From: an uncultured beta proteobacterium | GTDB taxonomy: Bacteria; Pseudomonadota; Gammaproteobacteria; Burkholderiales; Casimicrobiaceae | DNA: 64,000 nucleotides | Reading direction: 5' to 3' | NCBI GenBank assembly: GCA_963734575.1 | Contig: CAVTHT010000007.1 | Coordinates: forward strand, 160,549 to 224,548 | Shown here: one piece after another, positions 1 to 64,000 of the stretch | How positions within the stretch are numbered: the stretch's first letter is position 1 | Layout: each line of letters opens with the position of its first letter | The notes under the pieces: model-generated | Told to the model about the DNA's origin: nothing | The model's input: the letters and a program-made list of their open reading frames with translations, nothing else | The model's database searches: none | Position numbers and translations under genes: made by a program

Positions 1-278
1 CCTCCGCGGTGTAGCAGCCGGCGGTGTTCGGGCAGGTACGTGAACTCGCGCGGCGGCAGGGCATCGAGGAGCGACGGCGCGTTCGCATCCTGGCCGATGT
101 TCGTGCGCCGGATCGCCACCGTGACGATCTCGGCGCCCGATGCGACCACCGCATCGCGGGTCTGCGCGAAATCGCGGTACTTGCCGGTGCCGACGAGAAG
201 GCGCGAATGGTAGGTGCGCCCGGCGATGACGAGTGCGTCGGCGGGCGTGGTTTCGGCGGAGGTGTGCGGGGCGTTCAT
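1..278 (-). CDS. thiG: Thiazole synthase ThiG. Only the N-terminal ~92 aa are in the window; the gene runs off the 5' edge.
   Basis: Reverse translation gives [34 protein letters not shown]...TVAIRR...LPNTAGC.TAEEA, matching ThiG N-terminal motifs. The ATG is a 'cat' at 276-278, 24 nt downstream of the thiS stop. Confidence 0.85.
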
Positions 279-302
279 GGGCGCATTTTACGCCCGCGCG
301 AC

Positions 303-533
303 TCAGCCGCCGCCGACGGCGGCGACCACCTCGAGGCGGTCGCCGTCATGAAGCACGGTGGCGGCATGGCGGCTCCGCGGCACGATGTCGCCGTTGAGCT
401 CGACGGCGATGCGCTTGCCGGCGAGGGCGAGCTGGACGACCAGGTCGGCCACGGTGGCGGTGTGGCCGATGGCCAGTGGCGCTCCGTTGACGACCACGTG
501 CAGGGCCGGTGCGGTGACTGTTGTCTCGGGCAT
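303..533 (-). CDS. thiS: Sulfur carrier protein ThiS.
   Basis: A 76-aa ORF with a C-terminal GG (..VVAAVGGG) and the ThiS fold signature. It sits immediately upstream of thiG on the same strand. Confidence 0.85.
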
Positions 534-678
534 GCGACGATCGTATCACCGCGGCGGCGCCGGCGACGCCCGTCCATGGCGCGGCGGGGCGCGGTCGGCT
601 TCGGCCGCGAATGCATGCGCTGCCGGCGATGGAACACGCGTTCGTCCGGGGGCAGGGTTCGTGCTGTCGCCCGCGCGC

Positions 679-873
679 TCAGGAGCGATAGGCGCGCATG
701 GCGCGGCGCAGGAAGCGCAGCTGCCGCGCGAACCGGGAGCATGCGTTGCAGACGGCGAGATGCAGCCGCAGGCGCAGTCGCTCGCGCCGCGTGAGCGGGA
801 CGTCCTGCATCTGCGACAGGAGCCGTGTCGCCTCCCTGCAAGTGACCATGTGCGTTAGCCGGCGCAGGAACAT
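679..873 (-). CDS. Anti-sigma factor of the zf-HC2 family (RsrA/ChrR N-domain-like).
   Basis: A 64-aa protein with an H..C..C zinc-finger signature (HLAVCNACSRF). It lies 13 nt downstream of an ECF sigma gene. Confidence 0.7.
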   Translation of the reverse strand: MFLRRLTHMVTCREATRLLSQMQDVPLTRRERLRLRLHLAVCNACSRFARQLRFLRRAMRAYRS

Positions 874-886
874 GTTTTCGAAACGC

Positions 887-1469
887 TCAGCGCCCGGCCG
901 GCACGGCGAACCAGTTCTGCTCGAGGCACATCCGCAGTGCGACCCTTGCGCGATAGAGGATCACCCAGAGGTTATTCGCGGTGATCGCCAGTTCCTTACA
1001 GATTTCGTCGGTCTCGAGCTCCAGCACCTCCCGCATCACGAACACGCGGGCCGTCGCGGGCGGAAGCTTCTCGAGGCAGAGATCCATCACGTCGAAGAAC
1101 TCCCGCTGCTCGAGCGCCGCATCCGGGTTGCCCCAGGCGTTCGGCGGCACGTCCCAGCCGCCATCCTCGCGAAACAGCGCCATCGAGCTCGTCGACGTCG
1201 AGCTCGCCACCCATCGCGGCGAATGCGGCCGCCGGGACCGCGTCGCGCTGCCTGCGCCGTATGGCATCGACGATCTTGTGCTTGAGGATGCCCGTGAGCC
1301 ACGTGCGCAGGCTCGACTTGCCCGAGAAGCCGCTTCCGGCGAGTGCGGCAAGGAGCGTTTCCTGCACCACGTCTTCCGCAGCGTCGGTGTCGCGCAACTG
1401 AAGGTGCGCGACACGGAAGAGATACGTGCGGTGACGCTCGAGCTCTGCGGAGAAGTCGGCGTGCGGCAT
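887..1469 (-). CDS. ECF sigma-70 factor with an apparent frameshift near 1190.
   Basis: Region 2 (ELERHRTYLFRVAHLQ..DAAEDVVQETLLAAL..RTWLTGILKHKIVDAIRRRQRD) reads in one frame from the ATG at 1469. Region 4 (ELETDEICKELAITANNLWVILYRARVALRMCLEQ) reads in the -1 frame and ends at 887. The frames switch at ~1185-1200. Confidence 0.7.
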
Positions 1470-1816
1470 GGACGGGTAGGGGCGCGCGAGCGGGCATGAT
1501 AAGGCACAGGCCGCAGCCGCGCTCGCGTCACCGTCTACAGGCACCGGCGACGCGCGGCGGAAACATGCGACGCCCGCTGTGTGGACTGCAACGCCGTGCG
1601 TTCTCGCGATTCTCTGCGGCTCGTGCCCGCAGCGGCAACCGCGCGTTCCGCGCGTGCGAGCGTGATGTGCCCAGTGCAGCGAAGACAGGTGCTCGTCACA
1701 CAGTAGGCCGCATCCTACAAAAAATCGTGGGCCCAGACGACATAACCGCCTTGGCCGGAAGCGCAATCTTCGCACTGGCAGGAGAGAGCACCGGGGGTGG
1801 GGGTGTTCTCGAACGG

Positions 1817-2581
1817 GTGATCAGTGGGGTCTGGTTGCCGTCCGCGTGTTCTCCCCTGCCACTCCAAATTGTTGCGGTTCCGGGCCTCAAGCACGTAGCC
1901 GTCGGATTCAACGTGCCGTCGCACGACGGTCGAAGGGAGCAGATCGTGGAGAAGCAAACCGAACAACTTGACACGTTGAACGTCGCGCAGGCGACCGAAG
2001 GCCACGCCGTCGCGGCACAGCCGATCAGGATCATGGGCTTCGTCGACGGGGACGTGATCCCGCCGGCGTGCTACGACAAGCCGTACGCGCTCGATCCGGG
2101 CAAGGACGACAGCAAGGCGTACGACGTGCTGCGCGAAGTCATGACGCGCACCCGCAAGGTCGGGCTTGCGTCCGTGGTTATCGAGAAGAAGCAGGCGCTC
2201 GCGGCAGTCATTCCGATCGGCCGCACATTGGTGCTCAACGTGCTGCGCTTCGCGAGCCAACTCGTTCCGGGCAAGCGCAATGCCGCGACGCGCTCCGCCG
2301 TGTCAAGCGAGCCCCGGCGCGCCGCGGCGCAGCTCGCGCAGAACGATGCGCCGCGCCGCCGTCCGCTCGTCGCCGTCGAAGCGCCGAAGACTGCGGCGCG
2401 CATGTCGCCCGTGCGCAAGCACGGCGAGGTGATCGACCTCGCGACGCGCCGCTCGAGCAAGCGTGCGCAGACCCGTCCCGCGAAGACGGTACGTGCGCGC
2501 GCCGCGACGGGCTCGGTGGCCACACTCCATCAGCTGCGGCGCAAGAACGCCCGCAACGCCGTGGAGCGCCAGCTCGCCTGA
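1817..2581 (+). CDS. ku: Ku-like DNA end-binding protein (NHEJ). The N-terminus is atypical or truncated.
   Basis: ..IPPACYDKPYALDPGKDDSKAYDVLREVMTRTRKVGLASVVIEKKQALAAVIPIGRTLVLNVLRFASQ..GEVIDLATRR..KRA matches the bacterial Ku core (FDKPYYL..AYALL..RVAIAKFVLR..LVLETLRFADE..VVDLMEALR). The upstream ~100 aa lack the canonical MRAIWKGxISFGLV start. GTG 1817 is chosen, but the start is uncertain. Confidence 0.5.
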   Translation: MISGVWLPSACSPLPLQIVAVPGLKHVAVGFNVPSHDGRREQIVEKQTEQLDTLNVAQATEGHAVAAQPIRIMGFVDGDVIPPACYDKPYALDPGKDDSKAYDVLREVMTRTRKVGLASVVIEKKQALAAVIPIGRTLVLNVLRFASQLVPGKRNAATRSAVSSEPRRAAAQLAQNDAPRRRPLVAVEAPKTAARMSPVRKHGEVIDLATRRSSKRAQTRPAKTVRARAATGSVATLHQLRRKNARNAVERQLA

Positions 2582-2682
2582 GCGGGCTCCAATCCATCAC
2601 CGCTACAGCTCGGGGGCGCCACCCACTGGTCATTCGGCCTTTCGGGGTTGCGCCCCCTGTGCACTCCCCAGAAAGGACAGCC

Positions 2683-3228
2683 ATGCCATCGCGCCAAACC
2701 GAGGAAACGGGAGGCGACGCGCTCTCGCTGCTGCGCGCCGACCACGCCAGGGTGATCGACCTGTTCGATCAGTTCGAGCAGATGAAGGACGACGTCGACG
2801 AGCAGGAGAAAGATGCCCTGGTCGCTCGCATCTGCGGCGAGCTCATCGTGCACACGGCGATCGAGGAGGAGATCTTCTATCCCGCCGCCCGCGAGGCGAT
2901 CGACGACGACGATCTCTTCGACGAGGCCACGGTCGAGCACGCGTCAGCCAAGGACCTCATCGCCCAGCTCGGCGAGATGGAACCGGGCGACGAGCTCTAC
3001 GACGCCAAGGTCAAGGTCCTCGGCGAGTACGTCAAGCATCACATCGACGAGGAGCAGAACGAGCTCTTCCCGCAACTCGAGAATGCGGAGCTCGATCTCG
3101 ACGAGCTCGGCGTGCGCCTGGCGCAGCGCAAGCAGGAGCTCATGGACGAGATCGGTCTTGCGGATCTCGACGAGCTGATCCCGCAGGACGGCGACGGCAG
3201 CAACCGCGGCGAGGTGCGCGCGCGCTGA
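2683..3228 (+). CDS. Hemerythrin-like (HHE cation-binding domain) protein.
   Basis: H..E/HxxxE metal-ligand spacing (LLRADHARVIDLF, CGELIVHTAIEEEIFYP, YVKHHIDEEQNELFP). The RBS is aaagga 8 nt upstream of the ATG. Confidence 0.8.
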   Translation: MPSRQTEETGGDALSLLRADHARVIDLFDQFEQMKDDVDEQEKDALVARICGELIVHTAIEEEIFYPAAREAIDDDDLFDEATVEHASAKDLIAQLGEMEPGDELYDAKVKVLGEYVKHHIDEEQNELFPQLENAELDLDELGVRLAQRKQELMDEIGLADLDELIPQDGDGSNRGEVRAR

Positions 3229-3251
3229 ACCGCCGACAGCGCGCCGCAATG

Positions 3252-3290
3252 GAAACGCCCCATCCGCGGATGGGGCGTTTCGTTGTTGCC
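3252..3290 (+). terminator. Rho-independent terminator after the hemerythrin gene.
   Basis: aaacgccccatc-cgcg-gatggggcgttt hairpin followed by cgttgtt. Confidence 0.5.
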
Positions 3291-3340
3291 GGGCGGCATC
3301 CCTGCGCCGGCAGCGGGCAGCTGCAGGCCGCAGCCGCGCG

Positions 3341-3574
3341 TCAGCGCGCCGAAAGATGCGACATCGATCGCCACAAGCGACGCATCGCGGCGACCTTGAG
3401 ATGCCACTCCCATGGCATGAACGAATGGACGTAGGCCATCGAGAGCACGAATCCGCCCGCGCTGCCGCCCATGATGATCAGGGCCAGCAAGGGAAACGGG
3501 TAAGGCGCATCCGTGACCCACAATGCGAGTCCCGCGATGGCAGTGAGGAAGAAGAATCGTGGCATGGCGCTCAT
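3341..3574 (-). CDS. Small hypothetical membrane protein (77 aa).
   Basis: An ORF with two predicted TM helices (FFFLTAIAGLALWV, LLALIIMGGSAGGFVL). No family was recognised. Confidence 0.3.
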   Translation of the reverse strand: MSAMPRFFFLTAIAGLALWVTDAPYPFPLLALIIMGGSAGGFVLSMAYVHSFMPWEWHLKVAAMRRLWRSMSHLSAR

Positions 3575-3644
3575 GGTGAGCAGAGTGCACGGCGCGCCGC
3601 GCCTGCCGAATCAGCGAGCGCCTGAATGCGTTGTAAGCGCGGGA

Positions 3645-5120
3645 CTACCCGGCCGGCTGCGGCTCCAGCACCGGCAGCGTGACCACGATCGCGGTGCCCG
3701 ACCCCGGCCGGCCGTCCACCAGCACCTCGCCGCCGAGGCCGTGCACGCGCTCGCGAATCGAGATGAGCCCGTGCGACGTGGGGTGGTGCTGCTTGGCGGG
3801 GTCCATGCCGACGCCGTCGTCGCGCACCTGCAGGCGCCACAGCATGTCGTCGCGCACGAGATCGACCTCGACCTTCTTGGCGTGCGCATACTTGGCGATG
3901 TTCGTCAGCGCTTCCTGCACGATGCGATAAAGCGCGACGGATTGCTCCGGCGTCGGCTGCTCGTCACCGTCGGGACACGTCGCGTGGCACGCGCACCCGG
4001 TGCGCTTGGCGAATTCGTCGCACTGCCAGCGCAGCGCGGCGCAGATGCCCAGGTTGTCCAGCAGCGTGGGCCGCAGGTCCTCGATGATCCGTCGCTTCAC
4101 CGCGATGGCATCGTCGAGCGCCGCGCTGATGCGCGCGAGGCGCGGCGCGATCGCCGCGTCGTTCTTGAGGCGATCGGAGATGAGCTGCAGGTCGATCTTC
4201 GCCGCGGTCAGCGTGCCGCCGAGCTCGTCGTGCAACTCGCGCGCGACACGCTTCTTCTCGTCCTCGCGCACGTTTTCCTGGAACCGCGAAAGCTCGGTGA
4301 GCTGCGCCGTGCGCTCGCGCACCTGCGCCTCGAGCGTCGCGCCGCGCGCCTGCAACGCCTGACGCTCGCGGCGATGCCGTCGCAGGTCGCCCCAGAGGAA
4401 AAGCGCGCCCAGCGTCACGAGCAGGAGGTTGAGCGACGCTTCGGCGAAGAAGCCGAGACGGATGGCGCGCTGATGCGACGCGAGCCCGCCGATGCGGTCG
4501 GTGCGCACGCGCGACTCCTCGCTCACCATGCCGTCGAGCGCGGCGCGCAGCGTGTCCATCGTGAGCTTGCCCGCGTGGGTCATGACGATCTCCTGCGCCG
4601 CCTCGTACCCGCCGGTGCGGCGCGCTTCGAGCGTGGCCTCGATCTGCTGGAACTCCTCCTGGACGAGACGCCTGATGGTGCCGAGCTGACTCGCCTGCAC
4701 GGCGTTGTCGCCGACGAGCGCCTGCAGCCCGTCGAGGTCGCCGGCGATGCGCTGCTGCGCCTGGCGGTAGGGGAGGAGATATGCGGCGTCACCGGTGATG
4801 AGGAAGCCGCGCTGCCCGGTCTCCGCGTCCAGGAGATCGGTGCGCACGCGCTCGATCGCGTGCGTCACGCTCTGCGTCTGCACCACGCCGTTCGACGAAA
4901 GCTCGAGGTTGCGAAAGCCTCGCTCGGCCACCGACAGCGCGCCGAGATTGAACAGTGCAGCGAGTCCGAGGACGACGAAGCCGAGCTGCGCGGATACGCG
5001 TTTCAACGATCGGGAAGGGGGCTGAGATTCGGTGCTGGGGTGCATTTCGGAGGGTCTCTGCGCTGTAGGACGATTCCTACAAGGCCGGCGGAGTTTTGCT
5101 ACAGGGTTTTCGTCCGGCAT
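3645..5120 (-). CDS. Sensor histidine kinase with a CHASE3 domain (HisKA_3/NarX-type).
   Basis: An N-terminal TM helix followed by a CHASE3-like periplasmic region and a second TM helix. An ELHDELGGTLTAAKIDL H-box (HisKA_3) and a C-terminal HATPase (GVGMD..GLISIRERV..GG) follow. It is transcribed divergently from the sigma54 activator. Confidence 0.8.
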   Translation of the reverse strand: MPDENPVAKLRRPCRNRPTAQRPSEMHPSTESQPPSRSLKRVSAQLGFVVLGLAALFNLGALSVAERGFRNLELSSNGVVQTQSVTHAIERVRTDLLDAETGQRGFLITGDAAYLLPYRQAQQRIAGDLDGLQALVGDNAVQASQLGTIRRLVQEEFQQIEATLEARRTGGYEAAQEIVMTHAGKLTMDTLRAALDGMVSEESRVRTDRIGGLASHQRAIRLGFFAEASLNLLLVTLGALFLWGDLRRHRRERQALQARGATLEAQVRERTAQLTELSRFQENVREDEKKRVARELHDELGGTLTAAKIDLQLISDRLKNDAAIAPRLARISAALDDAIAVKRRIIEDLRPTLLDNLGICAALRWQCDEFAKRTGCACHATCPDGDEQPTPEQSVALYRIVQEALTNIAKYAHAKKVEVDLVRDDMLWRLQVRDDGVGMDPAKQHHPTSHGLISIRERVHGLGGEVLVDGRPGSGTAIVVTLPVLEPQPAG

Positions 5121-5203
5121 CCTACTTCAATCCCAAGTCGGTGACTCCATGATGCGTGCACATGCCGCCACGGGCGACATTGAACAACTAATTAGGAGCG
5201 AAC

Positions 5204-6331
5204 ATGGAAGTCCTTCGCTGCACTGACGATGCATTCGCCCATGAGCCCTTCAACGCCACGGAAGGTGGCTCCGAGGATGGTGTCGTGATCGCCACGTTCC
5301 CGCGTCCTGCGACGCGCGGCGTGCGCGGTCTCGTCCGTAATCGACCCGAGGTCATCCCGGGCAACGAACTCTCCGGCATGGTCGGCGAGTCGCCGGTGAT
5401 GAACTCGGTATTCAACCAGATCCGTCTCGTCGCCCGCGCCGACGTGACCGTCATGATCATCGGCGAATCGGGAACCGGCAAGGAAGTCGCCGCCAACGCG
5501 ATCCACTCGCTGTCCGACCGCCGTCGCGGGCCGTTCCTCGCCGTCAACTGCGGCGCGATCCCGGCCAATCTCGCCGAGGCCGAGTTGTTCGGTTACGAGA
5601 AGGGTTCGTTCACGGGTGCGCAGCGGCAGCACATCGGCCACTTCGAGCGGGCGAGCGGCGGTACGCTGTTCCTCGACGAAGTCACCGAGATGCCGATGGA
5701 GCTGCAGGTCAAGCTTCTGCGCGTGCTGGAGACCGGCCGCTTCGTGCGCGTCGGCGGCAGCGAGGAGATCGACGTCGACGTGCGCCTCATCACGGCGACG
5801 AACCGCGACCCGTATCAGGCGGTGCGCGACGGACGCCTGCGCGAGGACCTGCTGTATCGCCTCGCGGTGTTCCCGCTGAACCTGCCCGCGCTGCGTGAGC
5901 GCGGCGACGATATCGTGCGCCTGGCCGAGTTCTTCCTCGATAAGCTCAACACGAAGTACTCGGCAACGAAGCGCTTCAGCCCGGTCGCGCTGGCACAGAT
6001 GCGCGCCCACCACTGGCCAGGCAACGTGCGCGAGCTGCGCAATTGCGTGGAACGGAGCTTCATTCTCTCGGACAACGAGATCCAGCTCGAGATCACGCGA
6101 CCCGCGCCCACCGCCGGTCCGCGCGTGGGGTCCGACGGCTGCGTGCGCGTGCCGCTAGGCTCGACGGTGGCCGATGCCGAGCGCGAGATGATCCTCGCGA
6201 CCATCGATCACTGCGGCGGCAACAAGCGCAAGGCCGCCGACGTCCTCGGCATCAGTGTCAAGACGGTCTACAACAAGCTTGCCGAATACGGCATGACCGA
6301 CGGCTCGCTGCGGCTTGCCGCGGCCAACTGA
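5204..6331 (+). CDS. Sigma54-dependent transcriptional activator (AAA+ enhancer-binding protein) with no receiver domain.
   Basis: Walker A GESGTGKE, GSFTGA (a GAFTGA variant), an R-finger region and a C-terminal Fis-type HTH (KRKAADVLGISVKTVYNKL). Confidence 0.85.
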   Translation: MEVLRCTDDAFAHEPFNATEGGSEDGVVIATFPRPATRGVRGLVRNRPEVIPGNELSGMVGESPVMNSVFNQIRLVARADVTVMIIGESGTGKEVAANAIHSLSDRRRGPFLAVNCGAIPANLAEAELFGYEKGSFTGAQRQHIGHFERASGGTLFLDEVTEMPMELQVKLLRVLETGRFVRVGGSEEIDVDVRLITATNRDPYQAVRDGRLREDLLYRLAVFPLNLPALRERGDDIVRLAEFFLDKLNTKYSATKRFSPVALAQMRAHHWPGNVRELRNCVERSFILSDNEIQLEITRPAPTAGPRVGSDGCVRVPLGSTVADAEREMILATIDHCGGNKRKAADVLGISVKTVYNKLAEYGMTDGSLRLAAAN

Positions 6332-6522
6332 TCGGCCGTAGCGGAGCGACTCCGGGATTCCGAGCATGTGGCGCCCGGTGGCGAATCCGGTCGCGGGAGA
6401 CGCTCCCGGGACCGGATTGCTGCTGGTAGTCCTGCTGGCGGTGCTCGTCTGGCAGCTTTGCTGACCAGGGCATCGGGGCTAGAATCGGGGCGCCGCTGCC
6501 ACAAACCGACCGGGACACGCTG

Positions 6523-7161
6523 GTGAACGCCAAACCTAGAATTCTAATCGCGGACGACCACGCCCTGTTCCGCGCGGGCGTGAGGTCGCTCCTCGAAGCA
6601 CAGACGGACTGGGACGTTGCAGGCGAAGCCGCCACGGGCGACGAAGCCCTGCGGCGCATGCGTGCCGAGCACTGGGATGCCGTCCTGCTCGACATCTCCC
6701 TGCCGGACCGCACCGGCATCGACATCCTGCGGCAGATCCGGCCGCACAAGCCGACGCTGCCGATCCTGATCCTCTCCATGTATCCCGAGCAGCAGTACGC
6801 CGTGAACCTGCTGCGCGCAGGCGCGAGCGGCTACCTCACCAAGGATGCCGTGCCCGAGCAGGTCATCGTCGCGGTGCGCACGCTCCTCGCCGGCCGCAAG
6901 TACATCAGCAACGAGGTGGCGCAGCTTCTCGCCGGCGATGTCGACGGCGACGGCCGCCCGCTGCATTCCGCGCTCTCGGAGCGTGAATTCCAGATCTTCT
7001 GCAAGCTCGCGTCGGGCAAGTCCGTCGGCGACATCGCGGAGGAGCTGCATCTTTCCAACAAGACGGTGAGCACGTACCGGACGCGCGTCCTCGAGAAGAT
7101 GAATCTCGCGAGCAACGCCGACCTGACCTACTACGCCATCAAGAACGGCCTGATCCAGTAG
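6523..7161 (+). CDS. Two-component response regulator of the NarL/LuxR family.
   Basis: Receiver domain (ILIADDH..D..LLDISLPD) plus a LuxR HTH (LSEREFQIFCKLASGKSVGDIAEELHLSNKTVSTYRTRVLEKM). The start is a GTG. Confidence 0.85.
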   Translation: MNAKPRILIADDHALFRAGVRSLLEAQTDWDVAGEAATGDEALRRMRAEHWDAVLLDISLPDRTGIDILRQIRPHKPTLPILILSMYPEQQYAVNLLRAGASGYLTKDAVPEQVIVAVRTLLAGRKYISNEVAQLLAGDVDGDGRPLHSALSEREFQIFCKLASGKSVGDIAEELHLSNKTVSTYRTRVLEKMNLASNADLTYYAIKNGLIQ

Positions 7162-7165
7162 CGCC

Positions 7166-7603
7166 GTGGAAGGCCAGGGCACAACGGCGAACGTGGCGCA
7201 GCCGAGCGCCGCCGCAGGACAGAAGCCGCCACTCAGGGTTTTCCTGGTGGAGGATTCCGTGTCCGTGCGCGAGCGGCTCATGGATTTCCTGTCGGAGCCC
7301 GGCGAGGTCGAGATCGTCGGCTATGCCGAGACCGAGGCCGCGTCGGTGGCGCGGCTCGCGCAGGAGCGCGTGGACGTGGCCATCGTCGATCTCAACCTCA
7401 AGGCCGGCAGCGGCTTTGGCGTCATCTCCGCGCTGCGCTCCCAGTATCCGAGCGCGCCGCCCACGATCGTCGTCCTCACCAACTACGCGTTCCCGGAATA
7501 CGAAGTCGCCTGCCGCGAGCGCGGCGCCGATTTCTTCTTCGACAAGTCGACCCAGTTCGGGTCGGTGAAGACGCTGCTCTCGGATCTGCGCCAGCGCATG
7601 TGA
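7166..7603 (+). CDS. Single-domain response regulator (CheY-like receiver).
   Basis: RVFLVEDS..VDVAIVDLNLKAGSGFGV..VVLTNYAFPE..ADFFFDKS receiver motifs. The start codon is uncertain (GTG 7166 or GTG 7193). Confidence 0.7.
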   Translation: MEGQGTTANVAQPSAAAGQKPPLRVFLVEDSVSVRERLMDFLSEPGEVEIVGYAETEAASVARLAQERVDVAIVDLNLKAGSGFGVISALRSQYPSAPPTIVVLTNYAFPEYEVACRERGADFFFDKSTQFGSVKTLLSDLRQRM

Positions 7604-7701
7604 CGCGAGCCGCAGCGGCGCCTGCGGCCCTGTGGCGCAGGCGCACGCTTGGCAAGCGCGTTGTGCGGGTGTACTTTTTTCCGCCCCGGTAGCACGAAGT
7701 A

Positions 7702-7731
7702 CCTCGCGGTGCGCCGCGCGCAACCGCGAGG
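7702..7731. promoter_or_regulatory. Inverted repeat; a candidate upstream activator site for the sigma54 activator.
   Basis: cctcgcggt-N12-accgcgagg, a perfect 9-bp palindrome about 60-90 bp upstream of the sigma54-like promoter. Confidence 0.3.
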
Positions 7732-7791
7732 TGGCCGGCAAACCGTCGTTCGCGCGCAGAGTTATCGCCCTGCGCCGCCTGCGTGCGGCAA

Positions 7792-7807
7792 TGGCACGAA
7801 CCCTGCT
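7792..7807 (+). promoter_or_regulatory. Candidate sigma54 (-24/-12) promoter for the DUF1328-yqjDEK-bfr operon.
   Basis: TGGCACgaaccCTGCT fits GG-N10-GC with one mismatch to TGGCAC-N5-TTGC. It lies 66 bp upstream of the ATG at 7873. Confidence 0.4.
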
Positions 7808-7872
7808 CGACGATGCAGGCGCGCGGCGGCGGCGGCGGGTCCGGTCGCCCATGCCAGGCAGGGGTGTTGTCC

Positions 7873-8037
7873 ATGTTGCGTTACGCAGCGATCTTCTTCG
7901 TAATCGCCCTCGTGGCCGCGCTGTTCGGCTTCGGGGGCATCGCCGCAGGTGCCGCGGAGATCGCGAAGGTCCTGTTCTACCTGTTCCTCATGCTGTTCAT
8001 CGCCAGCCTGGCTTACGGGCTGATCGCGCGCAAGTGA
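7873..8037 (+). CDS. DUF1328/UPF0391 small membrane protein.
   Basis: [54 protein letters not shown], a typical 54-aa family member. Confidence 0.7.
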
Positions 8038-8063
8038 ATCAACGACAACCACACACGGAGCGA

Positions 8064-8465
8064 ATGACCATGGCAAACAACATGAACGCGGGCACGATGG
8101 GCGACGACGCCCGGCGACTCGGCGACGAGGCCTCGCAACTCGCGCAGGATGCCGCCGACACGCTGGAGACGACGCGCGACAACCTCATGGGCGAGTTCCG
8201 CAACCTGATCGCCGAAGGCGAAAGCCTCCTGCGCGCGACCTCCAACCTGTCGGGCGAGGCGCTTGCGACTGCGCGCGAGAAATTCCGCTCGCAGCTCGCC
8301 ACCGCGAAGTCGCGAGCGAGCGACTACACCGCGGCCGCCCGTGCCCGCGGCCGCGAGGCGGCCGTGATGGCGGACGACTACGTGCACGACAATCCGTGGG
8401 CCGCGATCGGCGTGGCAGCCGGCGTCGGCTTCCTCATCGGCGCGCTGATGAGCCGGCGGTCGTGA
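8064..8465 (+). CDS. DUF883 protein (ElaB/YqjD-like ribosome- and membrane-associated stress protein).
   Basis: An N-terminal coiled coil and a C-terminal anchor ..DNPWAAIGVAAGVGFLIGALMSRRS. The RBS is acggag. Confidence 0.8.
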   Translation: MTMANNMNAGTMGDDARRLGDEASQLAQDAADTLETTRDNLMGEFRNLIAEGESLLRATSNLSGEALATAREKFRSQLATAKSRASDYTAAARARGREAAVMADDYVHDNPWAAIGVAAGVGFLIGALMSRRS

Positions 8466-8873
8466 ACGAGAGCCTCGACGACACGGTGCGGGCGTCATCG
8501 CCCGCGGAAGGCGGCCTGCTCGCGCGGGCGCGACGTTTCTCCGGCGCGCTGCTGGAGCACGTCGCCACGCGCGGCGAGCTGCTCGCGGTGGAGATCGGCG
8601 AGGAGAAGGAGCGGCTCATCCATGCGCTGATCGCCGCGGGCCTGCTGTTGCTGTGCGCGGGCATGGTGCTGGTGTTCGCCGGCGTGCTCGCGCTGGTGCT
8701 GGCGTGGGACTCGGAGTATCGCAACGTCGTTGCGTGGCTGATTCCGGTGGCGTTCCTCGCGATCGGCATCGGCTCGTGGCTGTGGCTGAAGAGCCTCATC
8801 GGCCGCAAGACGGCGCTGTTCCGCGACAGCCTGCGCGATCTGCGGCAGGACGCGCAAGCGTTGCGGCAGCTGA
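8462..8873 (+). CDS. DUF1469 (YqjE-like) membrane protein. The reading frame has no in-frame stop; the likely stop at 8871 is in another frame.
   Basis: The GTG at 8462 overlaps the yqjD stop (GTGA). Similarity to E. coli YqjE holds to the C-terminus (LAVEIGEEKERL.., LAWDSEYRNVVAWLIPV..LKSLIGRKTALFRDSLRDLRQDAQALRQ). The frame then stays open to 9823, with a TGA at 8871-8873 only in the -1 frame. Confidence 0.55.
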
Positions 8874-8874
8874 C

Positions 8875-9201
8875 ATGGCAACCCCCGTCAAGCCACGCAA
8901 GGAGCCGCTTTTCGAGCGCCGTGCGCGCGTCGAGAGGAAGCTCGAGCAGCAGCGCCTCGAGCTCGCTGCGGCCTGGAATGCGCTCGAGCGACAGGCCTAC
9001 GTGCAGGAGCGGCGGATCAGCGGCTTCACGCGGGGCTTTCGCGCGGTGCTGCCGCTCGGCGCGCTGGGCGGTGCCGTGTGGCTTCTGCGCCGGTACGGCC
9101 CTGCGCGCCTCGTGCGTCCCGCCATGTTCGGGCTCGCGATATGGAAGTACTTCCGCAGATTCACCGATCTCCGACTGGCGTACAGAAGAGGAACGTCATG
9201 A
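8875..9201 (+). CDS. YqjK-like protein.
   Basis: MATPVKPRKEPLFERRARVERKLEQQRLELAAAW.. resembles YqjK (..QQRLDLSA..). It is 1 nt after the TGA at 8871 and ends in an ATGA overlap. Confidence 0.6.
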   Translation: MATPVKPRKEPLFERRARVERKLEQQRLELAAAWNALERQAYVQERRISGFTRGFRAVLPLGALGGAVWLLRRYGPARLVRPAMFGLAIWKYFRRFTDLRLAYRRGTS

Positions 9202-9337
9202 ACGCGCAACCGCAAGTGCCATCGCAGCAAGCGCAAAGGCAGGAGCCCAGCCCCCGCGGCCGCAGGGCAGCACGCCTTTCATCAGTGACGTGCGGACCCT
9301 GCGCGAGCGGGCGCGTCGCCACATCGAGGAGGGTGCC

Positions 9338-9823
9338 GTGACCGAGGGCTACGGCGCGAACCGCGACGTGGTGCTGAAGCTCCTCAACGAAGCGCTCGCG
9401 ACCGAGCTCGTGTGCGTGCTGCGCTACAAGCGGCACTACTACATGGCCGAGGGGCCGCAGTCGGACGCGGCCGCGGCGGAGTTCCTCGAGCACGCGCAGC
9501 AGGAGCAGGAGCACGCCGACCAGATTGCGGCGCGCATCGTGCAGCTCGGGGGCGAGCCCGATTTCGCCCCGGATACGCTGACGGCGCGCAGCCACGCCGA
9601 GTACGTTCCGGGCAAGGACCTCGTCGACATGATCAAGGAGGACCTCGTCGCCGAGCGCATCGCCATCGACAGCTATCGCGAGATGGTCGCGTTCATCGGC
9701 GAAGGCGATTCGACGACCCGCCGCATGCTCGAGGACATCCTCGCCGTCGAGGAAGAGCACGCCGACGATCTTGCCAGCCTGCTCGCCGCGGATACGTCAC
9801 TCGCGCGCGCCGCGCGGGGATGA
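9338..9823 (+). CDS. Bacterioferritin-like (ferritin-like di-iron) protein.
   Basis: VVLKLLNEALATELVCVLRYKRHYYMAEG..EFLEHAQQEQEHADQIAARIVQLGG..DMIKEDLVAERIAIDSYREMV..MLEDILAVEEEHADDL matches Bfr ligand motifs. The GTG start has a ggagg RBS. Confidence 0.75.
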   Translation: MTEGYGANRDVVLKLLNEALATELVCVLRYKRHYYMAEGPQSDAAAAEFLEHAQQEQEHADQIAARIVQLGGEPDFAPDTLTARSHAEYVPGKDLVDMIKEDLVAERIAIDSYREMVAFIGEGDSTTRRMLEDILAVEEEHADDLASLLAADTSLARAARG

Positions 9824-10057
9824 CCCGCTCCGGCGACCCCGGGGCTAGTGGCGCGGGGGCCGCCGGCAGCACCGCCGCGGTGATCGACGTCGCCGCGCCG
9901 GCGGCGGAGCCGACCGCACCGTCCGCGGCAGGAGCGCCCGGAAGCCGACGCCAGCACGACGGCCGCCGCGAGCGCCGCAGCCGCGGCCGCCGTCGAGGCG
10001 GTTGCCGCATCCGTTCCGCGGCGCGCGTCGGCGCAGGCTGCGCGGATCGCGACGATC

Positions 10058-11042
10058 ATGCTTGCCGTGATCGCCGGGGGCGTGGTGCTGTCGCTCGGGC
10101 GCGAGGTGTTCTTGCCGATCGTCGCCGCGGCGCTGCTGTCCATGCTGCTGTCGCCGATCGTCGCGCAGTTCGAGCGACTGCGGTTGCCGCGCATCGTGGC
10201 TTCGCTCCTCGTGATCCTCGGGGTCGTCGGCCTCCTGTTCCTGGCGATCGATGCGCTGCTGGAACCGCTCGCACGAGCGCTGGACCAGCTCCCCGCGATG
10301 GAAGGTCTCGTGCGCCGCACGCTGCGCGTCGCGCGCTACACGATGGGCGCGCCGTTCGCGGAATGGGTCGCCGCCCGCCTCGACGAGTGGACCGCGGCCG
10401 GCAAGAACGCCGCCTCGGCCGTGCTCTTCAGCCGCCTCCTCACCGCGTCCCTCGGCGCGGCGACGGTGCTCGTGCTCGCGTTCTTCCTGCTCGCCAGCGG
10501 CGATCTCTTCCTGCAGAAGCTCATCCGCGTCATCCCGCGCATCCGCGACAAGGTCAATGCGCTGAAGATCGTGCGGACCGTGCAGGAGGAGGTGAGCCGC
10601 TACCTGCTCACGGTCACCATGATCAACGCCGGGCTCGGCATCGTGGTCGGCACCGTGTGCTGGTACCTCGGCCTGCCGAACGCGATCCTCTGGGGCACGA
10701 TGGTCGGCGTGCTGAACTTCATCCCGTACATCGGGCCGTTCGTGAGCCTGTGCCTGCTCACGACGGCGTCGGCCGCGCACTTCTCGACCCTCGCGCGACA
10801 TCCTGCTCGTCCCGGTCGCCTTCTCCGGGATCACGATCGTCGAGGGACAGCTCCTCACGCCGATGATCGTCGGCCGTCGCGTCGAGCTCAACCCGGTCGT
10901 CGTCTTCGTCGGGCTGCTGCTGTGGTACTGGCTATGGGGCATCCCCGGGATGATCGTGGCGATCCCGATCCTCATCATCGCCAAGGTGTGGGCGCAGCAC
11001 ACCGAAGCGATGGCCGGCTGGGCCGAGTTTCTCGGCCCCTGA
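10058..11042 (+). CDS. AI-2E family transporter (PerM/UPF0118) with a frameshift at ~10795.
   Basis: FLPIVAAALLSMLLSPIV..NFIPYIGPFVSLCLLTTASAAHFSTLAR in one frame continues as DILLVPVAFSGITIVEGQLLTPMIVGRRVELNPVVVFVGLLLWYWLWGIPGMIVAIPILIIAKV in the +1 frame. The switch lies inside 'ctcgcgcgac'. Confidence 0.75.
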
Positions 11043-11051
11043 CCGGAGGCG

Positions 11052-11969
11052 GTGACGTGCCCGGCGAGGGCGTTGGCGCGGTACCGCGCGACTGCTCGGC
11101 CGCGCATGCCGGCGCTGGATCGAGGACGGCGCGAGCCGGCAGGGCGCGGCCATCGCGTTCTACGCCACGCTGAGCCTTGCGCCCTTCCTGCTGGTCCTCG
11201 CCGCCGTCGCGGCATTCTTCCTCGGTCCGGAAGCAGCGCGCGGCTACATCGTCGATCAGAGCGGCGCCCTCGTCGGCACCGAGGGCGGTGCTCTGCTCAA
11301 GGGGATGCTCGGCGCGGGCGGCTCGGCGCAGGCGAAGGGCTGGGCGGCCGCCATCGGGCTCGTGAGCACGCTTGCGGGCGCCACGGCCGGATTCGCGGAG
11401 CTGCAGACCACGCTCAATCGCGTGTTCCGCATTCCGGAGCGCCGGGGCATGCGCGCGACGCCTCACGTCGCGGCTGTGGTCGCTGCTGCTGGTGGTCGGC
11501 GTCGGCGTGCTCCTGGTCGCTTCCCTCGCCGTGACCGCGTTCGTGAGTCGCAGCCTCGACTGGTTCGAGGGACCGGCGCGCGTCACCAAATGGGCGACGC
11601 TGGCGGCCAACGAAGGCATCACTCTCGGCATCGCGACGGTGCTCTTCGGTCTCGTGCTCAAGGTGCTGCCCGATCGCGCGCGTGCCTTGGCGGCTGGCGA
11701 TCGGCGGCGGGTTCCTGACCGCGGTCCTGTTCCAGATCGCGAAGTTCGCGATCGGGTGGTACATCGGCCGCGCGACGCCGGGGGCTGCGTATGGCACCGC
11801 GGCGGCGCTGGTCGTGCTGATGCTGTGGATCTACTTTTCGGCGCAGGTCTTCCTGCTCGGCGCCGAATTCACGGCGGTGTCACTCGAGGCGCAGGAGGAC
11901 GCGACACGCATCGCGGCCCAGGCGCCGACGGCGGACGAACCCGACGCGCGCTGGACGACGACGCAATGA
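11052..11969 (+). pseudogene. YihY/BrkB family membrane protein split over at least 3-4 frames.
   Basis: Fragments GRWRGTARLLGRACRRWIEDGASRQGAAIAFYATLSLAPFLLVLAAV..RVFRIPERRG, then RLWSLLLVVGVGVLLVASLAV..VLKVLPDR, then VPWRLAIGGGFLTAVLFQIAKFAIGWYIGRATPGAAYGTAAALVVLMLWIYFSAQVFLLGAEF are each in a different frame. The switches at ~11450 and ~11678 lie in gcgcgcg runs. Confidence 0.5.
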
Positions 11970-12015
11970 AAAGGGGCGCGAACCGCGCCCCTTGCCGTGG
12001 CAATGCGTGGCCGCG

Positions 12016-12463
12016 TTACATCCGGAACACGCGGTTGCCTTCGATCCGCACGCGATCGCCCACACGCAGGTTGAGATCGTTGGAATTGTCGAGCTGCATG
12101 AGCGAGCCGGAGTCGGTGCGCACCGTGATGCGATAGCGGCTGCCTTCGACGCGATTCTGCTTCTCCACCTCGTTGCCGACCACCGCGCCGCCCACTGCGC
12201 CGGCGATGGTCGCCGCCGTGTTGCCGCTTCCGCTGCCGAACTGGTGGCCGATCACGCCGCCGGCAATGCCGCCGAGCAGCGCGCCCACGCCGACCGGGCC
12301 GGAGCCGTCACTGCGGAAGATGTCGATGTTCTCGACGACGCCGTACTGCACGCGCGGGGCGACGGTCGTCGTCGGGCCGTAGTAGCGGGTACGGCGCGCA
12401 GGCGCCGAGAACCAGGGCGCTGCCAAGCAGCGCGGCCGGAAGGAGATGTCGACGTAGGCTCAT
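12016..12463 (-). CDS. Glycine-zipper (SlyB/17-kDa-antigen-like) outer-membrane lipoprotein with a frameshift at ~12400.
   Basis: The signal peptide MSLRRHLLPAALLGSALVLGAC-A (lipobox) is in one frame. The mature part RRTRYYGP..GALLGGIAGGVIGHQFGSGSGNTAATIAGAVGGAVVGNEV.. is in the next frame, with the switch inside 'tgcgcgccg'. The ATG overlaps the upstream stop (ATGA). Confidence 0.6.
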
Positions 12464-12879
12464 TTGGAGTCCTTGGGATACGAGTTGGGGGTGGACACCG
12501 CTTCGTTGCCGCGGGGCGCGTCGGGCGATCCGCGCGGGATCTGCTCGTCGCCACGCTTTGCAAACGCATCAGAGCTGTAATTGTTGACCTGACCTTCGAG
12601 CGGTTGCGCGTTGTCGCGTTCGCCCTTGGTGAGAGCGCTGTGCGCGCCCTCGGTGCCGCTGCTTTGCGGCGCCTCGACCGCGGCGCTCTGCGGCGGCAGG
12701 GATGGGTCCCCGGCAGGCACCTGCGCCGGCTGGGCGGTGGTCACCGCGGCGGCCGTGGCCGGCGGCACGTCGCGCGCAGAGCTGACCGGCGCGCTGGTGT
12801 TGCGCTCCTGCTGGCAGGCCGCGAGTCCGGCGACGGCACAGAGTGCGACGATGAGGCGCATGCGTTGTGAAGTAGTCAT
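12460..12879 (-). CDS. Hypothetical lipoprotein.
   Basis: MTTSQRMRLIVALCAVAGLAAC lipobox, then a low-complexity Ala/Pro/Gln region. Confidence 0.5.
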   Translation of the reverse strand: MTTSQRMRLIVALCAVAGLAACQQERNTSAPVSSARDVPPATAAAVTTAQPAQVPAGDPSLPPQSAAVEAPQSSGTEGAHSALTKGERDNAQPLEGQVNNYSSDAFAKRGDEQIPRGSPDAPRGNEAVSTPNSYPKDSK

Positions 12880-12901
12880 GTCGGTCCCTTGTTGTAGTTT
12901 G

Positions 12902-13138
12902 TCACCAGTTCCAGTCGTCGCTCGAGTGCCAGCGTTCCTCGGGGGCGGCGATCGCGAGCGCGACCACCGCGCCCGCGCCGAGCAGCAGGAAGCCGACCAG
13001 CACGGCCATGATCCGGCCGACCGGCGTCGGGCCCGCTCCCACGACGATCAGCGCACCGATGGCCGCAAGCGCCGTGGCGATCGCCGCAGCGATCCAGACG
13101 AACTGCGGCGGCGCGTGATATGTCCTGCGAGGCAACAT
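12902..13138 (-). CDS. Small membrane protein (78 aa).
   Basis: A strong RBS (aaggag 8 nt upstream of the ATG) and two TM segments. It is the first gene of a three-gene minus-strand cluster. Confidence 0.45.
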   Translation of the reverse strand: MLPRRTYHAPPQFVWIAAAIATALAAIGALIVVGAGPTPVGRIMAVLVGFLLLGAGAVVALAIAAPEERWHSSDDWNW

Positions 13139-13231
13139 GGCGGGGCTCTCCTTATCCGCAACGATGATAAGGACGCGCGCGCGCCCACGGCATAAGACGC
13201 CGGCTCGAACCCCTGTAGGCGGGCGCTTACA

Positions 13232-13792
13232 TCACTGCTGATAACGCGCCTTGGCTTCGCTGAGGCACGCCGTCTTCTCGGCGCCTGCCAGGGCGTCGCA
13301 GCGCTCTGCGGCCACCTTGTATGCGGCCTTGCGTTTCTCGTCCGCCGCATCGTGCTGCGCATCGGCGATGCGCGCCTGGGCCTTCGCATCGGCCTGCGCG
13401 CGTTGCGCCGCGGCCTTCGCCTCGGCCATGCACACGTCCTGCTCGTTGCCGCGCTTGACCCGGCAGTGCGCCTTCGCGGCGTCGTAATCGGCATTCGCGA
13501 TCTGCAGGCGCGCGTCTCGCCGGGCCTTGTCGGTGTTCTTGTACGCCGCATCCGCCTCGGCCTTCGCCCGCTTCTCCGCCGCCTTGGCATCGGCCACGCA
13601 CACGTCGCGCTCGGGCCCACGGGCGACGGTGTCACAGCGCGCCACCGCCGCCTTGTAGTTCGCGGTGGCGCGGTCCTTGGCTGCGTTGTACTCGGCGCCG
13701 GTCATGCCGGCAGCGATGGCGATGGTCGGCACCGCGAGGCCCAGCACCAGCGCATCGAGCAGGCGCTCGGGGCGCGTCCAGAAGTGCTTCAT
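13232..13792 (-). CDS. Secreted protein with three ~50-aa tandem repeats, each carrying a Cys pair.
   Basis: Perfect aggagg RBS. Signal peptide MKHFWTRPERLLDALVLGLAVPTIAIAA. Repeats Y..AK..C...(E)...C..EAKA occur three times (ARCDTVARGPERDVCVADAKAA / AHCRVKRGNEQDVCMAEAKAA / ERCDALAGAEKTACLSEAKA). Confidence 0.6.
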   Translation of the reverse strand: MKHFWTRPERLLDALVLGLAVPTIAIAAGMTGAEYNAAKDRATANYKAAVARCDTVARGPERDVCVADAKAAEKRAKAEADAAYKNTDKARRDARLQIANADYDAAKAHCRVKRGNEQDVCMAEAKAAAQRAQADAKAQARIADAQHDAADEKRKAAYKVAAERCDALAGAEKTACLSEAKARYQQ

Positions 13793-13800
13793 GGTTCCTC

Positions 13801-14067
13801 CTAGAGGCTGGACGAGCCGCCCGTGCTGCGGCCCCTGCCCACGGCCGTGGGCGCGTCGGGGTCCCAGTCGGCGTTGCGCGTTTCGAAATCGCTGATCTGC
13901 CGCTCGGCCTCGTCCTTCGTGACGCCGTAGACCTCCTGCACGCGCCCGGCGAGCTGCTCGCGCTTGCCACCGATGATGTCGAGCTGATCGTCGGTGAGCT
14001 TGCCCCATTGCTCCTTCACCTTGCCCTTGAACTGCTTCCAGTTGCCTTCCACGCGATCCCAGTTCAT
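13801..14067 (-). CDS. CsbD family general stress protein.
   Basis: MNWDRVEGNWKQFKGKVKEQWGKLTDDQLDIIGGKREQLAGRVQEVYGVTKDEAERQ is a canonical CsbD sequence. The RBS is gggag. Confidence 0.8.
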   Translation of the reverse strand: MNWDRVEGNWKQFKGKVKEQWGKLTDDQLDIIGGKREQLAGRVQEVYGVTKDEAERQISDFETRNADWDPDAPTAVGRGRSTGGSSSL

Positions 14068-14700
14068 GCCTGCTCCCTCGGTTGGCCTGCGATACCCTGC
14101 GCCATGCATTGCACGTGCCACCCGCGCGCCGTTGGCAGCCGTGGCACGCCGGACAATGGCCCCGGCGGAAAAAAGCGCGCGCTCGGGCCAGCCTTTTTCC
14201 GCTTGCGCGGTCGGCACGATTGCTGCAACGCGAGGTGCGTGCCGGTCGTCGGCAACGCATGGGAGAACGAAGATGGTGAAGGGATTGTTGATGCTGGGCG
14301 TCGGGGCGGCTGCAGTCGGGCTGGCGCGGTTCTGTTCCACCGCCATCCGCGAGGAGCGGCAACGGCGCAATGGATTGCACGAGTCGCACGAGACGCACTC
14401 GATGGGAAGGCGAGGGCGGCAATCCGGTCATGCCGCAATCGGCGTTCGGCGACGTCGGCGGCGCGATCTAGCGAAATTTCGCGCTCTGCCGGGAACAAAT
14501 TGCACCGCCACGCGAGTGCGTGGCGGATGCGGGCAATCGACATGGCGCCGAAATGTAGGACGCCGGGAGACGCGTCGATCAGCGTCGCGCTGATCGAGCT
14601 TCCCGTCGCGCGCGTCTACGATGCCCGGTCGAGGATGCGTGCCGGCCCGGCGCCGGCAGCGTTCCGCCGCCCGTGCGGCCCACCCACCAAGGAGCACACG

Positions 14701-14950
14701 ATGACCAAGGACAACAAGGAATACGGCGAGGGCAACTACAAGGCCACGCGCGATTACAACGAACGGACCAAGCGTTTCATCGAGTCGGGCCAGGTGGAGG
14801 AAGCTGCCCAGAACGCAGCGCCGCAAGGATGCGGGGGAAGCCGCGGAGATGAAGGACGCCGAGCAGATCGGTCGCAGCCACGCGAAGGAAGAGGATCCGG
14901 CGCTGCTCAAGGGCAAGCGTCGTCCGGCCGATACCGGACGCTCCTCCTGA
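14701..14950 (+). CDS. Small conserved hypothetical protein (~82 aa) with a frameshift at ~14822.
   Basis: An aaggag RBS precedes MTKDNKEYGEGNYKATRDYNERTKRFIESGQVEEAAQNAAP. The +1 frame continues as KDAGEAAEMKDAEQIGRSHAKEEDPALLKGKRRPADTGRSS* with the stop at 14948-14950. The original frame runs on as Arg-rich junk. Confidence 0.45.
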
Positions 14951-15535
14951 GGCCCGGGTGGCCGGACAGCGCGATCGCGTGTCCGGCCAGTCGGCCATCT
15001 TTACAGGTCCCTTTCGAAACGCGTGCGCCGCGCACTCTAAGGGTGCGTCGGCATTGAACAATTCTCCAATGGCACGCCTCTTGCGCAGTACCGTGCGCTG
15101 TTGAGTGCCGCTGGTAGCCCGGATCACGCACACGCTGCACGCGTCGTGCGAGCGAACCGCGCCCGAAGGCTCTCGGCATCACGACTGAAAGCCACAGGGA
15201 CGCGCGATGGATGTATCGGCTTGGTGGGTGGTGGGCGCATTCGTGGTCGGCGGTTACGCCGGCGCACTGCTCGTCGCGTTGATCACGATGGCCGCCAGCG
15301 ATGGCGAGAGCGGCTCGAGCGATGTCGGCGGCGGCGGGTGTTGCCACCAACGGCCGCTGGGGCCTGTAACCTCTCTCCGCGCCCGACCGACGTTTCCCGC
15401 ATCGCCTTCGTCGACGCACGCAGCGCCGCGATGCGCGACCCGCGCTCGCTGCGCAGGAACCGTGCTGGTGTCGTACCGGTCCTATGGTCGGCGACGTCTT
15501 GCCGCCCGCCCGGCTCGCGCGGTATATACGCGGAA

Positions 15536-15886
15536 ATGTTGCGCACTGATCCCCGGTTGTTCGGTACGGCACGCGAACCGCTGTGGTCGCTGCTGTATCG
15601 CTATTTCTTCTGGGACTGGCTGTTCCGGGACGTGAACCAGGGCGATCTCCTGAGGCGCAGCGCATCGTGGCGGCACAACCTGGCGATGCGTGGCTGCCTG
15701 CCCACCTACATGGGTCGCTGGCTGTTCTGCACCGCGGTCACCGCGCTCGCGGCGCAGGGCGCCGAGGCTGCCACCGGACCTTCCGTCGTCCCGGCGCTCT
15801 TCTACACGGGATCGGTGCTGGCGGTGCTGGTCTTCTGCATCGCCCTCGTGCTCTGGATGTTCCTAACGAAGCGCCAGCAGCTCTGA
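15536..15886 (+). CDS. Hypothetical membrane protein.
   Basis: MLRTDPRLFGTAREPLWSLLYRYFFWDWLF..WLFCTAVTALAAQ..ALFYTGSVLAVLVFCIALVLWMFLTKRQQL has two to three TM segments. No family was recognised. Confidence 0.3.
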   Translation: MLRTDPRLFGTAREPLWSLLYRYFFWDWLFRDVNQGDLLRRSASWRHNLAMRGCLPTYMGRWLFCTAVTALAAQGAEAATGPSVVPALFYTGSVLAVLVFCIALVLWMFLTKRQQL

Positions 15887-16020
15887 CGCGGGTGACGCAC
15901 GCATGCATGCGTGCACGCGTCCCGACGGCATCGTTCTTGCAAGCTCCATCGTCCGATCCGAGCGTGCACCGCCACCCCGGCGACTGCCGGGCACTTGGGA
16001 AGATGAAGAGGAGCGTGCGT

Positions 16021-16900
16021 ATGGACGTGGGTGCGCAGCCGCCACCCGTGCGCGCCGATGCCGCGAAGGAAGCGGCCGAGGCGAGGGAAGCCGACGAGCG
16101 CAGCGCACCGGCCGGGTCGGTCGTCTACAAGGCAATCCTGAAGGAGGGCGAGGAGGAACTGGCGCGCTCCAGCTCCGGGCTGTTCTGGTCGGGCATCGCG
16201 GCCGGACTCGCGATGGGCATGTCGATGATCGCGCAAGGCCTGCTGCAGACCTATCTTCCGGATGCCCGGTGGCAGCCGCTGGTGGCGAAATTCGGCTACA
16301 GCGCGGGATTCCTGATCGTGGTGCTCGGGCGTCAGCAGCTCTTCACGGAAAACACGCTCACCCCGATTCTCCCGCTCCTGCAGCGCAAGCCGGGTGCCAC
16401 GCCGCGCAACGTGCTGCGGCTATGGTCGGTGGTGCTGGTCGGCAATCTCCTCGGAGGGCTCGCCATCGCACTGGTCGCCGCGCACACGAGTGCCTTCGAC
16501 ATCCAAGTGCAACGCGCCTTCCGCGACATCGGCGCGAAAGCGATGGAGAATGGCTTCGGAACGGTGCTGCTGCGCGGGGTCTTCGCCGGATGGCTGATCG
16601 CGCTGATGGTATGGCTGCTTCCCGTTTGCGGAAACTGCACGCGTCTGGGTGATCATCATCATCACCTATCTCGTGGGTCTCGGCGAGTTCAGCCACATCA
16701 TTGCAGGGTCCATCGAGACGTTCACGCTTGCGGCGATGGGCGGGGCACCGTGGAGCACCGTGCTCGGGGATTACGTGCTGCCAACGCTGATCGGCAACGT
16801 GCTGGGAGGAGTGACGCTCGTCGCCACGCTCAACCACGCGCAGGTCACCGCCGGCGGCGACGGCGCCGGACTGCAAGGGGGACTCGGTTCGGATCCTTGA
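16021..16900 (+). CDS. Formate/nitrite transporter (FNT) family channel with a frameshift at ~16627.
   Basis: RQQLFTENTLTP..LWSVVLVGNLLGGLAIALV..WLLP then, in another frame, AETARVWVIIIITYLVGLGEFSHIIAGSIETFTL (FNT GFEHSIAN-like). The switch is at the 'cttcccgtt' C-run. Confidence 0.7.
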
Positions 16901-16940
16901 GTCGCCGGGACGGCGGACGCGAGGTACGCCTTCTCGCGCG

Positions 16941-17150
16941 TTACTCGGCTTCACCTGCCATGCAGGCGAGTTCCTCGGCGATCTCGCGTTCCGCCTGGCC
17001 ATAGCCGGCGGGCGGGATCTCCATGCGCCGGTAGTAGCCGCGGATCATTCGCGGGCCGCGGAAGACCTCTGCCGTGACGCAGCAGGACCCGTCGGTCTCG
17101 GGGACCGCGGCTGCTTCGATGCGCAGCCCATCGCGCTGCAAGGTAATCAT
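16941..17150 (-). CDS. Small hypothetical protein (69 aa).
   Basis: An ORF with a weak RBS, a CC motif and an acidic C-terminus. No family was recognised. Confidence 0.3.
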   Translation of the reverse strand: MITLQRDGLRIEAAAVPETDGSCCVTAEVFRGPRMIRGYYRRMEIPPAGYGQAEREIAEELACMAGEAE

Positions 17151-17353
17151 CGTGTCCGTCCTGGCGGCTCTTGGCGAGGCTTACTTGTACCGCAGGTTTC
17201 GCTGCGCTGCGGTAGGCGCGTGTCGATGATTCGTGTCGGACGTCGCCTACAAGGTGCTCGAACCGGCAGCCTCAGCGCGCGGCCGAGGCGTACTACAATC
17301 CGGACGCATCCCGGCGACGCCGCCGGCGATCGGCCCCTGGAGAAATCGACCTC

Positions 17354-18296
17354 ATGAAGAAATGGATCGCGCTGCTTGCGCTGTGCGTCGTTCCCGCTGT
17401 CTCCGCCGAGACCTGCCCCGACAAGAACATCCTGTACTGGCAGGCGTTTCCGCCGGGCGGCGAATCGGATCTTTCGGCCCGGCACCAGCAGGTCGTCCTC
17501 AAGAAGCACTGCGCGGCGATCGACACCGTCATCCAGTACAAGGCGGGTGCGGGCGGCGGCCTGATGTGGTCGCAGATGAACCAGCTGCCCGGCGATGGCT
17601 ACAACGTGGTCGGCATCAACCTGCCGCACATCGTGTTCCAGCCCATCGAAGGGCCAGGTCCAGTACAAGACCGACGACGTGACACCGGTCTTCTGGTTCC
17701 ACTACACGCCCGACGCGCTCGTGGTGCCCGAGTCGAGCCCGATCAAGACGTTCCAGGATTTCGTGAAGGCGGCCAAGGCGTCTCCCGAGAAGATCTCGCT
17801 CGGTGGATCGGGACTCAATTCCGCCAATCATGCGGCGCACGAGCGCCTCGATGCCGTGTTCGGCGTGAAGACGACCTACGTCCCGTTCAAGGGGACCGGC
17901 GACATGACCACGGCGATCATCGGCGGGCACGTCGATGGGGCGATGTCGTACACCGCGTTCGCGATCAACAACAAGAGCAAGGTGCGCGCACTCGCGGTCG
18001 CGATGGAGAAGCGCCATCCGCTGCTGCCGGACACACCCACGTTCCGTGAGCTCGGCGTCGACTGGGTCGATGGCGCCTACCGCGGGATCGGCGTGCCGAA
18101 GTCGACGCCGCCCGAAGCGCGCAAGCGGCTGTCGGAGCTCTTCGCATCGCTCAACAGCGATCCGGAAATGAAGGAGCTCGCCGCAAAGAGCGGGTTCGAG
18201 CTCATCAGCGTGGGCCTCGACCAGATGGATCCCTTCATGAAGGAGAAGATCAAGCTCTACACCGAGGGGGCGAAGCGCCTCAATCTCGGCAAGTAG
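17354..18296 (+). CDS. Tripartite tricarboxylate transporter substrate-binding protein (TctC/Bug family) with a frameshift at ~17651.
   Basis: Signal peptide MKKWIALLALCVVPAVSA. Bug-family body ..QYKAGAGGGLMW..VVGINLPHIVFQPIEG | QVQYKTDDVTPVFWFH..KGTGDMTTAIIGGHVD..; the frames switch at 'gaagggccagg'. Confidence 0.75.
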
Positions 18297-18354
18297 CGCG
18301 CGCCGCGCCTTCACCCTCGCGCCACACGCGCTTCGCACACGGACTGGAGACGGA

Positions 18355-19413
18355 ATGCGCCACCACAGGATCGCCGCGATCGGCGGCGACGGCATCGGCC
18401 CCGAGGTCATCGCGGCCGGGCTGGAGGTTCTCGATGTCGTCGCGCACCAGGATGGCGGCTTTCGCGTCGTGGTCGAGCACTTTCCGTGGAGCTCGGGTTA
18501 CTACCTCGAGCACGGCACTTATATCCCCGAAGGCGGCCTCGAGCGGCTGCGCACGTTCGATGCGATCTTCTTCGGCGCGGTGGGCAGCCGCGAGGTCGCC
18601 GATCACGTCTCGCTGTGGGGGCTGCGCCTGCCGATCGCGCAGGGCTTCGACCAGTACGCCAACGTGCGCCCGGCGCGCGTCCTTCCGGGCGTGACGAGTC
18701 CGTTGCGCCACGGCGCGGGCATCGACTGGGTGATCATCCGCGAGAACTCGGAAGGGGAGTACGCGGGCCACGGCGGACGCGCCCATCGCGGCCTGCCGCT
18801 CGAGGTCGCGACGGAAGTGGCGGTGTTCACGCGCGCCGGCGTCGAGCGCATCCACCGGTTCGCGTTCGAGCTCGCGCGCAAGCGTCCCCGCAAGCACCTG
18901 ACGCTCGTCACCAAGTCGAACGCGCAGCGGTTCGGCATGGTCCTGTGGGACGAGGTCTTCTTCGAAGTGGCGCAGGAATACCCGGACGTCGCGACCGACC
19001 GGGAGCTCGTCGACGCGGTGACCACGCGCATGGTCATGAAGCCGCAGACCCTCGACGTGCTCGTCGCGACCAATCTGCACGCGGACATCCTGTCCGATCT
19101 CGCAGCGGCGCTGTCGGGGAGCCTCGGCATCGCGCCGACCGCCAATCTCAATCCGGAGCGACAGTTTCCGTCGATGTTCGAGCCCATCCACGGATCGGCG
19201 TTCGACATCACCGGGAAAGGGATCGCCAATCCGATCGCGACCTTCTGGACGGCGGTGATGATGCTCGAGCATCTGGGCGAGGCCGCTGCCGCGCAGCGCC
19301 TCATGCGTGCCATCGAGGCCGTCACCGCGCGTGGCGTGCACACTCCGGACCTGGGGGGGCGCGCGACTACGGCGGAGGTCACCCGGGCGGTATGCGACGC
19401 ACTCGCGGGCTAG
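18355..19413 (+). CDS. Tartrate dehydrogenase/decarboxylase (isocitrate/isopropylmalate dehydrogenase family).
   Basis: IAAIGGDGIGPEV..NLHADILSDLAAALSGSLGIAPTANLNPE..GSAFDITGKGIANP, full length. It pairs with the upstream Bug-family binding protein. Confidence 0.85.
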   Translation: MRHHRIAAIGGDGIGPEVIAAGLEVLDVVAHQDGGFRVVVEHFPWSSGYYLEHGTYIPEGGLERLRTFDAIFFGAVGSREVADHVSLWGLRLPIAQGFDQYANVRPARVLPGVTSPLRHGAGIDWVIIRENSEGEYAGHGGRAHRGLPLEVATEVAVFTRAGVERIHRFAFELARKRPRKHLTLVTKSNAQRFGMVLWDEVFFEVAQEYPDVATDRELVDAVTTRMVMKPQTLDVLVATNLHADILSDLAAALSGSLGIAPTANLNPERQFPSMFEPIHGSAFDITGKGIANPIATFWTAVMMLEHLGEAAAAQRLMRAIEAVTARGVHTPDLGGRATTAEVTRAVCDALAG

Positions 19414-19440
19414 CACACGCTCGGTCGCACCAACGAAAAT

Positions 19441-19470
19441 GGCCTGCCGGGCGGCAGGCCATTGCGTTGT
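19441..19470. terminator. Bidirectional rho-independent terminator between the tartrate dehydrogenase gene and the tRNA.
   Basis: ggcctgccg-ggc-ggcaggcc hairpin with attgcgttgttt on the plus side and attttcgtt on the minus side. Confidence 0.5.
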
Positions 19471-19471
19471 T

Positions 19472-19548
19472 TGGTGGCGAACCAGGGACTCGAACCCCGG
19501 ACCAAAGGATTATGATTCCTCTGCTCTAACCAGCTGAGCTAGTTCGCC
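19472..19548 (-). tRNA. tRNA with a CAT anticodon (elongator Met or Ile2/lysidine).
   Basis: GGCGAAC-TA-GCTCAGCTGGTTAGAGC-A-GAGGA-ATCATAA-TCCTT-TGGTC-CGGGGTTCGAGTCCCTG-GTTCGCC-ACCA folds as a cloverleaf: 7-bp acceptor stem, U33, CAT anticodon, A37 and an encoded CCA end. Confidence 0.85.
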
Positions 19549-19597
19549 GAAGGGGGGCAATTATAGGCGAACCCGGCAAGGCTGGTCAAAGTGGCGG

Positions 19598-20422
19598 GTG
19601 ATCCTCCGCTTCGTCACCTCATCCGCCCGCCCACCCGCTATCCCTTCCGTGCTTCTCGACTGGCTGCCCGACGCACCGTGGCACGTGCTGGCGCTGCTGC
19701 CCCTGGTGATCCTGATCGCCTACACGGTGTTCGGCGCGACGGGCTTCGGCTCGTCGATCATCGCCGTGCCGGCTCTGGCGCACGCGTTTCCGCTGACTTT
19801 CGCCGTGCCGCTCGTGACCACGCTCGACTGCGCCGCAACCACCACGGCCAGCTACCGGCAGTGGCGCCACGCGCGCTTCGACGAGTTCCGGCGCCTGTTG
19901 CCGGCGCTGCTGCTCGGCATCGTCACGGGCGCGACGCTCCTCGTGCGCCTGCCGCGCGCGCCTGCACTGCTGGCGCTCGGATCCTTCGTCACCGTCTACG
20001 GGGTCTACCTCCTGCTGGGCCCACGCCGGCGCGAGTCCATCCGCGGCTTCTGGGCGGTTCCGATCGGCTTCATTGGCGGGGTCTTCAGCGTGCTCTTCGG
20101 AACCGGCGGTCCGATCTACATGGTCTACCTGACCGCCCGCATCCACGACAAGTCCGAGCTGCGCGCGACCTCGTCGCTCCTGATCACGGTGAGCGTGTTG
20201 CTGCGGATGGCCGTGTTCATCGCATCGGGGCTGCTCATGCAGCGCGGACTGCTCGTGGCCGCCGGGCTCATGGTCCCGGTCATGTTCGCAGGCTACGCGT
20301 GCGGCAACCGATTGCACCACGCCCTGTCGCGCACCGGCGTGATGAAGATGATCGCGGGCCTGCTGATCGCGAACGGGACATTGCTGGTGGCGCGGGCGAT
20401 CTCCAGCCTGCGCGACAGCTGA
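19598..20422 (+). CDS. TSUP family (TauE/SafE) anion exporter.
   Basis: Seven to eight TM helices; FGATGFGSSIIAVPAL and GVFSVLFGTGGPIYMVYL are TSUP repeat signatures. Confidence 0.75.
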   Translation: MILRFVTSSARPPAIPSVLLDWLPDAPWHVLALLPLVILIAYTVFGATGFGSSIIAVPALAHAFPLTFAVPLVTTLDCAATTTASYRQWRHARFDEFRRLLPALLLGIVTGATLLVRLPRAPALLALGSFVTVYGVYLLLGPRRRESIRGFWAVPIGFIGGVFSVLFGTGGPIYMVYLTARIHDKSELRATSSLLITVSVLLRMAVFIASGLLMQRGLLVAAGLMVPVMFAGYACGNRLHHALSRTGVMKMIAGLLIANGTLLVARAISSLRDS

Positions 20423-20494
20423 GACTGGCGACGGCGAACGGACATTACCGATAGAATCCGGCGGCTAAACGCAATCGAGGACGGGCAACATCCG

Positions 20495-21430
20495 ATGGTC
20501 CATCAAGGCATGACGCTCAACATCTCGGCCGTCGAGCGCGAGACGGGACTCTCCAAGGACGTGCTCCGCATGTGGGAGCGCCGCTACGGCTTCCCTCGGC
20601 CCGGCCGTGACGACAACGGCGAGCGGCAGTACACGCCGACCGACGTCGCCAAGCTGCGCGCGGTGAAGCGGCTGATGGACATCGGCATGCGCCCGGGACG
20701 CCTGATCGAGCGCTCGCTCGACGAGCTGAACGCGCTGGCGGATTCGCGCGCCGAGCCGCGGCGCGAGGCGGTGGCCCCCGCGCTGGAGCGCGACGTCATC
20801 GGCCTCCTGCAGAACCACGACGTCGTGGGCCTCAAGCACGCGCTGGCCAATCTCATCATGCGCCAGGGCGTGCAGCGCTTCGTTCTCGAGACGGCCACGC
20901 CGCTCAATCGTGCGGTGGGCGACGGCTGGATGCGCGGCGAGCTGCAGATCTTCGAGGAGCACCTCTACACGGAGCAGATGCAGGCCGCGCTGCGCAGTGC
21001 CATCAATGGCTTTCCGCGGACCGACGGCACACCGAAGGTGATCCTCACCACGTTTCCGGGCGAGCAGCACGGCTTGGGGTTGCTGATGGTGGAAGCGGTG
21101 CTCGTCGCCGAAGGCGCGTTCTGCATCTCGCTCGGCGTCGAGACGCCGCTGGAGGAATTGCGCCGCGCCGCGATCGCGCACAAGGCGCACCTCGTTGCGC
21201 TCTCGTTCTCCGCGGGCTTCCCGGTGCGCCAGGCGAGCGACGGTCTTGCCGCGCTGCGTCGCGAGCTGCCGCCCACGACCACGCTGTGGGCGGGCGGCGA
21301 GATGACCCGCCGGATCCGCAAGACGCTGCCCGGGGTGGTGCTCATTCCGGAACTTGCCGCGACCGCGGGCGCGCTGAAGAGCTGGCGCGCGCACTGGGCG
21401 CAGGCAGCCCCGTTCCTCACGGGCGGCTGA
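20495..21430 (+). CDS. MerR-family regulator with a C-terminal cobalamin-binding domain (CarH/LitR-like).
   Basis: N-terminal MerR HTH (LNISAVERETGLSKDVLRMWERRYGFPRP). The C-terminal B12-binding fold has an E-x-H-x-x-G motif (FPGEQHGLGLLMVEAVL). Confidence 0.75.
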   Translation: MVHQGMTLNISAVERETGLSKDVLRMWERRYGFPRPGRDDNGERQYTPTDVAKLRAVKRLMDIGMRPGRLIERSLDELNALADSRAEPRREAVAPALERDVIGLLQNHDVVGLKHALANLIMRQGVQRFVLETATPLNRAVGDGWMRGELQIFEEHLYTEQMQAALRSAINGFPRTDGTPKVILTTFPGEQHGLGLLMVEAVLVAEGAFCISLGVETPLEELRRAAIAHKAHLVALSFSAGFPVRQASDGLAALRRELPPTTTLWAGGEMTRRIRKTLPGVVLIPELAATAGALKSWRAHWAQAAPFLTGG

Positions 21431-21472
21431 CGCGCCGCGCCATGGTGCCGGCGATGCGCGGATGAATCCGGC

Positions 21473-22433
21473 ATGACGACCGCCATCTCGCTCGCGATCG
21501 TGTTCCTCGGCGGGCTCGCGGCGTACCTGGCCTGGGCCGCTTCGGCGTGGCACTCCGGAGCGGATGCCCTGTGGCTCGCCGCGGGCGCGCTGCTGCTCTA
21601 CGGCGCGGTGTTCGGCGTCGTGACCGCCGCGTGGTTCGCCCTCGCATGGGTCTACCGCGTCCAGCGACCACGCGAGGTACAGCTCGGCATGCGCGCCACC
21701 CTGCGCCTCTTCTGGCGTGAATGGCTGACGCTCATGGGCTCCGGGCTGCGTATGGGCTTCGGCTGGTGGTTCATGCGCGAGCCCCGACCGCAGCGGGCAG
21801 CGGCGCCGGTGCTGCTCATCCATGGCGTGCTCTGTAACGCGGGCGTCTGGCTCGGTATGCGCGGCGCGCTGCACCGTCTCGGCATGGGTCCGGTGTACAC
21901 GATCACCTACGGCCCGCCGCTCGCGTCCATCGACGAATTCGCGACGCAGCTCGCGCGCAGCATCGAAGCCATCGTCGCCGCCACCGGGGCGCCGCGCGTG
22001 GCGCTCGTTGGCCACAGCATGGGCGGCCTCGTCGCCCGCGCCTACCTGCGCCGCTACGGCAGCGCTGCGCGTCGCGCGCGTGATCACCATCGGCACGCCG
22101 CATCGCGGCAGCGTGCATGCGTGGATGTTCCTCGGGAAAAGCCTCGCCCAGTTGCGGCCGGGCAACGCGTGGCTGCGGGAGCTCAATGACGCCTTGCCGA
22201 ACGACGTTCCGATGGTGTCGATCTGGTCCTGGCACGACTCGATGGTCGCGCCGCAGGATTCGGCCTGTCTCGACGGCGCACGCAACGTCGCCCTCGCCGG
22301 CATCGGTCACAACGCGCTGCTGCGCGAGCCGGAGGTGGCGCGCAGCGTCGTGGCCGCGACGAGCTGCGCGACGGCGCCGTGCCGCGAGCCGCGGACCGTG
22401 GCGGCGCGCTCTACCAGTGAATGCCCTGGGTGA
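21473..22433 (+). CDS. Alpha/beta-hydrolase lipase (LipA/PGAP1-like) with a frameshift at ~22065.
   Basis: N-terminal TM helices; PVLLIHGVLCNAGVW, the nucleophile elbow GHSMGG, then YLRRYGSA | ARVITIGTPHRGS in the next frame. The switch lies in 'cgcgtcgcgcgcgtg'. Confidence 0.7.
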
Positions 22434-24401
22434 GCTGCGCGAAAGCCATCTGCTCGGCGGAGAGCTGCTGTGGCCCTTCGCCTTGCTTGCGGCCTTGTGC
22501 AGCCGGCGAGTCGGGGAACATGTTGTAGGCGGTGTTGAGCAGGATCTGCGTGAGCTTCGGGCGCGATGGCGTGGCAGACCGCACCGAAGATGCCGAGGCG
22601 CGTGGCGATGCGCACGGGCTTGTAGACGATCGCCTCGGCCACGAGGTCCGCCGCCTGCTCGGGCGAGAGTGTCGGCACGTTCTCGTACATCTTCGTCGGC
22701 GCGATCATCGGCGTGCGCACGAGCGGCATGTTGATGGTCGTGAAGTTGATGCCCTTGTCGAGGAACTCCGATGCCGCGCACGCGGCGAACGAATCGAGGG
22801 CGGACTTCGAGGCGACGTAGGCGGAGAAGCGCGGCGCGTTCGACAGCACGCCGATGGACGAGATGTTGATCACGTGCCCGCGGCGCTGCTCGACCATCTT
22901 CGGCATGAACCCCAGGATGAGCCGCACGGCGCCGAAGTAGTTGAGCTGCATCGTGCGCTCGAAGTCGTGGAAGCGGTCGAGCGAGTTCATGATGCCGCGG
23001 CGGATCGAGCGCCCCGCGTTGTTGATGAGGTAGTCGCAGCCGCCGTGCTCGTCCAGCACGCGCGCCACGAGCGCGTCGCAGGACGCGAGGTCGGACAGGT
23101 CCGCGGTGTAGATCCAGGCCTTGCCGCCGAGCTTCTCGATCTCGGCCTTGGTCTCGAGGAGCTTCTCCTCGCCGCGCGCCACGAGGATCACGTGCGCGCC
23201 CGCCTCGGCGAGCCGCAGCGCGGTGGCACGCCCGATGCCCGACGACGAGCCGGTGACCACCGCCACGCGGCCCTTCACGCGCCCCGACAGCGAGCGGTCG
23301 ATGAAGAGGTCCGGATCGAGGTTGCGCTCCCAGTAGTCCCACAGTTTCGCGGCATAGGTCTGCGACGTGCGGCACGCTGATGCCCGAGCCCTTCAGCGCC
23401 TTCATCGCCTCGCGATTGTCGTAGCGCGTCGGCCAGTTGACGAACTGGAACACGTCGCGCGGAATGCCCAGGTCGGTGAGCACCGCTCGCAACATGCGCT
23501 TCACGGGCGACAGCGATCCCAGACCGTAAAGGATCGGCGCCGGGATGAAGCCGAACATGCGCGCGTTGAGGCGCATCGTCATCTGCGGCGCATGCGCGGC
23601 ACGCGCGAAGATGTTGAGCACTTCGCCGATACGGTGTGGTGCGGGATCCGTCAGGTGGAATGTCTTGCCGTCGAGCCCCTTCTTGTGGGCGATGTGGTCG
23701 AGCGCATCGGCGACGAAATCCACCGGCACGATGTTGATGCGCCCGCCTTCGATGCCGATCGTCGGCATCCACTGCGGCAGGGCCTTGCGCAGCTTCTGGA
23801 TGAGCTTGAAGAAGTAGTACGGGCCATCGATCTTGTCGATGTAGCCGGTCTTCGAATGCCCGACGACGAAGCCGGGACGATAGATGCGAAACGGCCGCTG
23901 GCATTCGCGCCGCACGATGCCCTCGGCCTCGTGCTTGGTGCGGAAGTAGGGATGGTCGAGCTCCTCGGCTTCCTCGAACATGTCCTCGCGGAACACGCCT
24001 TCGTAAAGTCCCGCTGCCGCGATGGAGCTCACGTGATGGAAGCAGCCGGCCTGCATGGCTTCGGCGAACTCGACCGCGTGCCGCGTGCCGTCGACGTTCG
24101 CGACCATCTGGTCCTCCGCGCTCGCGGCGAGATCGTAGATCGCCGCGAGATGGAAGAAGTGCCGGACCTTGCCCTTGAGCTTGCGCACGTCGGCATCGGA
24201 CACGCCGAGGCGCGGCCTGGCGAGGTCGCCGATGATCGGCACCACCTGGCGCTCGTCGGCGTTCCAGAACTCGCGCAGCGACGCAAGCTTGTCGAGCGAG
24301 CTCTTGCGCACCAGAACGTAGACGGTTTCCTGCCGCTCCAGCAGTCGTGCGACAAGGAATCGACCGATGAAGCCGGTCGCGCCGGTGACGAAATAGGGCA
24401 T
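22411..24401 (-). CDS. Two-domain fatty acyl-CoA reductase: an N-terminal NAD_binding_4 (male-sterility) domain and a C-terminal Acr1-like SDR. Frameshifts at ~23350 and ~22565.
   Basis: gaggag RBS. N-domain MPYFVTGATGFIGRFLV..HVSSIAA..YFRTKHEAE. Linker ..VADLCRE | LWDYWERNLDPDLFIDRSLSGRVKGRVAVVTGSSSGIGRA (SDR TGxxxGIG) ..NNAG..SAYVASK. The C-terminal tail is restored in a third frame (..ILLNTAYNMFPDSPAAQ..GIHW*). Confidence 0.75.
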
Positions 24402-24548
24402 GGCTCGCTCCTCGATGACGGCGGCGCGACGGTGCGGCGTCGCTCGGCACGGCACGCGCGGATTATACGGGCGCGAGCTTTAGAATGATTCCTCTAACGC
24501 CGCGGCCTACAATGCATCGTGCGCGAGACGTAGACCAAGGAGACCGGC

Positions 24549-25122
24549 ATGCTGAAGAAGGCGAAGGCGGAAGCGACGGCGGGACCGATGGAACAGGCGA
24601 AAGAGCTTTCGCAGTCGGTGCTCAATTCCTCGCACCAGATCTGGCTGGCAGGGCTCGGGGCTTTCGCCCGCGCGCAGCAGGAAGGCATGAAGGTGTTCGA
24701 GACGCTCGTGCAGCAGGGCCAGCAACTCGAATCGCGCACGCGGCAGGCCGCCGCAGACACCGCGACCGCTGCGCGCGGCGCCGCAAGCGCGAAGGCGAAG
24801 GAGATGCAGAAAATGGCCGGTGGAACGTGGGACAAGCTGGAGCAGGTTTTCGAGGACCGCGTCGCGCGGGCGCTGTCGAAGCTCGGCGTCTACACCCAGA
24901 ACGATGTCGAACGGCTGGCGCAGCGCGTCGACGCTCTGAGCGAGGCCGTGAACCGACTGATCAATGCGCAGGGGGGCACACCCGTGGCGGCGCCGAAGCG
25001 CGGCGGATCGTCCACCGCTAAACGGAGTGCCGCGAAGAAGGGCGCGCGGCGCACGACGAGCAAGTCGGCACGGCGCGCCTGCGCGCAAGACGCCACGCGC
25101 GACGAAGCAGGCCGCCAGCTGA
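24549..25122 (+). CDS. Phasin (PhaF/PhaI-like granule-associated protein) with a Lys/Ala-rich histone-like tail. Frameshift at ~25078.
   Basis: Phasin motif SSHQIWLAGLGAFARAQQEG. The tail ..AAPKRGGSSTAKRSAAKKGARRTTSKSARRA | PARKTPRATKQAAS* switches frame in 'cggcgcgcctgcgcgc'. A terminator follows directly. Confidence 0.7.
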
Positions 25123-25146
25123 GCGACAGCACCTGCCACGTGCAAA

Positions 25147-25170
25147 GGCCCGCATCGCGCGGGCCTTTTT
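25147..25170 (+). terminator. Rho-independent terminator after the phasin gene.
   Basis: ggcccgc-atcgc-gcgggcc followed by ttttt. Confidence 0.6.
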
Positions 25171-25188
25171 GCTGGGCGGGAGATCGCG

Positions 25189-25467
25189 TCAGTCGCGGTT
25201 GAGCCGCTCCACCTGCTTGATGTAGTTCTGCATGGCCTCGTCCTTGCTCATTCCCTTGACCTTGGTCCACGCGTCGTACTTCGCGCCACCCACGAAGTCG
25301 AACCCGCCGGGGCGCTCGCCCTTCACGTCGCCGTCGCTCGCCTGCTTGTAGAACGCATAGAGCTTGAGCATCGTGGCGTTGTCGGGTCGCTTCTTCGTCT
25401 GCTTGGCCGCGGCGGCCGCGGCCTCGAACTGCGCTTTGAGATCGGGTTTCTTCGCTGCGGTTGCCAT
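25189..25467 (-). CDS. Acyl-CoA-binding protein (ACBP).
   Basis: ..TMLKLYAFYKQASDGDVKGERPGGFDFVGGAKYDAWTKVKGMSKDEAMQNYI is the ACBP four-helix signature. Confidence 0.85.
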   Translation of the reverse strand: MATAAKKPDLKAQFEAAAAAAKQTKKRPDNATMLKLYAFYKQASDGDVKGERPGGFDFVGGAKYDAWTKVKGMSKDEAMQNYIKQVERLNRD

Positions 25468-25585
25468 GGGGACCTCGGGCTTCGTGCCGCTTCGGGCATC
25501 TGTGCTACTTTAGCGCGAACATCAAAACGTAGCCAATCGCGCTTCCGCGGTTTGGCCCGCCACGCCCAAGGTTCACCTTCGTCCC

Positions 25586-27042
25586 ATGCCCCGGCGCGAA
25601 AAGATATCGGCCGTCGACACCGCCTGGCTGCGCATGGACCGGCCGGGCAATCCGATGATGATCTGCGGCGTGTTCCTGCTGCGCTCCCGCGTCCCGTTGG
25701 CGCGCCTGCGGCGCACGATCGACGAGCGGTTCCTGTGCTTCGGCCGTTTCCGGCAGCGCCCGGTCCAGGAGGCCGGCACGGCGTTCTGGGAAGACGACGG
25801 CACCTTCGACATCCGTCGGCACGTCGTCGAAACCACGCTGCCCGAACCTGCGGGGCAGGTCGAGTTGCAGCGGCTCGTCAGCACACTCGCCGGCACGCCG
25901 CTCGATCCCGACCGGCCCCTGTGGGAGTTTCATGCTCGTGCGCAACTATCAGCGCGGCAGTGCGCTGGTCGCGCGCATGCACCATTGCTACGCCGACGGG
26001 ATCGCGCTGATCCAGGTCGTGCTGTCGATGACCGATGCGGGCCGCAACGGTTCGCCCGCGCTCCCGCCGCCACCACGCCGCGCGTCGCGCGCCGAAGCGA
26101 GCGATGAGCTCAACTGGCTGACCCAGCCGCTCGACGGCGCCATGCGCCTTGCGACGAAGGTCGGCACCACGCTCGTCGAGAAGGGGGTCGAGCTCTGGGT
26201 CAACCCGCTCAAGGCCATCGATCTCGCACAGCAGGGCGGCGCCTTCGCGCGCGAGATCGCGAACCTCGCGCTGATGGGCGAAGACTCGCCGACGCGCTTC
26301 AAGTCCGTGCCGCGCGGGGAAAAGCACGTCGCCTGGGCGGAGCCCCTCGACCTCGACGAGGTGAAGGCGATCGGCAGGGCACTGGGCGCGTCGGTGAACG
26401 ATGTGCTCATATCGTGTGCCGTCGGCGCGCTGGGCGACTATCTGCGCAGCCGCAAGGATCCCGTGCGACGGGGTGATGATGCGCGCGCTGGTGCCGGTCA
26501 ACCTGCGCCCGCTGGCCCATGCGTACCGGCTCGGCAACCAGTTCGGCCTCGTGTTCCTCGATCTTCCCCTGGGGCTGCGCAATCCGGTCGAGCGGCTCTA
26601 TGCGGTGCGCGCCAACATGCGCGCGCTGAAGGACTCCTACCAGCCGGTGCTCACGCTCGGTTTGCTCGCGGCCGTGGGTGCCGGACCGAAGCTGCTGCAG
26701 GACCAGCTCCTCGAAACGCTGGCCAGGAATGCGACGGCCGTGATGACCAACGTGCCGGGACCGCAGCAGGAGCTCCATCTCGCCGGCAGCGCCGTCGACA
26801 CGATGATGTTCTGGGTTCCGCAATCCGGCAACATCGGCATGGGCGCGTCGATCATCTCCTACAACGGCCGCGTGCAGTTCGGACTCATCACGGATCGCGA
26901 GATCTGCCCGGAACCCGAGCGCATCGCCGCCGGCTTCAAGCGCGCATTCGATGCGCTGGTGCTGACGACGCTGATGGCACCATGGCCGTGGGAAGGTGAC
27001 CTCGATCCGGCGCTGGCCGCCGCTGCCGTCGGCGCGCACTGA
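25586..27042 (+). CDS. Wax ester synthase/acyl-CoA:diacylglycerol acyltransferase (WS/DGAT) with frameshifts at ~25932 and ~26460.
   Basis: N-terminus DTAWLRMDRPGNPMMICGVFLL. The catalytic HHxxxDG is present as MHHCYADG in a second frame. The C-terminus ..MRALVPVNLRP..AVMTNVPGP..ISYNGRVQFGLITD is in a third frame. Confidence 0.8.
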
Positions 27043-27837
27043 CGCCGCCGCGACGCGCTCAGCTCGAGCTCGGCGCGCGCGTGCTCGACGTCGAGCCGCT
27101 CCATCGCATCCATCGGCCGGCATTCGCTCGCAGCGCGGTAGAGCTTCTCGGCCTCGGCGAGGCGGCTCTTGCCGAACAGCAGCAGGAGGCCGTTGCCGTA
27201 TTCGGAGCGCGCGATTGCCGAATCCGGGTGCAGCTTCATCGCCGTCTCGTAGTGCTCGAGGGCAGCGTCCTTCTTGGCACCGTACGTCATGCCGCCGACG
27301 AGCGCACCGACCTTCGCGATCACTTCGGCCTGATAGGCGCCGTACGCGGTGTGCGCCTCCGCATGCTTGGGCTGCAGCGCGAGCGCCGTCGCGAGCGCGT
27401 CCTTGATCTTGCCGCCGAAGCCTTGCGCCAGCGCTTTCGCGACCGAGATCCCCTGGCCATAGCGGCCCAGGTTGAAGGCGTAGAGGTAGTGCGCGTTGGC
27501 GTCCTTGGGCGCCTCCGTGCGGCGGGCGTCCGCCCACTGTGCGGCCTCCTCGAACAGGGCGAGGCTGGTCTTCTCGTTCTTCTCCACGTAGTGCGCGTAG
27601 ATGCCCTGCGCCTTGATCGCGGCGTTCGTCGCGGCGCCGCCGGCTTTCCTCCCGTGCTCGACCGCGGCCGCGAATTCACCCGCATGGAAGAGGCGCCACG
27701 CATCGAGCGCGCCGGCGTTCTTCGGCAGCGGCTCGCAGTCGCCGCGGTGCAACCGTGCCCAGTGCTTCTTCAGCCCAGCAGGATCGTAGGCGTAGGTCGC
27801 GTCGGCATACGGGAATTTGCGTCCACTTCTTCGTCAT
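26859..27837 (-). CDS. Conserved hypothetical protein. The ends are uncertain: a probable N-terminal frameshift, and the 3' end overlaps WS/DGAT.
   Basis: The ATG overlaps the TetR stop (ATGA) and gives MTKKWTQIP. It continues in the +1 frame as ..YADATYAYDPAGLKKHWARLHRGDCEPLPKNAG..AIKAQGIYAHYVEKNEKTSLALFEEAAQW..HYETAMKLHPDSAIARSEYGNGLLL. The C-terminal ~60 aa look like read-through junk. Confidence 0.35.
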
Positions 27838-28523
27838 TGCACCACTCCGGCAGTGCCGCGCGAGCGATCTCCGGCGGCGAGGTAGTCGAGCGAGATGCGA
27901 GCGATGAGAGCGCGGGCGGCTCCGGCGAGATGCGGCTCGATCAGCATCAGCACGTGGTAGGCGACGCGATTGAGATCGGTCTCGGCGGCGTCGGGCCGGT
28001 CGGCGTGGCACAGCCGCTCGTACGTCATCGATTGCGTGATGTTCAGCATGGCATTGCGCGCGAGCGCTGCCAGAGCGCCGTCGTCGGCCGCGAGTTCACC
28101 GGCCTCGCGCATGCCGGTGAAGATCGCGCGCATCGTCGCCTCGCCGTCGCGGAGCAGGTGCGCGAACCGGGCGCCGAGTCGCCGCTGGCGCAGCGCCAGA
28201 TCCGTGACGTCGCGGTAGAGGAAGCGGTACGCCTGCATGCGCTCGAGCAGGAGATGGACGAGCAGCCAGAAGTCCTCGACGTCGACGCGACGGCCCTGCG
28301 GCGTGGTGAGCAGCGGCCGCACCTCGGCTTCGAACGCCGCGTACAGCTCGCCCACGATCTCGTCCTTGTTCCGGAAGTGATAGTAGAGATTCCCCGGGCT
28401 GATGTTCATCTCGTTGGCGATGTCCGCGGTGGTGATGCGCGGCTCGCCGAAACGATTGAAGAGGTCGAGGCTCGTTGCCAGGATGCGCTCGCGCGTGCGG
28501 CGAGGACGCTTGCGTTCGGCCAT
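27834..28523 (-). CDS. TetR/AcrR family transcriptional regulator.
   Basis: TRERILATSLDLFNRFGEPRITTADIANEMNISPGNLYYHFRNKDEIV is a TetR HTH. Confidence 0.85.
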   Translation of the reverse strand: MAERKRPRRTRERILATSLDLFNRFGEPRITTADIANEMNISPGNLYYHFRNKDEIVGELYAAFEAEVRPLLTTPQGRRVDVEDFWLLVHLLLERMQAYRFLYRDVTDLALRQRRLGARFAHLLRDGEATMRAIFTGMREAGELAADDGALAALARNAMLNITQSMTYERLCHADRPDAAETDLNRVAYHVLMLIEPHLAGAARALIARISLDYLAAGDRSRGTAGVVQ

Positions 28524-28622
28524 CAGGGCCTTCAGGGGCCTTGCGTTCGGGTGCGCAGAGTCTAGCAGGCACCTCGGCGCGCCGGGAGGGCGCCATGGTC
28601 GCAGCGGTGCCGAATGCGTGCG

Positions 28623-29894
28623 TCAGGCTGCGAGCCGCAGCCAGCGCTCGAGCGCGTCGAGCGTATGCGTGAGATCGCGCGTCGCCTGGCGCACGTCGGC
28701 CCGCGCCGCAGGCGAGGTGCGCAGTGGCCTCACGTCGGACAGCGCATCCTCGATGCGCCGGTGCATCGCGTCCAGACGATCGGTGCGCACCACGATGCCG
28801 TGTCGCGAGAGCACGGGCATGAGCTCGGGCACCCGTGCGAGCAGGCGCTGGCGCGTCTTGGCGAACGCGTGGGCGCAGAGCGTGCGGCGCTGCGCGTAGC
28901 TGAAAATGTTCGCGAAGAACATGTCGGCGTCCTCGCGGTCCGGCTCGAAGAGCACGACATCCGCGTCCGGATATTGCCGGTCGTACTTCTCCATCCCGAC
29001 GCGCATGCGCGAATGGATGATCGCGCGGAAGGTCTGCGACAGAACCAGGGGCAACCCACCCTGGTTCAGCTTCTCCATCGTCAGCCGTCCGCCACGGGTG
29101 GCTTTGCTCGCGTCGAAGGGCACGAGCGGATTGATGCACAGCAGGAGATCGACGCCCTGCTCGAGCGCCACGGAGGCGTGGAGCGTCTTGTTGAGCGCGC
29201 CGTCGACATAGTGCTCGCCGCCGATCTCGACGGGCGGAAACAGGCCAGGCAGCGCCGCGGAGGCCTCGATCGCGCGGGAGATGGGCACCGTGTCGAAGCC
29301 CGGACCGCCGAACGTCACCGAAGCGCCGGAGTCGAGATTCGTCGCGACCAGGAACAGCTTGTGGCGCAGCGCACGGAAGTCGTTGGTGCGTCCCGGCGCG
29401 GCGAACAGGTCGCCGAGGAAGGCATCGATGGCGCCGTTGTCGAAGAGGCCCGTCGGCATCGCGCGCGACAGCATCGACACCGACTCCATCAGGTTGTGAT
29501 GCAGCGGATCCCGCAGGTACTGCCACGTCACGCGTGCGACGAGGCGCGGCAGCGTGAACATCCGCTGCCTGAACTCGCGCAGGGCGGGCCGCAGGAAGAG
29601 CTCCGGAGTGAGCTTCGCGTCGGCGCTGTCGGCGATGAACAGCCGGTACATCTGCGCCGGCGACAGTCCGTTCGCCAACGCTGCCGCAACGAAGCTGCCC
29701 GACGACACGCCGACATAGACGTCGAGCTCGTTGAACGCGATGCCCTCGAGCGAGTCGCTCAGCGCCAGCAGCGCGCCGACCTCGTAGATGCCGCCCAGCG
29801 GACCGCCGCCCGCCAGAGCGAGACCGACGCGCGATGATGCAGCGCCTCGGGCGCGCGACGATGCTGCGCGCCCGATCACCCTCGTCTCCCGCAT
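28623..29894 (-). CDS. Patatin-like phospholipase/lipase.
   Basis: GLALAGGGPLGGIYEVGAL (oxyanion hole), GVSSGS (GxSxG) and YVDGAL (catalytic Asp). Confidence 0.8.
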   Translation of the reverse strand: MRETRVIGRAASSRARGAASSRVGLALAGGGPLGGIYEVGALLALSDSLEGIAFNELDVYVGVSSGSFVAAALANGLSPAQMYRLFIADSADAKLTPELFLRPALREFRQRMFTLPRLVARVTWQYLRDPLHHNLMESVSMLSRAMPTGLFDNGAIDAFLGDLFAAPGRTNDFRALRHKLFLVATNLDSGASVTFGGPGFDTVPISRAIEASAALPGLFPPVEIGGEHYVDGALNKTLHASVALEQGVDLLLCINPLVPFDASKATRGGRLTMEKLNQGGLPLVLSQTFRAIIHSRMRVGMEKYDRQYPDADVVLFEPDREDADMFFANIFSYAQRRTLCAHAFAKTRQRLLARVPELMPVLSRHGIVVRTDRLDAMHRRIEDALSDVRPLRTSPAARADVRQATRDLTHTLDALERWLRLAA

Positions 29895-29924
29895 GCGTGT
29901 GCCGTCGCGATCAGCGACACCCGC

Positions 29925-30392
29925 TTACGCGCGGGCTGCAGTGCGCTTCTTCGCGCGGGTCTTGCTGGTGGCGCGCTTGGCCGGCCCCTTGGTTGCACGC
30001 TTCGCGACGGCCTTGCGACGCTTCGCAGCGGCGGCAGTCGTGGGAAGCGCGACCTTTGGCAGCGAACGCGGCAGGGTTTCCTTGACGAACAGCGTGGCCG
30101 AATCGGCCGCCTGGCGCACGGTGCTTTGCACGGTGGCGCGGGTTTGCTTCCACAACGCGTTGGCTCGGGTCATGGACGCTTCGACCTGGTCGCCGACGTA
30201 ACGGATGGCGCGCGACTCGACGACCGTGCCTTCCTTCACCAGCGTGCGGAACGTGTTGCCGGCCTCGGCCTGGATCCAGTCGCGGCTGACGACAGCGGCG
30301 CCCAGTCCGGCGAGCCATACCTGGCGCGATGCGGCCAGCGCGGCTCCGGAGAGCTCGGTGGGTTTGTGTTTGAGCGTGGCTTGCAGACGCAT
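29925..30392 (-). CDS. Phasin family protein with a C-terminal Lys/Ala-rich (histone H1-like) tail.
   Basis: aggag RBS; MRLQATLKHKPTELSGAALAASRQVWLAGLGAAVVS (phasin motif) ..PTTAAAAKRRKAVAKRATKGPAKRATSKTRAKKRTAARA. Confidence 0.75.
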   Translation of the reverse strand: MRLQATLKHKPTELSGAALAASRQVWLAGLGAAVVSRDWIQAEAGNTFRTLVKEGTVVESRAIRYVGDQVEASMTRANALWKQTRATVQSTVRQAADSATLFVKETLPRSLPKVALPTTAAAAKRRKAVAKRATKGPAKRATSKTRAKKRTAARA

Positions 30393-30471
30393 TTTGTACT
30401 CCTGCGGTGATGAGAGGCTCGCTTTGCCGGCGAGTGAACTCACTCTACGCCGCACCGTTAGAGCAAACACC

Positions 30472-32085
30472 CTAATCGTGCAGCGGGCGCATCGTCCGCG
30501 CGAGGCCATCCGCGAGGCGTGCGCAGATGCCGTAGATCGAGAGCTGCGGATTGGCGCCCACGGAGGTCGGGAAGAGCGATCCGTCCATCACGTACAGGTT
30601 CGTCGCATGATGATGCCGACCGTGCAGGTCCACGACCGCGTGCGCCGGGTCGGGTCCGAGTGCGCATCCGCCCATCACGTGCGCGCTCACCACCGGCGTG
30701 TGCAATGGTGCGAGTGCAAAGGCGGCGATGCCCGTGCGCGCGTCGGACCACGTGCGAAAGGCGATGCCTTCTCCGTGCACCGGCATGACGCTCATCGCGC
30801 CCGCAGCGAACTGGATCTCGGCCATGCTGGCGAAGGCGCGCCGCGCACCCTCCCAGACATACGGGGTGAGCGGATAGTCCAGTACCGGCGTGCCGTCGTC
30901 GCGCAGACGGACAATGCCGCCGGCGCTTTCCGGATGGAACCCGTCGCGCAGCAATGCGAGCAGCACTTGCATGCGCGGCAGCTGGCGCATCCACGCTGCG
31001 TGTGCCGCGCCGTGATTGGGCAGGGTGATCGCGGCGAGCACCGGATGCACGGGAGGCGCTTCCAGCTTGTAGCCCATGGGTCCATCGAGGGCGACGCTGT
31101 CGAGGAAGTGATCGGTGTAGATGGACTGCGGGGCGCCGGCGTACGCCGCGACGGTGTCGCGCATCAGCGCTGCGGACACGACCACCGGGTGCAGGAAGGT
31201 GCGCTTGCCGACGAGACCGTGGGGATCCGGCAACGCACTGCGCAGCAGCAGCGCAGGCGTGCCCATCGCGCCTGCCGCACTGACGAAGGCCTGCGCATGC
31301 ACGGTGATGCGACGCTGCGTCGGCCTCACGCCCGCCGCGTCCAGTGCCACGCAATGCAGCGCGACCACGCGGTCGCCGCGTGCTTCCAGGCGCTGCGCGC
31401 GGGTGCGCGTGAGCAGGGTGGCCCCGCGCTCGAGCGCTGCGGGAATCGTGGTGACCAGCATGGACTGCTTGGCATTGACGGGGCAGCCCACGCCGCAATA
31501 GCCGAGGTCGAGGCAACCCTTGACGTTGCGCGCGATGGATGCCGTCGGGATCCCCAAGGCGGACGCGCCGCGCGCGAGGACACTGTTGTTCTCGTTGGGT
31601 GTGGCGCTCCACGGTCCGATGGCGAGGCGCGCCTCCATCCGCTCGAACCAGGGTGCGAGCTCTGCAGTCCCGTACCCACGTACGCCATGGATGCGGGCCC
31701 AGTGCTCGAGGGTCCGCGGCGGCGTGCGGAAGGAGCTCGTCCAGTTGACGGTCGTCCCGCCGCCGACGCAACGCCCCTGCAAAATGTTGATCGCCTTGTC
31801 CGCGGTCTTGCGCGCGGCCGATTCCTGGTACAGGTCGGGATAGGCCTCCGCTTCGAGCATGCGGAAGTCGGCGGTGCTGCGCAGCGGCCCTTCCTCGATC
31901 AGCACCACCTTGAGGCCGCGCTCGCTCAGGATTTCCGCGGCGGTGCCGCCGCCCGCACCTGTGCCGACGATCGCGACATCGCATTCCAGCGTGAGATCGG
32001 CGCCGCCCGCGCTGGCATCGACGACGTTCCACCGCGACGCAGCGTCGCGATAGGCATCGGGGGCAGCGCGGTTGATGGCGATCAT
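30472..32085 (-). CDS. GMC family FAD-dependent oxidoreductase, large subunit.
   Basis: CDVAIVGTGAGGGTAAEILSERGLKVVLIEEG (FAD-binding GxGxxG) and the C-terminal GMC signature ..HVMGGCALG..NLYVMDGSLFPTSVGANP. The start overlaps the small-subunit stop (ATGA). Confidence 0.85.
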   Translation of the reverse strand: MIAINRAAPDAYRDAASRWNVVDASAGGADLTLECDVAIVGTGAGGGTAAEILSERGLKVVLIEEGPLRSTADFRMLEAEAYPDLYQESAARKTADKAINILQGRCVGGGTTVNWTSSFRTPPRTLEHWARIHGVRGYGTAELAPWFERMEARLAIGPWSATPNENNSVLARGASALGIPTASIARNVKGCLDLGYCGVGCPVNAKQSMLVTTIPAALERGATLLTRTRAQRLEARGDRVVALHCVALDAAGVRPTQRRITVHAQAFVSAAGAMGTPALLLRSALPDPHGLVGKRTFLHPVVVSAALMRDTVAAYAGAPQSIYTDHFLDSVALDGPMGYKLEAPPVHPVLAAITLPNHGAAHAAWMRQLPRMQVLLALLRDGFHPESAGGIVRLRDDGTPVLDYPLTPYVWEGARRAFASMAEIQFAAGAMSVMPVHGEGIAFRTWSDARTGIAAFALAPLHTPVVSAHVMGGCALGPDPAHAVVDLHGRHHHATNLYVMDGSLFPTSVGANPQLSIYGICARLADGLARTMRPLHD

Positions 32086-32624
32086 GACGGCAGCTCCGGC
32101 GGTCCCGGATACCCGATGCCGGCCCACGATCCGGGGGCCGCGTACCACGCCGCGAGCACCAGCTGATGCAGGGCGTCGTAGGCGCTGCGACGCAGGTCGA
32201 TGCGGCTCGTGCGCCAGCGCGCGAGCACCGCAGCGACCTCGTCATGCGATGCGTCACTCCACGGTTGCGTCAATCCGGCGAAGGCGAGGCGCGTCGGCGG
32301 CCACGCGAGAATGGTGAAGAGCTGCGCGAGCTCGTCCTGCGCCGTGGGCGGCAGGCCCGCGATGGCCGCGCGAACGTTGCCCACCGTGCCCTGAACACTT
32401 GCACGGCGATCGGCCGGGGCGGCAGGCAGTGCACCGTCGAGCAGCACCGGCACGATGGCTTCCAGGATCGGGGTGGCGTCGGCGGCGAGCACCGTGGACA
32501 CGCCGTGCCCGCCGAGCGAACCGCGCAGGAACCACGCGCCGGCGAGCACGGCCGATCCGGCGAGTCCGGTGATCAGGAAGGTGCGGCGCGTCAGCATCGG
32601 GATGGCGCACCGTTCCACCGGCAC
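32082..32624 (-). CDS. Twin-arginine (Tat) signal small subunit of the GMC oxidoreductase (gluconate-2-dehydrogenase subunit-3-like).
   Basis: MLTRRTFLITGLAGSAVLAGA is a Tat signal. It is translationally coupled to the GMC large subunit. The start may be the internal ATG at 32597. Confidence 0.65.
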   Translation of the reverse strand: MPVERCAIPMLTRRTFLITGLAGSAVLAGAWFLRGSLGGHGVSTVLAADATPILEAIVPVLLDGALPAAPADRRASVQGTVGNVRAAIAGLPPTAQDELAQLFTILAWPPTRLAFAGLTQPWSDASHDEVAAVLARWRTSRIDLRRSAYDALHQLVLAAWYAAPGSWAGIGYPGPPELPS

Positions 32625-32723
32625 GCTCCTGCAATCTAGCCGCAGCGTTTAGATGAAACAACCTAAATCGGCGCGGCATCCTGGCAACATGGCTGCGCGA
32701 TAGACTCGCGCCTGCCTCTTCAT

Positions 32724-33473
32724 ATGATCAGCATGGCCTCGATTCCGACGCACGCACCCCATCACGCCGCACATGCCGCGTTGCAGGAGCAGCTCGCAAG
32801 GGTCGCGCGGCTGCATGCGCTGCGCCGCGACCAGCCCGCGCTCGCTGCCGCGCTCGACGGCATCGCCCGGTGGCAGGCCCGGCGACTGCGCCAGACCTAT
32901 GCGGATCTGGCGGCGCAGCCGCGCTACGCTGCCGCGATCACGTTCTTCGAGAACGATCTCTACGGCAGCGCGGATTTCGCGCGCCGCGATTCCGATCTCG
33001 CGCGCGTCGTGCCGATCATGGTGCGGATGCTGCCGGAGCGTGTCATCCATACCGTCGCGCACGCGGTGGAGCTCAACGCGCTGTCGCACGAGCTCGACAC
33101 GATGCTGGCACGCGAGCTGCCGCGCACGGAGGGCTTCACCGTGGCCGAGTATTGCCAGGCGTATCGCGCCATGGGTCGGCGCGGCGAGCGGGAGCGCCAG
33201 ATCACGCTCATCGGCGAGGTCGGCGCCGCACTCGAGAGTCACGTGCGCAAGCCGCTCGTGCGCACCGCGCTCTCGATGATGCGCCGCCCGGCGCATCTCG
33301 CCGGGTTCGGCGCGCTGCACGATTTCCTGGAGCGCGGCTTCGGCTCGTTCCGGTCGATGGACGGCGCGCAGGAATTCCTCGCGACGATCGGAAGCCGCGA
33401 GATGGCGCTGCTGGAGCGCATCTTCGCGGGGGACGATGCGCCATTCCCGGAGCCGCCGCGCCCCGCCGTCTGA
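32724..33473 (+). CDS. Conserved hypothetical protein (249 aa).
   Basis: A full-length ORF with coding-like composition and an ITFFENDLYGSADF motif. It sits between the GMC oxidoreductase and the PHA-system protein. Confidence 0.5.
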   Translation: MISMASIPTHAPHHAAHAALQEQLARVARLHALRRDQPALAAALDGIARWQARRLRQTYADLAAQPRYAAAITFFENDLYGSADFARRDSDLARVVPIMVRMLPERVIHTVAHAVELNALSHELDTMLARELPRTEGFTVAEYCQAYRAMGRRGERERQITLIGEVGAALESHVRKPLVRTALSMMRRPAHLAGFGALHDFLERGFGSFRSMDGAQEFLATIGSREMALLERIFAGDDAPFPEPPRPAV

Positions 33474-33489
33474 CGCGGCGTTCGAGGAC

Positions 33490-33777
33490 TCAGGCGACGT
33501 GGTCGCCGAAGCGCTTGTCGAATTCCTTGTGCACTTCCTTCTCGATCGCCGGCCGAAGCGCGGACAGGAGGAAGCCGAGGGTGCAGTCCAGCCGCACGTC
33601 CTGCTTGCCGACGGTGAGCTCGCCGGACAGGCCGGCGCGATGGAAGGCGATGCGGTCGCCGTCCCAGCTGTACTGCAGGTCGAAGCGGGCCCGGAGGTCC
33701 TCCGCGACCTTGCCGGCAGCGATCTTCGCCTTGGCGTGGCTGAGTCCGTGCTTCTTGACGATGGAGAGCGTGGCCAT
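33490..33777 (-). CDS. Polyhydroxyalkanoic acid system protein (PHA_gran_rgn, TIGR02610-like).
   Basis: MATLSIVKKHGLSHAKAKIAAGKVAEDLRARFDLQYSWDGDRIAFHRAGLSGELTVGKQDVRLDCTLGFLLSALRPAIEKEV matches the ~90-aa family (..YRWDGDTLHFERSGVSG.L.VG...V...KLGFLLSAFR..IE). Confidence 0.65.
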   Translation of the reverse strand: MATLSIVKKHGLSHAKAKIAAGKVAEDLRARFDLQYSWDGDRIAFHRAGLSGELTVGKQDVRLDCTLGFLLSALRPAIEKEVHKEFDKRFGDHVA

Positions 33778-33927
33778 GGCGCCGAAGTATACGACCGGTG
33801 CCTGCGGCAAAGGCGCCGCATTGACACGCCGTTGGGTCGGTCGTACGATTCAAACGAACGTTCGACTCACGTCGCTAGATCGCTGTATCCGAACGCGGTT
33901 AGCGTGCCCTCACTTCCTGGGATACCA

Positions 33928-34648
33928 ATGGATGGCAAGGTGCTTTCGTTCGGCGAACGAGGCGCGGCCCTGACCAAGGATCGCATCCTCGATGCGGCCG
34001 AAGCCATGTTCATGGCCCAAGGTTTCGAGGGCACGTCGCTGCGCGAGCTGACGACCGCGGCGAGCGTCAACCTCGCCGCGGTCAACTACCACTTCGGCTC
34101 GAAGGAAGAGCTCTTCGAGGCCGTGCTGCGTCGCCGCCTCGACCCGATGAACCAGGCCCGGGTCGAGCTGCTGCGCCAGTTCGAGGCCGAGTCCGCGCCC
34201 GGCGCCCGTGTCATGCGAGAAGATCCTGACCGCGCTCTTCATCCCCGCGTTGCACCTTGCGCGCGACCCGCTGCGCGGTGGCAGCAACTTCCTGCGCCTC
34301 CTCGGTCGCGCCTACGCCGACCCGGCGCCCTTCATCCGCCAGTTCCTGTCCGACCAGTACGCGACGATGATCGCGCGGTTCAAGGCGGCGTTCGGCCGGG
34401 CTCTGCCCGCGCTGCCGCCGCGCGAGCTGTCGTGGCGGCTGCATTTCATGATGGGTGCGCTTTCCTACACCCTCGCCGGCACCGACGCGCTGCGCATGAT
34501 CGAGGAGCTCGCCCCCGGCGAAGGGGCCAACGACGAGATCCTGCTGCGGCGTCTCGCGCCGTTCCTGCTCGGCGGCCTGACGGCGCCGCTCCCCGAGTTG
34601 TCCGAAGTCACGCGCGCACTCGAGCGCGACGGGCACGCGCGCCCCTGA
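33928..34648 (+). CDS. TetR-family regulator (candidate fatty-acid degradation regulator) with a frameshift at ~34215.
   Basis: TKDRILDAAEAMFMAQGFEGTSLRELTTAASVNLAAVNYHFGSKEELF (HTH) then | KILTALFIPALHLARDPLRGGSNFLRLLGRAYADPAPFIRQF.. in the +1 frame. It lies directly upstream of fadE. Confidence 0.7.
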
Positions 34649-34676
34649 TGCGCGCCTTCACCCAGACGGAGTCCAC

Positions 34677-37199
34677 ATGATCACCGCACTCTGGATCGTT
34701 GTCGTGCTGTCCGGTTGCCTCGCGCTCGCCTATGTGAATGCCTCGGGCCGGCTCTGGACCGCGGCCATCGCGGCCGCCTTGGTCGCCGCATGGGTGACGC
34801 ACGCGCTGCATCCGCTCGTGACCTTGGTCGCGACACTCGCGTTCGTGCTGCTGGCGATCCCGCTGAACGTGCCTACCCTGCGTCGCAGGCTGATCAGCGA
34901 CGGCGTGCTCGGCGCGTTCCGCAAGGTGATGCCCCCCATGTCCGATACGGAGCGCGAGGCGCTCGAGGCTGGCACGGTGTGGTGGGATGGCGAGCTCTTC
35001 TCCGGCCGTCCCGACTGGAAGCGCCTGCTCGAAGTGCCGGTGCCGGCTCTCACGGCGGAGGAGCAGCGTTTCCTGGACGAGGACGTCACCGCCTTGTGCG
35101 ACATGGTGACGGACTGGGAGACGACGAACATCTATCGCGATCTGCCGCCCGAAGTGTGGCAGTTCATCAAGGAACGCGGCTTCCTCGGCATGATCATTCC
35201 CCGCGAGTACGGCGGCCTCGGCTTCTCCGCCTACGCGCAGTCGCAGGTGATCACCAAGCTGTCGACGCGTTCCGGAACCGTGGCCGTGACGGTGCTCGTG
35301 CCCAATTCACTGGGGCCCGGGGAGCTGCTGCTGCATTACGGGACCGAAGCCCAGAAGCGTTACTACCTGCCACGTCTTGCGAAGGGCATCGAGGTGCCGT
35401 GCTTCGCGCTCACCAATCCCAATGCCGGGTCCGATGCAGCGTCCATCCCCGACACCGGGATCGTCACGTGGGGCGAGCACGAGGGCAAGCGGGTGCTCGG
35501 CCTGCGCGTGACGTGGGACAAGCGCTACATCACGCTCGGGCCGGTCGCAACGCTGCTCGGTCTCGCGTTTCGCGTTTACGACCCCGATCATCTTCTCGGG
35601 CAGAAGGACGATCTCGGCATCACCTGCGCGCTCGTCCCGGCGAGCCATCCCGGGGTGGAGATCGGGCGCCGGCACATGCCGCTCAACTGCGTGTTCCAGA
35701 ACGGGCCCAATCGCGGCCAGGACGTGTTCATCCCGATGGACTGGATCATCGGCGGGCAGCCGATGATCGGCCGCGGCTGGCGGATGCTGATGCAGTGCCT
35801 CGCCGCCGGGCGCGGCATCTCGCTGCCGTCGTCGAACACCGGCATGGCCAAGCTCGCCGTGCGCACCACGGGCGCATATGCCCGCGTACGCACGCAGTTC
35901 AAGACCGCCATCGGGCGCTTCGAGGGCATCGAGGAGCCGCTGGCCCGCATGGGCGGCAGTCTCTACATGATGGATGCGACGCGCGTGCTCACCGCGGCGG
36001 CGGTCGATCTGGGCGAGAAGCCGGCCGTGCTCTCGGGCATTGCCAAGCTGCACCTGACCGAGCGCAACCGCGCCATCATCAACGACGCGATGGACATCGT
36101 CGGCGGCAAGGGCATCTGCATGGGGCCATCGAACTTCCTCGGCGCGGCATACATGCAGATGCCGGTGTCGATCACCGTGGAAGGCGCGAACATCCTGACG
36201 CGCAGCCTCATCATCTTCGGGCAGGGTGCGATCCGCTGCCATCCGTACGTGCTGAAGGAGCTCGAGGCCACGCGCGACAGCGATCGCGAGCGCGCCTCGC
36301 TGGCGTTCGACAGCGCGCTCTTCGGGCACATCCGGTTCATGCTCGCGAACATGGCGCGCACGTTCGTCATGGGGCTCACGGGCTCGCATTTCGTGCGCAT
36401 CGATGCCGACGTCGCGCCGGAGACGCGGCGCTACTACCAGCAGCTCACGCGGTTCTCGGCGGCACTCGCGTTCCTCGCCGACGTATCCATGGGCTCGCTC
36501 GGCGGCGCGCTGAAGCGCAAGGAGAAGCTGTCCGCCCGCCTGGGCGACGTGCTGTCCATGCTGTATCTGTGCTCGGCCACGCTGAAGCGCTACGAGCGCG
36601 AAGGGCGGCAAAGCGCGGATGCGCCGCTGATGCACTGGGCGATCTGGGACGCCATGTTCAAGGCGCAGGGCGCGCTGGAGGGCGTGATCTCGAATTTCCC
36701 GCTGCGCGCGGTGGCCGTCCTCATGCGCGTGCTCGTGTTTCCGCTGGGGCGTCCGTATGTCGTCCCCTCGGATCACCTCGGGCACAAGGTGGCGCGGCTG
36801 TTGATCGATCCATCGGCTACGCGCGACCGCCTCACCGCCGGCATGCACATCCCGCGCAACGTGCACGATCCCGTGACGCTGCTCGAGCGCGCGCTCGCCG
36901 CAACCGTCGTGGGCGAGCCGATCGAGGCGAAGATTCGCACCGCCAGCAAGGCGGGACGCATCGATCTTTCATTGCCGGGGGCGAACGATCCGGCCGAGAT
37001 GGCGCGCAGGGCGCATGCGGCCGGGGTGATCGATGCCGGCGAGCTCGAAGCGCTGACGCTCGCCCGCACGCTCACGGCGGAAGTCGTGCGCGTGGACGAC
37101 TTCCCGGCGGATCTGTCCTCCTTCGTGCAGGCGGTCGCGTCCCCGCGCGCGACCGGCGCGGAGGGCAGTGCGGCGCGGGCGCAAAAAGCTGCGGCTTGA
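34677..37199 (+). CDS. fadE: Acyl-CoA dehydrogenase FadE (840 aa).
   Basis: Full-length FadE-type architecture with N-terminal TM helices and an ACAD core (..GFLGMIIPREYGGLGFSAYAQSQV..), intact. Confidence 0.9.
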   Translation: MITALWIVVVLSGCLALAYVNASGRLWTAAIAAALVAAWVTHALHPLVTLVATLAFVLLAIPLNVPTLRRRLISDGVLGAFRKVMPPMSDTEREALEAGTVWWDGELFSGRPDWKRLLEVPVPALTAEEQRFLDEDVTALCDMVTDWETTNIYRDLPPEVWQFIKERGFLGMIIPREYGGLGFSAYAQSQVITKLSTRSGTVAVTVLVPNSLGPGELLLHYGTEAQKRYYLPRLAKGIEVPCFALTNPNAGSDAASIPDTGIVTWGEHEGKRVLGLRVTWDKRYITLGPVATLLGLAFRVYDPDHLLGQKDDLGITCALVPASHPGVEIGRRHMPLNCVFQNGPNRGQDVFIPMDWIIGGQPMIGRGWRMLMQCLAAGRGISLPSSNTGMAKLAVRTTGAYARVRTQFKTAIGRFEGIEEPLARMGGSLYMMDATRVLTAAAVDLGEKPAVLSGIAKLHLTERNRAIINDAMDIVGGKGICMGPSNFLGAAYMQMPVSITVEGANILTRSLIIFGQGAIRCHPYVLKELEATRDSDRERASLAFDSALFGHIRFMLANMARTFVMGLTGSHFVRIDADVAPETRRYYQQLTRFSAALAFLADVSMGSLGGALKRKEKLSARLGDVLSMLYLCSATLKRYEREGRQSADAPLMHWAIWDAMFKAQGALEGVISNFPLRAVAVLMRVLVFPLGRPYVVPSDHLGHKVARLLIDPSATRDRLTAGMHIPRNVHDPVTLLERALAATVVGEPIEAKIRTASKAGRIDLSLPGANDPAEMARRAHAAGVIDAGELEALTLARTLTAEVVRVDDFPADLSSFVQAVASPRATGAEGSAARAQKAAA

Positions 37200-37271
37200 A
37201 ACGGCCGCGGGGTGGATGCCGCCGCCGCGTGAGGAATGCTGTTGCGTGACGATGTGAAAGGCAGGGACTGC

Positions 37272-38555
37272 ATGAAGGAACCGATCTACGTCATCGACGG
37301 CGCGCGCACGCCGTTCCTCAAGGCGCGCAACCGGCCGGGGCCGTTCGCGGCTTCGGACCTCGCGACGGCGGCCGGGCGCGCACTGCTGGTGCGCCAGCCC
37401 TTCGCACCCACCGAGCTCGACGAGGTGATCCTCGGCTGCGCGGCACCGTCGGTGGACGAGGTCAACATCGGACGTGTCGTCGCGCTGCGCATGGGTTGCG
37501 GCCAGAAGGTGCCGGGCTGGACCGTCATGCGCAACTGCGCGTCCGGCATGCAGGCCATCGATTCGGCGATCAACAACATCCATGCGGGTCGCTCGAACCT
37601 CGTGCTCGCGGGCGGCGTCGATGCGCTGTCGCGGGCCCCACTGCTCTTTTCCGATGCCATGGTCGTCTGGCTCGCCAACTGGTATGCGGCGAAATCGCTG
37701 GGACAACGCGCAGCGCTGGTCGGGCAATTCCGACTGAAGCACCTGGCACCGGTGATCGGCATCATGAAGGGCCTCACGGACCCGATGGTCGGCCTTCTGA
37801 TGGGCCAGACCGCCGAGAACCTCGCGTACCGCTTCGGCATCACGCGCGAGGAGATGGATCTCTTCGCGGCGCGCAGTCACCAGCGCGTGCTGGCGGCGCA
37901 GCAGGCCGGGCACCTTGCGGGCGAGGTCGTGCCTCTTTTCGATGCCAGGGGGAACGCCTACCTGCAGGATGACGGCGTGCGCGAGGATTCCACGCCGCAG
38001 AACCTCGCGAAGCTGAGGCCGTTCTTCGATCGCAAGTACGGCAACGTCACGGCGGGCAACAGCTCGCAGGTTACCGACGGCGCCGCGTGGCTGCTGATCG
38101 CCTCGGAGCGGGCGGTCGAAGAGCACGCCCTCGTGCCGCTGGGGCGCATCGTGGATACGGAGTGGGCCGGTCTCGATCCGGCGCAGATGGGACTCGGGCC
38201 CGTGCAATCGGCCACACCCATCCTGCAGCGTCACGGTCTTGGGCTCAACGATCTCGATGCCTGGGAGATCAACGAAGCGTTCGCAGCCCAGGTTCTCGCC
38301 TGCGAGCGCGCGTGGGCATCGGACGACTATTGCCGCAGCGAGCTCGGACTCGATGGCGCGCTCGGCGTGCTCGACGAGTCGAAGCTCAATATCGATGGTG
38401 GCGCGATCGCTCTGGGCCACCCCGTCGGCGCATCCGGCGCGCGCATCGTGCTGCATCTTCTGAAGGTGCTCGAGCGCACCGGCGGCCGCCGTGGCATCGC
38501 GTCGATCTGCATCGGCGGGGGTCAGGGCGGCGCCATGCTGGTCGAGCGCCCGTAG
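37272..38555 (+). CDS. 3-ketoacyl-CoA thiolase (FadI/FadA-like).
   Basis: MKEPIYVIDGARTPF..NCASGMQAI..GNSSQVTDGAAW..GLGPV..NEAFAAQ..GGAIALGHPVGASGARI..CIGGGQGGAMLVE are thiolase active-site motifs. Confidence 0.9.
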   Translation: MKEPIYVIDGARTPFLKARNRPGPFAASDLATAAGRALLVRQPFAPTELDEVILGCAAPSVDEVNIGRVVALRMGCGQKVPGWTVMRNCASGMQAIDSAINNIHAGRSNLVLAGGVDALSRAPLLFSDAMVVWLANWYAAKSLGQRAALVGQFRLKHLAPVIGIMKGLTDPMVGLLMGQTAENLAYRFGITREEMDLFAARSHQRVLAAQQAGHLAGEVVPLFDARGNAYLQDDGVREDSTPQNLAKLRPFFDRKYGNVTAGNSSQVTDGAAWLLIASERAVEEHALVPLGRIVDTEWAGLDPAQMGLGPVQSATPILQRHGLGLNDLDAWEINEAFAAQVLACERAWASDDYCRSELGLDGALGVLDESKLNIDGGAIALGHPVGASGARIVLHLLKVLERTGGRRGIASICIGGGQGGAMLVERP

Positions 38556-38574
38556 CCGCGTGAAGGAACATGTC

Positions 38575-40606
38575 ATGGCAACCATTCCCGCCGAAACTCC
38601 CGCACGCACGTCCACATCGGCCGGACAATCGCTCAGGCCGGCCGAAGCCGGCGCGGCGCCGCTGCGCCACTGGCGCCTCACCCGGGACCCCAGATGGCAT
38701 CGCGCGTCTCGTGCTCGATCGCGCCGAGGCGAGCACCAATACGCTCTCCGGTGCCGTGCTCGCGGAGCTCGATCGCGCGCTCGACGCTCTGCAGCGCGAC
38801 CCCCCCGCCGGCCTCGTCATCGCATCGGGCAAGGCGAACGGCTTCATCGCGGGTGCCGACGTCGACGAGTTCGGCGACGTGCGCTCCGAGGCCGATGCGC
38901 TGGCCCTCGTGCGCCGGGGTTGGGACACGTTCGAGCGCCTCGCAGCGGTGACGTATCCCACCGTCGCACTGGTGCGTGGCTTCTGCCTCGGTGGCGGCCT
39001 CGAGCTCGCGCTGGCGTGCCGCTACCGCGTCGTCGTCGACGAGCCCGCGACACGCCTCGGGCTGCCCGAGGTGATGCTCGGCATCCTTCCGGGCTGGGGT
39101 GGGATCAAGCGCCTGCCGCACCTGACCGGGGCGCCTGCCGCGCTCGATCTGCTGCTCACCGGGAAGACGGTCGATGCTCGCAAGGCACGCAAGCTCGGCA
39201 TCGCCGACGAATGCGTTCCGCCGCGCGTGATGGAGAACGCCGTCCGCGGCCTGTTGCGTGCGCGGCCTCCGGTGCGCAAGCTCAAGTTCCCGCTGTCGCT
39301 GACCTTGCAGCCGTTGGTGCGGCGAATCATCGCCGCCCAGGCGCGCAAGCAGGTGGCGCGTCGCGCGCGGCGCGAGCACTATCCCGCGCCGTACGCGATC
39401 CTCGAGGTCTTCGCGCGCTACGACGGCAACGCGCTCGCCGTGCCGCCTGCGGACGACGCGTCGATCCCGGCATTGCTGCGCTCGCCCACGGCGGCCAATC
39501 TCATCCGGGTCTTTCGCCTGCAGGAGCGCCTGAAGTCGCTCGGCAAGGAAGGCGACTTCACCGCCGCGCACGTGCACGTCGTCGGGGGCGGCACGATGGG
39601 CGGGGATATCGCGGCGTGGTGCGCCCTGCGCGGCATTCGCGTGACGCTGCAGGATCAGGACGCGCAGCGCCTCGCGCCGGCCATGGGCCGCGCAGCGAAG
39701 CTCTTCAAGGAGCGCCTGCGCGATCCGCGGCGCGTGCGCGACGCCATGGATCGACTGATACCCGACGTCGCGGGCGATGGCGTCCGGCGTGCGGACGTGA
39801 TCATCGAGGCGATCTTCGAGAACCTCGAGGCGAAGCGGAGCCTGTTCGCCAGGCTGGAGCGCGAGGCGCGCAGCGATGCCATCCTGGCGACGAACACGTC
39901 GTCGATCCCGCTCGAGAGCATCGCGACCGCGCTCAGCGATCCGGGCCGGCTGCTCGGTCTGCATTTCTTCAATCCCGTTGCGCGCATGATGCTGGTGGAG
40001 ATCGTCGCCGGAGCCTCCACGCGTGCGGACCTCCTGCCGCGCGCGGCCGCGTTCGTGCGCCAGATCGACCGGCTGCCGCTGCCCGTGAAGAGCGCGCCCG
40101 GATTCCTCGTGAATCGCATCCTCGCCCCGTATCTCATGACGGCGATGCGCTGCGTCGACGAAGGCATCGCCCCCGAGACGGTGGACGAGGCCGCGCTGGC
40201 CTTCGGCATGCCGATGGGACCCATCGAGCTCGCGGACACGGTGGGCCTCGACATCTGCGTCGCCGTGGGCAAGATGCTCACGCCCGATGCACAGCCACCA
40301 CGCCGGCTGGCGGAGCTCGTCGCCGGCGGCAAGCTGGGCAAGAAATCGAAAGCGGGGTTCTACGACTGGTCGAGCGGCAAGCCGGCCAAGGCGGCGGCAG
40401 GAACGCCTCCCGCCGGCCTCGCCGATCGCCTGATCCTGCCGTTCGTGAATGAGGCGAAGGCCGCGCTCGCGGAAGGGATCGTGGACGACGCCGATCTCGT
40501 CGACGCCGGCGCGATCTTCGGGACGGGATTCGCACCGTTTCGCGGTGGACCCCTGCACTACGCGCACGAGCAGGGCCTGGCGTCCGCACGCCTCGCTGGC
40601 GCGTGA
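38575..40606 (+). CDS. Fatty-acid oxidation complex alpha subunit (enoyl-CoA hydratase plus 3-hydroxyacyl-CoA dehydrogenase, FadJ/FadB-like) with a frameshift at ~38692.
   Basis: MATIPAETP..HWRLTRDP | DGIARLVLDRAEASTNTLSGAVLAEL..GFIAGADV..GGGLELALAC.. (crotonase) ..HVHVVGGGTMGGDIAAW (NAD-binding). The frames switch at 'gaccccagatgg'. Confidence 0.85.
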
Positions 40607-40784
40607 TACGGCGCGGCTTGGGGTCGCGGGCCGAGGTCGATCGGACGAGCGGCAAGGCAACGGCATCGTCCCGGTGTAGCATTCGCGGCGAATGCACGCG
40701 ATGAGCGCCCGCCACGGCCTGGCGGAGACGGAGCACGAAGCCGGCCGAAGGGCCGACGCCACTGCCGCTTCGACGAGGATCCCC

Positions 40785-42455
40785 GTGGACAAGATCTGGC
40801 TCAAGCATTACCCGCCCGGCATCCCTGCCGACATCGACATCAACCGCTACGCGTCGGTGCGCGACGTCTTCGACGAGACCGTCACGCGCTTCGCGCCCCG
40901 CCCGGCGTTCACCTGCATGGGCAAGTCGATCACGTTCGCGGATCTCGACGTTCTCTCGCGGGCATTTGCCGCCTACCTGCAGGGCATCGGCTGCGGCAAG
41001 GGCACGCGCGTCGCGCTGATGATGCCCAACATCCTGCAGTACCCCGTCTGCCTGTTCGGCACGCTGCGCGCGGGGTGCACCGTGGTGAACGTCAATCCGC
41101 TCTACACCGCGCGCGAGCTCGAGCACCAGCTCGCCGATTCGGGCGCGGAAGTGATCGTCGTCGTCGAGAACTTCGCCCGCACGCTGCAGGAGATCGTGCG
41201 CCGCACCAAGGTGCGCCACGTGGTGGTGACGAGCATCGGCGAATTGCTCGGCTTCAAGGGCATCATCGTCGATCTCGTGCTGCGCCACGTGAAGAAGATG
41301 ATCCCGGCGTGGTCGCTGCCGCAGGCCGTGCGCCTGTCGACGACCCTCGCGCAAGGCCGCCGGCGCAAGCTCGAGCCGGTGCCGCTCGGGCACGACGACA
41401 TCGCGTTCCTGCAGTACACCGGCGGCACGACGGGCGTCGCCAAGGGGGCGATGCTGCTGCACCGGAACATCATCGCCAACCTGCTGCAGGCCGACGCGTG
41501 GGTCCGGCCGTTCCTCGGCGACGTGCGGCACGTGATCATCACACCGCTGCCGCTCTATCACATCTTCTCGCTGACGGCGAACTGTCTGGTGTTCATGGCG
41601 CTCGGGGGCGAGAACGTGCTGATCACGAATCCGCGCGACATCCCGGGCTTCGTGAAGGAGCTCGCGCGCCATCGCTTCACCGCGATCACCGGCGTCAACA
41701 CCCTGTTCAACGCGCTGCTCAACAATCCCGAGTTCGCGAAGCTCGACTTCTCGTCGCTTAAGCTCGTCCTGGGCGGGGGCATGGCGGTGCAGGAAGCCGT
41801 TGCCGAGCGCTGGAAGGACATCACGGGCGTGCCCCTGATCGAGGCGTACGGACTGACGGAGACCTCGCCGGCGGCAACGATCAATCCGCTCGATCTGCCG
41901 ACGTACAACGGCACCATCGGGCTGCCGATTCCTTCGACCGAGGTCATCCTGCGCGATGACGAGGGGCGCACCGTCGGCATCGGCGAGCCCGGCGAGATCT
42001 GCATTCGCGGCCCACAGGTGATGGCGGGCTACTGGCAGCGCCCCGACGAGACCGCCAAGGTCCTCGACAAGGACGGCTGGTTCGCGACGGGCGACGTCGG
42101 CATCATGGATCCGCAGGGCTACGTGAGGATCGTGGATCGCAAGAAGGACATGATCCTCGTGTCGGGTTTCAATGTTTATCCGAACGAGATCGAGGGCGTC
42201 GTGGCCATGCATCCCGGCGTGCTCGAATGCGCCGCCGTCGGCGTGCCCGACGTGAAGTCCGGCGAGGCGGTGAAGCTCTACGCCGTGAAGCGCGATGCGA
42301 ACGTCACGGTCGAGGACATCCTCGGCCATTGCCGGCGGCATCTCACGGGCTACAAGGTGCCGAGGGAGGTCGAGTTCCGGGCGGAGCTGCCCAAGTCCAA
42401 TGTGGGCAAGATCCTGCGGCGCGAGCTGCGCGACGAAGCGAAAAAGGCGGCCTGA
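40785..42455 (+). CDS. fadD: Long-chain-fatty-acid--CoA ligase FadD.
   Basis: Near-collinear with E. coli FadD (IWLKHYP.., ..[83 protein letters not shown]). The GTG start at 40785 was chosen by alignment; upstream ATGs at 40692 and 40701 are possible. Confidence 0.9.
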
Positions 42456-42486
42456 ACATGTACGCATCGCGCGCACGCGCCGCCCG

Positions 42487-42903
42487 ATGACGTCCAGTCA
42501 AGCCACGCCGTCCGCGGAAGCCGTCACGCTCCCGGACGAGCAGCCGGCCCTGCGCGTCGTGCCGATGCCGCACGACGCGAACTACCACGGCGACATCTTC
42601 GGCGGATGGATCATGTCGCAGGTCGACATCGCGGGGTCCGTGCCGGCCTCGCGCCGCGCGCGCGGCCGCATCGCCACGGTCGCCGTGAACTCCTTCGTGT
42701 TCAAGCAGCCGGTGCTGATCGGCGATCTCGTGAGCTTCTACGCGCGCATCAGCCGCGTCGGCAGGACGTCCATCACGGTCGACGTCGAGGTGTTCGCCCA
42801 GCGCAATCCCACCGACGTGCTGTGCGTCAAGGTGACCGAAGCGAGCCTCACCTATGTCGCCGTCGGACCCGATCGCCGGCCCCGGGAACTGCCGCCGGAA
42901 TGA
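42487..42903 (+). CDS. Acyl-CoA thioesterase (YciA-like hotdog fold).
   Basis: ..ANYHGDIFGGWIMSQVDIAGS..IATVAVNSFVFKQPVLIGDLVSFYARISRVGRTSITVDVEV. Confidence 0.8.
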   Translation: MTSSQATPSAEAVTLPDEQPALRVVPMPHDANYHGDIFGGWIMSQVDIAGSVPASRRARGRIATVAVNSFVFKQPVLIGDLVSFYARISRVGRTSITVDVEVFAQRNPTDVLCVKVTEASLTYVAVGPDRRPRELPPE

Positions 42904-43122
42904 CTGCGCGGCGGCCTGTCGCGCAACAAATGCAACAACCGCTCGCGGCTTCGGGCCGTCCGGCCCGCCGTACCTCGGAAACCCGGCGCGGCGAGGGTAT
43001 ATTCAACGAGTGGCTGCCGGGATGAGTGCCCGCGCATTGCCGACCCTTGCATTGCACCAACACCGGGAGCGTGTGCCGTTGCGCGGCGCTGCTCCGACAG
43101 GATCTCACCGAGGAGAAGAAGA

Positions 43123-44538
43123 ATGACGCACACCCCGTTTCGTCGCACCCGCCTTGCGCTCGCCCTTGGCGGCGTTGTCATCGCGCTGGGTTCCGGCCAC
43201 GCCTATGGCGGCGGCTTCGCGCTCCAGGAAACGTCCGGCAGCGGCCTCGGCAACGCGTTCGCCGGCGGGGCAGCGGCCGCCGAGGATGCAGGCACCGTGT
43301 GGTCCAATCCGGCAGGCATGTCGCGTATCGGCTCGATGCAGGTCGTGGGTGCATTTCATGTCATCACGCCGTCGTTCGAGTTCAACGACAATGGCTCGCA
43401 GGCTGCAGCGTTCCAGCCGCTGGGGCATACCGGTGGCGACGCGGGGACGGTGAACTTCGTACCCAATGCGTATTTCGTGGCGCCGATCAACCGCCAGCTC
43501 GCCCTGGGGCTGGGTCTGAATGGGCCGTTTGGCCTGGTGACGCATTACGGCGAAGGCTGGCTCGGCCGCTTCCAGGGGATCGAGTCGAACATCAAGACCA
43601 TCAACGTGAATCCGGCGTTGTCGTGGAAGGTGAACGACCGATTCGCCATCGGTATCGGGGCGAGCTACCAGCGCATCGACGCGACGCTGACGAGCCGCGC
43701 CAACTACTCCGCGGCGCTTGCGCAGGCCGCGCAGCAGGCCGCGGCGGGCGGCCTGATCCCTGCTGCTGCCGTGCCGGGCTTCATCGCGGCGACGCCCGGG
43801 CTCGATTCCGGCGTGAAGATCGACGGTGACGACAGCGCATGGGGCTGGAACGTCGGCCTGCTCTTCGACCTCGACCAGAACTCGCGCATCGGCTTGGCTT
43901 ATCGCTCCAAGATCAAGTACAACGTCGTCGGCAACGCGTCGTTCGACCATCCGGCCCTGCCGGCACTGCCGCCCGCGCTCGCGCCGATCGGCGCAGCGCT
44001 GGCTCCCCTCGTCAACGCCACGTTCTTCAACGGTGGCGTGCAGGGCGATCTCGAAGTGCCCGACACCGCGAACATCTCGTACTTTCGCCGGATCAACGAC
44101 AAATGGGACGTGATGGCCGACGCGCAGTGGACCGGCTGGAGCAGCTTCCAGACCCTCAAGTTCGTGCGCACCACGGGTGCGGTCCTCGGCAGCAACCCGG
44201 AAAACTTCGACGATGTGTGGCGGTTCTCGGTCGGGGCCAATTACCACCAGAACGAGCGCCTCATGTTTCGCGGTGGCCTCGCTTACGACCAGGGCCCCGC
44301 CAATGACACCGACCGCACGCCGCGGCTGCCCGACGTGGATCGCGTCTGGTTCTCGATCGGCGCACAGTACGCGGTGACGCCGCAACTGAAGCTCGACGGC
44401 GGTTTCACGTACATCGTCGGCACGAAGAAGGCGAGCATCGACCAGAATGGCGGCAGCACGGCGCAGAACGGCCTGATCAAGGGCAACTACGACGTGAGCG
44501 CGACGATCTTCTCGGTGCAGGCGGCCTACTCGTTCTGA
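43123..44538 (+). CDS. fadL: Outer-membrane long-chain fatty acid transporter FadL (OMPP1/FadL/TodX family).
   Basis: A signal peptide and then NPAGM.. hatch region. The C-terminus ..NYDVSATIFSVQAAYSF is a beta-barrel terminal Phe. It is intact. Confidence 0.9.
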   Translation: MTHTPFRRTRLALALGGVVIALGSGHAYGGGFALQETSGSGLGNAFAGGAAAAEDAGTVWSNPAGMSRIGSMQVVGAFHVITPSFEFNDNGSQAAAFQPLGHTGGDAGTVNFVPNAYFVAPINRQLALGLGLNGPFGLVTHYGEGWLGRFQGIESNIKTINVNPALSWKVNDRFAIGIGASYQRIDATLTSRANYSAALAQAAQQAAAGGLIPAAAVPGFIAATPGLDSGVKIDGDDSAWGWNVGLLFDLDQNSRIGLAYRSKIKYNVVGNASFDHPALPALPPALAPIGAALAPLVNATFFNGGVQGDLEVPDTANISYFRRINDKWDVMADAQWTGWSSFQTLKFVRTTGAVLGSNPENFDDVWRFSVGANYHQNERLMFRGGLAYDQGPANDTDRTPRLPDVDRVWFSIGAQYAVTPQLKLDGGFTYIVGTKKASIDQNGGSTAQNGLIKGNYDVSATIFSVQAAYSF

Positions 44539-44561
44539 CGGCCACGTCGTTGCAATAGCGG

Positions 44562-44598
44562 GCGCGGCCGAGGGCATCCCCGGCCGCGTTTTCTTTCG
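44562..44598 (+). terminator. Rho-independent terminator after fadL.
   Basis: gcgcggccgaggg-cat-ccccggccgcg followed by ttttctttc. Confidence 0.45.
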
Positions 44599-44651
44599 GG
44601 GTGCAGGCACGCGACCGCCCGCCGCACGGGCTGCACCGCAGGATTTCCACC

Positions 44652-47048
44652 ATGTCCACGTCTCCATTCCTCGTCCGCCGCGCCGCCGTGCTGGGCGCGG
44701 GTGTGATGGGCGCGCAGATCGCCGCGCACTTCGCCAACGCCGGCATTCCCGTCGTGCTGTTCGATCTCGCCGCGCGCGAGGGCGACCCCAGCGGCATTGC
44801 GCGCCGCGCTCTCGACGGCCTGCGCAAGCTCGAGCCGGCGCCGCTCGCGGCTGCCGACCGCCTCGCTGCGATCGAGCCCGCCAACTACGACCAGCATCTC
44901 GCCAGGCTGCAGGAGTGCGATCTCGTCATCGAAGCGATCGCGGAGCGGATGGACTGGAAGCGCGACCTGTACGCGCGCATCGCGTCGCACGTGGCGCCGC
45001 ACGCGGTGCTCGCGTCGAATACGTCGGGGCTGTCGATCGGCGCACTGGCGGAGGCGCTGCCGCCGGCGTTGCGCGGCCGGTTCTGCGGCGTGCATTTCTT
45101 CAATCCGCCGCGGTACATGCATCTCGTGGAGCTGATCGCGCAACCCGCGTGTGAGCCGGGGCTGCTCGATGCGCTGGAGACGTTCCTCACGTCGATGCTC
45201 GGGAAGGGCGTGGTGCGGGCCAAGGACACGCCCAACTTCATCGCCAATCGCGTCGGCATCTTCTCCGTGCTTGCGACCATGCATTACACGCAGGCGTTCG
45301 GACTCGGCTTCGACGTCGTCGACGCCCTCACCGGACCGGCGATCGGGCGCGCGAAGAGCGCGACGTATCGCACGAGCGACGTCGTCGGCCTCGACACCAT
45401 GGCCCACGTCGTGAAAACCATGCGCGACACGCTGCCGGACGACCCGTGGCACGCGCTCTTCGAGACGCCGGCGGTGCTCGCCAGGCTTGTCGAGCAGGGT
45501 GCGCTGGGGCAGAAGAGCAAGGCCGGCTTCTTCCGCAAGCAGGGCAAGGAGATCCAGGTGCTCGATCCCGCGTCGGGTGCGTATCGCACGGCAGCCGGCG
45601 AGGTCGCGCCCGGGGTGCAGAAGCTCCTCGCGATCGCGGAGCCGCGCGAGCGCTTCGCGGCACTGCGCGCGTCGAGCGAGCCGCAGGCGCAATTCCTGTG
45701 GGCGATCTTCCGCGACCTTTTCCACTATTGCGCGTATCACCTGACCGCCATCGCCCACGACGCACGCGACGTGGATCTCGCGTTGCGGTGGGGCTTCGGC
45801 TGGCAGATGGGGCCGTTCGAGACCTGGCAGTCGGCCGGCTGGGCGGAAGTCGCGGGGTGGATCGACGAAGACATCGCCGGCGGCAAGACCCTGGCTGCGG
45901 TTCCGCTCCCTCGATGGGTGCGTGAAGGACCTGCCGCCGCCGGAGTGCACGCTGCGGACGGGGCGTGGAGCCCGGCGGAGGGCACGTTCGCGCCGCGGTC
46001 GTCGCTGCCCGTATACCGTCGACAGCACTTTCCCGACCCGGTGCTCGCCGAGCGCTGGCCGCGCGGGACCACGATCAGCGAGACCACCGGGGTACGGACC
46101 TGGCACCTCGCCGACGACGTGGCGATCGTGTCGTTCCGGTCGAAGGGGCACACGATCGGCGAGGACGTCCTCGACGGCCTGCTCGACGCCATCGAGCGTG
46201 CCGAGCGCGGCTTTCGCGCGCTCGTCATCTGGCAGCCGCGCGAGCCGTTCTCGGTCGGCGCGAACCTGAAGGCGGTGGCGCCGGACGTGCAGGCGGGCCG
46301 CTGGAGCGCGATCGAAGCGATGGTGGCCAAGTTCCAGCAGACGTCGCAGCGCCTGCGCTACAGCCTCGTGCCGACCGTTGCCGCGGTCCGCGGCATGGCG
46401 CTGGGCGGGTCCTGCGAGTTCATCCTCCATTGCGATCGCACCGTGGCTGCGCTGGAGTCGTACATCGGCCTCGTCGAAGTCGGCGTGGGACTGCTCCCCG
46501 CGGGCGGCGGATGCAAGGAATTCGCGCTGCGCGCCGTGCAGGAATCCGCGCGCGGAGGCAGCGGCGGCCAGATGGACCAGTTTCCGTTCCTGCGCACGTA
46601 TTTCCAGACGATCGCGAAGGCAACGGTCGCCAGGAGCGCGTTGGAAGCGAAGGAGCTCGGCTACCTCCGACCGTCAGACGTCGTGGTTTTCCACCCCCAT
46701 GAGCTGCTGTTCGTCGCCCATGCCCAGGCGAGAGCGCTGGCCGATGCGGCATACCGGCCCCCGTTGCCGATGGCTGCGATACCTGTCGCGGGCAAGACGG
46801 GCATTGCCACGCTCGAGATGGTGCTCGTCAACATGCGCGACGGCGGCTTCATCTCGGCCTACGATTTCGACGTGTCGCTGCGCGTGGCACGCGTCCTGTG
46901 CGGTGGCGAGGTCGAGCCGGGCAGCGTCGTGGACGAGAAGTGGCTGCTCGATCTCGAGCGCGCCGAATTCATGAATCTGGTGCGCAATCCGCGCACGCAG
47001 GAGCGTATCGCGCACACCCTCAAGACAGGCAAGCCGCTGCGCAACTGA
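44652..47048 (+). CDS. Fused 3-hydroxyacyl-CoA dehydrogenase (N-terminal) and enoyl-CoA hydratase (C-terminal), FadN-like, 798 aa.
   Basis: AVLGAGVMGAQIAAHFANAGIPVVLFD (NAD-binding) ..FFNPPRYMHLVEL.. then a crotonase-fold C-half (..FRALVIWQPREPFSVGANLK..), intact. Confidence 0.85.
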   Translation: MSTSPFLVRRAAVLGAGVMGAQIAAHFANAGIPVVLFDLAAREGDPSGIARRALDGLRKLEPAPLAAADRLAAIEPANYDQHLARLQECDLVIEAIAERMDWKRDLYARIASHVAPHAVLASNTSGLSIGALAEALPPALRGRFCGVHFFNPPRYMHLVELIAQPACEPGLLDALETFLTSMLGKGVVRAKDTPNFIANRVGIFSVLATMHYTQAFGLGFDVVDALTGPAIGRAKSATYRTSDVVGLDTMAHVVKTMRDTLPDDPWHALFETPAVLARLVEQGALGQKSKAGFFRKQGKEIQVLDPASGAYRTAAGEVAPGVQKLLAIAEPRERFAALRASSEPQAQFLWAIFRDLFHYCAYHLTAIAHDARDVDLALRWGFGWQMGPFETWQSAGWAEVAGWIDEDIAGGKTLAAVPLPRWVREGPAAAGVHAADGAWSPAEGTFAPRSSLPVYRRQHFPDPVLAERWPRGTTISETTGVRTWHLADDVAIVSFRSKGHTIGEDVLDGLLDAIERAERGFRALVIWQPREPFSVGANLKAVAPDVQAGRWSAIEAMVAKFQQTSQRLRYSLVPTVAAVRGMALGGSCEFILHCDRTVAALESYIGLVEVGVGLLPAGGGCKEFALRAVQESARGGSGGQMDQFPFLRTYFQTIAKATVARSALEAKELGYLRPSDVVVFHPHELLFVAHAQARALADAAYRPPLPMAAIPVAGKTGIATLEMVLVNMRDGGFISAYDFDVSLRVARVLCGGEVEPGSVVDEKWLLDLERAEFMNLVRNPRTQERIAHTLKTGKPLRN

Positions 47049-47134
47049 ACGCGCGCTGCGCGCCCGCCGCGGAACCCCGCGGCCCGCGCCGGGACCAAAC
47101 ACCGCGCGCACCGTTGTTCCGAATGGAGCCTCCC

Positions 47135-48331
47135 ATGCAACGCCAGATGCAGGATGCATACGTCATCGCCGCCACGCGGACGCCCGTGGGCAAGGCCCCG
47201 CGGGGCGCGTTTCGCCATACCCGGCCGGATTCCATGCTCGCCCACGTGTTGCGCGCGGTGCTGGCGCAGGTGCCGGCCCTGGAGGCCGCGCGCGTGGACG
47301 ACGTGATCGTCGGCTGTGCGATGCCGGAGTTCGAGCAGGGGATGAACGTCGCGCGCATCGGCGTCCTCCTTGCGGGCCTGCCCGACAGCGTGCCCGGCAT
47401 GACCATCAACCGCTTCTGCTCCTCGGGACTCAACGCTGTCTCCATTGCCGCCGATCGCATCCGCACGGGTGAAGCGGACGTGGTGATCGCGGCCGGGACC
47501 GAGAGCATGAGCATGATCCCGATGCTCGGTCGCCTTGCGCTCAATCCGGAAGTCTTCGCCAGGGACGAGAACCTCGGCATCGCCTACGGCATGGGTCTCA
47601 CGGCGGAGAAGGTGGCACAGCGCTGGAACGTCTCGCGCGAGGCGCAGGATGCGTTTGCGCTGGAGAGCCATCGCAAGGCCCTCGCCGCGCAGGCGAGCGG
47701 CGAGTTCGCCGGCGAGATCACGCCGTATCCGCTGCAGGAGGACGTGCCGGATCTCGCGAGCGGTGCCATCACGCATCGCAGCCGTGCGTTCGATCGCGAC
47801 GAGGGTCCGCGTGCGGACACGACCGCAGACGGCCTCGCGAAGCTGCGGCCCGTGTTCGCCGCGCGCGGCAGCGTCACCGCAGGCAACAGCTCGCAAATGT
47901 CCGACGGCGCCGGCGCATCGATCCTCGTGAGCGAACGCGTCGTGCGCGAGCTCGGTCTTGCACCGTTGGCGCGGTGGGTGGGATACGCGGTCGCTGGCGT
48001 GGCGCCCGAGATCATGGGCGTGGGGCCGATTGCCGCCATCCCCAGGCTGCTGCGGCAGACGGGCATCGCGAAGGACGACATCGACTGGATCGAGCTCAAC
48101 GAGGCCTTCGCTGCGCAGAGCCTGGCCGTCATGAACGAGCTGGCGCTCGATCCCGCCAGAGTGAACCCGCTTGGCGGCGCCATCGCACTCGGACATCCGC
48201 TGGGTGCGACGGGCGCCGTGCGCACCGCCACCATCGTGCACGGCTTGCGGCGCAGGAAGCAGAAGTATGGGATGGTCAGCATGTGCGTGGGCACCGGCAT
48301 GGGCGCCGCCGGCCTCTTCGAAGCCGTCTAG
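47135..48331 (+). CDS. fadA: Acetyl-CoA C-acyltransferase (3-ketoacyl-CoA thiolase, FadA-like).
   Basis: ..AYVIAATRTPVGK..NRFCSSGLNAV..GNSSQMSDGAGA..NEAFAAQ..GGAIALGHPLGATGA..CVGTGMGAAGLFE. Confidence 0.9.
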   Translation: MQRQMQDAYVIAATRTPVGKAPRGAFRHTRPDSMLAHVLRAVLAQVPALEAARVDDVIVGCAMPEFEQGMNVARIGVLLAGLPDSVPGMTINRFCSSGLNAVSIAADRIRTGEADVVIAAGTESMSMIPMLGRLALNPEVFARDENLGIAYGMGLTAEKVAQRWNVSREAQDAFALESHRKALAAQASGEFAGEITPYPLQEDVPDLASGAITHRSRAFDRDEGPRADTTADGLAKLRPVFAARGSVTAGNSSQMSDGAGASILVSERVVRELGLAPLARWVGYAVAGVAPEIMGVGPIAAIPRLLRQTGIAKDDIDWIELNEAFAAQSLAVMNELALDPARVNPLGGAIALGHPLGATGAVRTATIVHGLRRRKQKYGMVSMCVGTGMGAAGLFEAV

Positions 48332-48466
48332 CTCGCGAGAACGGAACGCATGCTTCGTTGCTCCTCGCTTTCGTCCTCACGTATCTCCAAGTACGTTCCG
48401 GGCGAAAGCTCCGGTGCGCCTCGCCTGCGTCCCGTTTCGCGGCTATCCGGCGTATATCGCCATGGG

Positions 48467-48526
48467 TCAGGCTTCAGCCTGACATGCGAGCACGACATCG
48501 TCGTGACAGGATTGAGCCTGACATGC
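48467..48526 (+). repeat. Palindrome plus a direct repeat upstream of the chalcone-isomerase-like gene.
   Basis: tcaggct-tc-agcctga palindrome (48467-48482) and two copies of AGCCTGACATGC (48476-48487 and 48515-48526). Confidence 0.3.
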
Positions 48527-48579
48527 AGATGAGATCATCCCCCCATCGAACCGGCGCTCTCGCCCAAGGAGAATCCGTC

Positions 48580-49137
48580 ATGCGCAATGCACTCTTGGCA
48601 GTCATCCTGATGATCGGCACGGGGACGTGCCTCGCTGCCGAGGTCGCGGGCGTGAAGCTCGACGATCGCGCAACCGTCGGCGGGAAGGAGCTCGTGCTGA
48701 ACGGCGCCGGCATCCGCACGCGCGCATTCTTCAAGGTGTACGTGGCGGGTCTGTATCTTCCCGCGAAGGCAACCGACGCCACGACCGCGCTCAACGCGAC
48801 GCCGCGGCGCGTGCAGCTCAACATCATGCGCACGCTGTCGGCGGACCAGCTCGTCGATGCGTTCAACGAGGGCCTCAAGGAAAACAATACCGAGGCGGAG
48901 CTCGCAGCGATCAAGGCGCAGACCGAGCAACTCACGTCGATCATGAAATCGTTCAAGGAAGTACACGACAAGGACGTCGTGACCATGGATTACGTCGACG
49001 GCGGAACGCGCATCGGCCTAAACGGGCAGGCAAAGGAAGCCATTCCCGGCGAGGCCTTCAATCGCGCGCTGCTGAAGGTGTGGCTCGGCGACCACCCCGT
49101 GCAGGCGGACCTGCGCAAGGCGATGCTCGGCGGCTGA
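48580..49137 (+). CDS. Chalcone-isomerase-like (CHI fold) periplasmic protein.
   Basis: aaggag RBS; signal peptide MRNALLAVILMIGTGTCLA; ..FFKVYVAGLYLP..ALLKVWLGDHP is the bacterial CHI-like signature. Confidence 0.8.
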   Translation: MRNALLAVILMIGTGTCLAAEVAGVKLDDRATVGGKELVLNGAGIRTRAFFKVYVAGLYLPAKATDATTALNATPRRVQLNIMRTLSADQLVDAFNEGLKENNTEAELAAIKAQTEQLTSIMKSFKEVHDKDVVTMDYVDGGTRIGLNGQAKEAIPGEAFNRALLKVWLGDHPVQADLRKAMLGG

Positions 49138-49165
49138 CGCCGCCGCATCGACCGCGCACGCCAGC

Positions 49166-50186
49166 GATGGGACAGCACGACTTCTGGGCCTCGTCGAACT
49201 ATCGACTTCTCGCACCGACATCGGACGGTCGGCTTCGCTTGACGGACGCGTTCCTGCGGGCATCGCTGCTGCGCCCGGAGCTCGCGCCGGTGCCGACCTC
49301 CTCCGCCGCGGAGCTCGCGCTGCACGAGGCGCTGCTCGCGAACCCGCGCCAGGCCGTCCCTGCCGCCGCACTCGGTGATCTCGGGGACGAGGACGTCGAG
49401 CACAACTACGGCGTGTGGCTGCGCTTTCGCGATCGCCTTCTCGCCGCGCCGTCGATCGAGGCCGCGTACATCGCGCTTTTCCGCGACGGCGTGGACGTGC
49501 CTCCGGTATTCGTGCATCAGCTCACCCAGATCCTGCTGCGGCACATCCTGCGCGACGTCGACGACGCGCTCGAGGTGCGTGCGGCGGAGATGCTCTACCG
49601 GCCGCAGAAGATCGCGGTGCTGGAGGACGGCGCCGTCATGGCCGCCGACGCCGAGGTCGTGGAGACGCACGCCACGACCGGAGGCTTCGGCAGCCTCGGC
49701 GAGCTGCTGCAGCGCAATCGCATTCCGACCCGCACGGTCGATCTCGACGTGCTGGGCGAGGAGAATGCCGCGGACTACTGGTCGCGCGACGAGCGTTTCG
49801 ACCTTGCCATCAGCCTGAATCGGGGTGGGCCCGCGCTCAGAGCCCTGTGTCGCGTGCTCGAGCGCTGGATTGCGCACTTCCTGGGCGTTCCGGTGTCCAT
49901 CAAGCCGCAGCGCGAGATCGACGACAGCCGCTGGGTCTGGCACGTGGGCCTCGATGCCCAGGCGAGCGCGCTCCTCAACGACATCTACAATCGCGTGGAG
50001 GTGGACGAGGAGCGCAGCCGCCGGCTGCTGTGCCTGTTCGAGCTGCGCTTCGAGAATCCGGCGGACATGCGACCCGCCATCGCCGGACGGCCCGTGTACC
50101 TGGCGATGGCCATCGACGAGCGCCAGCTGTTGCGGCTGAAACCGCAGAACCTTCTCCTGAATCTTCCCCTGGCAACGACACAATGA
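49166..50186 (+). CDS. Conserved hypothetical protein (DUF6352-like), 340 aa.
   Basis: A long intact ORF; its stop overlaps the next start (ATGA). Confidence 0.55.
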
Positions 50187-50828
50187 ATCGCATCCCTGCT
50201 TTCGCCGCGCGCACGCGCGCTGTCGGGCGTCGCTGCGGCCATCGCCGCACTGGGCCTGACGATGACGGCGGCCACGGTCGTGGCGCAGACGCCCGCCGCT
50301 CCGGCCGCGCCGACCACGGATACTGCCGCGCCCAGGCCGGCCGCGGGAACCGCCGCCGCCGATGCCGCGGGCAAGCCCACCGAAACGCCACCAACGCTCG
50401 CGTCGATGCAATGGCTGGAGGGTTGCTGGCAGGGCAGCGTGAACAAGCGCGACTTTCGCGAGGTGTGGCTGCCCCAGCGCGGCGGCATGATGATCGGCGT
50501 CAGCCAGACGGTGATGGCCGACAAGACCCTCGACTACGAGTACCTGCGCCTCGAGCCGCGCGGCGACGCCGTGTACTACGTCGTCTCGCCGCCGAACAAG
50601 CCCGAGGAGGCGTTCAAGCTCACCTCCGAGCTCGTCGACAAGGAAGACGCGCACACCTTCGTGTTCCTCGATCCTGCGCGCGACTTCCCGCAACGGATCG
50701 GATACCGGCGGGCGAGCGAGGGCTGGCTCTACACCGAAGTCGAAGGCAAGGTGAAGGGCGCCGACCGCAAGGTGATCTATCCGATGCGGCGCGTGGACTG
50801 CGCGACGGGCGAATTCATCCGCAAGTGA
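50183..50828 (+). CDS. Secreted conserved hypothetical protein (DUF6265-like) with a frameshift at ~50215.
   Basis: MNRIPAFAARTRA | LSGVAAAIAALGLTMTAATVVAQTPAAP.. (signal peptide in the next frame) ..MQWLEGCWQGSV..YYVVSPPNKPEEAFKLTSEL. The switch lies inside 'gcgcgcacgcgcgc'. Confidence 0.55.
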
Positions 50829-51188
50829 CGACCGTGACCGACGTCGCGCCCTCGGCAGCACTGCAGAACTTCCGGCGCATGCTGGAGGCGGGCAAGGACG
50901 GAGCGCTCCTGCGCTTCGCGCTCGGCAACGAGCTGTTGAAGGCCGGGGACGCCGCCGAAGCGGTCGGAGCATCTTGCGCGCGCGGTGGAGCTCGATCCGC
51001 GCTACACCGCGGCATGGAAGATCTACGGCAAGGCGCTGGCCGCGGCGGGTCGCAGCGACGATGCGCTGGCCGCCTACCGGCAGGGCATCAGCGTGGCCGA
51101 TGCGAAGGGCGACAAGCAGGCGGGGAAGGAGATGCGCGTGTTCGCGCGTCGCATCGAAAGCAGTCGAGCAGGAGGCGACGCCGTTTAG
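50825..51188 (+). CDS. Small TPR-repeat protein with a frameshift at ~50960.
   Basis: ..LLRFALGNELLKAGDAAEAV | ..LDPRYTAAWKIYGKALAAAGRSDDALAAYRQGISVADAKGD are TPR-like helices. The GTG overlaps the upstream stop. Confidence 0.4.
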
Positions 51189-51208
51189 CGTGCCTGCGCA
51201 GGTGCCCG

Positions 51209-51661
51209 TCAGGGCGCCGCGCGTCCCGGGAGCGTGCCGACGCCGCGATTGGCGAGCGCGTCGGCGCGCGTGTTGCCGGGATGATCGTTGTGGCCGCGCA
51301 CCCAGTGCCAGCGGATCTCGTGCCGCGCGGCGAGTTCGTCGAGTTCGCGCCAGAGCTCGGCATTCTTCACGGGCTTGCGGTCCGCGGTCTTCCATCCGTT
51401 GCGCTTCCAGCCATGGATCCACTGCTGGATGCCGTTCTTCACGTACTGCGAATCGGTGTAGAGCTCGACCGTGCAGGACCGCTTGAGCGACTCCAGGGCG
51501 CGGATCACCGCGGTGAGCTCCATGCGGTTGTTGGTGGTGTGTCCCTCGCCACCGAAGAGCTCGCGCTCGTGGTCGCCCCAGACGAGCAGGGCGCCCCAGC
51601 CGCCGGGCCCGGGGTTTCCCTTGCACGCGCCGTCGGTATAGATCTCGACCGTGCCGCTCAT
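51209..51661 (-). CDS. rnhA: Ribonuclease HI.
   Basis: [68 protein letters not shown]; 150 aa, intact. Confidence 0.9.
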
Positions 51662-51725
51662 CGTGTGCAGCGCGCGGCCATGCGCAGGCACGGCGCAAGG
51701 CGCCCGCGATGGCATGCGTGCACCA

Positions 51726-52473
51726 TCACTCGACGCGCTCGATGCACTCGCGCACCTGGCGTGGGGCGGTCGCGAGGCCGCGGGTCGCGCGCTCCCATGC
51801 CGGCGTGATGATGCGCATGCCCAGCACTTTCTTGGTCGCGCGCAGGAAGTACGCGCCGCCCGCGATGGGCCACCAGCGATCGCCGGCGCGCTCGAAGAAG
51901 CCGAACCGGCGCAGCCATTTTTCCTGCGCGAACGGCGGCGCATAGCAATCGAGACTGCCGCCGGTCACCTCGAAGCCGAGCAGCGCCAGCCAGTCCTTCA
52001 GCCGGTAGAGGGCGATGAAGTTGCCGTTCCATGGCGGCGCCTGCTCGCGTCCGAAATAGCGCTTCGCGCCGTGCAGGCTGAACGGGTTGAAGCCGGAGAT
52101 GAGGAGCTGGCCCTCGGGTCGCACGGCACGATGCACTTCGCGCAGCAGCCGGTGCGGCTCGCTCGGAGAATTCCAGCGCATGCGGGAGCACGATGAGATC
52201 GAGCGAGCTTTCGGGAAACGGCAGCCAATGCGGATCGGCGAGCACTTGCGCGGGTCCCCCGCCATCGACCAGCCAGCGCGTCGGGATGCGGCTCTGCGCG
52301 AGGAACTCGCAGGCGGGAAGTCCGATCTGAATGGCGTGGAAGCCGAAGATGTCGGCGACGGTGCGATCGAACCACGCCTGCTCGCGCGCGAGCAGATAGC
52401 GACCCGGCGGCGTGGTCAACCAGTCCGCGAGCGTCGTTGACAGCGGTGCCGGCGCTCCCGAAGATGCTTCCAT
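51726..52473 (-). CDS. Class I SAM-dependent methyltransferase with a frameshift at ~52190.
   Basis: ..[12 protein letters not shown] | [32 protein letters not shown].. It is divergent from gloB, with a shared CATG at 52471-52474. Confidence 0.65.
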
Positions 52474-53257
52474 GGCGGCGATTATCCCCATCCCGGCCTT
52501 CGCGGACAACTACATCTGGCTGCTGCGCGAAGGCCCGCGCGCTGCGGTCGTCGACCCCGGCGACGCCCGCCCGGTGCTCGACTATCTCGCGCGCGAAGGC
52601 CTCGAGCTCTGCGCGATCCTCAACACGCATCATCACAACGATCACGTGGGTGGCAACACCGCACTGCTCGCGCACGCGGCGGTGCCGGTGTTCGGCCCGG
52701 CACGCGAGCGCATACCCGGCATCACCCGCGCGCTGCATGAAGGCGACAGCATCGAGGTGCCGGGCATCGGCCTGCGCTTCGAAGTGCACGACGTCCCGGG
52801 ACACACCGCGGGACATATCGCATACGTGATGCGCGCGCCGCAGCGCGGCATCGGCCCGCTCGCATTCGTCGGCGACACGCTGTTCGCCGGCGGATGCGGC
52901 CGGCTTTTCGAGGGCACGCCGGCGCAGATGGCGGCGTCGCTCGGGAAGCTCGCCACGTTGCCCGATGACACACGCCTCTATTGCGCCCACGAGTACACGT
53001 TGTCGAACCTGCGCTTCGCCCGCGCAGTCGAGCCTTCGAGCACGGCCATCGAGGCGCGCATCGCCCGTGAAGAGGCGCGCCGTGCGCGTGGGGAGCCGAC
53101 CGTGCCGTCGCTCCTCTCCGACGAACGGGCGACGAACCCGTTCCTGCGCGCAGCCGAACCTGCCGTCATGCGTGCGGCGGCGGCGCATGCGGGCCGCCCC
53201 GTGACGGACGCGGTGGACTGCTTCGCGGTCGTGCGGGCCTGGAAAGACCGCTTCTGA
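52472..53257 (+). CDS. gloB: Hydroxyacylglutathione hydrolase (glyoxalase II).
   Basis: IPAFADNYIWLL..ILNTHHHNDHVGG (metallo-beta-lactamase motif) ..HTAGHIAY..C.HEYTLSN, intact. Confidence 0.9.
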   Translation: MAAIIPIPAFADNYIWLLREGPRAAVVDPGDARPVLDYLAREGLELCAILNTHHHNDHVGGNTALLAHAAVPVFGPARERIPGITRALHEGDSIEVPGIGLRFEVHDVPGHTAGHIAYVMRAPQRGIGPLAFVGDTLFAGGCGRLFEGTPAQMAASLGKLATLPDDTRLYCAHEYTLSNLRFARAVEPSSTAIEARIAREEARRARGEPTVPSLLSDERATNPFLRAAEPAVMRAAAAHAGRPVTDAVDCFAVVRAWKDRF

Positions 53258-53389
53258 GCGCCAATGCGCCCCGCGCGGCGCAGGGCGCGCGCACCCGTGC
53301 CGCGGGTTGACGCTCGAGGCATGCGCGCCTACCATCGCCTCGTTTTTGAGCGACGCCGTCGCCGTTGCACCTTGCGAGGATTCATCGAA

Positions 53390-55057
53390 TTGCGAATATA
53401 CAAAGTCGCCTGCACGATCGCCGCAGCGCTTGCCCTCGGTGCCTGCGCGAGCGCGCCCAAGGCGCCGGAAGTCTCCATCGCCGCCGTCGTCGCTTCCGCG
53501 AGCGTCGGCATTCCAACCCAGCCGCTGTCCTCCCCGTCCTCTCCCGTTCTCGCACCACCGCCGCTCGCGCGCATCGCCGAAGCGCCGCCGGAACCGTTCC
53601 ATCCCACCGCCGCGGCCGAGCTCGAGGAACTGCCGGCGCCCGCTGAAGACCTGTGGGATCGCATCAAGGCACGCTTCGGGCTGCCCGAGATCGACAACGC
53701 CGACGTCGCCAAATGGGAACAGTGGTACGCATCGCGGCCCGATTACGTCGCACGCATGATCGATCGCGGCCGGCGCTACCTGTACTACGTGGTCGTCGAG
53801 GTCGAGGAACGGAACATGCCGGCGGAGATCGCGCTGCTGCCGATGATCGAGAGCGCCTACAACCCGAACGCGATGTCCACGAGCCGCGCGTCGGGCATAT
53901 GGCAGTTCATACCCTCGACGGGCAAGTCGTACGGCCTCAAGCAGAACTTCTGGTTCGATTCGCGCCGCGACGTGCTCGCGGCGACCGCCAGCGCCCTCGC
54001 GTACCTCGACAAGCTGCACACGCAGTTCGACGACTGGCAGCTCGCGCTCGCCGCCTACAACTGGGGCGAGGGCAACGTGGCGCGCGCGATCGACAGGAAG
54101 CGTCGTGCGGGCCTGCCGGCCACCTACGCCACCCTGCCGATCCCGGACGAGACGCGCAACTATCTGCCCAAGCTCCAGGCGGTCAAGAACATCATCCGCA
54201 ACCCGGAGAAGTACGGGCTGCACCTCGGCGACATCCCCGACGCGCCGTATTTCGCCGTCGTGCGGACGAGCAAGGAGATGGACGTGAAGCGTGCTGCAGA
54301 GCTCGCGGAGATGTCGGTGGACGAGTTCCAGTACCTCAACCCGCACCACAACCGCCCGGTCATCGCCGGCGCGGACGAATACACCCTGCTGCTGCCGATC
54401 GACAAGGCGGAGCTCTTCGCGGCCAAGCTCGACCTCATCGACCAGCCGCTCGTTTCCTGGCAGGCGTACCGGATGCGTCCCGGCGACTCGCTGCAGAGCG
54501 TCGCCGTGCGTTACGGCATGACGCTCGAGACGCTGCGCGCCGTCAATGGGATCGGCGCGCGCTCGACGGTCCCGCCTGGGCACGCGCTTCTCGTGCCCGC
54601 GCAACGCAGCTCGCGCGAATCCGCCGAGAGCTTCGTGCACGCGGTCTTCACCACGGTGCCCCAGGGCCGCACGTTCTATTACCGCGTCACGCGCGGCGAC
54701 ACCATGGCCACGATCGCGTCACGTTACGACGTGAGCGCCGCGGACATCCGGCGCTGGAACGGCCTCGGCAAGGCAGAGGTGCGCCCCGGACAGAAGTTGC
54801 GCATCACGAGCGACAAGGCCCCGCAGGTCACCGTGGCGAAGCGCGGCAACGCCAAGCCGGTGCGCAGCGTGGCGGCACGCGGAGAGTCCTGCTGCAAGGG
54901 AAGGACGGGCGCGGCAGCACAAGGCACCAGCGCCAAGGCGGCCGTTGCGCCCGCCGCGCGGACCCGGCACAAGGCAACGCCGAAACTGCAGAAGGCTTCC
55001 GATCCACCCAGCCCGGCGCCGCGCCGGCGCCACGGCGGCAAAGCGAAGGCGCGCTGA
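53390..55057 (+). CDS. mltD: Membrane-bound lytic murein transglycosylase D with LysM repeats.
   Basis: Lipoprotein signal (L)RIYKVACTIAAALALGAC. SLT domain ..LLPMIESAYNPNAMSTSRASGIWQFIPSTGKSYGL..YNWGEGNV. Two LysM repeats (YRMRPGDSLQSVA, YRVTRGDTMATIA). The start may be the TTG at 53390 or the ATG at 53321. The C-terminus has a basic tail. Confidence 0.85.
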   Translation: MRIYKVACTIAAALALGACASAPKAPEVSIAAVVASASVGIPTQPLSSPSSPVLAPPPLARIAEAPPEPFHPTAAAELEELPAPAEDLWDRIKARFGLPEIDNADVAKWEQWYASRPDYVARMIDRGRRYLYYVVVEVEERNMPAEIALLPMIESAYNPNAMSTSRASGIWQFIPSTGKSYGLKQNFWFDSRRDVLAATASALAYLDKLHTQFDDWQLALAAYNWGEGNVARAIDRKRRAGLPATYATLPIPDETRNYLPKLQAVKNIIRNPEKYGLHLGDIPDAPYFAVVRTSKEMDVKRAAELAEMSVDEFQYLNPHHNRPVIAGADEYTLLLPIDKAELFAAKLDLIDQPLVSWQAYRMRPGDSLQSVAVRYGMTLETLRAVNGIGARSTVPPGHALLVPAQRSSRESAESFVHAVFTTVPQGRTFYYRVTRGDTMATIASRYDVSAADIRRWNGLGKAEVRPGQKLRITSDKAPQVTVAKRGNAKPVRSVAARGESCCKGRTGAAAQGTSAKAAVAPAARTRHKATPKLQKASDPPSPAPRRRHGGKAKAR

Positions 55058-55075
55058 CGGACGCCTGAAACAAAA

Positions 55076-55105
55076 CAGGCGACGCATGCTGCGTCGCCTG
55101 TTTTT
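55076..55105. terminator. Bidirectional rho-independent terminator between mltD and the H1-like gene.
   Basis: caggcgacgca-tgc-tgcgtcgcctg flanked by ttttt on the plus side and ttttgtttc on the minus side. Confidence 0.6.
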
Positions 55106-55141
55106 CGTCGGCTGCCCCGAAGAGCGAGCCGGCGTCCGCGA

Positions 55142-55583
55142 TTACTTGCGGCTTGCGGACTTCCGGGCGCCGCCGCGTTTTTTCGCGGCAGACTTCTTGG
55201 CGCCGCCGCGCTTCTTCGCTGCGGACTTCTTCGCACCGCCGCGCTTCTTCGCTGCGGACTTCTTCGCGCCACCGCGCTTCTTCGCGGCCGACTTCTTGGC
55301 GCCGCCGCGCTTCTTCGCCGCCGACTTCTTGGCGCCGCCGCGCTTCTTCGCTGCGGACTTCTTCGCGCCGCCGCGCTTCGCGGCCGTCTTCCGCGCGCCG
55401 CCGCGCTTCGTGGCGGACTTCTTGGCGCCGCGTGCGCTTCTTCGCGGCCGACTTCTTGGCGCCGCCGCGCTTCTTCGCTGCGGTCTTCTTCCCAGCGGAC
55501 TTCTTCCCCGCGGAGCGCTTCTTCGCGGGAGCCTTCGCCGGGGCCGCAGCCGTCGGCGTCATCATCGACATCATGTCAGCCAT
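55142..55583 (-). CDS. Histone H1-like/AlgP-like Lys/Ala-repeat protein encoded by 33-bp tandem repeats. Frameshift at ~55430.
   Basis: aggaga RBS; MADMMSMMTPTAAAPAKAPAKKRSAGKKSAGKKTAAKKRGGAKKSAAKKR.. then, after one irregular 34-bp repeat unit, (GGAKKSAAKKR)xN ..GGARKSASRK* ending at a TAA (55142-55144). Confidence 0.6.
55160..55530. repeat. Tandem 33-bp coding repeat (about 10 units, gccgccgcgcttcttcgc(t/g)gc(g/c)gacttctt).
   Basis: cttctt hexamers recur at alternating 15- and 18-nt offsets from 55193 to 55518. The only break is a 19-nt step at 55418 to 55437. Confidence 0.8.
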
Positions 55584-55695
55584 TTCATTCTCCTGTCTGA
55601 GTTGCTTTGACTGTTTTGACTGCTTCACAGCAGGAGAGCACGGGTGTCGTTTTGTTTCGGACCACTTGACAAACCCATTGCTACCTGCTGCCTGA

Positions 55696-55723
55696 ATTCT
55701 AGCCACATTTTATTGAATTGCAA
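55696..55723 (-). promoter_or_regulatory. Candidate sigma70 promoter for the H1-like gene.
   Basis: Minus strand TTGCAA-N16-TAGAAT, about 110 nt upstream of the ATG, in the only AT-richer stretch nearby. Confidence 0.3.
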
Positions 55724-55854
55724 GAAATCTGCCAGCTTTGCACGCCGTCGCGCGCGCGATGTTGCGTATTCGCACACGCATTCCGGCGCGCTCAGCGCGC
55801 GCTTCCGCGCCGCATTGCGCGCGATGCGTCGCGCACCGCGCGGGCGATGACACG

Positions 55855-57100
55855 CTACGGAAGGACCGACTCGCCGGCGAAGAGCGAGGCCGCGCTCTCG
55901 CGTGCGCGGACCTCGTGCGCGGTCGCGCCGTCGACCAGCACCTCGCATGCGCGGGGCCGCGAGTTGTAGTTGGAGCTCATCACGAAGCCGTAGGCACCCG
56001 CCGCGCCGATGGCGAGGAGGTCGCCTTCGACGAGCGCGAGATCGCGGTCGTGCGCCAGGAAATCGCCGCTCTCGCAGACGGGGCCGACCACCTGCCAGCG
56101 CTGCATGGGCGAGCTGCGCGGACGCACTGCGTCGACCGGATGCCATGCCTCGTACAGCGCCGGGCGGATGAGATCGTTCATGGCCGCATCGACGATCGCG
56201 AAGTTGCGCTCCCGGCCCGGCTTCAGGAACTGCACGCGCGTCAGCAGCACGCCGGCAGCACCGACGAGCCGGCGCCCGGGCTCGACCAGGAGGCGCTCGT
56301 CGCGGCCGGCGAAGAGCTCCCCGATCATCGCTGCGTACGCCGTCATGGGCACGGGCGTCTCGTCGCGATAGCGAATGCCGAGGCCACCGCCGAGGTCGAT
56401 GTGCTCGAGCACGGTGCCCTGCTGGCGCAGCGTGTCGACGAGCTCCAGCACCTTGGTGACGGCCTCGCGATAGGGCTCCAGGGTGGTGATCTGGGAGCCG
56501 ATGTGGAGGTCGATGCCGCGCACCGCGATGTGCGGGAGCGCGGCGGCGCGCTGGTAGAGCGCGCGGGCTTCGGTGAATGCGACGCCGAACTTGCTCTCCG
56601 AGAGCCCGGTCGCGATGTACGGATGCGTGCGCGGGTCGACGTCCGGGTTCACGCGGAAGCTCACCGGTGCGCGTACTCCACGGCGCGCCGCCACCGCGTT
56701 CAGCGCATCGAGCTCACTCGCCGATTCGACGTTGAAGCAGAGAATCCCGGCGTCGAGCGCCGCCTCCATTTCGGCGGCGGTCTTGCCGACACCCGAGAAC
56801 ACCACCTTCGCCGGGTCGCCGCCGGCGGCGAGCACGCGGGCGAGCTCGCCGCCGGAGACGATGTCGAAGCCGCTGCCGAGCCGGGCGAGCAGGTCGAGGA
56901 TGGCGAGATTCGAGTTCGCCTTCAGCGCGTAGCAGACGAGGTGCGGCCGCGCGGCGAGCGCGGCGTCGTACTCGCGATAGCTCGCCTCGAGCGCAGCGCG
57001 CGAGTAGACATAACAGGGCGTGCCGAAGCGCTCGGCGATGGCGCGACAGCGGCACCTGCTCGGCACGGAGCTCGCCATCGACGTACGCGAATGCGCTCAC
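55855..57100 (-). CDS. lysA: Diaminopimelate decarboxylase LysA with an N-terminal frameshift at ~57047.
   Basis: GTG start; (M)SAFAYVDGELRAEQVPLS | AIAERFGTPCYVYS..ALKANSN..HIGSQ..GGGLGI..CESGDF..SSNYNSRPR is collinear with Pseudomonas-type LysA. The switch is an extra C in 'tcgCgccatc'. Confidence 0.85.
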
Positions 57101-57342
57101 GGCCGCGACGTGCCGGCGGGACTGGTCGGCGGCGTCGGCACCTGTGCCGGCGCCGGCGCGTTCGGCGCGGGCACCGCATCGGGGATCGCCGGCGCCGATT
57201 GCTGCGGCGTTGCGGCGGGTGCGGGCACGAGCGGCCCCTTGATGCCGCACGCGGCCAGCATCATCGCGGCGGCGAGCGCCAGCAGCGAGGCCGCGCGGCG
57301 CGCGCGCGCCGCATGCAAGGAATGTTCGGCATCACGTACCAT
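57097..57342 (-). CDS. Small lipoprotein upstream of lysA (LppL/LptM-like).
   Basis: ..RRAASLLALAAAMMLAAC-G lipobox, then a Pro/Ala-rich tail. The arrangement matches the conserved lppL-lysA pair. Confidence 0.6.
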   Translation of the reverse strand: MVRDAEHSLHAARARRAASLLALAAAMMLAACGIKGPLVPAPAATPQQSAPAIPDAVPAPNAPAPAQVPTPPTSPAGTSRP

Positions 57343-57405
57343 GGAACGATGCTAGCACGCCCATCCACGCGCATCGGCGCGTGCCAAGGCGCGGAGTCCA
57401 CCACC

Positions 57406-57756
57406 ATGCTGACCGAATCCGAATTCATCGCTGCCGCCGACGCGACCCTCGCGCTCATCGGAGAAACCCTCGACCAGGCGCTCGCCGATTCGGACATCGA
57501 TCTCGACTGGAGCCTCAACGACGGCATCCTCGAGATCGAGTGCGAGGACGGAAGCAAGCTCATCGTGAACCGGCACGTGCCGAACCGCGAGATCTGGGTT
57601 GCGGCGCGTGCGGGCGGCTTTCACTTCCGCGCCCGGGACGGACGCTGGCAGGACACGCGCTCGCGGCGACGAGCTTGCCGCGGCGCTGCGGACGCTGCTT
57701 GCCAACCAGGCGCGCCTCGAGCCCGCGTTCCCGACACTCACCGCGCCGCGCGACTA
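57406..57756 (+). CDS. cyaY: Frataxin homologue CyaY with a frameshift at ~57665.
   Basis: MLTESEFIAAADATLALIGETLDQALADSDIDLDWSLNDGILEIECEDGSKLIVNRHVPNREIWVAARAGGFHFRARDGRWQDTRS | GDELAAALRTLLANQA..*. The switch is an extra C in 'tcgCggcgac'. Confidence 0.75.
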
Positions 57757-57771
57757 GCGCGACGCCCGCGA

Positions 57772-58461
57772 TCAGGCTTCGAGCAGCGCGGTCCAGTTGC
57801 CGATCTCGCGCCGCGCGTGCGCGTGACCGGGGAACAGCGCCTCCACGACCGCCCAGAACCGCGGCGAGTGGTTGAGCTCCACCAGGTGCGCGACCTCGTG
57901 CGCGACGACGTATTGGGCGAGGAGCGGCGGCAGATGGATGAGCCGCCAGTTGAGGCGGATCTCGCCCTTGTGATTGCAGCTTCCCCATTCGGTGCGCGCG
58001 TTGGTGAGCTTCACGACCGACGGCCGCCGCGACAGGCGCGCGGCGAGATGGGTCACGTGCGGGGCGAGTCGCCGCAACGCCTCCTCGCGCAACCAGTGAC
58101 CCACGAACCCCGCGAGCAGCGGCTGCTCGTGCGGCCGCGGATGGCGCACGGTCACGTGGAAGAGGTCGGCCTCGATCGCCTTCGTGCGCGACGGAAACAC
58201 CGCGAGCGCGAGCTCCGCGCCCTGGAAGAGGATCGAAGCGCCCGTCTTCCATTCCGCGGGCAGCACGTCGCGCCGGCGCGCGCGCCATTCCCGCAGCGTG
58301 CGCAGGATCCACGTCGTGCGCTCCTCGAGCGCCGCCTCGATGTCGTGCAGCGTGACCCAGCGCGGCGCCCGCACGGTCAGTCCGGACAGCCCGACCTGCA
58401 TGCCGATGGAGCGCCGGCGCGCGCGATGAAGGCGGTAATCGATGGTCTCGCCGCCGAGCAC
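57772..58461 (-). CDS. M48/DUF45 (YgjP/SprT-like) zinc-dependent hydrolase.
   Basis: ..IDYRLHRARRRSIGMQV.. (DUF45 N-terminus) and HEVAHLVELNH (HExxH). The GTG at 58461 is the chosen start, but it is uncertain. Confidence 0.65.
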   Translation of the reverse strand: MLGGETIDYRLHRARRRSIGMQVGLSGLTVRAPRWVTLHDIEAALEERTTWILRTLREWRARRRDVLPAEWKTGASILFQGAELALAVFPSRTKAIEADLFHVTVRHPRPHEQPLLAGFVGHWLREEALRRLAPHVTHLAARLSRRPSVVKLTNARTEWGSCNHKGEIRLNWRLIHLPPLLAQYVVAHEVAHLVELNHSPRFWAVVEALFPGHAHARREIGNWTALLEA

Positions 58462-58508
58462 GATGCGGCGGGTCTGGCCTTCCTTGTCGTCGCTGCGCCT
58501 GCCGCCGG

Positions 58509-59225
58509 TCAGCGTGGCGCGCCGAGCCGCGCGACTTCGTTCTCGATCCAAGTTTCGACTTCCGTCGTGAGCGTCTGGGGGTCCTTGCCGGCCGAGCTGA
58601 TCGGCGGGCCGAACGAGATGGTAACGGTTCCGGGGCGTTTGCCGAAGACACCCTTGGGCCACAGGTAGCCCGCGTTGTGCGCGACCGGGATCACCGGCAC
58701 GCCGAGATTCAGCGCGAGACGGGCGCCGCCGGTCTTGTACTTGGCGCGCGTGCCCGGCCGGATGCGCGTGCCCTCCGGGTACACCGCGATCCAGAAGCCC
58801 TGCCTGAACCGTTCGCGTCCCTGCTCGGCGATCTGCTGCATCGCCGTCGTGCCGGCCTTGCGATCGATCGTGATCGGCGACGCGAGCGCGAACCCCCAGC
58901 CGAACAGCGGAATCGAGAGGAGCTCCTTCTTGGCGACGTAGGCGAGCGGCGGGAAATAGCGCGTGAGCGCGAGCGTCTCCCACGTCGAGCTGTGCTTGGA
59001 CATCACGATGTGCGGTACCGCCTTCGCGCCGTGCGGGATGTTGCGACGTCCCACTTCCTGCCACCGGATGCCGCAGATGGCGCGCGCGCCCCACAGGTTC
59101 ACCGCGCACCAGCTGGCGGCGAGGCGATAGCGGCCGATCCGCGGCAGCCAGAAGGTGGCGACCATCAGCACGGCATAGAACGCCGTCACGACGATCTGGT
59201 ACAGCATGAACAGCAGGGACCGCAT
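58509..59225 (-). CDS. plsC: 1-acyl-sn-glycerol-3-phosphate acyltransferase.
   Basis: ..IVMSKHSSTWETLAL (HX4D-type motif I) ..FPEGTR.., 238 aa, intact. Confidence 0.9.
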   Translation of the reverse strand: MRSLLFMLYQIVVTAFYAVLMVATFWLPRIGRYRLAASWCAVNLWGARAICGIRWQEVGRRNIPHGAKAVPHIVMSKHSSTWETLALTRYFPPLAYVAKKELLSIPLFGWGFALASPITIDRKAGTTAMQQIAEQGRERFRQGFWIAVYPEGTRIRPGTRAKYKTGGARLALNLGVPVIPVAHNAGYLWPKGVFGKRPGTVTISFGPPISSAGKDPQTLTTEVETWIENEVARLGAPR

Positions 59226-59231
59226 GGCGGG

Positions 59232-59786
59232 CTAGTCGCCTGATAGGAGTGCCGATGCGGCGAAGGCGAGATCGGGAAAGATCAGCGTGTTCTTGGGGAA
59301 GTTGCCCTCGCGCAGGGTCTTCTCGCCCTTGCCGGTGAGCACGAGCATCGGCTGGGCGCCGACGCCTTCCGCACATTGGAGGTCGCGCAGGCTGTCGCCG
59401 ACGCACGCAACCCCCGCCATGTCGACGCCGAACCGCACGCCGATCTCCTTCAGCATGCCGCACCTGGGCTTGCGACAGTCGCACATGGCGTCGGCGGTGT
59501 GCGGGCAGTAGAACACCGCGTCGATGCGCCCGCCGGCGAGGGCGAGGGCGCGATGCATCTTCTCGTTGATGGCGTTGAGCGTCGCCATGTCGAGCAGCCC
59601 GCGGCCGATGCCCGACTGGTTGGTGGCGACGACCACCCGATAGCCCGCGTGGTGCAGGCGTGCGATCGCTTCCAGGCTGCCGGGGATCGCACGCCATTCC
59701 TCGGGCGTCTTGATGAACTGCTCGCTGTCGTGATTGATCACGCCATCACGGTCGAGCACGATGAGCTTGGTGGCGCGGTAGGGCAT
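59232..59786 (-). CDS. gmhB: D-glycero-beta-D-manno-heptose-1,7-bisphosphate 7-phosphatase.
   Basis: LIVLDRDGVIN (HAD DxDGT-like) ..VVATNQSGIGRG..CPH..C.CRKP..GM zinc-binding loop. Confidence 0.9.
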   Translation of the reverse strand: MPYRATKLIVLDRDGVINHDSEQFIKTPEEWRAIPGSLEAIARLHHAGYRVVVATNQSGIGRGLLDMATLNAINEKMHRALALAGGRIDAVFYCPHTADAMCDCRKPRCGMLKEIGVRFGVDMAGVACVGDSLRDLQCAEGVGAQPMLVLTGKGEKTLREGNFPKNTLIFPDLAFAASALLSGD

Positions 59787-59816
59787 CGTGGAGGCTCTCG
59801 CGCGCGCCGGCCCGCG

Positions 59817-61949
59817 TCAGACGGCAAGTCGGGAGATGTCGGCGACGCGATTCATCGTCGCCGCGACGCCGCGCAGCAGCGCGAGCCGGTTGCTGCGGAT
59901 GGCCGGATCGTCGGCCATGACCATCACGTCGTCGAAGAAGCGGTCCACGGCAGGCTTCGCGGTCGCGAGTGCGGTGAGTGCCCCGGTGTAGTCGCCTGCC
60001 GCGCAACGGTCGTGCACGAGCGGCTCGAGCTTCTGGAACACGAGATAGAGGTCGTGCTCGGCCCCTTCGGAGAGGCGGGCCCGGTCCACGGCCATCGCCG
60101 CCTCGTCCTCCGCCTTGCGCAGGATGTTGACGATGCGCTTGTTGGCGGCGGAGAGCGTCTGCGCCTCGGGCAAGGCCTCGAAGGACTGCACGGCCTTGAG
60201 TCGCGCGGGGACGAGATGCACGTCGGGGGGCAGCGCATCGACCACGGCGGCGACCTGATTGGCCGTGTAGCCCTGCTCGCGCAGATAGCCGCGCAGGCGC
60301 TCGTAAACGAATGCGAGCACGTCGGTCTGCGCGTCCTGCATCGCCGGGACGCCGTCGAACGCGCTGAAGGCCAGCGCAACGAGCTCGGGCAGCGGCAGCG
60401 CGAGCTGCCCGTCGATGAGGATGCGCAGCACCCCGAGCGCAGCGCGGCGCAGTGCGAACGGGTCCCGGTCGCCGGTGGGCTGGGCGCCGATCCCGAACAT
60501 GCCGGCCAGGAGCTCGAGCTTGTCCGCAAGCGCCACGGACCGCGCAACCGCATCCTCCGGCAGCGCGTCGCCGGCGAAACGCGGCCAGTAGTGCTGCTCG
60601 ATCGCGCGTGCAACGGGCGCAGGTTCGCCGTCGTACTCGGCGTAGTAGCGCCCCATGAGTCCCTGCAGCTCGGGAAACTCGCCGACCATGTCGGTGAGGA
60701 GATCGGCCTTGGCGAGCTGTGCGGCCCGCTGCGCGAAGACGACGTCGGCATCCAGGCGCTCGGCGATCCCGCCGGTCAGCGCGACGACGCGGTCGACGCG
60801 CTCGGCCAGCGTGCCGAGCTTGTTGTGATACACGATCGAGGCGAGGCGCGGGATGCGATCGGCGAGCGACTGCTTGCGGTCCTGATCGTAGAAGAAGCGG
60901 GCGTCGGCGAGGCGCGCGCGCAGCACGCGCTCGTTGCCGCCGACGATCGCCGAAGGATCCTCGGTGGCGAGGTTGCTCACCAGCAGGAAGCGGCTGTGCA
61001 GCCGCCCGTCGGGGCCCGCGAGGGCGAAGTATTTCTGGTTCTGCTGCATGGTGAGGATCAGGCACTCCTGCGGCACCTCGAGGAATGCGGGATCGAACGT
61101 GCCGGCGTACACCATCGGCCACTCGACGAGCGACGTGACCTCGTCCAGCAGCGCGTCGGGCATGATCACCGTCGCGCCCGCGGCGGCTTCCTCCAGCGCG
61201 GCAATGATGCGGCCGCGGCGCTCGCCGAAGCGCGGCACGACCTTGCCTTCCGCTTCGAGCGTCTCCTCGTAGGCCTCCGCGGTGCGGATCGCCAGATCGG
61301 GGCGGCTCAGGAAGCGGTGGCCGCTCGTCACGCGCCCGGCGCGAAGCTGCAGGCGCTCGCAGAACATGTCCACCACGTCCGCGCCGTGCAGCGCGAGCAG
61401 ACGGTGCGCCGGACGCACGAACTTAACGTCGTTCTGGCCCGAGGACGATGACGATGCGTAGCTCATCACCTTGGGGATGGGCAGGCCCGCGATGGTGTCG
61501 TCGAGTGCCTCGGCGAGGCCGCGCGCGAGCGGCTGGCCCGCGGCAATACTTTCGAGGAACACGGCATCGACCTTGCCGTCGCTCTCGACGTACAGCCGGT
61601 CGGGACCATCGCCCGCATCCGGCCAGCGCTCTGCGAGCGCCTCGCGTCCGAGCGAGGCGAGCTTCTTGCGCAACGCCTTCGTCGGCCCCGTCGCGTCGAG
61701 CGCGACGTTGGCGGGCATCAGTCGCTGCACCACCGGCTGGTCGGGCGAGCGGGCGAGCACCTGCGTGATCCGCGCCGCGAGACGTCGCGGTGTCGCGAAG
61801 CCCGTGACCTCGCTGCCGGCCGTGAGATAGCCGCGCTGGCGCAGCCCCGCCTGCAGTGCGTCGGTGAAGGCTTCGCCGAGCCGCTTGAGCGCCTTCGGCG
61901 GCAGCTCCTCCGTGAGGAGCTCGACGACGAGCATGTCCGAGTCCGCCAT
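59817..61949 (-). CDS. glyS: Glycine--tRNA ligase beta subunit.
   Basis: [21 protein letters not shown].. 710 aa, collinear with GlyS. The ATG overlaps the glyQ stop (TGATG). Confidence 0.9.
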   Translation of the reverse strand: MADSDMLVVELLTEELPPKALKRLGEAFTDALQAGLRQRGYLTAGSEVTGFATPRRLAARITQVLARSPDQPVVQRLMPANVALDATGPTKALRKKLASLGREALAERWPDAGDGPDRLYVESDGKVDAVFLESIAAGQPLARGLAEALDDTIAGLPIPKVMSYASSSSSGQNDVKFVRPAHRLLALHGADVVDMFCERLQLRAGRVTSGHRFLSRPDLAIRTAEAYEETLEAEGKVVPRFGERRGRIIAALEEAAAGATVIMPDALLDEVTSLVEWPMVYAGTFDPAFLEVPQECLILTMQQNQKYFALAGPDGRLHSRFLLVSNLATEDPSAIVGGNERVLRARLADARFFYDQDRKQSLADRIPRLASIVYHNKLGTLAERVDRVVALTGGIAERLDADVVFAQRAAQLAKADLLTDMVGEFPELQGLMGRYYAEYDGEPAPVARAIEQHYWPRFAGDALPEDAVARSVALADKLELLAGMFGIGAQPTGDRDPFALRRAALGVLRILIDGQLALPLPELVALAFSAFDGVPAMQDAQTDVLAFVYERLRGYLREQGYTANQVAAVVDALPPDVHLVPARLKAVQSFEALPEAQTLSAANKRIVNILRKAEDEAAMAVDRARLSEGAEHDLYLVFQKLEPLVHDRCAAGDYTGALTALATAKPAVDRFFDDVMVMADDPAIRSNRLALLRGVAATMNRVADISRLAV

Positions 61950-62881
61950 CACGCCGCCGCCTTCGCGACTGCGCTGCCGAGCATCGGGAATCCGAGCGCC
62001 TCGCGCGACTCGTAGTACGCCTGCGCCACCATCCGCGAGAGGTTGCGGATGCGGCCGATGTACGCCGCACGCTCCGTGACCGAGATCGCGCCGCGCGCAT
62101 CCAGCAGGTTGAACGTGTGCGCTGCCTTGAGGATCATCTCGTAGCCGGGCAGCGGCAGCTTCGCCTCGAGCAGACGCTTCGCCTCGCTCTCGAAGAACGA
62201 GAACAGCTTGAAGAGCTCGGGCGCATTCGACTGCTCGAAGTTGTACGTCGACTGCTCCACCTCGTTCTGGTGGAACACGTCGCGGTAGGTGAGGGTGCGC
62301 TCGACGTTGCCCTGCGGAGTGCGCTCGTCCCACGTGGCCCACACGAGATCGAACACGTTCTCCTTGCCCTGCAGGTACATCGCGAGGCGCTCGAGACCGT
62401 AGGTGATCTCCCCGGTGATGGGATTGCAGTCGAGCCCGCCGACCTGCTGGAAGTACGTGAACTGCGTCACCTCCATGCCGTTGAGCCATACCTCCCAGCC
62501 GAGGCCCCAGGCGCCGAGGGTGGGGTTCTCCCAGTCGTCCTCGACGAAGCGCACGTCGTTCTTCGTGAGATCGAAGCCGAGTGCGGCAAGGGAGCCGAGA
62601 TAGAGGTCGAGGATGTCCGGCGGCGAGGGCTTCAGCACCACCTGATACTGGTAGTAGTGCTGCATGCGGTTCGGATTCTCGCCATAGCGACCGTCCTTGG
62701 GACGGCGGGAGGGCTGCACGTATGCGGCGCGCCACGGCTCCGGTCCGAGCGCGCGCAGGAACGTCGCGGTGTGCGACGTGCCGGCGCCGACTTCCATGTC
62801 GTAGGGCTGCAGCAGAGCGCATCCCTGACGATCCCAGTAGTCCTGCAGCTTGAGGATGACCTGCTGAAAAGTGAGCATGAT
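61949..62881 (-). CDS. glyQ: Glycine--tRNA ligase alpha subunit.
   Basis: [59 protein letters not shown] is near-identical in motif order to E. coli GlyQ. Confidence 0.9.
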
Positions 62882-62933
62882 GAAGCGATGTGCGCCATGT
62901 GCGGCGCGCTCGCGCACGATCCAAACCGCCATT

Positions 62934-64000
62934 TTAGCGTGCGGGACCGTCCTGCCCCGGTCGCCTGCTGCGATGGCCGCTGCGGCGCGCGGTCCATGCG
63001 GTCAGCGCGAGCACGAGCGCGGCGACGGCCACGGCGACGCCGTCACCCCAGCGCACATAGGGCGTTTCGCCGCGTCGTCCCTCGACGCTCACCTCGAGCG
63101 TGTCGCGCGTGAACCACGGCAGGCGTGCGATTTCGCGGCCGTCGTACGCGATGGCCGACGTGATGCCGGTGTTGGTCGAGCGCAGCAGCGGACGTGCGGT
63201 TTCCACGGCGCGCATGGCGGCGATCTGGTTGTGCTGCTCGGCGGCGAGCGAGCGCGCGTACCACGCGTCGTTGGTGACGTTCACCAGCACGGTTGCCGCG
63301 GCGGCCTGCGGACGGATGTCGGCGCCGAACACGTCCTCGTAGCAGATGTTCACCGCGACCCGCTGGTCCGCTATGGCGAAGGCAGGCTGGTCGGCCGCGC
63401 CGGCGCTCTGGTTCGCGAGCGGGATCGACAGCACCGAGCGGATGAACCAGCCGACCACGGGCTCCAGCGGAATCGTCTCGCCGAAGGGCACGAGGTGGCG
63501 CTTGCGATAGACCTGCGGTGCAGCCACGCCGAGGCTGATCACGCTGTTGTAATAGCGCAGTCCGGTGTGGCCGGGCTCCGGCGGCTCGACGGTGAAGAGG
63601 CCGGTCATCACCGCACCGTCGCGCTGCGCGGCGACGGCGAGCAGGTCCTCGAGCACGGTGCGCGGGACCTCGTCGGCGAACGCCGGCAGCGCGCTTTCCG
63701 GCAGGACCACGAGCCGGCCGCGCGACTCGCGTGCCAGCGTCGTGTACAGGCGGAAGGTGGCGTCGCGCATCGCGGGATCGAACTTGACGTCCTGGCTGAC
63801 GTTGCCCTGCACGAGGGAGACGGCGAGCGGGGCGCCCGCCACGACGCTCCACGAGACCGTACGCAGCGCCGCACCCACGGCGACGATTGCGAGCACCGCC
63901 AGCGCGGTGCCTGCCACGTCCCTGTGCCGGCGTTCGACGAACGCATCCACGCCGATGGCGCAGGCGGCGGCGATGCCCGCATATGCGAAGCTCACGAGCC
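62934..64000 (-). CDS. lnt: Apolipoprotein N-acyltransferase. Only the C-terminal CN-hydrolase domain is in the window; the gene continues past the 3' edge.
   Basis: ..[62 protein letters not shown] are Lnt nitrilase-fold motifs. The stop is at 62934. Confidence 0.85.

Follow-up and report, generated by a model that had tools for sequence, protein, structure and literature searches.

Single-base insertions, very probably consensus errors, break the reading frames of conserved genes in a deposited Casimicrobiaceae assembly

Twenty conserved genes in the 64,000-nt stretch of Casimicrobiaceae (Burkholderiales) DNA analysed here (the window) are interrupted by 24 frame breaks, a count that leaves out a candidate break in a Ku-like ORF (Table 1). 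The breaks occur once per 2.7 kb and affect approximately 29% of the genes in the window. All 24 consist of one extra base and none of a missing base (two-sided binomial p = 1.2e-7). Judged from the sequence, the extra bases very probably entered the deposited assembly as single-base insertion errors in its consensus, and in the organism itself the broken genes most likely have intact reading frames. The frame breaks named in the original prediction are real: 24 were found at the places it listed, and all nine of the junctions that it quoted lie within ~15 nt of those located here. Its totals were too high, since about 28 genes and one event per 2.3 kb had been claimed while its own list sums to 20 genes and ~24 events, and the '+/-1' frame changes that it described all proved to be in one direction.

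We divided the window into segments by GC3 reading frame and searched both frames of each candidate gene for Pfam profiles. Because global DNA alignment to the relative L001 (~72% nt identity) was too noisy for indel placement, we mapped proteins of relatives onto the window by frameshift-aware protein-to-DNA alignment, a method that places events at codon boundaries by construction. DNA-level alignment was confined to relatives that were close enough, and the remaining junctions were read by eye. Further breaks considered in the anti-sigma/thiS/thiG region (1-960) were rejected; this region comprises three separate intact genes.

Table 1. Positions of the 24 frame breaks in the window, with strand and evidence or description.
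Gene or product	Position	Strand	Evidence or description
ECF sigma factor	1172..1190 (~1180)	-	one extra base
yqjE	8864..8873 (~8869)	+	just ahead of the stop; probable
AI-2E transporter	10795..10796	+	Pfam frames and uninterrupted L087 gene
YihY/BrkB, break 1	11055	+	extra A right after the GTG start, GTG[A]CGT
YihY/BrkB, break 2	11459..11462	+	frameshift-aware alignment to L087
YihY/BrkB, break 3	11677..11678	+	repairs delete C11677 or G11678, runs of 1
Gly-zipper lipoprotein	12380..12390 (~12385)	-	between signal peptide/lipobox and mature part
Small conserved protein	14825..14831	+	frame change in window, none in L001 and L087
Formate/nitrite transporter (FNT)	16621..16627	+	Pfam profile 2-169/240 ends at 16626
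TctC (tripartite tricarboxylate receptor)	17650..17658	+	Pfam profile 59-264 in second frame only
Lipase (alpha/beta hydrolase)	22066..22067	+	frame change; L001 275-aa gene intact
Fatty acyl-CoA reductase/SDR fusion (FAR), break 2	22558..22562	-	AVCHAIA/PKLTQILL, L087 residues identical
FAR, break 1	23362..23363	-	NAD_binding_4 and adh_short in different frames
Phasin, C-terminal	25075..25095	+	K/A-rich tail in next frame; probable
WS/DGAT, break 1	25932	+	inserted A, GTTTC[A]TGCTC
WS/DGAT, break 2	26467	+	inserted G, GTGC[G]ACGG
TetR regulator	34197..34204	+	TetR_N in frame +0, TetR_C_30 in +1
fadJ, N-terminal	38688..38693	+	frame change at junction
DUF6265	50210..50231	+	inside signal peptide; probable
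TPR protein	50953..50954	+	frame change in window, none in L083 135-aa gene
SAM-dependent methyltransferase	52161..52162	-	between rnhA and gloB
Lys/Ala-rich H1-like protein	55425..55435 (~55430)	-	frameshift-aware alignment
lysA	57040..57044	-	at about codon 20
cyaY	57663..57664	+	Frataxin_Cyay profile 1-88/107 ends at 57666

The coordinates of the Pfam profiles continue from one frame into another, which excludes chance. In the ECF sigma factor, Sigma70_r2 and Sigma70_r4_2 are found in successive minus frames (junction ...ELDVDELD/ALFREDGGW), and the match to the AI-2E transporter profile moves to the next frame between profile positions 4-245 and 259-326. YihY breaks 2 and 3 distribute the BrkB profile over three successive frames (2-112, 111-188 and 184-254), and the WS_DGAT_cat and WS_DGAT_C profiles are likewise spread over three frames. 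At the FNT junction the product passes from frame +0 (...MVWLLP) to frame +1 (FAETARVWVIII).

The junctions can also be followed in the genes of relatives. The JGI relative L087 has an uninterrupted AI-2E gene (87% aa identity) and a continuous FAR homologue (663 aa, 87% aa identity), against which the two FAR breaks align at the DNA level as GGTCT[G]CGAC versus GGTCT-CGAC (break 1) and CGG[G]CG versus CGG-CG (break 2). The YihY frame that carries the homology is without a start codon in the window; L087 reads GTG CGT... at this point, with identical residue spacing. The lipoprotein is encoded as MSLRRHLL...LVLGACAPYP in one frame and YYGPTTT...GNRVFRM, followed by the stop, in the next, and its L087 homologue is continuous. 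The gene for the small conserved protein contains one extra base (GCCGC[A]AGG versus GCCGC-AG). TctC aligns as LPHIVFQPIE/GQVQYKTDD to a homologue on L010, a contig that came from a scan with the tartrate-type dehydrogenase and that belongs, like the other matches listed, to other genera at no more than 86% identity. Both WS/DGAT breaks appear as single-base gaps in blastn alignment to L002 (85% nt identity, stated for break 1), and the repaired WS/DGAT protein of 484 aa matches a 484-aa homologue with 87% identity over 100% of its length.

The TetR gene of L001 is continuous (238 aa). The fadJ product moves to the next frame between MATIPAE...APLRHWRLTRDP and DGIARLVLDRAEAS..., and because of an in-frame ATG at 38570 this break can stay hidden from gene callers. 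In lysA, VSAFAYVDGELRAEQVPLSR and IAERFGTPCYVYS... are encoded in successive frames; the L083 LysA is continuous at 413 aa. One extra base is called in the gene for the H1-like protein relative to a 131-aa gene of L083 (79% aa identity), and cyaY reads WQDTRS/GDELAAAL in alignment to the same contig. The methyltransferase sequence ALEFSE/EPHRLL corresponds to ALEFSD EPHGLL in both L083 and the Logan contig L084. The JGI contig L086 (94% nt identity) stops 2 nt short of the methyltransferase break, and the site is therefore not pinned by L086.

The breaks in yqjE, the phasin and DUF6265 have weaker support, from frame logic, synteny and signal-peptide logic only, and are called probable. In yqjE, which was judged without a close relative for comparison, the Phage_holin_3_6 profile (5-116/116) ends at 8866 in a frame that stays open to 9820, and the stop TGA (8871-8873), which the yqjK ATG directly follows at 8875, is displaced from the reading frame by one base. 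The phasin tail in the next frame reads ...ARKTPRATKQAAS up to its stop, and repair of the break gives a protein of ~190 aa and a spacer of 70-80 nt to ACBP, as in L001. For DUF6265, the reading moves to the next frame between MNRIPAFAARTRA and LSGVAAAIAALGL...; its ATGA overlap with the DUF6352 stop is kept in L083.

Deletions of 2 nt are ruled out, since the junctions retain all residues. The longest homopolymer run at any candidate site is 4, and long A/T tracts (~9 or more) of the kind that would permit rescue by transcriptional slippage were found at none of the sites. At eight sites or more, the only frame-restoring deletions that keep the residues of the relative remove bases in runs of 1. 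The best-scoring repairs of AI-2E delete G10795 or C10796 only, those of the lipase T22066 or G22067, and those of cyaY a G or a C, each of these bases being a run of 1. Repair is unique, and again in a run of 1, at FAR break 1, at each of the two WS/DGAT breaks and in the methyltransferase. The positions of the breaks are compatible with uniform scatter (KS p = 0.08). A slight clustering, with 12 breaks in 8-24 kb and 0 in 40-48 kb, is not significant (chi-square p = 0.10).

Among the assemblies compared, which represent relatives and include none of the same species, the breaks are private to the deposited assembly. No break occurs at any comparable site in L087 and L086 (JGI), in L002, L084 and L085 (Logan), or in the L001/L083 contig, so that the comparison with related genomes suggested at the outset came out in favour of an assembly defect. 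When JGI metagenomes were scanned for the exact sequence pattern spanning the WS/DGAT junction, no match emerged. A similar defect was detected elsewhere: ERZ25039533:contig_68264, a related contig named automatically in the contig_NNNNN style, has breaks of its own at other positions and at higher density, with 23 extra versus 9 missing bases in three genes, also outside homopolymers.

The broken products checked (three) are present letter for letter in a public protein collection, all on one 352,548-nt NCBI/ENA contig, as WS/DGAT of 173 aa (25586-26104), AI-2E of 371 aa (10058-11170) and LysA of 407 aa (55858-57078). The breaks are thus part of the deposited assembly itself, not something added to the window. 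Deliberate perturbation, which the original prediction had entertained, is refuted for these three breaks. Random-looking single-base insertions outside homopolymers are indeed what a simulator would produce, but given the exact records, and given that a search with the repaired WS/DGAT protein returned no near-identical intact protein (best match 87%), we attach next to no credence to a deliberate or accidental change of the window after download. Genuine pseudogenes, produced by rapid genome decay that would have left real frameshift mutations in ~29% of the window genes, are very unlikely. In favour of pseudogenes, the deposited sequence does contain the breaks, many of the affected genes are accessory (YihY, AI-2E, Gly-zipper, TPR, DUF6265), and a large fraction of genes interrupted by frameshifts is also characteristic of recently host-restricted genomes of the Mycobacterium leprae/Sodalis type. 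In those genomes, however, selection is relaxed, IS elements have expanded, and deletions and nonsense mutations are present; the window shows no sign of any of these. Bacterial mutation is deletion-biased, whereas the lesions here are +1 insertions only, with no nonsense codons, larger deletions or IS elements among them and no in-frame stops in the aligned broken genes. Identity to relatives is the same on either side of the breaks (86/89/82% for the successive parts of FAR, 86/84/90% for WS/DGAT), downstream identity equals or exceeds upstream identity with no relaxed constraint past the lesion, and GC3 stays high in the new frame. The core genes lysA, cyaY and fadJ are affected along with accessory ones, relatives are intact at the break sites, and three genes carry more than one break (YihY three, FAR and WS/DGAT two each) and are otherwise pristine. 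The good homology on both sides of the breaks and the involvement of essential genes, both asserted beforehand, were borne out, and the single direction of the changes, the lack of decay and the lack of nonsense mutations support the indel errors of a draft or long-read assembly that had been proposed.

Recoding, in which programmed +1 ribosomal frameshifting, quadruplet decoding or RNA-level base removal would restore the frames, would draw on the facts that the same +1 correction is needed at all events and that many junctions fit the pattern NCG-C or NNS-S. The apparent G/C pattern is to be expected with a GC3 of 88% and an aligner that places events at codon boundaries, and a search for a quadruplet or shift motif common to the sites gave nothing that GC-rich codon usage would not predict. 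Frameshifting of the prfB type also restores a frame by a +1 correction, but prfB-type sites are conserved, occur once per genome, and combine a defined shift motif containing an in-frame stop with an upstream SD-like element; the 24 sites in the window share no motif and are conserved in no relative, the orthologues being encoded in a single frame. The sites offer neither a stop or rare codon nor a homopolymer for slippage, one of them lies one base after a start codon and another right before a stop, and the related assembly has similar events at unrelated positions, plus deletions. We consider recoding vanishingly improbable. The wider proposition that the extra bases are real and that about one third of the genes are expressed through motif-independent +1 recoding or post-transcriptional base removal, or in a weaker version that a free-living bacterium underwent an insertion-only burst of pseudogenisation, is extremely unlikely.

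Errors in the assembly consensus are the reading that we favour. Noisy long reads of modest coverage are the probable basis of the source contig, and we infer that the extra bases arose at the consensus or polishing stage. As in long-read (Nanopore or PacBio CLR) assemblies and MAGs, isolated 1-nt indels every few kb split conserved genes, do not appear in the relatives' JGI and Logan contigs, and leave truncated or split calls in the public annotation. Frameshifts from long-read consensus indels are well documented (PMC9262707) and are addressed by IDEEL-type tests and by proovframe (PMC9262707; 10.1101/2021.08.23.457338). Typical residual nanopore errors are homopolymer indels (PMC9262707). 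Unlike these, the errors in the window are insertions (24:0, more extreme than the 23:9 of the related contig) and lie mostly outside homopolymers, so that they do not carry the classic nanopore homopolymer-deletion signature and homopolymer-length miscalls do not fit; we found no published account of an insertion-only, non-homopolymer profile in nanopore assemblies. The profile is closer to the insertion-dominated noise of PacBio CLR reads, which contain ~8% insertions versus 3% deletions (10.1101/2021.08.23.457338), or to an artefact of a consensus algorithm. It fits an insertion-dominated process, either raw-read noise such as that of PacBio CLR data left unpolished, or a consensus step in which the two alleles of a polymorphic site were both retained next to each other.

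By the latter route a polymorphic site X/Y would have become XY in the consensus. At the well-resolved sites, deletion of either of two adjacent different bases leaves a sensible codon. The two outcomes are synonymous in AI-2E, YihY break 3, the lipase, the TPR protein and cyaY, and conservative in WS/DGAT (L/M, H/R), FAR (E/Q) and the methyltransferase (D/E), and at each comparable site one of the two readings matches the relative. Merging of alleles would account for both the 24:0 ratio and the lack of homopolymers. A random insertion beside a third codon position, however, generates the same ambiguity, the codon-boundary placement is built into the aligner, and we found no literature on such behaviour of a consensus step; we regard the merging of alleles as possible but doubtful.

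The value of these observations is as an annotation warning; they hold no biological meaning, the genes being almost certainly intact in the organism. Approximately 29% of the genes on the public contig are mis-annotated as fragments or with wrong ends, and analyses of gene content, pathway completeness and selection that use this genome and its sister assemblies would be biased unless the frames are corrected. The insertion-only, non-homopolymer signature differs from that of textbook nanopore data and is worth reporting to pipeline maintainers. Alternative start codons hide the breaks in fadJ (a 678-aa ORF) and lysA (the 407-aa record), and pseudogene flags would therefore miss both.

Reading frames were assigned along the window by a Viterbi model with seven states, built on codon-position GC and penalising stop codons. 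ORF lists were not relied on, since a GC content this high (68% across the whole window) makes out-of-frame ORFs long. A frame switch was taken as adjacent genes where the upstream frame ended at a stop codon, and as a candidate break where it stayed open. Pfam scans were run on both frames of the candidates, and a purpose-written protein-to-DNA aligner was used in which an extra base and a missing base could be called at equal cost; it puts events at codon boundaries by construction. The window genes are betaproteobacterial in type, and the names linked to the GlyQ protein cluster point to Casimicrobiaceae (Burkholderiales).

The analysis gave 24 events in 20 of the approximately 69 genes. 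The aligner called breaks in WS/DGAT (two), the small protein, the lipase, the phasin, TetR, the TPR protein, the methyltransferase, the H1-like protein, LysA, CyaY, AI-2E, YihY (two), the Gly-zipper lipoprotein, the fatty acyl-CoA reductase (two) and TctC. Six further breaks came from reading junctions by eye: the ECF sigma gene, yqjE (a TGA one base out of frame, directly ahead of the yqjK ATG), FNT (WLLP/FAETARVWV), fadJ (...LRHWRLTRDP/DGIARLVLDRA), DUF6265 (within the signal peptide) and a third in YihY (an A directly 3' of the GTG start, giving GTGA). The breaks in yqjE, the phasin and DUF6265 are probable. The original prediction had named these genes and example coordinates, all of which we recovered to within ~15 nt; its count of 28 genes was too high.

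Across several genes, one Pfam family continues from one frame into the next. The AI-2E profile is matched at positions 4-245 and 259-326 in two frames, the BrkB (YihY) profile at 2-112, 111-188 and 184-254 in three successive frames, and WS/DGAT carries WS_DGAT_cat 2-119, WS_DGAT_cat 130-262 and WS_DGAT_C in three frames. Two frames likewise hold Sigma70_r2 and Sigma70_r4_2 (ECF sigma, both minus strand), TetR_N and TetR_C_30 (TetR), and NAD_binding_4 and adh_short (reductase), and the matches to FNT and CyaY end at profile positions 169 of 240 and 88 of 107. WS/DGAT stitched from its three frames is 484 aa long, with 87% identity to a 484-aa homologue over 100% of the length. LysA is an especially clear case, with the canonical N-terminus VSAFAYVDGELRAEQVPLSR in one frame and IAERFGTPCYVYS in the next.

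Every one of the 24 events is a single surplus base in the window, with no case of a missing one (two-sided binomial p = 1.2e-7). They are not 2-nt deletions, because residues are contiguous across the junctions. At five sites DNA alignment places a single-base gap in the relative (extra base bracketed in the table). We also enumerated every nearby single-base deletion that brings back the frame while still yielding the residues of the relative; at 8 sites or more the acceptable repairs are solely bases without an identical neighbor, and neither this enumeration nor the junction reading found a run longer than 4 at a break site. Insertions occur at each of the three codon positions, one just after a start codon and one just before a stop, and their positions are compatible with uniform scatter (KS p = 0.08; chi-square on 8-kb bins, p = 0.10).

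Coordinates of features in the window (~, approximate)
Feature	Position	Strand	Detail
Ku-like ORF	1882-2576	+	matches Ku profile positions 79-172 of 190 only
yqjD (DUF883), yqjE, yqjK, dps cluster	8077-9792	+	
Weak coding signal	12458-13256		
Weak coding signal	14069-15579		
DNA-aligned extra base	~14826		GCCGC[A]AGG
TctC and tartrate/isopropylmalate-type dehydrogenase	17200-19400		
Neutral-lipid/PHA-granule cluster	21400-34700		
DNA-aligned extra base	~22560		CGG[G]CG
DNA-aligned extra base	23362		GGTCT[G]CGAC
DNA-aligned extra base	25932		GTTTC[A]TGCTC
DNA-aligned extra base	26467		GTGC[G]ACGG
Callable FadJ, 678 aa	38570-40606		
Callable LysA, 407 aa	55858-57078		
LptM/LppL-like lipoprotein gene	57040-57340	-	MVRDAEH...LAACGIKGPL...

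Relatives read in a single frame at every site that could be compared. They comprise a syntenic contig of 246 kb (ena:ERZ25039533:contig_68264, matching window 12.9-36.7 kb as locus L001 and ~42-64 kb as L083), a 9.4-kb JGI contig (L087) with AI-2E, YihY, the Gly-zipper lipoprotein, the small protein and the reductase at 69-87% amino acid identity, short Logan and JGI contigs (L002, 85% nt; L084; L085; L086, 94% nt) and a TctC homologue (L010). Contig_68264 is itself interrupted by many frame changes, at positions other than the window's (23 extra and 9 missing bases in FadE, FadL and the reductase, outside homopolymers); none of this kind was seen in the relatives' JGI and Logan contigs.

Natural pseudogenisation of these genes is contradicted by several observations. 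Bacterial mutation is deletion-biased, whereas the lesions here run one way, as insertions only. The two sides of each break match the relatives equally well (by segment, 86/89/82% identity in the reductase, 86/84/90% in WS/DGAT and 80/88% in TetR), no in-frame stops were found in the broken genes, and the GC3 coding signal persists in the shifted frame; there are neither nonsense mutations nor relaxed constraint. Some genes are broken more than once yet are otherwise pristine, lysA, cyaY and fadJ are among those broken, and long intact genes (fadE, fadB, glyS and acyl-CoA synthetase) stand among them. The findings likewise contradict programmed +1 frameshifting, quadruplet decoding or slippage: no motif or homopolymer is common to the sites, and the sites are not conserved in any relative. 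The alternative of a perturbed window, also raised in the original prediction, is refuted by the public record. A protein 100% identical to the window's GloB is on a 352,548-nt NCBI/ENA contig, where exact look-up also found three broken products as encoded here: the WS/DGAT N-terminal fragment (173 aa, ending at the out-of-frame stop), the AI-2E fragment (371 aa) and the N-terminally truncated LysA (407 aa). The breaks therefore lie in the deposit. In the public protein collection the best match to the stitched WS/DGAT is 87%, and a near-identical intact version was not found.

The breaks are very probably an assembly artefact. Indel errors of a draft or long-read assembly, the main reading proposed initially, are supported by the one-way lesions, the lack of decay and the relatives' read-through, and the independent, insertion-rich, scattered single-base lesions in two related assemblies indicate that the cause is technical. 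It is well known that indels left in a long-read consensus cause frameshifts, low-coverage bins require additional polishing, and the typical nanopore error is a homopolymer-length miscall (PMC9262707), a signature the window breaks do not show. PacBio CLR reads carry ~8% insertions versus 3% deletions (10.1101/2021.08.23.457338); insertion-dominated, position-random noise is typical of them, and the window breaks are insertions only and scattered. The contig_NNNNN naming style also occurs in Microflora Danica deposits among the matches listed. The long-read catalogue of that project was built from Nanopore reads with Flye and one Medaka polishing round (PMC12313526); naming likeness alone cannot tie the window's source to those data. 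One idea, and only that, is that at sites varying in the sampled population the consensus might keep both alleles side by side, which would account both for the 24:0 ratio and for the fact that homopolymers are avoided. At each well-resolved site, two adjacent unlike bases are present, and with either one deleted the codon is synonymous or conservative (L/M, H/R, E/Q, D/E); one reading of each pair equals the relative's. However, random insertions beside wobble positions would look the same, and the codon-boundary placement is built into the aligner. The biological interest of the breaks is low; their practical value lies in warning users of the annotation.

Gene callers cannot see two of the breaks. 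In fadJ an in-frame ATG gives a plausible protein with a spurious 40-residue N-terminus, and the callable LysA is the product on public record. A yqjE-dps fusion appears in ORF lists, its frame open for 1.8 kb, because the yqjE stop is lost. The small LptM/LppL-like gene overlaps, at its end, the true lysA GTG start (GTGA) and is divergent from cyaY, an arrangement as in Pseudomonas. The N-terminal half of the Ku-like ORF was sought in every frame and not found; this ORF may be truncated, divergent or carry a further undetected error. Both stretches of weak coding signal contain several short conserved ORFs also present in L087, L088 and L127, in inconsistent frames, and may include small genes or more breaks that escaped detection.

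Frame errors are much denser in contig_68264 than in the window, with ~15 in fadE alone and 32 in three genes, and the contig's gene calls are heavily fragmented. The neutral-lipid/PHA-granule cluster is conserved in L001 (lipase, FAR-SDR fusion, phasin, ACBP, WS/DGAT, TPR protein, TetR, patatin, second phasin, GMC oxidoreductase, DUF8198, PHA_gran_rgn and TetR). It is followed by a full beta-oxidation set (fadE, fadI/J, acyl-CoA synthetase, thioesterase, fadL and fadB/A), and gene order across this region is the same in the 246-kb contig. TctC and the adjoining dehydrogenase, which is 86% identical to a Noviherbaspirillum protein among the matches listed, are missing from that contig and look like an acquired two-gene island.

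Follow-up and report, generated by a model that had tools for sequence, protein, structure and literature searches.

The gene block at positions 20,495 to 30,392 of the window, a stretch of 64,000 nucleotides from an uncultured betaproteobacterium, raises two questions: whether its genes together form a system for making and keeping neutral lipids, and whether the frameshifts in many of them reflect gene decay. We regard the block as probably a conserved neutral-lipid locus (wax ester, possibly also TAG) of a Casimicrobiaceae-like betaproteobacterium, with frameshifts that are consensus errors, a judgement drawn from sequence comparison. Pfam and NCBIfam searches placed a fatty acyl-CoA reductase (FAR), a WS/DGAT, an acyl-CoA-binding protein (ACBP), a patatin, an alpha/beta-hydrolase, a TetR regulator and two phasins where a preliminary description had located them. 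Its betaproteobacterial lineage call was also correct, the relatives being Casimicrobiaceae and Burkholderiales MAGs. Two genes were absent from it, a CarH/LitR-type B12 regulator (20495-21430) and a PTPIP51-like TPR protein (27837-27059). The genes of the block are as follows.

20495..21430, plus strand: CarH/LitR-like regulator (Pfam MerR_1, B12-binding_2, B12-binding)
21473..22433, plus strand: membrane-anchored alpha/beta-hydrolase, lipase class 2 / PGAP1-like (Pfam Abhydrolase_1, Lipase_2, PGAP1)
22411..24401, minus strand: FAR, two-domain Maqu_2507 / PRK07201 type (Pfam NAD_binding_4, E 1e-53; adh_short, E 7e-50)
24549..25122, plus strand: phasin A, PhaF/PhaI-type (Pfam PF05597, E 1e-41)
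25189..25467, minus strand: ACBP, 92 aa, intact (Pfam ACBP, E 3e-28)
25586..27042, plus strand: WS/DGAT acyltransferase (Pfam WS_DGAT_cat and WS_DGAT_C)
27059..27837, minus strand: TPR protein, RMD1-3 / PTPIP51 type, 258 aa once repaired (homologues with PF21033)
27834..28523, minus strand: TetR regulator, 229 aa, intact (Pfam TetR_N and PF13972 C-terminal domain)
28623..29894, minus strand: patatin-like lipase, 423 aa, intact (Pfam Patatin, E 4e-27)
29925..30392, minus strand: phasin B, divergent, 155 aa (Pfam PF05597, E 3e-11; 43.8 bits, cut-off 28.8)

Two plus-strand open reading frames, 27081-28565 (494 aa) and 28614-29837 (407 aa), were rejected as spurious, having no Pfam match and the wrong GC3 phase.

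The wax-ester enzymology proposed earlier, with synthesis by FAR and WS/DGAT, an ACBP, hydrolysis by the patatin and the alpha/beta-hydrolase, and regulation by TetR, is supported by homology, and the repaired proteins keep their catalytic and binding motifs. FAR is 662 aa long once two +1 insertions at ~23364 and ~22561, mapped against the related locus L001, are repaired. In its repaired form it shares 96% identity with the intact protein P0001, which scores 989.6 bits on NF005539 (cut-off 549), and 64-65% with Marinobacter orthologues. WS/DGAT likewise carries +1 insertions at ~25932 and ~26467 (mapped against L001); unrepaired, its WS_DGAT_cat domain is spread over two frames with WS_DGAT_C in the third, and once repaired it forms a protein of 484 aa that scores 375 bits on TIGR02946 (cut-off 310). 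Its motif MHHCYADG conforms to HHxxxDG. The enzyme is only distantly related to characterised members and may prefer either alcohol or diacylglycerol. The ACBP retains the YKQA and KYDAW motifs, and its gene adjoins the FAR homologue in 59 of 81 loci. Among the hydrolases, the patatin (89% identical to its L001 orthologue) shows GGGxxG, GVSSG and DGA in translation. The alpha/beta-hydrolase carries GHSMGG and a single +1 frameshift, an inserted T near 22066; its orthologues in L002, L003, L013, L021 and L027 are intact at ~290-300 aa.

The TPR gene was also frameshifted, with +1 insertions at 27821 and ~27062, the latter just 5' of the stop, and its ATG overlaps the TetR stop codon (ATGA). The family has more than 6,800 homologues; the 120 matches listed span 258-260 aa, each with PF21033, and the window copy itself scores 17.3 bits, under the 26.7 that Pfam requires. 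An AlphaFold2 model (pLDDT 91) gave as its best PDB fold matches the PTPIP51 TPR domain (7CC7; TM 0.63/0.71 for the PTPIP51 / RMD1-3 domain) and a bacterial sterol transporter (7T1S; TM 0.63/0.70), at 16-18% sequence identity and among TPR folds, which are alike in general. On the basis of this model, the protein is a candidate lipid-binding protein.

The preliminary description treated the reductase alone as needing repair. We found nine +1 frameshifts in the block, two each in FAR, WS/DGAT and the TPR gene and one each in the lipase, phasin A and a neighbouring TetR. These could be real, the core of lipase, FAR, phasin A, WS/DGAT and TPR having been recently inactivated and now decaying. Their distribution is what speaks for decay: 9 of the at least 16 frameshifts of the window lie inside 6 kb at the biosynthetic core, above the expectation from a uniform error rate, and in the 15 kb comparable with L001, 9 of 10 fall at 21.9-27.9 kb, exactly this core, while TetR, patatin, phasin B, GMC, MerR-B12 and TauE are all intact. 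However, frameshifts cluster elsewhere in the window as well (10.7-11.7 kb and 16.6-17.7 kb), and at least seven more of the same kind affect unrelated genes, namely an ECF sigma factor, an AI-2E transporter, BrkB (two), a formate/nitrite transporter, TctC and a second TetR. The mutation spectrum is also unnatural: each of the seven frameshifts placed by DNA alignment adds a single base, all frame switches are +1 along transcription, and neither deletions nor substitution-derived premature stops were seen. Furthermore, dN/dS is 0.05 for FAR and 0.17 for WS/DGAT, like that of intact neighbours (0.08-0.14). Sister loci, mostly from MFD MAGs, are frameshifted at other positions, and the TPR insertions are absent from L001 and from L082, a Logan-assembled relative. 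Decay is therefore very improbable in our estimation. Because they are single-base +1 insertions, accompany low dN/dS and recur as the same kind of error elsewhere in sister long-read MAGs, the frameshifts of the window, at least 16 in number, look like long-read metagenome consensus errors.

The same gene order was present in ~30 species-level betaproteobacterial MAGs (L001-L031), many of them soil Betaproteobacteria, and since it recurs in so many genomes a chance assemblage is excluded. FAR, ACBP, TetR, phasin and patatin also recur together as a core in Lysobacterales, Rhodocyclales and Competibacteraceae; in the Lysobacterales loci, WS/DGAT was not found within 10 kb of FAR. Dokdonella soli and Tahibacter soli are examples of cultured bacteria with the core set. 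The preliminary description held that so compact a module is best known from Marinobacter. Marinobacter aquaeolei VT8 (FARs Maqu_2507 and Maqu_2220; Ma-WS/DGAT, PDB 6CHJ) does share the two-domain PRK07201 family of FAR, and its WS/DGAT belongs to the same superfamily with HHxxxDG in common, although the similarity is remote (E 3e-25). Unlike the window FAR, however, the FAR homologue in the four Marinobacter loci compared stands without any of these neighbours.

A closer counterpart lies in Burkholderiales-assigned WS/DGAT scaffolds from Antarctic and Subantarctic sediment metagenomes (PLoS One 2023, PMC10351704), where WS/DGAT neighbours an ACBP, an SDR ~59% identical to MAQU_2507 and a 'PHA system family protein', with a phasin on one scaffold. 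That study treats such SDR proteins as MAQU_2507 homologues. The scaffolds are of the same cluster type as the window locus, which is thus a further member of a type that is known, its core having already been noted there, and uncharacterised. The preliminary description did not take into account that the association of WS/DGAT, ACBP, a Maqu_2507-like SDR and a phasin in Burkholderiales had already been given (PMC10351704). Whereas the published scaffolds are short and their neighbours only listed, our analysis adds the full 13-kb order, conservation over ~30 species and of a core set in Gammaproteobacteria, the genes for TPR, patatin, TetR and the CarH-like regulator, the cis element and the fad cluster.

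The two phasins had been described as flanking the block; phasin A sits inside it, between FAR and ACBP. It is 190 aa long once a +1 insertion near 25070 is repaired (true stop 25120-25122), ends in a basic, Lys/Ala/Arg-rich tail and scores 102.5 bits on TIGR01837 (cut-off 94.7). Phasin B, with an orthologue in 29 loci, has a basic Lys/Arg/Ala tail and scores 34 bits on the same model, under its cut-off. An alignment of 31 intergenic regions yielded a 21-nt element, scored by a position weight matrix (PWM), which connects the phasin genes with sequences beyond the block.

24478..24498, minus strand: 21-nt element copy 1, GTTAGAGGAATCATTCTAAAG, FAR-phasin A intergenic (PWM 36.1 bits)
30457..30477, plus strand: copy 2, ~75 nt upstream of the phasin B start (PWM 24.9 bits)
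30472..32597, minus strand: Tat-subunit/GMC two-gene operon (Pfam GMC_oxred_N, GMC_oxred_C)
32648..32668, plus strand: copy 3, between the Tat-subunit/GMC operon and the divergent FFLEELY-motif gene (PWM 18.8 bits)
32724..33473, plus strand: FFLEELY-motif protein, DUF8198 (NF047641, 245 bits)
33490..33777, minus strand: PHA_gran_rgn, 'putative polyhydroxyalkanoic acid system protein', 95 aa (TIGR02610, 79.5 bits; cut-off 40.25)

The window contains three matches to the pattern where 0.00 were expected, all of them in the lipid locus. Copy 1 is followed by a -10-like TACAAT towards phasin A, and copy 2 has the same orientation relative to its gene; 28 loci have the site orthologous to copy 2 ahead of phasin B, and 14-16 have that of copy 3. 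Over 1.44 Mb of loci, nearly every PWM match preceded a phasin gene or the Tat-subunit/GMC operon, with eight lacking a nearby locus gene. We read the sequence as a promoter/operator element, with the cluster TetR or the phasins themselves as candidate binders. The operon it precedes comprises a small subunit (32597-32082) with the Tat signal MLTRRTFL and a GMC flavoprotein (32085-30472) joined by an ATGA overlap, and its PDB and NCBIfam matches were generic only.

These features could also belong to polyhydroxyalkanoate storage, the phasins, PHA_gran_rgn (PF09650 in the annotated L001 orthologue) and TetR serving PHA granules in a general carbon-storage island, with no phasin coat on wax-ester bodies. 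Phasin A exceeds the PF05597 and TIGR01837 cut-offs and PHA_gran_rgn that of TIGR02610, families defined from PHA clusters, and the Pseudomonas putida mcl-PHA locus (phaC1ZC2D / phaIF) has PF05597 phasins, a TetR-family regulator and PHA_gran_rgn in common with the window. There, PhaF has a basic histone-like tail, the TetR-family PhaD is thought to sense a CoA intermediate, and phasin-promoter operators pair inverted half sites of 6 bp across an 8-bp gap (PMC7590123); our element can be read as 6-8-6. It ties the phasin genes to each other and to the GMC operon, copy 1 lying in the intergenic region common to FAR and phasin A, and no copy turned up before ACBP/WS-DGAT or patatin/TetR. Nevertheless, the window has FAR, WS/DGAT, ACBP and patatin where P. 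putida has PHA synthase and depolymerase, and the scan of its ORFs, as far as it went, detected neither PhaC nor PhaZ domains. A phasin gene lies within ~1.5-3 kb of FAR in 60 of 81 loci, in three different orders; WS/DGAT is less tightly linked. Phasins expressed heterologously, moreover, bind other hydrophobic inclusions. We consider a PHA role unlikely.

Other regulatory features lie elsewhere in the locus. The ACBP gene has a putative promoter of its own (25502..25536, minus strand; TTGGCT, 18-nt spacer, TAAAGT), whose block GCGCTAAAGTAGCA is nearly invariant over 31 loci in the ACBP-WS/DGAT intergenic alignment. TetR is present in 62 of the 81 FAR loci, and its closest solved structure is 3NNR (E 7e-30). 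The intact CarH/LitR-like regulator, 92% identical to its L001 orthologue, is encoded 42 nt upstream of the co-directional alpha/beta-hydrolase gene, and the two are neighbours in 25 loci. Its translation contains WMRGELQIFEEH (Wx9EH) and EQHGLG (ExHxxG), and it scores 136 bits on the NCBIfam CarH model, under the 400-bit cut-off. Some relatives carry an extra di-iron protein beside this regulator and the hydrolase.

From the identities, motifs, synteny, cis element and purifying selection observed here, we infer each biochemical and cell-biological step of a pathway. The two-domain FAR would reduce acyl-CoA, supplied by FadD of the adjacent fad cluster or by de novo synthesis, to fatty alcohol, which WS/DGAT would join to a second acyl-CoA as an ester. 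ACBP would buffer or deliver acyl-CoA, the PTPIP51-like TPR protein may carry the hydrophobic partner, and the two PhaF/PhaI-type phasins, with their basic tails, may coat and possibly tether a hydrophobic inclusion. The patatin and the membrane-anchored hydrolase would mobilise the store, and nearby beta-oxidation genes would burn the products. Regulation may involve at least three layers: the 21-nt element common to both phasin promoters and the Tat-subunit/GMC operon, the separate ACBP promoter, and the CarH/LitR-type B12 photoreceptor-like regulator upstream of the hydrolase.

That last regulator, of a light/B12 type, together with the di-iron protein of some relatives, would also suit the use of fatty alcohols, wax esters or TAG outside storage, to build a barrier against stress, desiccation or light or to remodel membranes. 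The hydrolase is membrane-anchored, and the WS/DGAT belongs to a bifunctional family and stands far from characterised enzymes, features that agree with such a use. On the other hand, the combination of coat-type proteins, lipases and a cytosolic ACBP with a complete set of beta-oxidation genes alongside is the classic layout for storing and mobilising lipid, and a non-storage function seems to us quite unlikely. The complete fad cluster directly after the locus (FadE, FadA, FadB, FadD, FadL and more, 34.6-48.3 kb) supports the favoured reading, a neutral-lipid store. The FFLEELY-motif gene, present in 30 loci, accompanies the cluster in both Beta- and Gammaproteobacteria.

The best-supported reading of the locus is a store-and-mobilise system for wax esters and possibly TAG. 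What the sequence itself establishes is gene identity, synteny, selection and the cis element; the underlying chemistry, the phasins as a coat, the TPR protein as a lipid carrier and a light input are inferences. The G+C content of the window is 68% and long spurious ORFs are plentiful. Coding frames were called from the phase of third-position GC and a codon-usage frame plot, and were confirmed by Pfam, NCBIfam and tblastn with the proteins of a close relative. These searches recovered, each in its place, all the genes that the preliminary description had assigned to a wax-ester storage locus at 20495-30392. The principal enzymes are a two-domain fatty acyl-CoA reductase of the Maqu_2507 type (FAR) and a wax ester/TAG acyltransferase (WS/DGAT).

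Genes of the locus and the cluster that directly follows it
19649-20422, + strand: TauE
20495-21430, + strand: MerR regulator with B12-binding domain (MerR-B12)
21473-22433, + strand: alpha/beta-hydrolase, membrane-anchored, GHSMGG
24401-22411, - strand: FAR, two-domain
24549-25122, + strand: phasin A
25467-25189, - strand: acyl-CoA-binding protein (ACBP)
25586-27042, + strand: WS/DGAT
27837-27059, - strand: TPR protein
28523-27834, - strand: TetR
29894-28623, - strand: patatin
30392-29925, - strand: phasin B
32085-30472, - strand: GMC flavoprotein
32597-32082, - strand: small subunit with Tat signal, partner of GMC
32724-33473, + strand: FFLEELY-motif protein (NF047641/DUF8198)
33777-33490, - strand: PHA_gran_rgn (TIGR02610)
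33900-50186, + strand: complete fatty-acid degradation (fad) cluster

Two ATGA stop/start overlaps, TetR/TPR at 27834-27837 and Tat subunit/GMC at 32082-32085, indicate translational coupling inside the minus-strand gene series. Very long open frames of 407-850 aa also lie antisense or out of frame (27081-28565, 28614-29837 and 30205-32166 on the + strand, 21903-24455 on the - strand). No Pfam match was found in any of them, and such frames are typical of DNA with 68% G+C. The first two were rejected as genes on this ground and on their wrong GC3 phase.

The FAR combines an N-terminal, thioester-reductase-like NAD_binding_4 domain with a C-terminal classical SDR domain (adh_short) in Pfam. Two single-nucleotide repairs are required in the window copy, and the family score was measured on P0001, an intact orthologue 96% identical to it, which reaches 989.6 bits against NF005539/PRK07201 (cut-off 549) over profile positions 1-657 of 657. 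The repaired protein of 662 aa aligns end to end with homologues of 662-664 aa. Its identity to Marinobacter orthologues (64-65%) and the preservation of GxxGxxG and YxxxK in each of the two domains point to a putative NADPH-dependent reductase of acyl-CoA/fatty aldehyde to fatty alcohol. Equivalent Burkholderiales scaffolds have been reported with 59% identity to MAQU_2507 (PMC10351704). The WS/DGAT has both the catalytic and the C-terminal domain (PF03007 and PF06974), carries the HHxxxDG motif as HHCYADG, and after repair scores 375.1 bits against TIGR02946 (cut-off 309.95). Its structural relatives, Marinobacter 6CHJ and Acinetobacter 7NXG, are both distant; the protein lies far from characterised enzymes, and its wax synthase/DGAT activity is putative. 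The ACBP (PF00887, 98.2 bits against a cut-off of 28.3) retains the YKQA and K-x-DAW motifs, and the patatin (PF01734, 96.1 bits against 27.7) retains GGGPLGG (GGGxxG), GVSSG and DGA. The motifs of the hydrolase, GHSMGG included, are likewise intact.

The reading frames of the window are broken at least 16 times, always by a +1 single-base insertion and mostly outside homopolymers, and each switch in the codon-usage frame plot steps +1 along the direction of transcription. Examples lie at 887-1820, 9884-11969, 15550-18296, 21.9-27.9 kb and 33280-34680. Nine of the breaks fall within 21.9-27.9 kb, with smaller clusters at 10.7-11.7 and 16.6-17.7 kb and none across 34.6-47 kb. By tblastn comparison with the relative L001 (ENA ERZ25039554 contig_27829, 82.6% DNA identity to the window), FAR and WS/DGAT are each split into three frames, and the FAR as sequenced has no uninterrupted reading frame.

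Single-base insertions in and beside the locus
~23364 and ~22561: FAR (DNA alignment)
~25932, an inserted A, and ~26467: WS/DGAT (DNA alignment)
~25070: tail of phasin A
27821, an inserted C, and ~27062: TPR gene, the second immediately ahead of the stop, GAG[C]TGA
34198: second TetR, downstream of the locus
~22066, an inserted T: hydrolase

Repaired products match the family lengths exactly (FAR 662 aa, WS/DGAT 484 aa, TPR 258 aa, phasin A 190 aa), and both TPR insertions are absent from L082, a Logan-assembled relative with 91.7% DNA identity. A specific decay of the lipid genes was first suspected. This was dropped on several grounds. Pfam domains are also split in six unrelated genes (an ECF sigma factor, an AI-2E transporter, BrkB in three frames, a formate/nitrite transporter, TctC and the second TetR). 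The insertions are uniformly +1, and dN/dS against L001 is low (0.05 for FAR and 0.17 for WS/DGAT, against 0.08-0.14 for intact neighbours). Sister loci have similar errors elsewhere, in different genes and at different positions, such as four in the GMC gene of L011 and eight across L031. Most of these frameshifted sister loci come from MFD MAGs, MFD being the long-read project Microflora Danica. Because unrelated genes are split by one uniform, mostly non-homopolymer type of insertion, dN/dS is low and the sister loci err elsewhere, we judge the frameshifts to be probably assembly errors and, we think, not pseudogenes; their clustering is attributed to local consensus quality. A real, very recent inactivation of these genes is in our view very improbable. 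In the present high-GC long-read sequence, +1 insertion errors break many genes and long spurious antisense ORFs arise, and therefore a frame-aware comparison with relatives should precede the calling of pseudogenes.

A FAR scan of GTDB species representatives yielded 80 loci, which together with L001 made 81 that were searched by tblastn with all proteins of the locus. In L001-L031, which are MAGs labelled Casimicrobiaceae, Burkholderiales or 'beta proteobacterium', the full gene order is kept (MerR-B12, hydrolase, FAR, phasin A, ACBP, WS/DGAT, TPR, TetR, patatin, phasin B, GMC, Tat subunit, FFLEELY, PHA_gran_rgn). Lysobacterales (Dokdonella soli, Tahibacter soli, Luteimonas soli and others), Rhodocyclales and Competibacteraceae share a core set made up of FAR, ACBP, TetR, phasin and patatin, often with TPR, FFLEELY and PHA_gran_rgn in addition. 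Within 10 kb of FAR, TetR is found in 62/81 loci, phasin in 60/81, ACBP in 59/81, patatin in 46/81, TPR in 43/81 and WS/DGAT in 39/81. The view that such a compact module is a feature of Marinobacter is not borne out: in the four Marinobacter loci the FAR stands without any of these neighbours, which makes the compact module a trait of the Beta/Gamma clade.

A WS/DGAT adjoining an ACBP, a MAQU_2507-like SDR, a 'PHA system' protein and a phasin was described in 2023 on Burkholderiales-assigned scaffolds from sediment metagenomes (PMC10351704), and the window cluster thus belongs to an already known, uncharacterised type. Experimental studies of clusters of this kind did not surface in literature searches, nor did any paper combining Casimicrobium or Casimicrobiaceae with lipid or PHA terms. 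New here are how widely the cluster is conserved, the promoter/operator common to its phasin and GMC genes, the PTPIP51-like and CarH-like proteins, and the frameshift diagnosis. WS/DGAT genes have been reported in ~17% of betaproteobacterial soil isolates (bioRxiv 10.1101/2024.12.02.626346), and betaproteobacterial neutral-lipid storage is essentially uncharacterised. The locus and its ~30 syntenic relatives offer a compact, testable parts list of synthetic enzymes, lipases and regulators, an acyl-CoA carrier, a candidate carrier of lipid, putative coat proteins and a cis element that is well defined. The list is relevant to the ecology of soil carbon storage and to the engineering of wax-ester production.

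The cis element emerged from an alignment of 31 FAR-phasin A intergenic regions as a near-invariant 21-nt block, nnTAGAGCAAwCAyaCTAAAn, from which a position weight matrix (PWM) was built. The matrix finds three sites in the 64-kb window, all inside the locus, the first being a training site; the degenerate pattern likewise has 3 matches against 0.00 expected.

Copies of the 21-nt element
24478-24498, - strand: copy 1, FAR-phasin A intergenic region
30457-30477, + strand: copy 2, upstream of phasin B
32648-32668, + strand: copy 3, upstream of the Tat-subunit/GMC operon

In the 1.44 Mb of loci, a PWM score above 15 bits was reached at 52 sites upstream of phasin A-type genes, at 28 upstream of phasin B and at 14-16 in the Tat-subunit/GMC-FFLEELY divergent region. 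The orientation of assigned sites to the downstream gene is always identical, and 8 sites have no assigned gene. Orthologous sites were seen in L001-L036 and in many gammaproteobacterial loci, alongside phasin genes. When all three window promoters are read in gene direction, their alignment gives TTAGnnTGnTTnCTCTAAC, G-nn-GCGGC and TAnAnT; the element would be an operator that overlaps the -35 region, with a -10 box behind it. Its 6-8-6 geometry resembles that of PhaD operators at Pseudomonas phasin promoters (PMC7590123), a lead drawn from a comparison of geometry alone; literature searches returned no text giving the PhaD operator sequence. The element was looked for upstream of ACBP/WS-DGAT and of patatin/TetR and is absent from both, which leaves a single TetR-controlled regulon over the whole cluster unsupported. 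The ACBP and patatin/TetR upstream regions have conserved promoters of their own. Since the ACBP promoter is separate and the patatin-TetR spacer has only a -10-like box, the cluster is not one simple regulon. A generic promoter/terminator scan gave nothing useful. In the ACBP promoter (25502-25536, - strand), the block GCGCTAAAGTAGCA is near-unchanged in 31 species-level loci, a conservation far beyond the needs of a -10 box, and it holds a small palindrome, GCTA-AAG-TAGC.

The window copy of the TPR protein scores 17.3 bits against PF21033 (RMD1-3), below the cut-off of 26.7. Its homologues number >6,800, and among the 120 matches listed all are 258-260 aa long with a precomputed PF21033 assignment. 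An AlphaFold2 model of P0121, a protein 95% identical to the window copy (pLDDT 91, pTM 0.90), finds its best PDB fold matches in the lipid-transfer TPR domain of PTPIP51 (7CC7, E 1.3e-5, TM 0.63/0.71) and in a bacterial sterol transporter (7T1S, TM 0.63/0.70). From this modelled fold, a candidate lipid binder or carrier is a reasonable guess.

Phasin A passes both Pfam PF05597 (142 bits, cut-off 28.8) and TIGR01837 (102.5 bits, cut-off 94.7), and phasin B passes Pfam (43.8 bits) and fails TIGR01837 (34.4 bits). Both have Lys/Ala/Arg-rich tails, like Pseudomonas PhaF (PMC7590123). The phasins neighbour FAR and ACBP in place of a PHA synthase/depolymerase, and neither PhaC nor PhaZ domains, the marks of a PHA synthase/depolymerase cluster, occur among the scanned window ORFs. 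The main open alternative to a role in wax-ester storage is that the phasins, PHA_gran_rgn and TetR serve PHA granules; the tight linkage to FAR argues against it and makes it the less probable reading. A bolder possibility, which we hold tentatively and as a whole rate as somewhat unlikely, is that wax-ester bodies with a phasin coat are made by a widespread clade of Beta- and Gammaproteobacteria from soil and sediment, through reuse of the mcl-PHA toolkit. The clade would have kept PhaF/PhaI-type phasins, whose tails would bind the nucleoid, together with PHA_gran_rgn, a PhaD-like TetR and the 6-8-6 operator, and FAR, WS/DGAT, ACBP, a PTPIP51-like, lipid-binding TPR protein and patatin would stand in for the PHA synthase and depolymerase. 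On that reading, the PHA-specific labels of PF05597 and TIGR02610 would be wrong, and the wax-ester bodies of bacteria would possess a dedicated coat with a defined genetic basis; a phasin-type coat on proteobacterial wax-ester bodies was the subject of no paper in the literature searches. The FFLEELY-motif protein and PHA_gran_rgn (32724-33777) accompany the FAR/phasin core in Beta- and Gammaproteobacteria with no PHA synthase nearby.

The MerR-B12 regulator has a MerR HTH and a B12-binding domain in Pfam, with Wx9EH present as WMRGELQIFEEH and ExHxxG as EQHGLG. Its score of 136.6 bits falls below the cut-off of 400 of the NCBIfam CarH equivalog; it is CarH-like and not a CarH equivalog, and may take a light input. 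In 25 loci, a CarH/LitR-type regulator stands directly upstream of the membrane-anchored hydrolase (20495-22433 in the window), a pairing that suggests possible light- or B12-controlled lipid remodelling. Some relatives have a di-iron protein (ExxH twice) between the two (13223-14155 in L013, 13421-14275 in L021).

The GMC operon (30472-32597, - strand) couples the flavoprotein through the ATGA overlap to a 166-aa twin-arginine subunit (MLTRRTFL). PDB and NCBIfam searches for the GMC substrate gave generic matches only; the pair looks like a periplasmic two-subunit dehydrogenase.

Directly downstream of the locus, the fad cluster opens with the frameshifted second TetR (TetR_C_30). It continues (34.6-50.2 kb) with a FadE-type acyl-CoA dehydrogenase, a thiolase, FadB, FadD, FadL and a second 3HCDH/ECH, and ends with a second thiolase, a chalcone-isomerase-like (Chalcone_3) protein and DUF6352. 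Farther along, glyQ, glyS, a HAD phosphatase and a PlsC-type acyltransferase stand in a row (58509-63001, - strand), housekeeping genes unrelated to the locus.

What the first reader, a model, noticed from the sequence alone, without database searches (positions are those of the whole stretch)
20495..22433. B12-binding MerR regulator (CarH/LitR-like) directly upstream of a lipase: possible light- or cobalamin-controlled lipid metabolism
The regulator combines a MerR HTH with a C-terminal cobalamin-binding domain that has the E-x-H-x-x-G motif, the architecture of the photoreceptors CarH and LitR. Those regulators normally control carotenoid genes. Here the next gene, 43 bp downstream on the same strand, is a membrane-anchored lipase, and the wax-ester genes follow convergently.
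Basis: inference. Interest (0 to 1): 0.55.

Follow-up and report, generated by a model that had tools for sequence, protein, structure and literature searches.

The report
CarH-type B12 regulator plus lipase
This is a real vitamin-B12-dependent, CarH/LitR-type light-sensor regulator sitting in front of a membrane-anchored lipase. The pairing is conserved across a whole family of uncultured soil betaproteobacteria, but this genome has lost the regulator's DNA-binding sites, so light control of the lipase here is doubtful.

Summary
[quoted passage not shown] It carries every sequence signature of AdoCbl photoreceptors: W145-x9-E155-H156, E190-x-H192-xx-G195...S237...G267G268, plus GxxW/EH/GxxH/GxxxP. 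Its best solved relative is Thermus CarH (E 7e-31).

A lipase with two N-terminal hydrophobic helices and an intact Ser-Asp-His triad starts 42 nt downstream. The window sequence carries a 1-nt insertion near 22070, probably an assembly error.

In 67 of 67 related genomes (Casimicrobiaceae-like MAGs) the lipase lies on the regulator's strand within three genes. Most relatives also have a divergent furan-fatty-acid/cfa/folE2/GSH-peroxidase operon. They carry a 15-bp palindromic operator (TTTGTCCWGGACAAA) over the -35 box and at the start codon of the regulator operon.

This window and its closest relatives have lost both the divergent operon and every operator. The best match in 64 kb scores 9.8 bits, against more than 19 bits for real sites. 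No relative has an operator in front of the wax-ester genes.

Light-controlled lipid remodelling is therefore well supported for the family. Direct light control of the lipase or the wax-ester genes is not supported in this genome.

Verdict: new member of a known kind; moderate interest.

The parts
20495..21430 (+). CarH/LitR class I-type regulator (311 aa; alternative start at 20510). MerR wHTH, four-helix bundle and Rossmann B12 domain.
   Evidence: Pfam; PDB phmmer to TtCarH, E 7e-31; 15-ortholog alignment with invariant key residues; dN/dS 0.09 against L084.
20519..20692 (+). MerR-type HTH DNA-binding domain (aa 9-66).
   Evidence: Pfam MerR_1, 53.2 bits. The sequence is nearly invariant across orthologs that do have the operator.
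20927..20962 (+). W145-x9-E155-H156 motif, which caps the adenosyl group in CarH. The residue after Trp is Met146 where TtCarH has His132.
   Evidence: Regex; alignments.
21062..21298 (+). Cobalamin-binding motif E190-x-H192-x2-G195-x41-S237-x-S239-x27-G267-G268. H192 is the predicted lower axial ligand.
   Evidence: aligned to TtCarH H177.
20423..20494 (+). Regulator upstream intergenic region. It has a -10-like TAGAAT at 20452-20457 but none of the family's palindromic operators.
   Evidence: PWM scores below 0. TAGAAT is conserved in L084, L004, L005 and L095. No consensus sigma-70 promoter was found.
21431..21472 (+). 42-nt gap between the regulator and the lipase, with no terminator-like site. 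Co-transcription is likely.
21473..22069 (+). Lipase, N-terminal part (aa 1-199): two hydrophobic helices, an Arg-rich linker, and the G-H-S182-M-G nucleophile elbow (Ser codon at 22016-22018).
22071..22433 (+). Lipase, C-terminal part in the next frame, after a 1-nt insertion near 22070. It contains catalytic D255 (WSWHDSMV) and H279 (GIGHNALL).
   Evidence: dN/dS after the shift is 0.37.
22414..24401 (-). Fatty acyl-CoA reductase (NAD_binding_4 + SDR), convergent with the lipase. Two frameshifts (about 22560 and 23363). A conserved neighbour, not a regulon member.
   Evidence: no operator nearby in any relative.
24549..25202 (+). Phasin-like protein.
   Evidence: tblastn; Pfam of orthologs.
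25189..25467 (-). Acyl-CoA-binding protein.
25586..27042 (+). Wax ester synthase/DGAT, with two frameshifts (about 25920 and 26463).
27834..28523 (-). TetR-family regulator of the lipid-storage cluster. It is the more plausible local regulator of FAR and WS/DGAT (inference).
28623..29894 (-). Patatin-like phospholipase.
19598..20422 (+). TauE/SafE-family exporter, directly upstream of the regulator. In most relatives it lies beyond the divergent ufa-type operon, so it marks a deletion of about 8 kb.
   Evidence: synteny map.

Best explanation
The regulator is a genuine class I CarH/LitR-type repressor.

By inference from the CarH paradigm, it binds adenosylcobalamin between its four-helix bundle (W145/E155/H156) and its Rossmann domain (H192). 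It oligomerises in the dark and binds operators that overlap a sigma-70 promoter. UV-to-green light cleaves the Co-C bond and releases it from DNA.

In its family (Casimicrobiaceae-like betaproteobacteria) the ancestral locus is a photo-oxidative-stress lipid regulon. One arm is a divergent operon: GSH peroxidase, folE2, ufaD-like, ufaO-like (DUF1365), cfa-like, chalcone-isomerase-like, MFS, DUF3833 and SDR genes. The other arm is the regulator's own operon: regulator, then optionally a photolyase-related DPRP protein, optionally a ferritin-like diiron protein, then the membrane-anchored lipase. Both arms share one intergenic region that carries 15-bp palindromes (TTTGTCCWGGACAAA) over the -35 box and at the start codon.

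The lipase is predicted to face the cytoplasm and to deacylate membrane lipids, for example photo-oxidised or furan-modified acyl chains. This is inference.

In the lineage of this window, a deletion between TauE and the regulator removed the divergent operon, and the operators have decayed. The regulator and lipase survive as a pair behind an operator-less promoter (-10 TAGAAT). The lipase is therefore probably no longer repressed by the regulator. The regulator is still under strong purifying selection and presumably acts on unlinked operators outside the window.

The wax-ester/lipid-body cluster (FAR, phasin, ACBP, WS/DGAT, TetR, patatin) is a conserved neighbour, not a target.
For: Regulator identity:
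- Domains and motifs.
- Key residues invariant in 15 orthologs.
- The published definition of CarH homologs is Wx9EH plus the B12 motif (PMC8156234). The published light-response signature is GxxW/EH/GxxH/GxxxP (PMC11796333). All are present.

Synteny:
- 519 relatives in species-representative genomes.
- The lipase is co-directional within three genes in 67 of 67 loci, and FAR follows in 62 of 67.
- Loci chosen from the lipase side also have the regulator upstream; in L095 the wax-ester cluster is absent.

Operator:
- 125 of 127 hits of at least 15 bits fall in the intergenic region upstream of the regulator.
- 73 of 81 loci have at least one site and 50 have both.
- The distal half-site is followed by 17 nt and then TACAAT in 56 of 65 loci. 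GTCAAY lies 4 nt before the proximal palindrome in 38 of 43, giving an 11-bp TGTC periodicity.
- The same palindrome lies upstream of homologs at 45-50% identity in Azoarcus sp. KH32C (with the divergent ufa-type operon), Eleftheria terrae and Comamonas endophytica.
- The site layout (-35 box plus 5'-UTR) matches footprinted class II LitR sites (PMC9758184).

UfaD/UfaO assignment: PMC7380195.

Loss in this window:
- No operator in 64 kb.
- Window, L084, L004 and L005 form one operator-less clade. Its sister L006 keeps only the distal site.
- No ufa, folE2, GSHPx or DPRP homolog in the window.

Selection: regulator dN/dS 0.09 and lipase dN/dS 0.27.
Against: - Nothing here was tested biochemically. 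AdoCbl binding, light response and operator binding are inferred from sequence and conservation.
- The residue equivalent to TtCarH His132 is Met146 here and E/A/T in other betaproteobacterial homologs. A 2023 study reports that His132 is needed for light-driven tetramer disassembly in TtCarH (PMC10442372). The photoresponse may therefore differ or be weaker.
- Score against the NCBIfam CarH equivalog is 136.6, against a cut-off of 400.
- A non-canonical or low-affinity operator in the window cannot be excluded by a PWM.
- Only 64 kb of the genome is visible, so unlinked targets are conjecture.
- The substrate and topology of the lipase are inferred only.
Confidence: 0.6

Rival explanations
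1. One reading: in this genome the regulator directly represses the downstream lipase, and perhaps the convergent wax-ester genes. Repression depends on AdoCbl and is relieved by light.
For: - The two genes are on the same strand with a 42-nt gap and no terminator.
- The regulator-lipase linkage is universal in relatives.
- Most relatives place operators on the promoter of this operon.
Against: - The window has no operator-like site: the best anywhere scores 9.8 bits, and the upstream region scores below 0.
- The same absence is seen in L084, L004, L005, L044 and L095.
- No relative has an operator near FAR, phasin, ACBP or WS/DGAT.
- The wax-ester cluster has its own TetR regulator.
- In L095, L004 and L005 the pair exists without the wax-ester cluster.
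Confidence: 0.15
2. The protein is a cobalamin-responsive regulator but not a working photoreceptor. It lacks the His that switches onto cobalt after photolysis, so it may report B12 availability, or stay assembled in the light.
For: - Met146 replaces TtCarH His132, and other betaproteobacterial homologs have E/A/T there.
- The H132A variant of TtCarH stays largely tetrameric after illumination (PMC10442372).
Against: - Wx9EH and the full light-response signature are present and invariant.
- Bound AdoCbl is photolabile in any case.
- In relatives the regulon is a typical light/singlet-oxygen set: photolyase-related protein, folE2, ufaD/ufaO/cfa and GSH peroxidase. It matches the light-induced genes of Pseudomonas LitR (PMC9758184).
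- An earlier report found that H132A does disassemble (cited).
Confidence: 0.12
3. The locus is a decaying remnant. After the divergent operon and the operators were lost, the lipase is becoming, or already is, a pseudogene, and the regulator is an orphan.
For: - The window's lipase has a frameshift.
- L084 and L006 carry different 1-nt insertions in the same gene.
- Lipase dN/dS (0.27) is about three times that of neighbouring genes.
Against: - Frameshifts are common in this window in conserved genes: FAR x2, WS/DGAT x2, the FNT transporter and TctC, with at least 10 candidates between 10 and 34 kb. The related long-read MAG contigs show them too, for example split TauE and FAR calls in L001. 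Assembly error is the simpler reading.
- The sequence after the shift is still under purifying selection (dN/dS 0.37) with the catalytic Asp and His intact.
- Short-read MAGs of the same arrangement have intact lipases (L005/P0133, L004/P0138, L095/P0135).
- Regulator dN/dS is 0.09.
Confidence: 0.1

Closest known systems
Thermus thermophilus CarH (LitR), PDB 5C8D/5C8E/5C8F; class I LitR/CarH AdoCbl photoreceptor-repressors
   Same: - Same three-part architecture over the full length (E 7e-31).
- Wx9EH, the ExHxxG...S...GG motif and the GxxW/EH/GxxH/GxxxP signature are all present.
- In relatives: a divergent promoter region, autoregulated, with an operator overlapping the -35 box.
- In relatives: TGTC/GACA half-sites with 11-bp spacing, reminiscent of the nAnnTnnACAn repeats.
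   Different: - About 35% identity, and below the NCBIfam CarH equivalog cut-off.
- TtCarH His132 is Met146 here.
- The operator is a 15-bp perfect palindrome used at two positions about 65 bp apart, rather than three or four tandem direct repeats.
- The regulon is lipid modification (FuFA-type genes, lipase) plus folE2, GSH peroxidase and DPRP, not carotenoid genes.
- In this window there is no operator at all.
Class II LitR of Pseudomonas (PplR1 of P. putida, PmlR2 of P. mendocina) and class III LitR of Burkholderia multivorans
   Same: - MerR-type repressors of a light regulon that includes photolyase/cryptochrome-like genes, folE and the furan-fatty-acid synthase UfaM (PMC9758184).
- Two binding sites, one over the -35 box and one between the transcription start and the start codon.
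   Different: - Class II proteins keep only the four-helix bundle and are switched by a short LOV protein. Class III proteins have an unrelated C-terminus. The protein here has the complete AdoCbl-binding module.
- Their half-site is TGTACA-N12-TGTACA; here it is TGTCCWGGACA.
- The text I could read does not list a lipase in their regulons. The two J. Bacteriol. papers were not available.
Rhodobacter sphaeroides RSP1091-1087 operon (UfaD, UfaO) and UfaM: furan fatty acid synthesis under the sigmaE-ChrR singlet-oxygen response
   Same: The divergent operon in relatives has the same core: an FAD oxidoreductase (UfaD-like), DUF1365 (UfaO-like), a CFA-synthase-like methylase and an SDR.
   Different: - Controlled here by a B12 photoreceptor-type repressor instead of an ECF sigma/anti-sigma pair.
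- This operon is absent from the window.
Bacillus subtilis LipA/EstA (Pfam Lipase_2) and Burkholderia/Pseudomonas family I lipases
   Same: Minimal alpha/beta-hydrolase core, G/A-H-S-M-G nucleophile elbow, aligned Asp and His (E 1e-10 to 5e-12).
   Different: - Those enzymes are secreted. The protein here has about 100 extra N-terminal residues with two hydrophobic helices and no signal peptide-like end.
- The catalytic domain is predicted to be cytoplasmic.
- The substrate is unknown.

Membership tests
CarH/LitR class I (AdoCbl-dependent photoreceptor-repressor) | N-terminal MerR-type winged HTH | tested here: met
   Pfam MerR_1, aa 9-66, 53.2 bits against a cut-off of 21.6. Aligned to the TtCarH DNA-binding domain and to the CarA DNA-binding domain 2jml.
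CarH/LitR class I (AdoCbl-dependent photoreceptor-repressor) | [quoted passage not shown] | tested here: met
   W145-MRGELQIFE-E155-H156. Aligned to TtCarH W131/E141/H142. Invariant in 15 orthologs and in the 9-sequence alignment that includes Thermus.
CarH/LitR class I (AdoCbl-dependent photoreceptor-repressor) | B12-binding motif ExHx2Gx41SxV/Tx22-27GG with the lower axial His | tested here: met
   E190-Q-H192-GL-G195-x41-S237-F-S239-x27-G267-G268. One conservative deviation: Ser239 for Val/Thr. Pfam B12-binding, 37.5 bits against 32.1.
CarH/LitR class I (AdoCbl-dependent photoreceptor-repressor) | SignatureFinder light-response signature GxxW, EH, GxxH, GxxxP (PMC11796333) | tested here: met
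   G142-W145, E155-H156, G189-H192 and G214-P218 (definition).
CarH/LitR class I (AdoCbl-dependent photoreceptor-repressor) | His next to the Trp (TtCarH His132), which becomes the upper axial ligand after photolysis | tested here: not met
   Met146 here, invariant in the clade. E, A or T in the Azoarcus, Eleftheria, Comamonas and Caballeronia homologs. This is a mechanistic feature of TtCarH rather than part of the family definition.
CarH/LitR class I (AdoCbl-dependent photoreceptor-repressor) | Large operator overlapping the promoter of the regulated genes | tested here: not met
   Window: no site. Relatives: met in 73 of 81 loci, with the -35 overlap in 56 of 65.
CarH/LitR class I (AdoCbl-dependent photoreceptor-repressor) | AdoCbl binding, dark-state oligomer, light-induced disassembly and loss of DNA binding | not testable with these tools
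   Needs purified protein: UV-vis, size-exclusion chromatography and EMSA in dark and light.
NCBIfam NF052513 'HTH-type transcriptional repressor CarH' (equivalog) | Whole-protein score at or above the curated cut-off (400 bits) | tested here: not met
   136.6 bits, E 9.5e-40. Same family, but not an equivalog by NCBI's rule.
Lipase_2 / LipA-like alpha/beta-hydrolase | Ser-Asp-His triad with a G/A-x-S-x-G elbow, and a Pfam score above cut-off | tested here: met
   Pfam Lipase_2, 27.5 bits against 20.3. S182 and D255 are invariant, and H279 is present in 12 of 13 orthologs; the exception, P0202, is frameshifted. Aligned to the LipA triad. This holds only after correcting the frameshift at about 22070.
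Lipase_2 / LipA-like alpha/beta-hydrolase | Secreted enzyme with a signal peptide | tested here: not met
   Two hydrophobic segments (aa 1-26 and 31-61), then an Arg-rich linker. Conserved in 13 orthologs.
Regulon of this regulator | Operator in front of the wax-ester genes (FAR, phasin, ACBP, WS/DGAT) | tested here: not met
   None of the 127 operator hits in 80 loci lies there, and there is none in the window.

The most novel reading that the evidence does not exclude
In a large, uncultured family of soil betaproteobacteria, an AdoCbl photoreceptor drives light-induced membrane-lipid remodelling. It lacks the His132 ligand switch and uses palindromic operators. Light would turn on furan-fatty-acid synthesis together with a cytoplasm-facing membrane lipase that removes or releases modified acyl chains. 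The window's clade would then be a natural rewiring, in which the photoreceptor and lipase are kept but uncoupled from the local operators.
Probability: 0.3. Interest if true: 0.6.

Novelty: new member of a known kind. Interest (0 to 1): 0.35.

Why it matters
B12-based photoreceptors are best known for switching on carotenoid genes.

Here a complete CarH-type protein occurs in at least 519 species-level genomes of uncultured soil and sludge betaproteobacteria. It is tied to membrane-lipid chemistry instead: furan-fatty-acid genes, a diiron protein and a membrane lipase. That broadens what B12 photoreception is used for. It also nominates a conserved lipase as a candidate repair or remodelling enzyme for photo-oxidised membranes.

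The clade-wide replacement of TtCarH His132, and the palindromic operator, are testable points for the current mechanistic model of CarH.

The operator-bearing and operator-less relatives form a natural comparison for asking which genes really need light control.

For this particular window the practical message is caution. The gene pair looks like a light switch, but the switch's DNA sites are gone.

Tried and rejected
- Exact-sequence look-ups of the window's regulator (311-aa and 306-aa forms) and of its truncated lipase found no contig record. A cluster look-up only showed that the window's own gene calls sit on a 352,548-bp contig.
- The two key J. Bacteriol. papers on class II and class III LitR regulons were not available. 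I could not check whether they list an alpha/beta-hydrolase. Two literature searches found no report of a light-induced lipase under CarH/LitR control. This is absence in the held library only.
- I searched for the lipase outside the family in annotated plasmids. Only a 39%-identical Ralstonia solanacearum megaplasmid homolog turned up, with no regulator nearby. This was uninformative.
- I looked for an alternative conserved motif in the operator-less promoters of the window, L084, L004, L005 and L095. Only the -10-like TAGAAT is shared.
- The sigma-70 and terminator consensus scan of 20200-22700 found nothing. This is uninformative in a 68% GC genome.
- Rfam found no cobalamin riboswitch or other regulatory RNA in the window, only a tRNA.
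- I considered that the wax-ester cluster is part of the regulon and rejected it on operator distribution and on loci where the pair exists without the cluster.
- I considered that the lipase frameshift marks a true pseudogene. I judge this less likely than assembly error but have not excluded it.
- Structure prediction was not run. Full-length sequence homology to solved CarH made it unnecessary.
Full report
**What is in the sequence**

The window is about 68% GC. ORF 20495-21430 (+) encodes 311 aa. Pfam hits above gathering score are MerR_1 (aa 9-66), B12-binding_2 (aa 104-167) and B12-binding (aa 181-276).

A phmmer search of PDB sequences aligns aa 8-268 to Thermus thermophilus CarH (3whp/5c8d, E about 7e-31). 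It places W145, E155, H156 and H192 on CarH W131, E141, H142 and H177.

Regular-expression checks give:
- W145-x9-E155-H156.
- The complete cobalamin motif E190-x-H192-x2-G195-x41-S237-x-S239-x27-G267-G268, where Ser239 replaces the usual Val/Thr.
- The four elements of the published light-response signature: G142xxW145, E155H156, G189xxH192 and G214xxxP218.

The presence of Wx9EH plus the B12 motif is the published definition of a CarH homolog (PMC8156234). The GxxW/EH/GxxH/GxxxP signature comes from PMC11796333. In the LitR nomenclature this is class I, the AdoB12-based class. It is not the Pseudomonas class II, which keeps only the four-helix bundle, nor the Burkholderia class III (PMC9758184).

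The protein scores 136.6 bits against the NCBIfam CarH equivalog, below its 400-bit cut-off. It is a family member, not an equivalog of the Thermus/Myxococcus proteins.

**The lipase**

It starts at 21473, 42 nt after the regulator's stop codon, with no terminator-like site between them. In the window it is split between two frames, 21473-22069 and 22071-22433. The cause is a single inserted base relative to four relatives.

The joined 319-aa protein has two hydrophobic segments (about aa 1-26 and 31-61), followed by an Arg-rich stretch. Then comes a minimal alpha/beta-hydrolase domain. Its closest solved relatives are B. subtilis LipA/EstA and the Burkholderia/Pseudomonas lipases (E 5e-12 to 1e-10). 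S182 (GHSMG) and D255 (WSWHDSMV) are invariant among 13 orthologs. H279 (GxGHNALL) is conserved in 12 of the 13; the exception, P0202, is frameshifted at its C-terminus.

By the positive-inside rule the catalytic domain would face the cytoplasm. This is inference.

**Are the frameshifts real?**

FAR carries two and WS/DGAT carries two. A scan for codon-position GC bias finds at least 10 same-strand frame switches between 10 and 34 kb. The close relatives L084 and L006, which are long-read MAG contigs, have different single-base insertions in the same lipase gene. Short-read MAGs with the same gene order have intact lipases (P0133, P0138, P0135).

Between the window and L084 the lipase has dN/dS 0.27: 0.23 before the shift and 0.37 after it. 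The regulator has 0.09 and neighbouring genes 0.08-0.10.

Assembly error is the simplest reading. Recent pseudogenisation is not excluded.

**Relatives and synteny**

The regulator has thousands of homologs. The best 120 are 71-93% identical. Where a source gives a taxon, they are labelled Casimicrobiaceae, Aromatoleum or simply Betaproteobacteria MAGs. Several already carry source annotations such as 'light-induced transcriptional regulator' or 'CarH'.

A scan of one genome per species found 519 relatives, of which 80 loci were fetched. A tblastn map of 20 reference proteins onto these loci shows one recurrent layout:

- Divergent arm: <-SDR <-DUF3833 <-MFS <-chalcone-isomerase-like <-CFA-synthase-like <-DUF1365 <-FAD oxidoreductase [<-folE2] [<-GSH peroxidase].
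- Regulator arm: regulator-> [DPRP photolyase-related->] [ferritin-like diiron->] lipase->.
- Neighbouring cluster: <-FAR, phasin->, <-ACBP, WS/DGAT->, <-RMD1/TPR, <-TetR, <-patatin.

In all 67 loci with at least 3.5 kb downstream, the lipase is co-directional and within three genes of the regulator. It is directly adjacent in 27, lies behind the diiron gene in 39, and has DPRP as well in 6. FAR follows in 62.

Sampling from the lipase side gave the same answer in three of three cases. In L095 the order is TauE, regulator, lipase, and the pair is followed by a PHA-granule regulator and beta-oxidation genes instead of the wax-ester cluster. L004 and L005 also lack that cluster within 9 kb. The regulator-lipase pair is therefore the stable unit.

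The FAD oxidoreductase and the DUF1365 protein correspond to the UfaD and UfaO types of the Rhodobacter furan-fatty-acid pathway (PMC7380195). The gene set overlaps the light-induced genes reported for Pseudomonas LitR: photolyase, UfaM, FolE and CryB (PMC9758184).

**Operator**

Aligning the regions upstream of the regulator revealed a 15-bp palindrome, consensus TTTGTCC(T/A)GGACAAA, at two fixed positions. A PWM built from these sites gave the following results:

- It finds 127 hits of at least 15 bits in 80 loci. Of these, 125 lie in the intergenic region upstream of the regulator. None lies near the lipase, the diiron gene, DPRP, FAR, phasin, ACBP or WS/DGAT.
- 73 of 81 loci have at least one site and 50 have both.
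- The right half of the distal site (xGACA) is followed by exactly 17 nt and a TACAAT-like hexamer in 56 of 65 loci, so it coincides with the -35 box.
- The proximal site abuts the start codon. It is preceded at 4 nt by GTCAAY in 38 of 43 loci, giving TGTC elements 11 bp apart.

This spacing recalls the 11-bp nAnnTnnACAn repeats of CarH. The layout of one site over the -35 box and one in the 5'-UTR recalls the footprinted class II LitR sites.

The same palindrome, with the same layout, lies upstream of homologs at 45-50% identity in cultured betaproteobacteria. These are Azoarcus sp. KH32C (with the same divergent ufa-type operon but no lipase), Eleftheria terrae and Comamonas endophytica.

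The operator assignment rests on conservation only. No binding was tested.

**This window is different**

No operator-like sequence exists anywhere in the 64 kb:
- The best PWM score is 9.8 bits, against 19-27 bits for real sites.
- There are no matches with two or fewer mismatches.
- There are eight matches with three mismatches, against 4.3 expected by chance, and none lies near the locus.
- The 72-nt region upstream of the regulator scores below 0 bits.

None of the divergent-operon genes or DPRP is in the window. Instead, TauE lies directly upstream of the regulator. In other genomes TauE lies beyond the far end of the divergent operon. This is the signature of a deletion of about 8 kb.

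The window, L084 (92% identical regulator), L004 and L005 form one operator-less clade in a neighbour-joining tree. The next branch, L006, has the deletion but still keeps the distal site. L044 and L095 show the same arrangement on other branches. All of them keep a -10-like TAGAAT.

The DNA-binding domain is essentially unchanged, and the regulator is under strong purifying selection. Together these argue that the protein still works and still recognises the same sequence. If so, its sites must lie outside the window. This is inference.

The order of events is deletion first, then operator decay. That suggests selection for repression acted mainly through the divergent operon, not through the regulator-lipase operon.

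**Mechanism, with its status**

Shown by sequence:
- The architecture, the cofactor-binding residues and the conserved operon structure.
- The conserved palindromes over the promoter in relatives.
- Their absence here.

Inferred from the CarH/LitR paradigm:
- The AdoCbl-bound oligomer represses in the dark.
- Light cleaves the Co-C bond and releases the repressor.

One departure: the residue after the motif Trp, His132 in TtCarH, is Met146 in this clade and E/A/T in other betaproteobacterial homologs. In TtCarH, His132 ligates cobalt after photolysis, and one recent study finds it necessary for tetramer disassembly (PMC10442372).

Speculative:
- The lipase deacylates photo-damaged or furan-modified membrane lipids.

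**Comparison and verdict**

The regulator is a new member of the class I CarH/LitR family in a poorly studied lineage. Its regulon resembles the light and singlet-oxygen regulons of Pseudomonas, Burkholderia and Rhodobacter rather than carotenoid operons.

The conserved lipase partner has not, as far as I could find, been described in the papers I could read.

Light-linked lipid metabolism is a good description of the family. In this genome, however, the cis elements needed for light control of the lipase are missing, and the wax-ester genes are neighbours rather than targets.

Noticed in passing
window 10000-34000 (e.g. ~16645, ~17640, ~22070, ~22560, ~23363, ~25920, ~26463): There are many single-base frame switches inside conserved genes: the FNT transporter, TctC, the lipase, FAR x2 and WS/DGAT x2. 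In total there are at least 10 candidates, and none of the inspected sites lies in a long homopolymer. This looks like long-read assembly error. The public annotation of this contig calls a truncated 238-aa lipase (P0121).
   Followed up: partly
window 20930-20932 (Met146); alignment A2: The residue equivalent to TtCarH His132, the upper axial ligand after photolysis, is Met in all Casimicrobiaceae-like orthologs. It is E, A or T in the Azoarcus, Eleftheria, Comamonas and Caballeronia homologs. The whole betaproteobacterial branch lacks this His.
   Followed up: partly
L085:10373-10387, L086:10361-10375: An operator-like sequence (CGTGTCCTGGACAAA, 18.8 bits) lies inside the regulator's own coding region in Azoarcus and Eleftheria. 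It is formed by the codons for the conserved peptide FVLDT. It could be a coincidence of coding or an internal site. The window has FVLET with different codons and no match.
   Followed up: no
window 19472-19548 (-): A tRNA-Met gene lies immediately upstream of TauE. In L024 and L029 what looks like a tRNA gene (recognised by eye from the sequence, not scanned) lies directly upstream of the regulator, where the divergent operon is also missing. tRNA genes may mark the rearrangement points.
   Followed up: no
window 29925-30509 (-): A second phasin-like ORF lies just beyond the patatin gene (32% identity to the first phasin; its ortholog in L084 has a Pfam Phasin hit). The lipid-storage cluster is therefore flanked by two phasins.
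   Followed up: no
L095:5150-14924 (GCA_030946875.1) and L096: In this genome the TauE, regulator, lipase trio is followed by a PHA-granule regulator, a TetR, a FadE-type acyl-CoA dehydrogenase, a thiolase and a FadB-like gene, instead of the wax-ester cluster. The lipase sits next to lipid-turnover genes in both arrangements.
   Followed up: partly
L002:10677-11504 and orthologs (between the regulator and the lipase in 39 of 67 loci; absent from the window): A 275-aa ferritin-like diiron protein with a weak Pfam FA_desaturase_2 hit (30.2 bits), a weak AurF hit, and a weak PDB hit to M. tuberculosis DesA2 (E 0.006). It often overlaps the lipase start codon. It could be an acyl-chain-modifying oxygenase or desaturase that works with the lipase.
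   Followed up: partly
L004:2367-2381: An isolated 14.6-bit operator-like site (ATTGTCATGCACATA) lies 7.6 kb upstream of the regulator in an operator-less genome. Its gene context was not examined.
   Followed up: no
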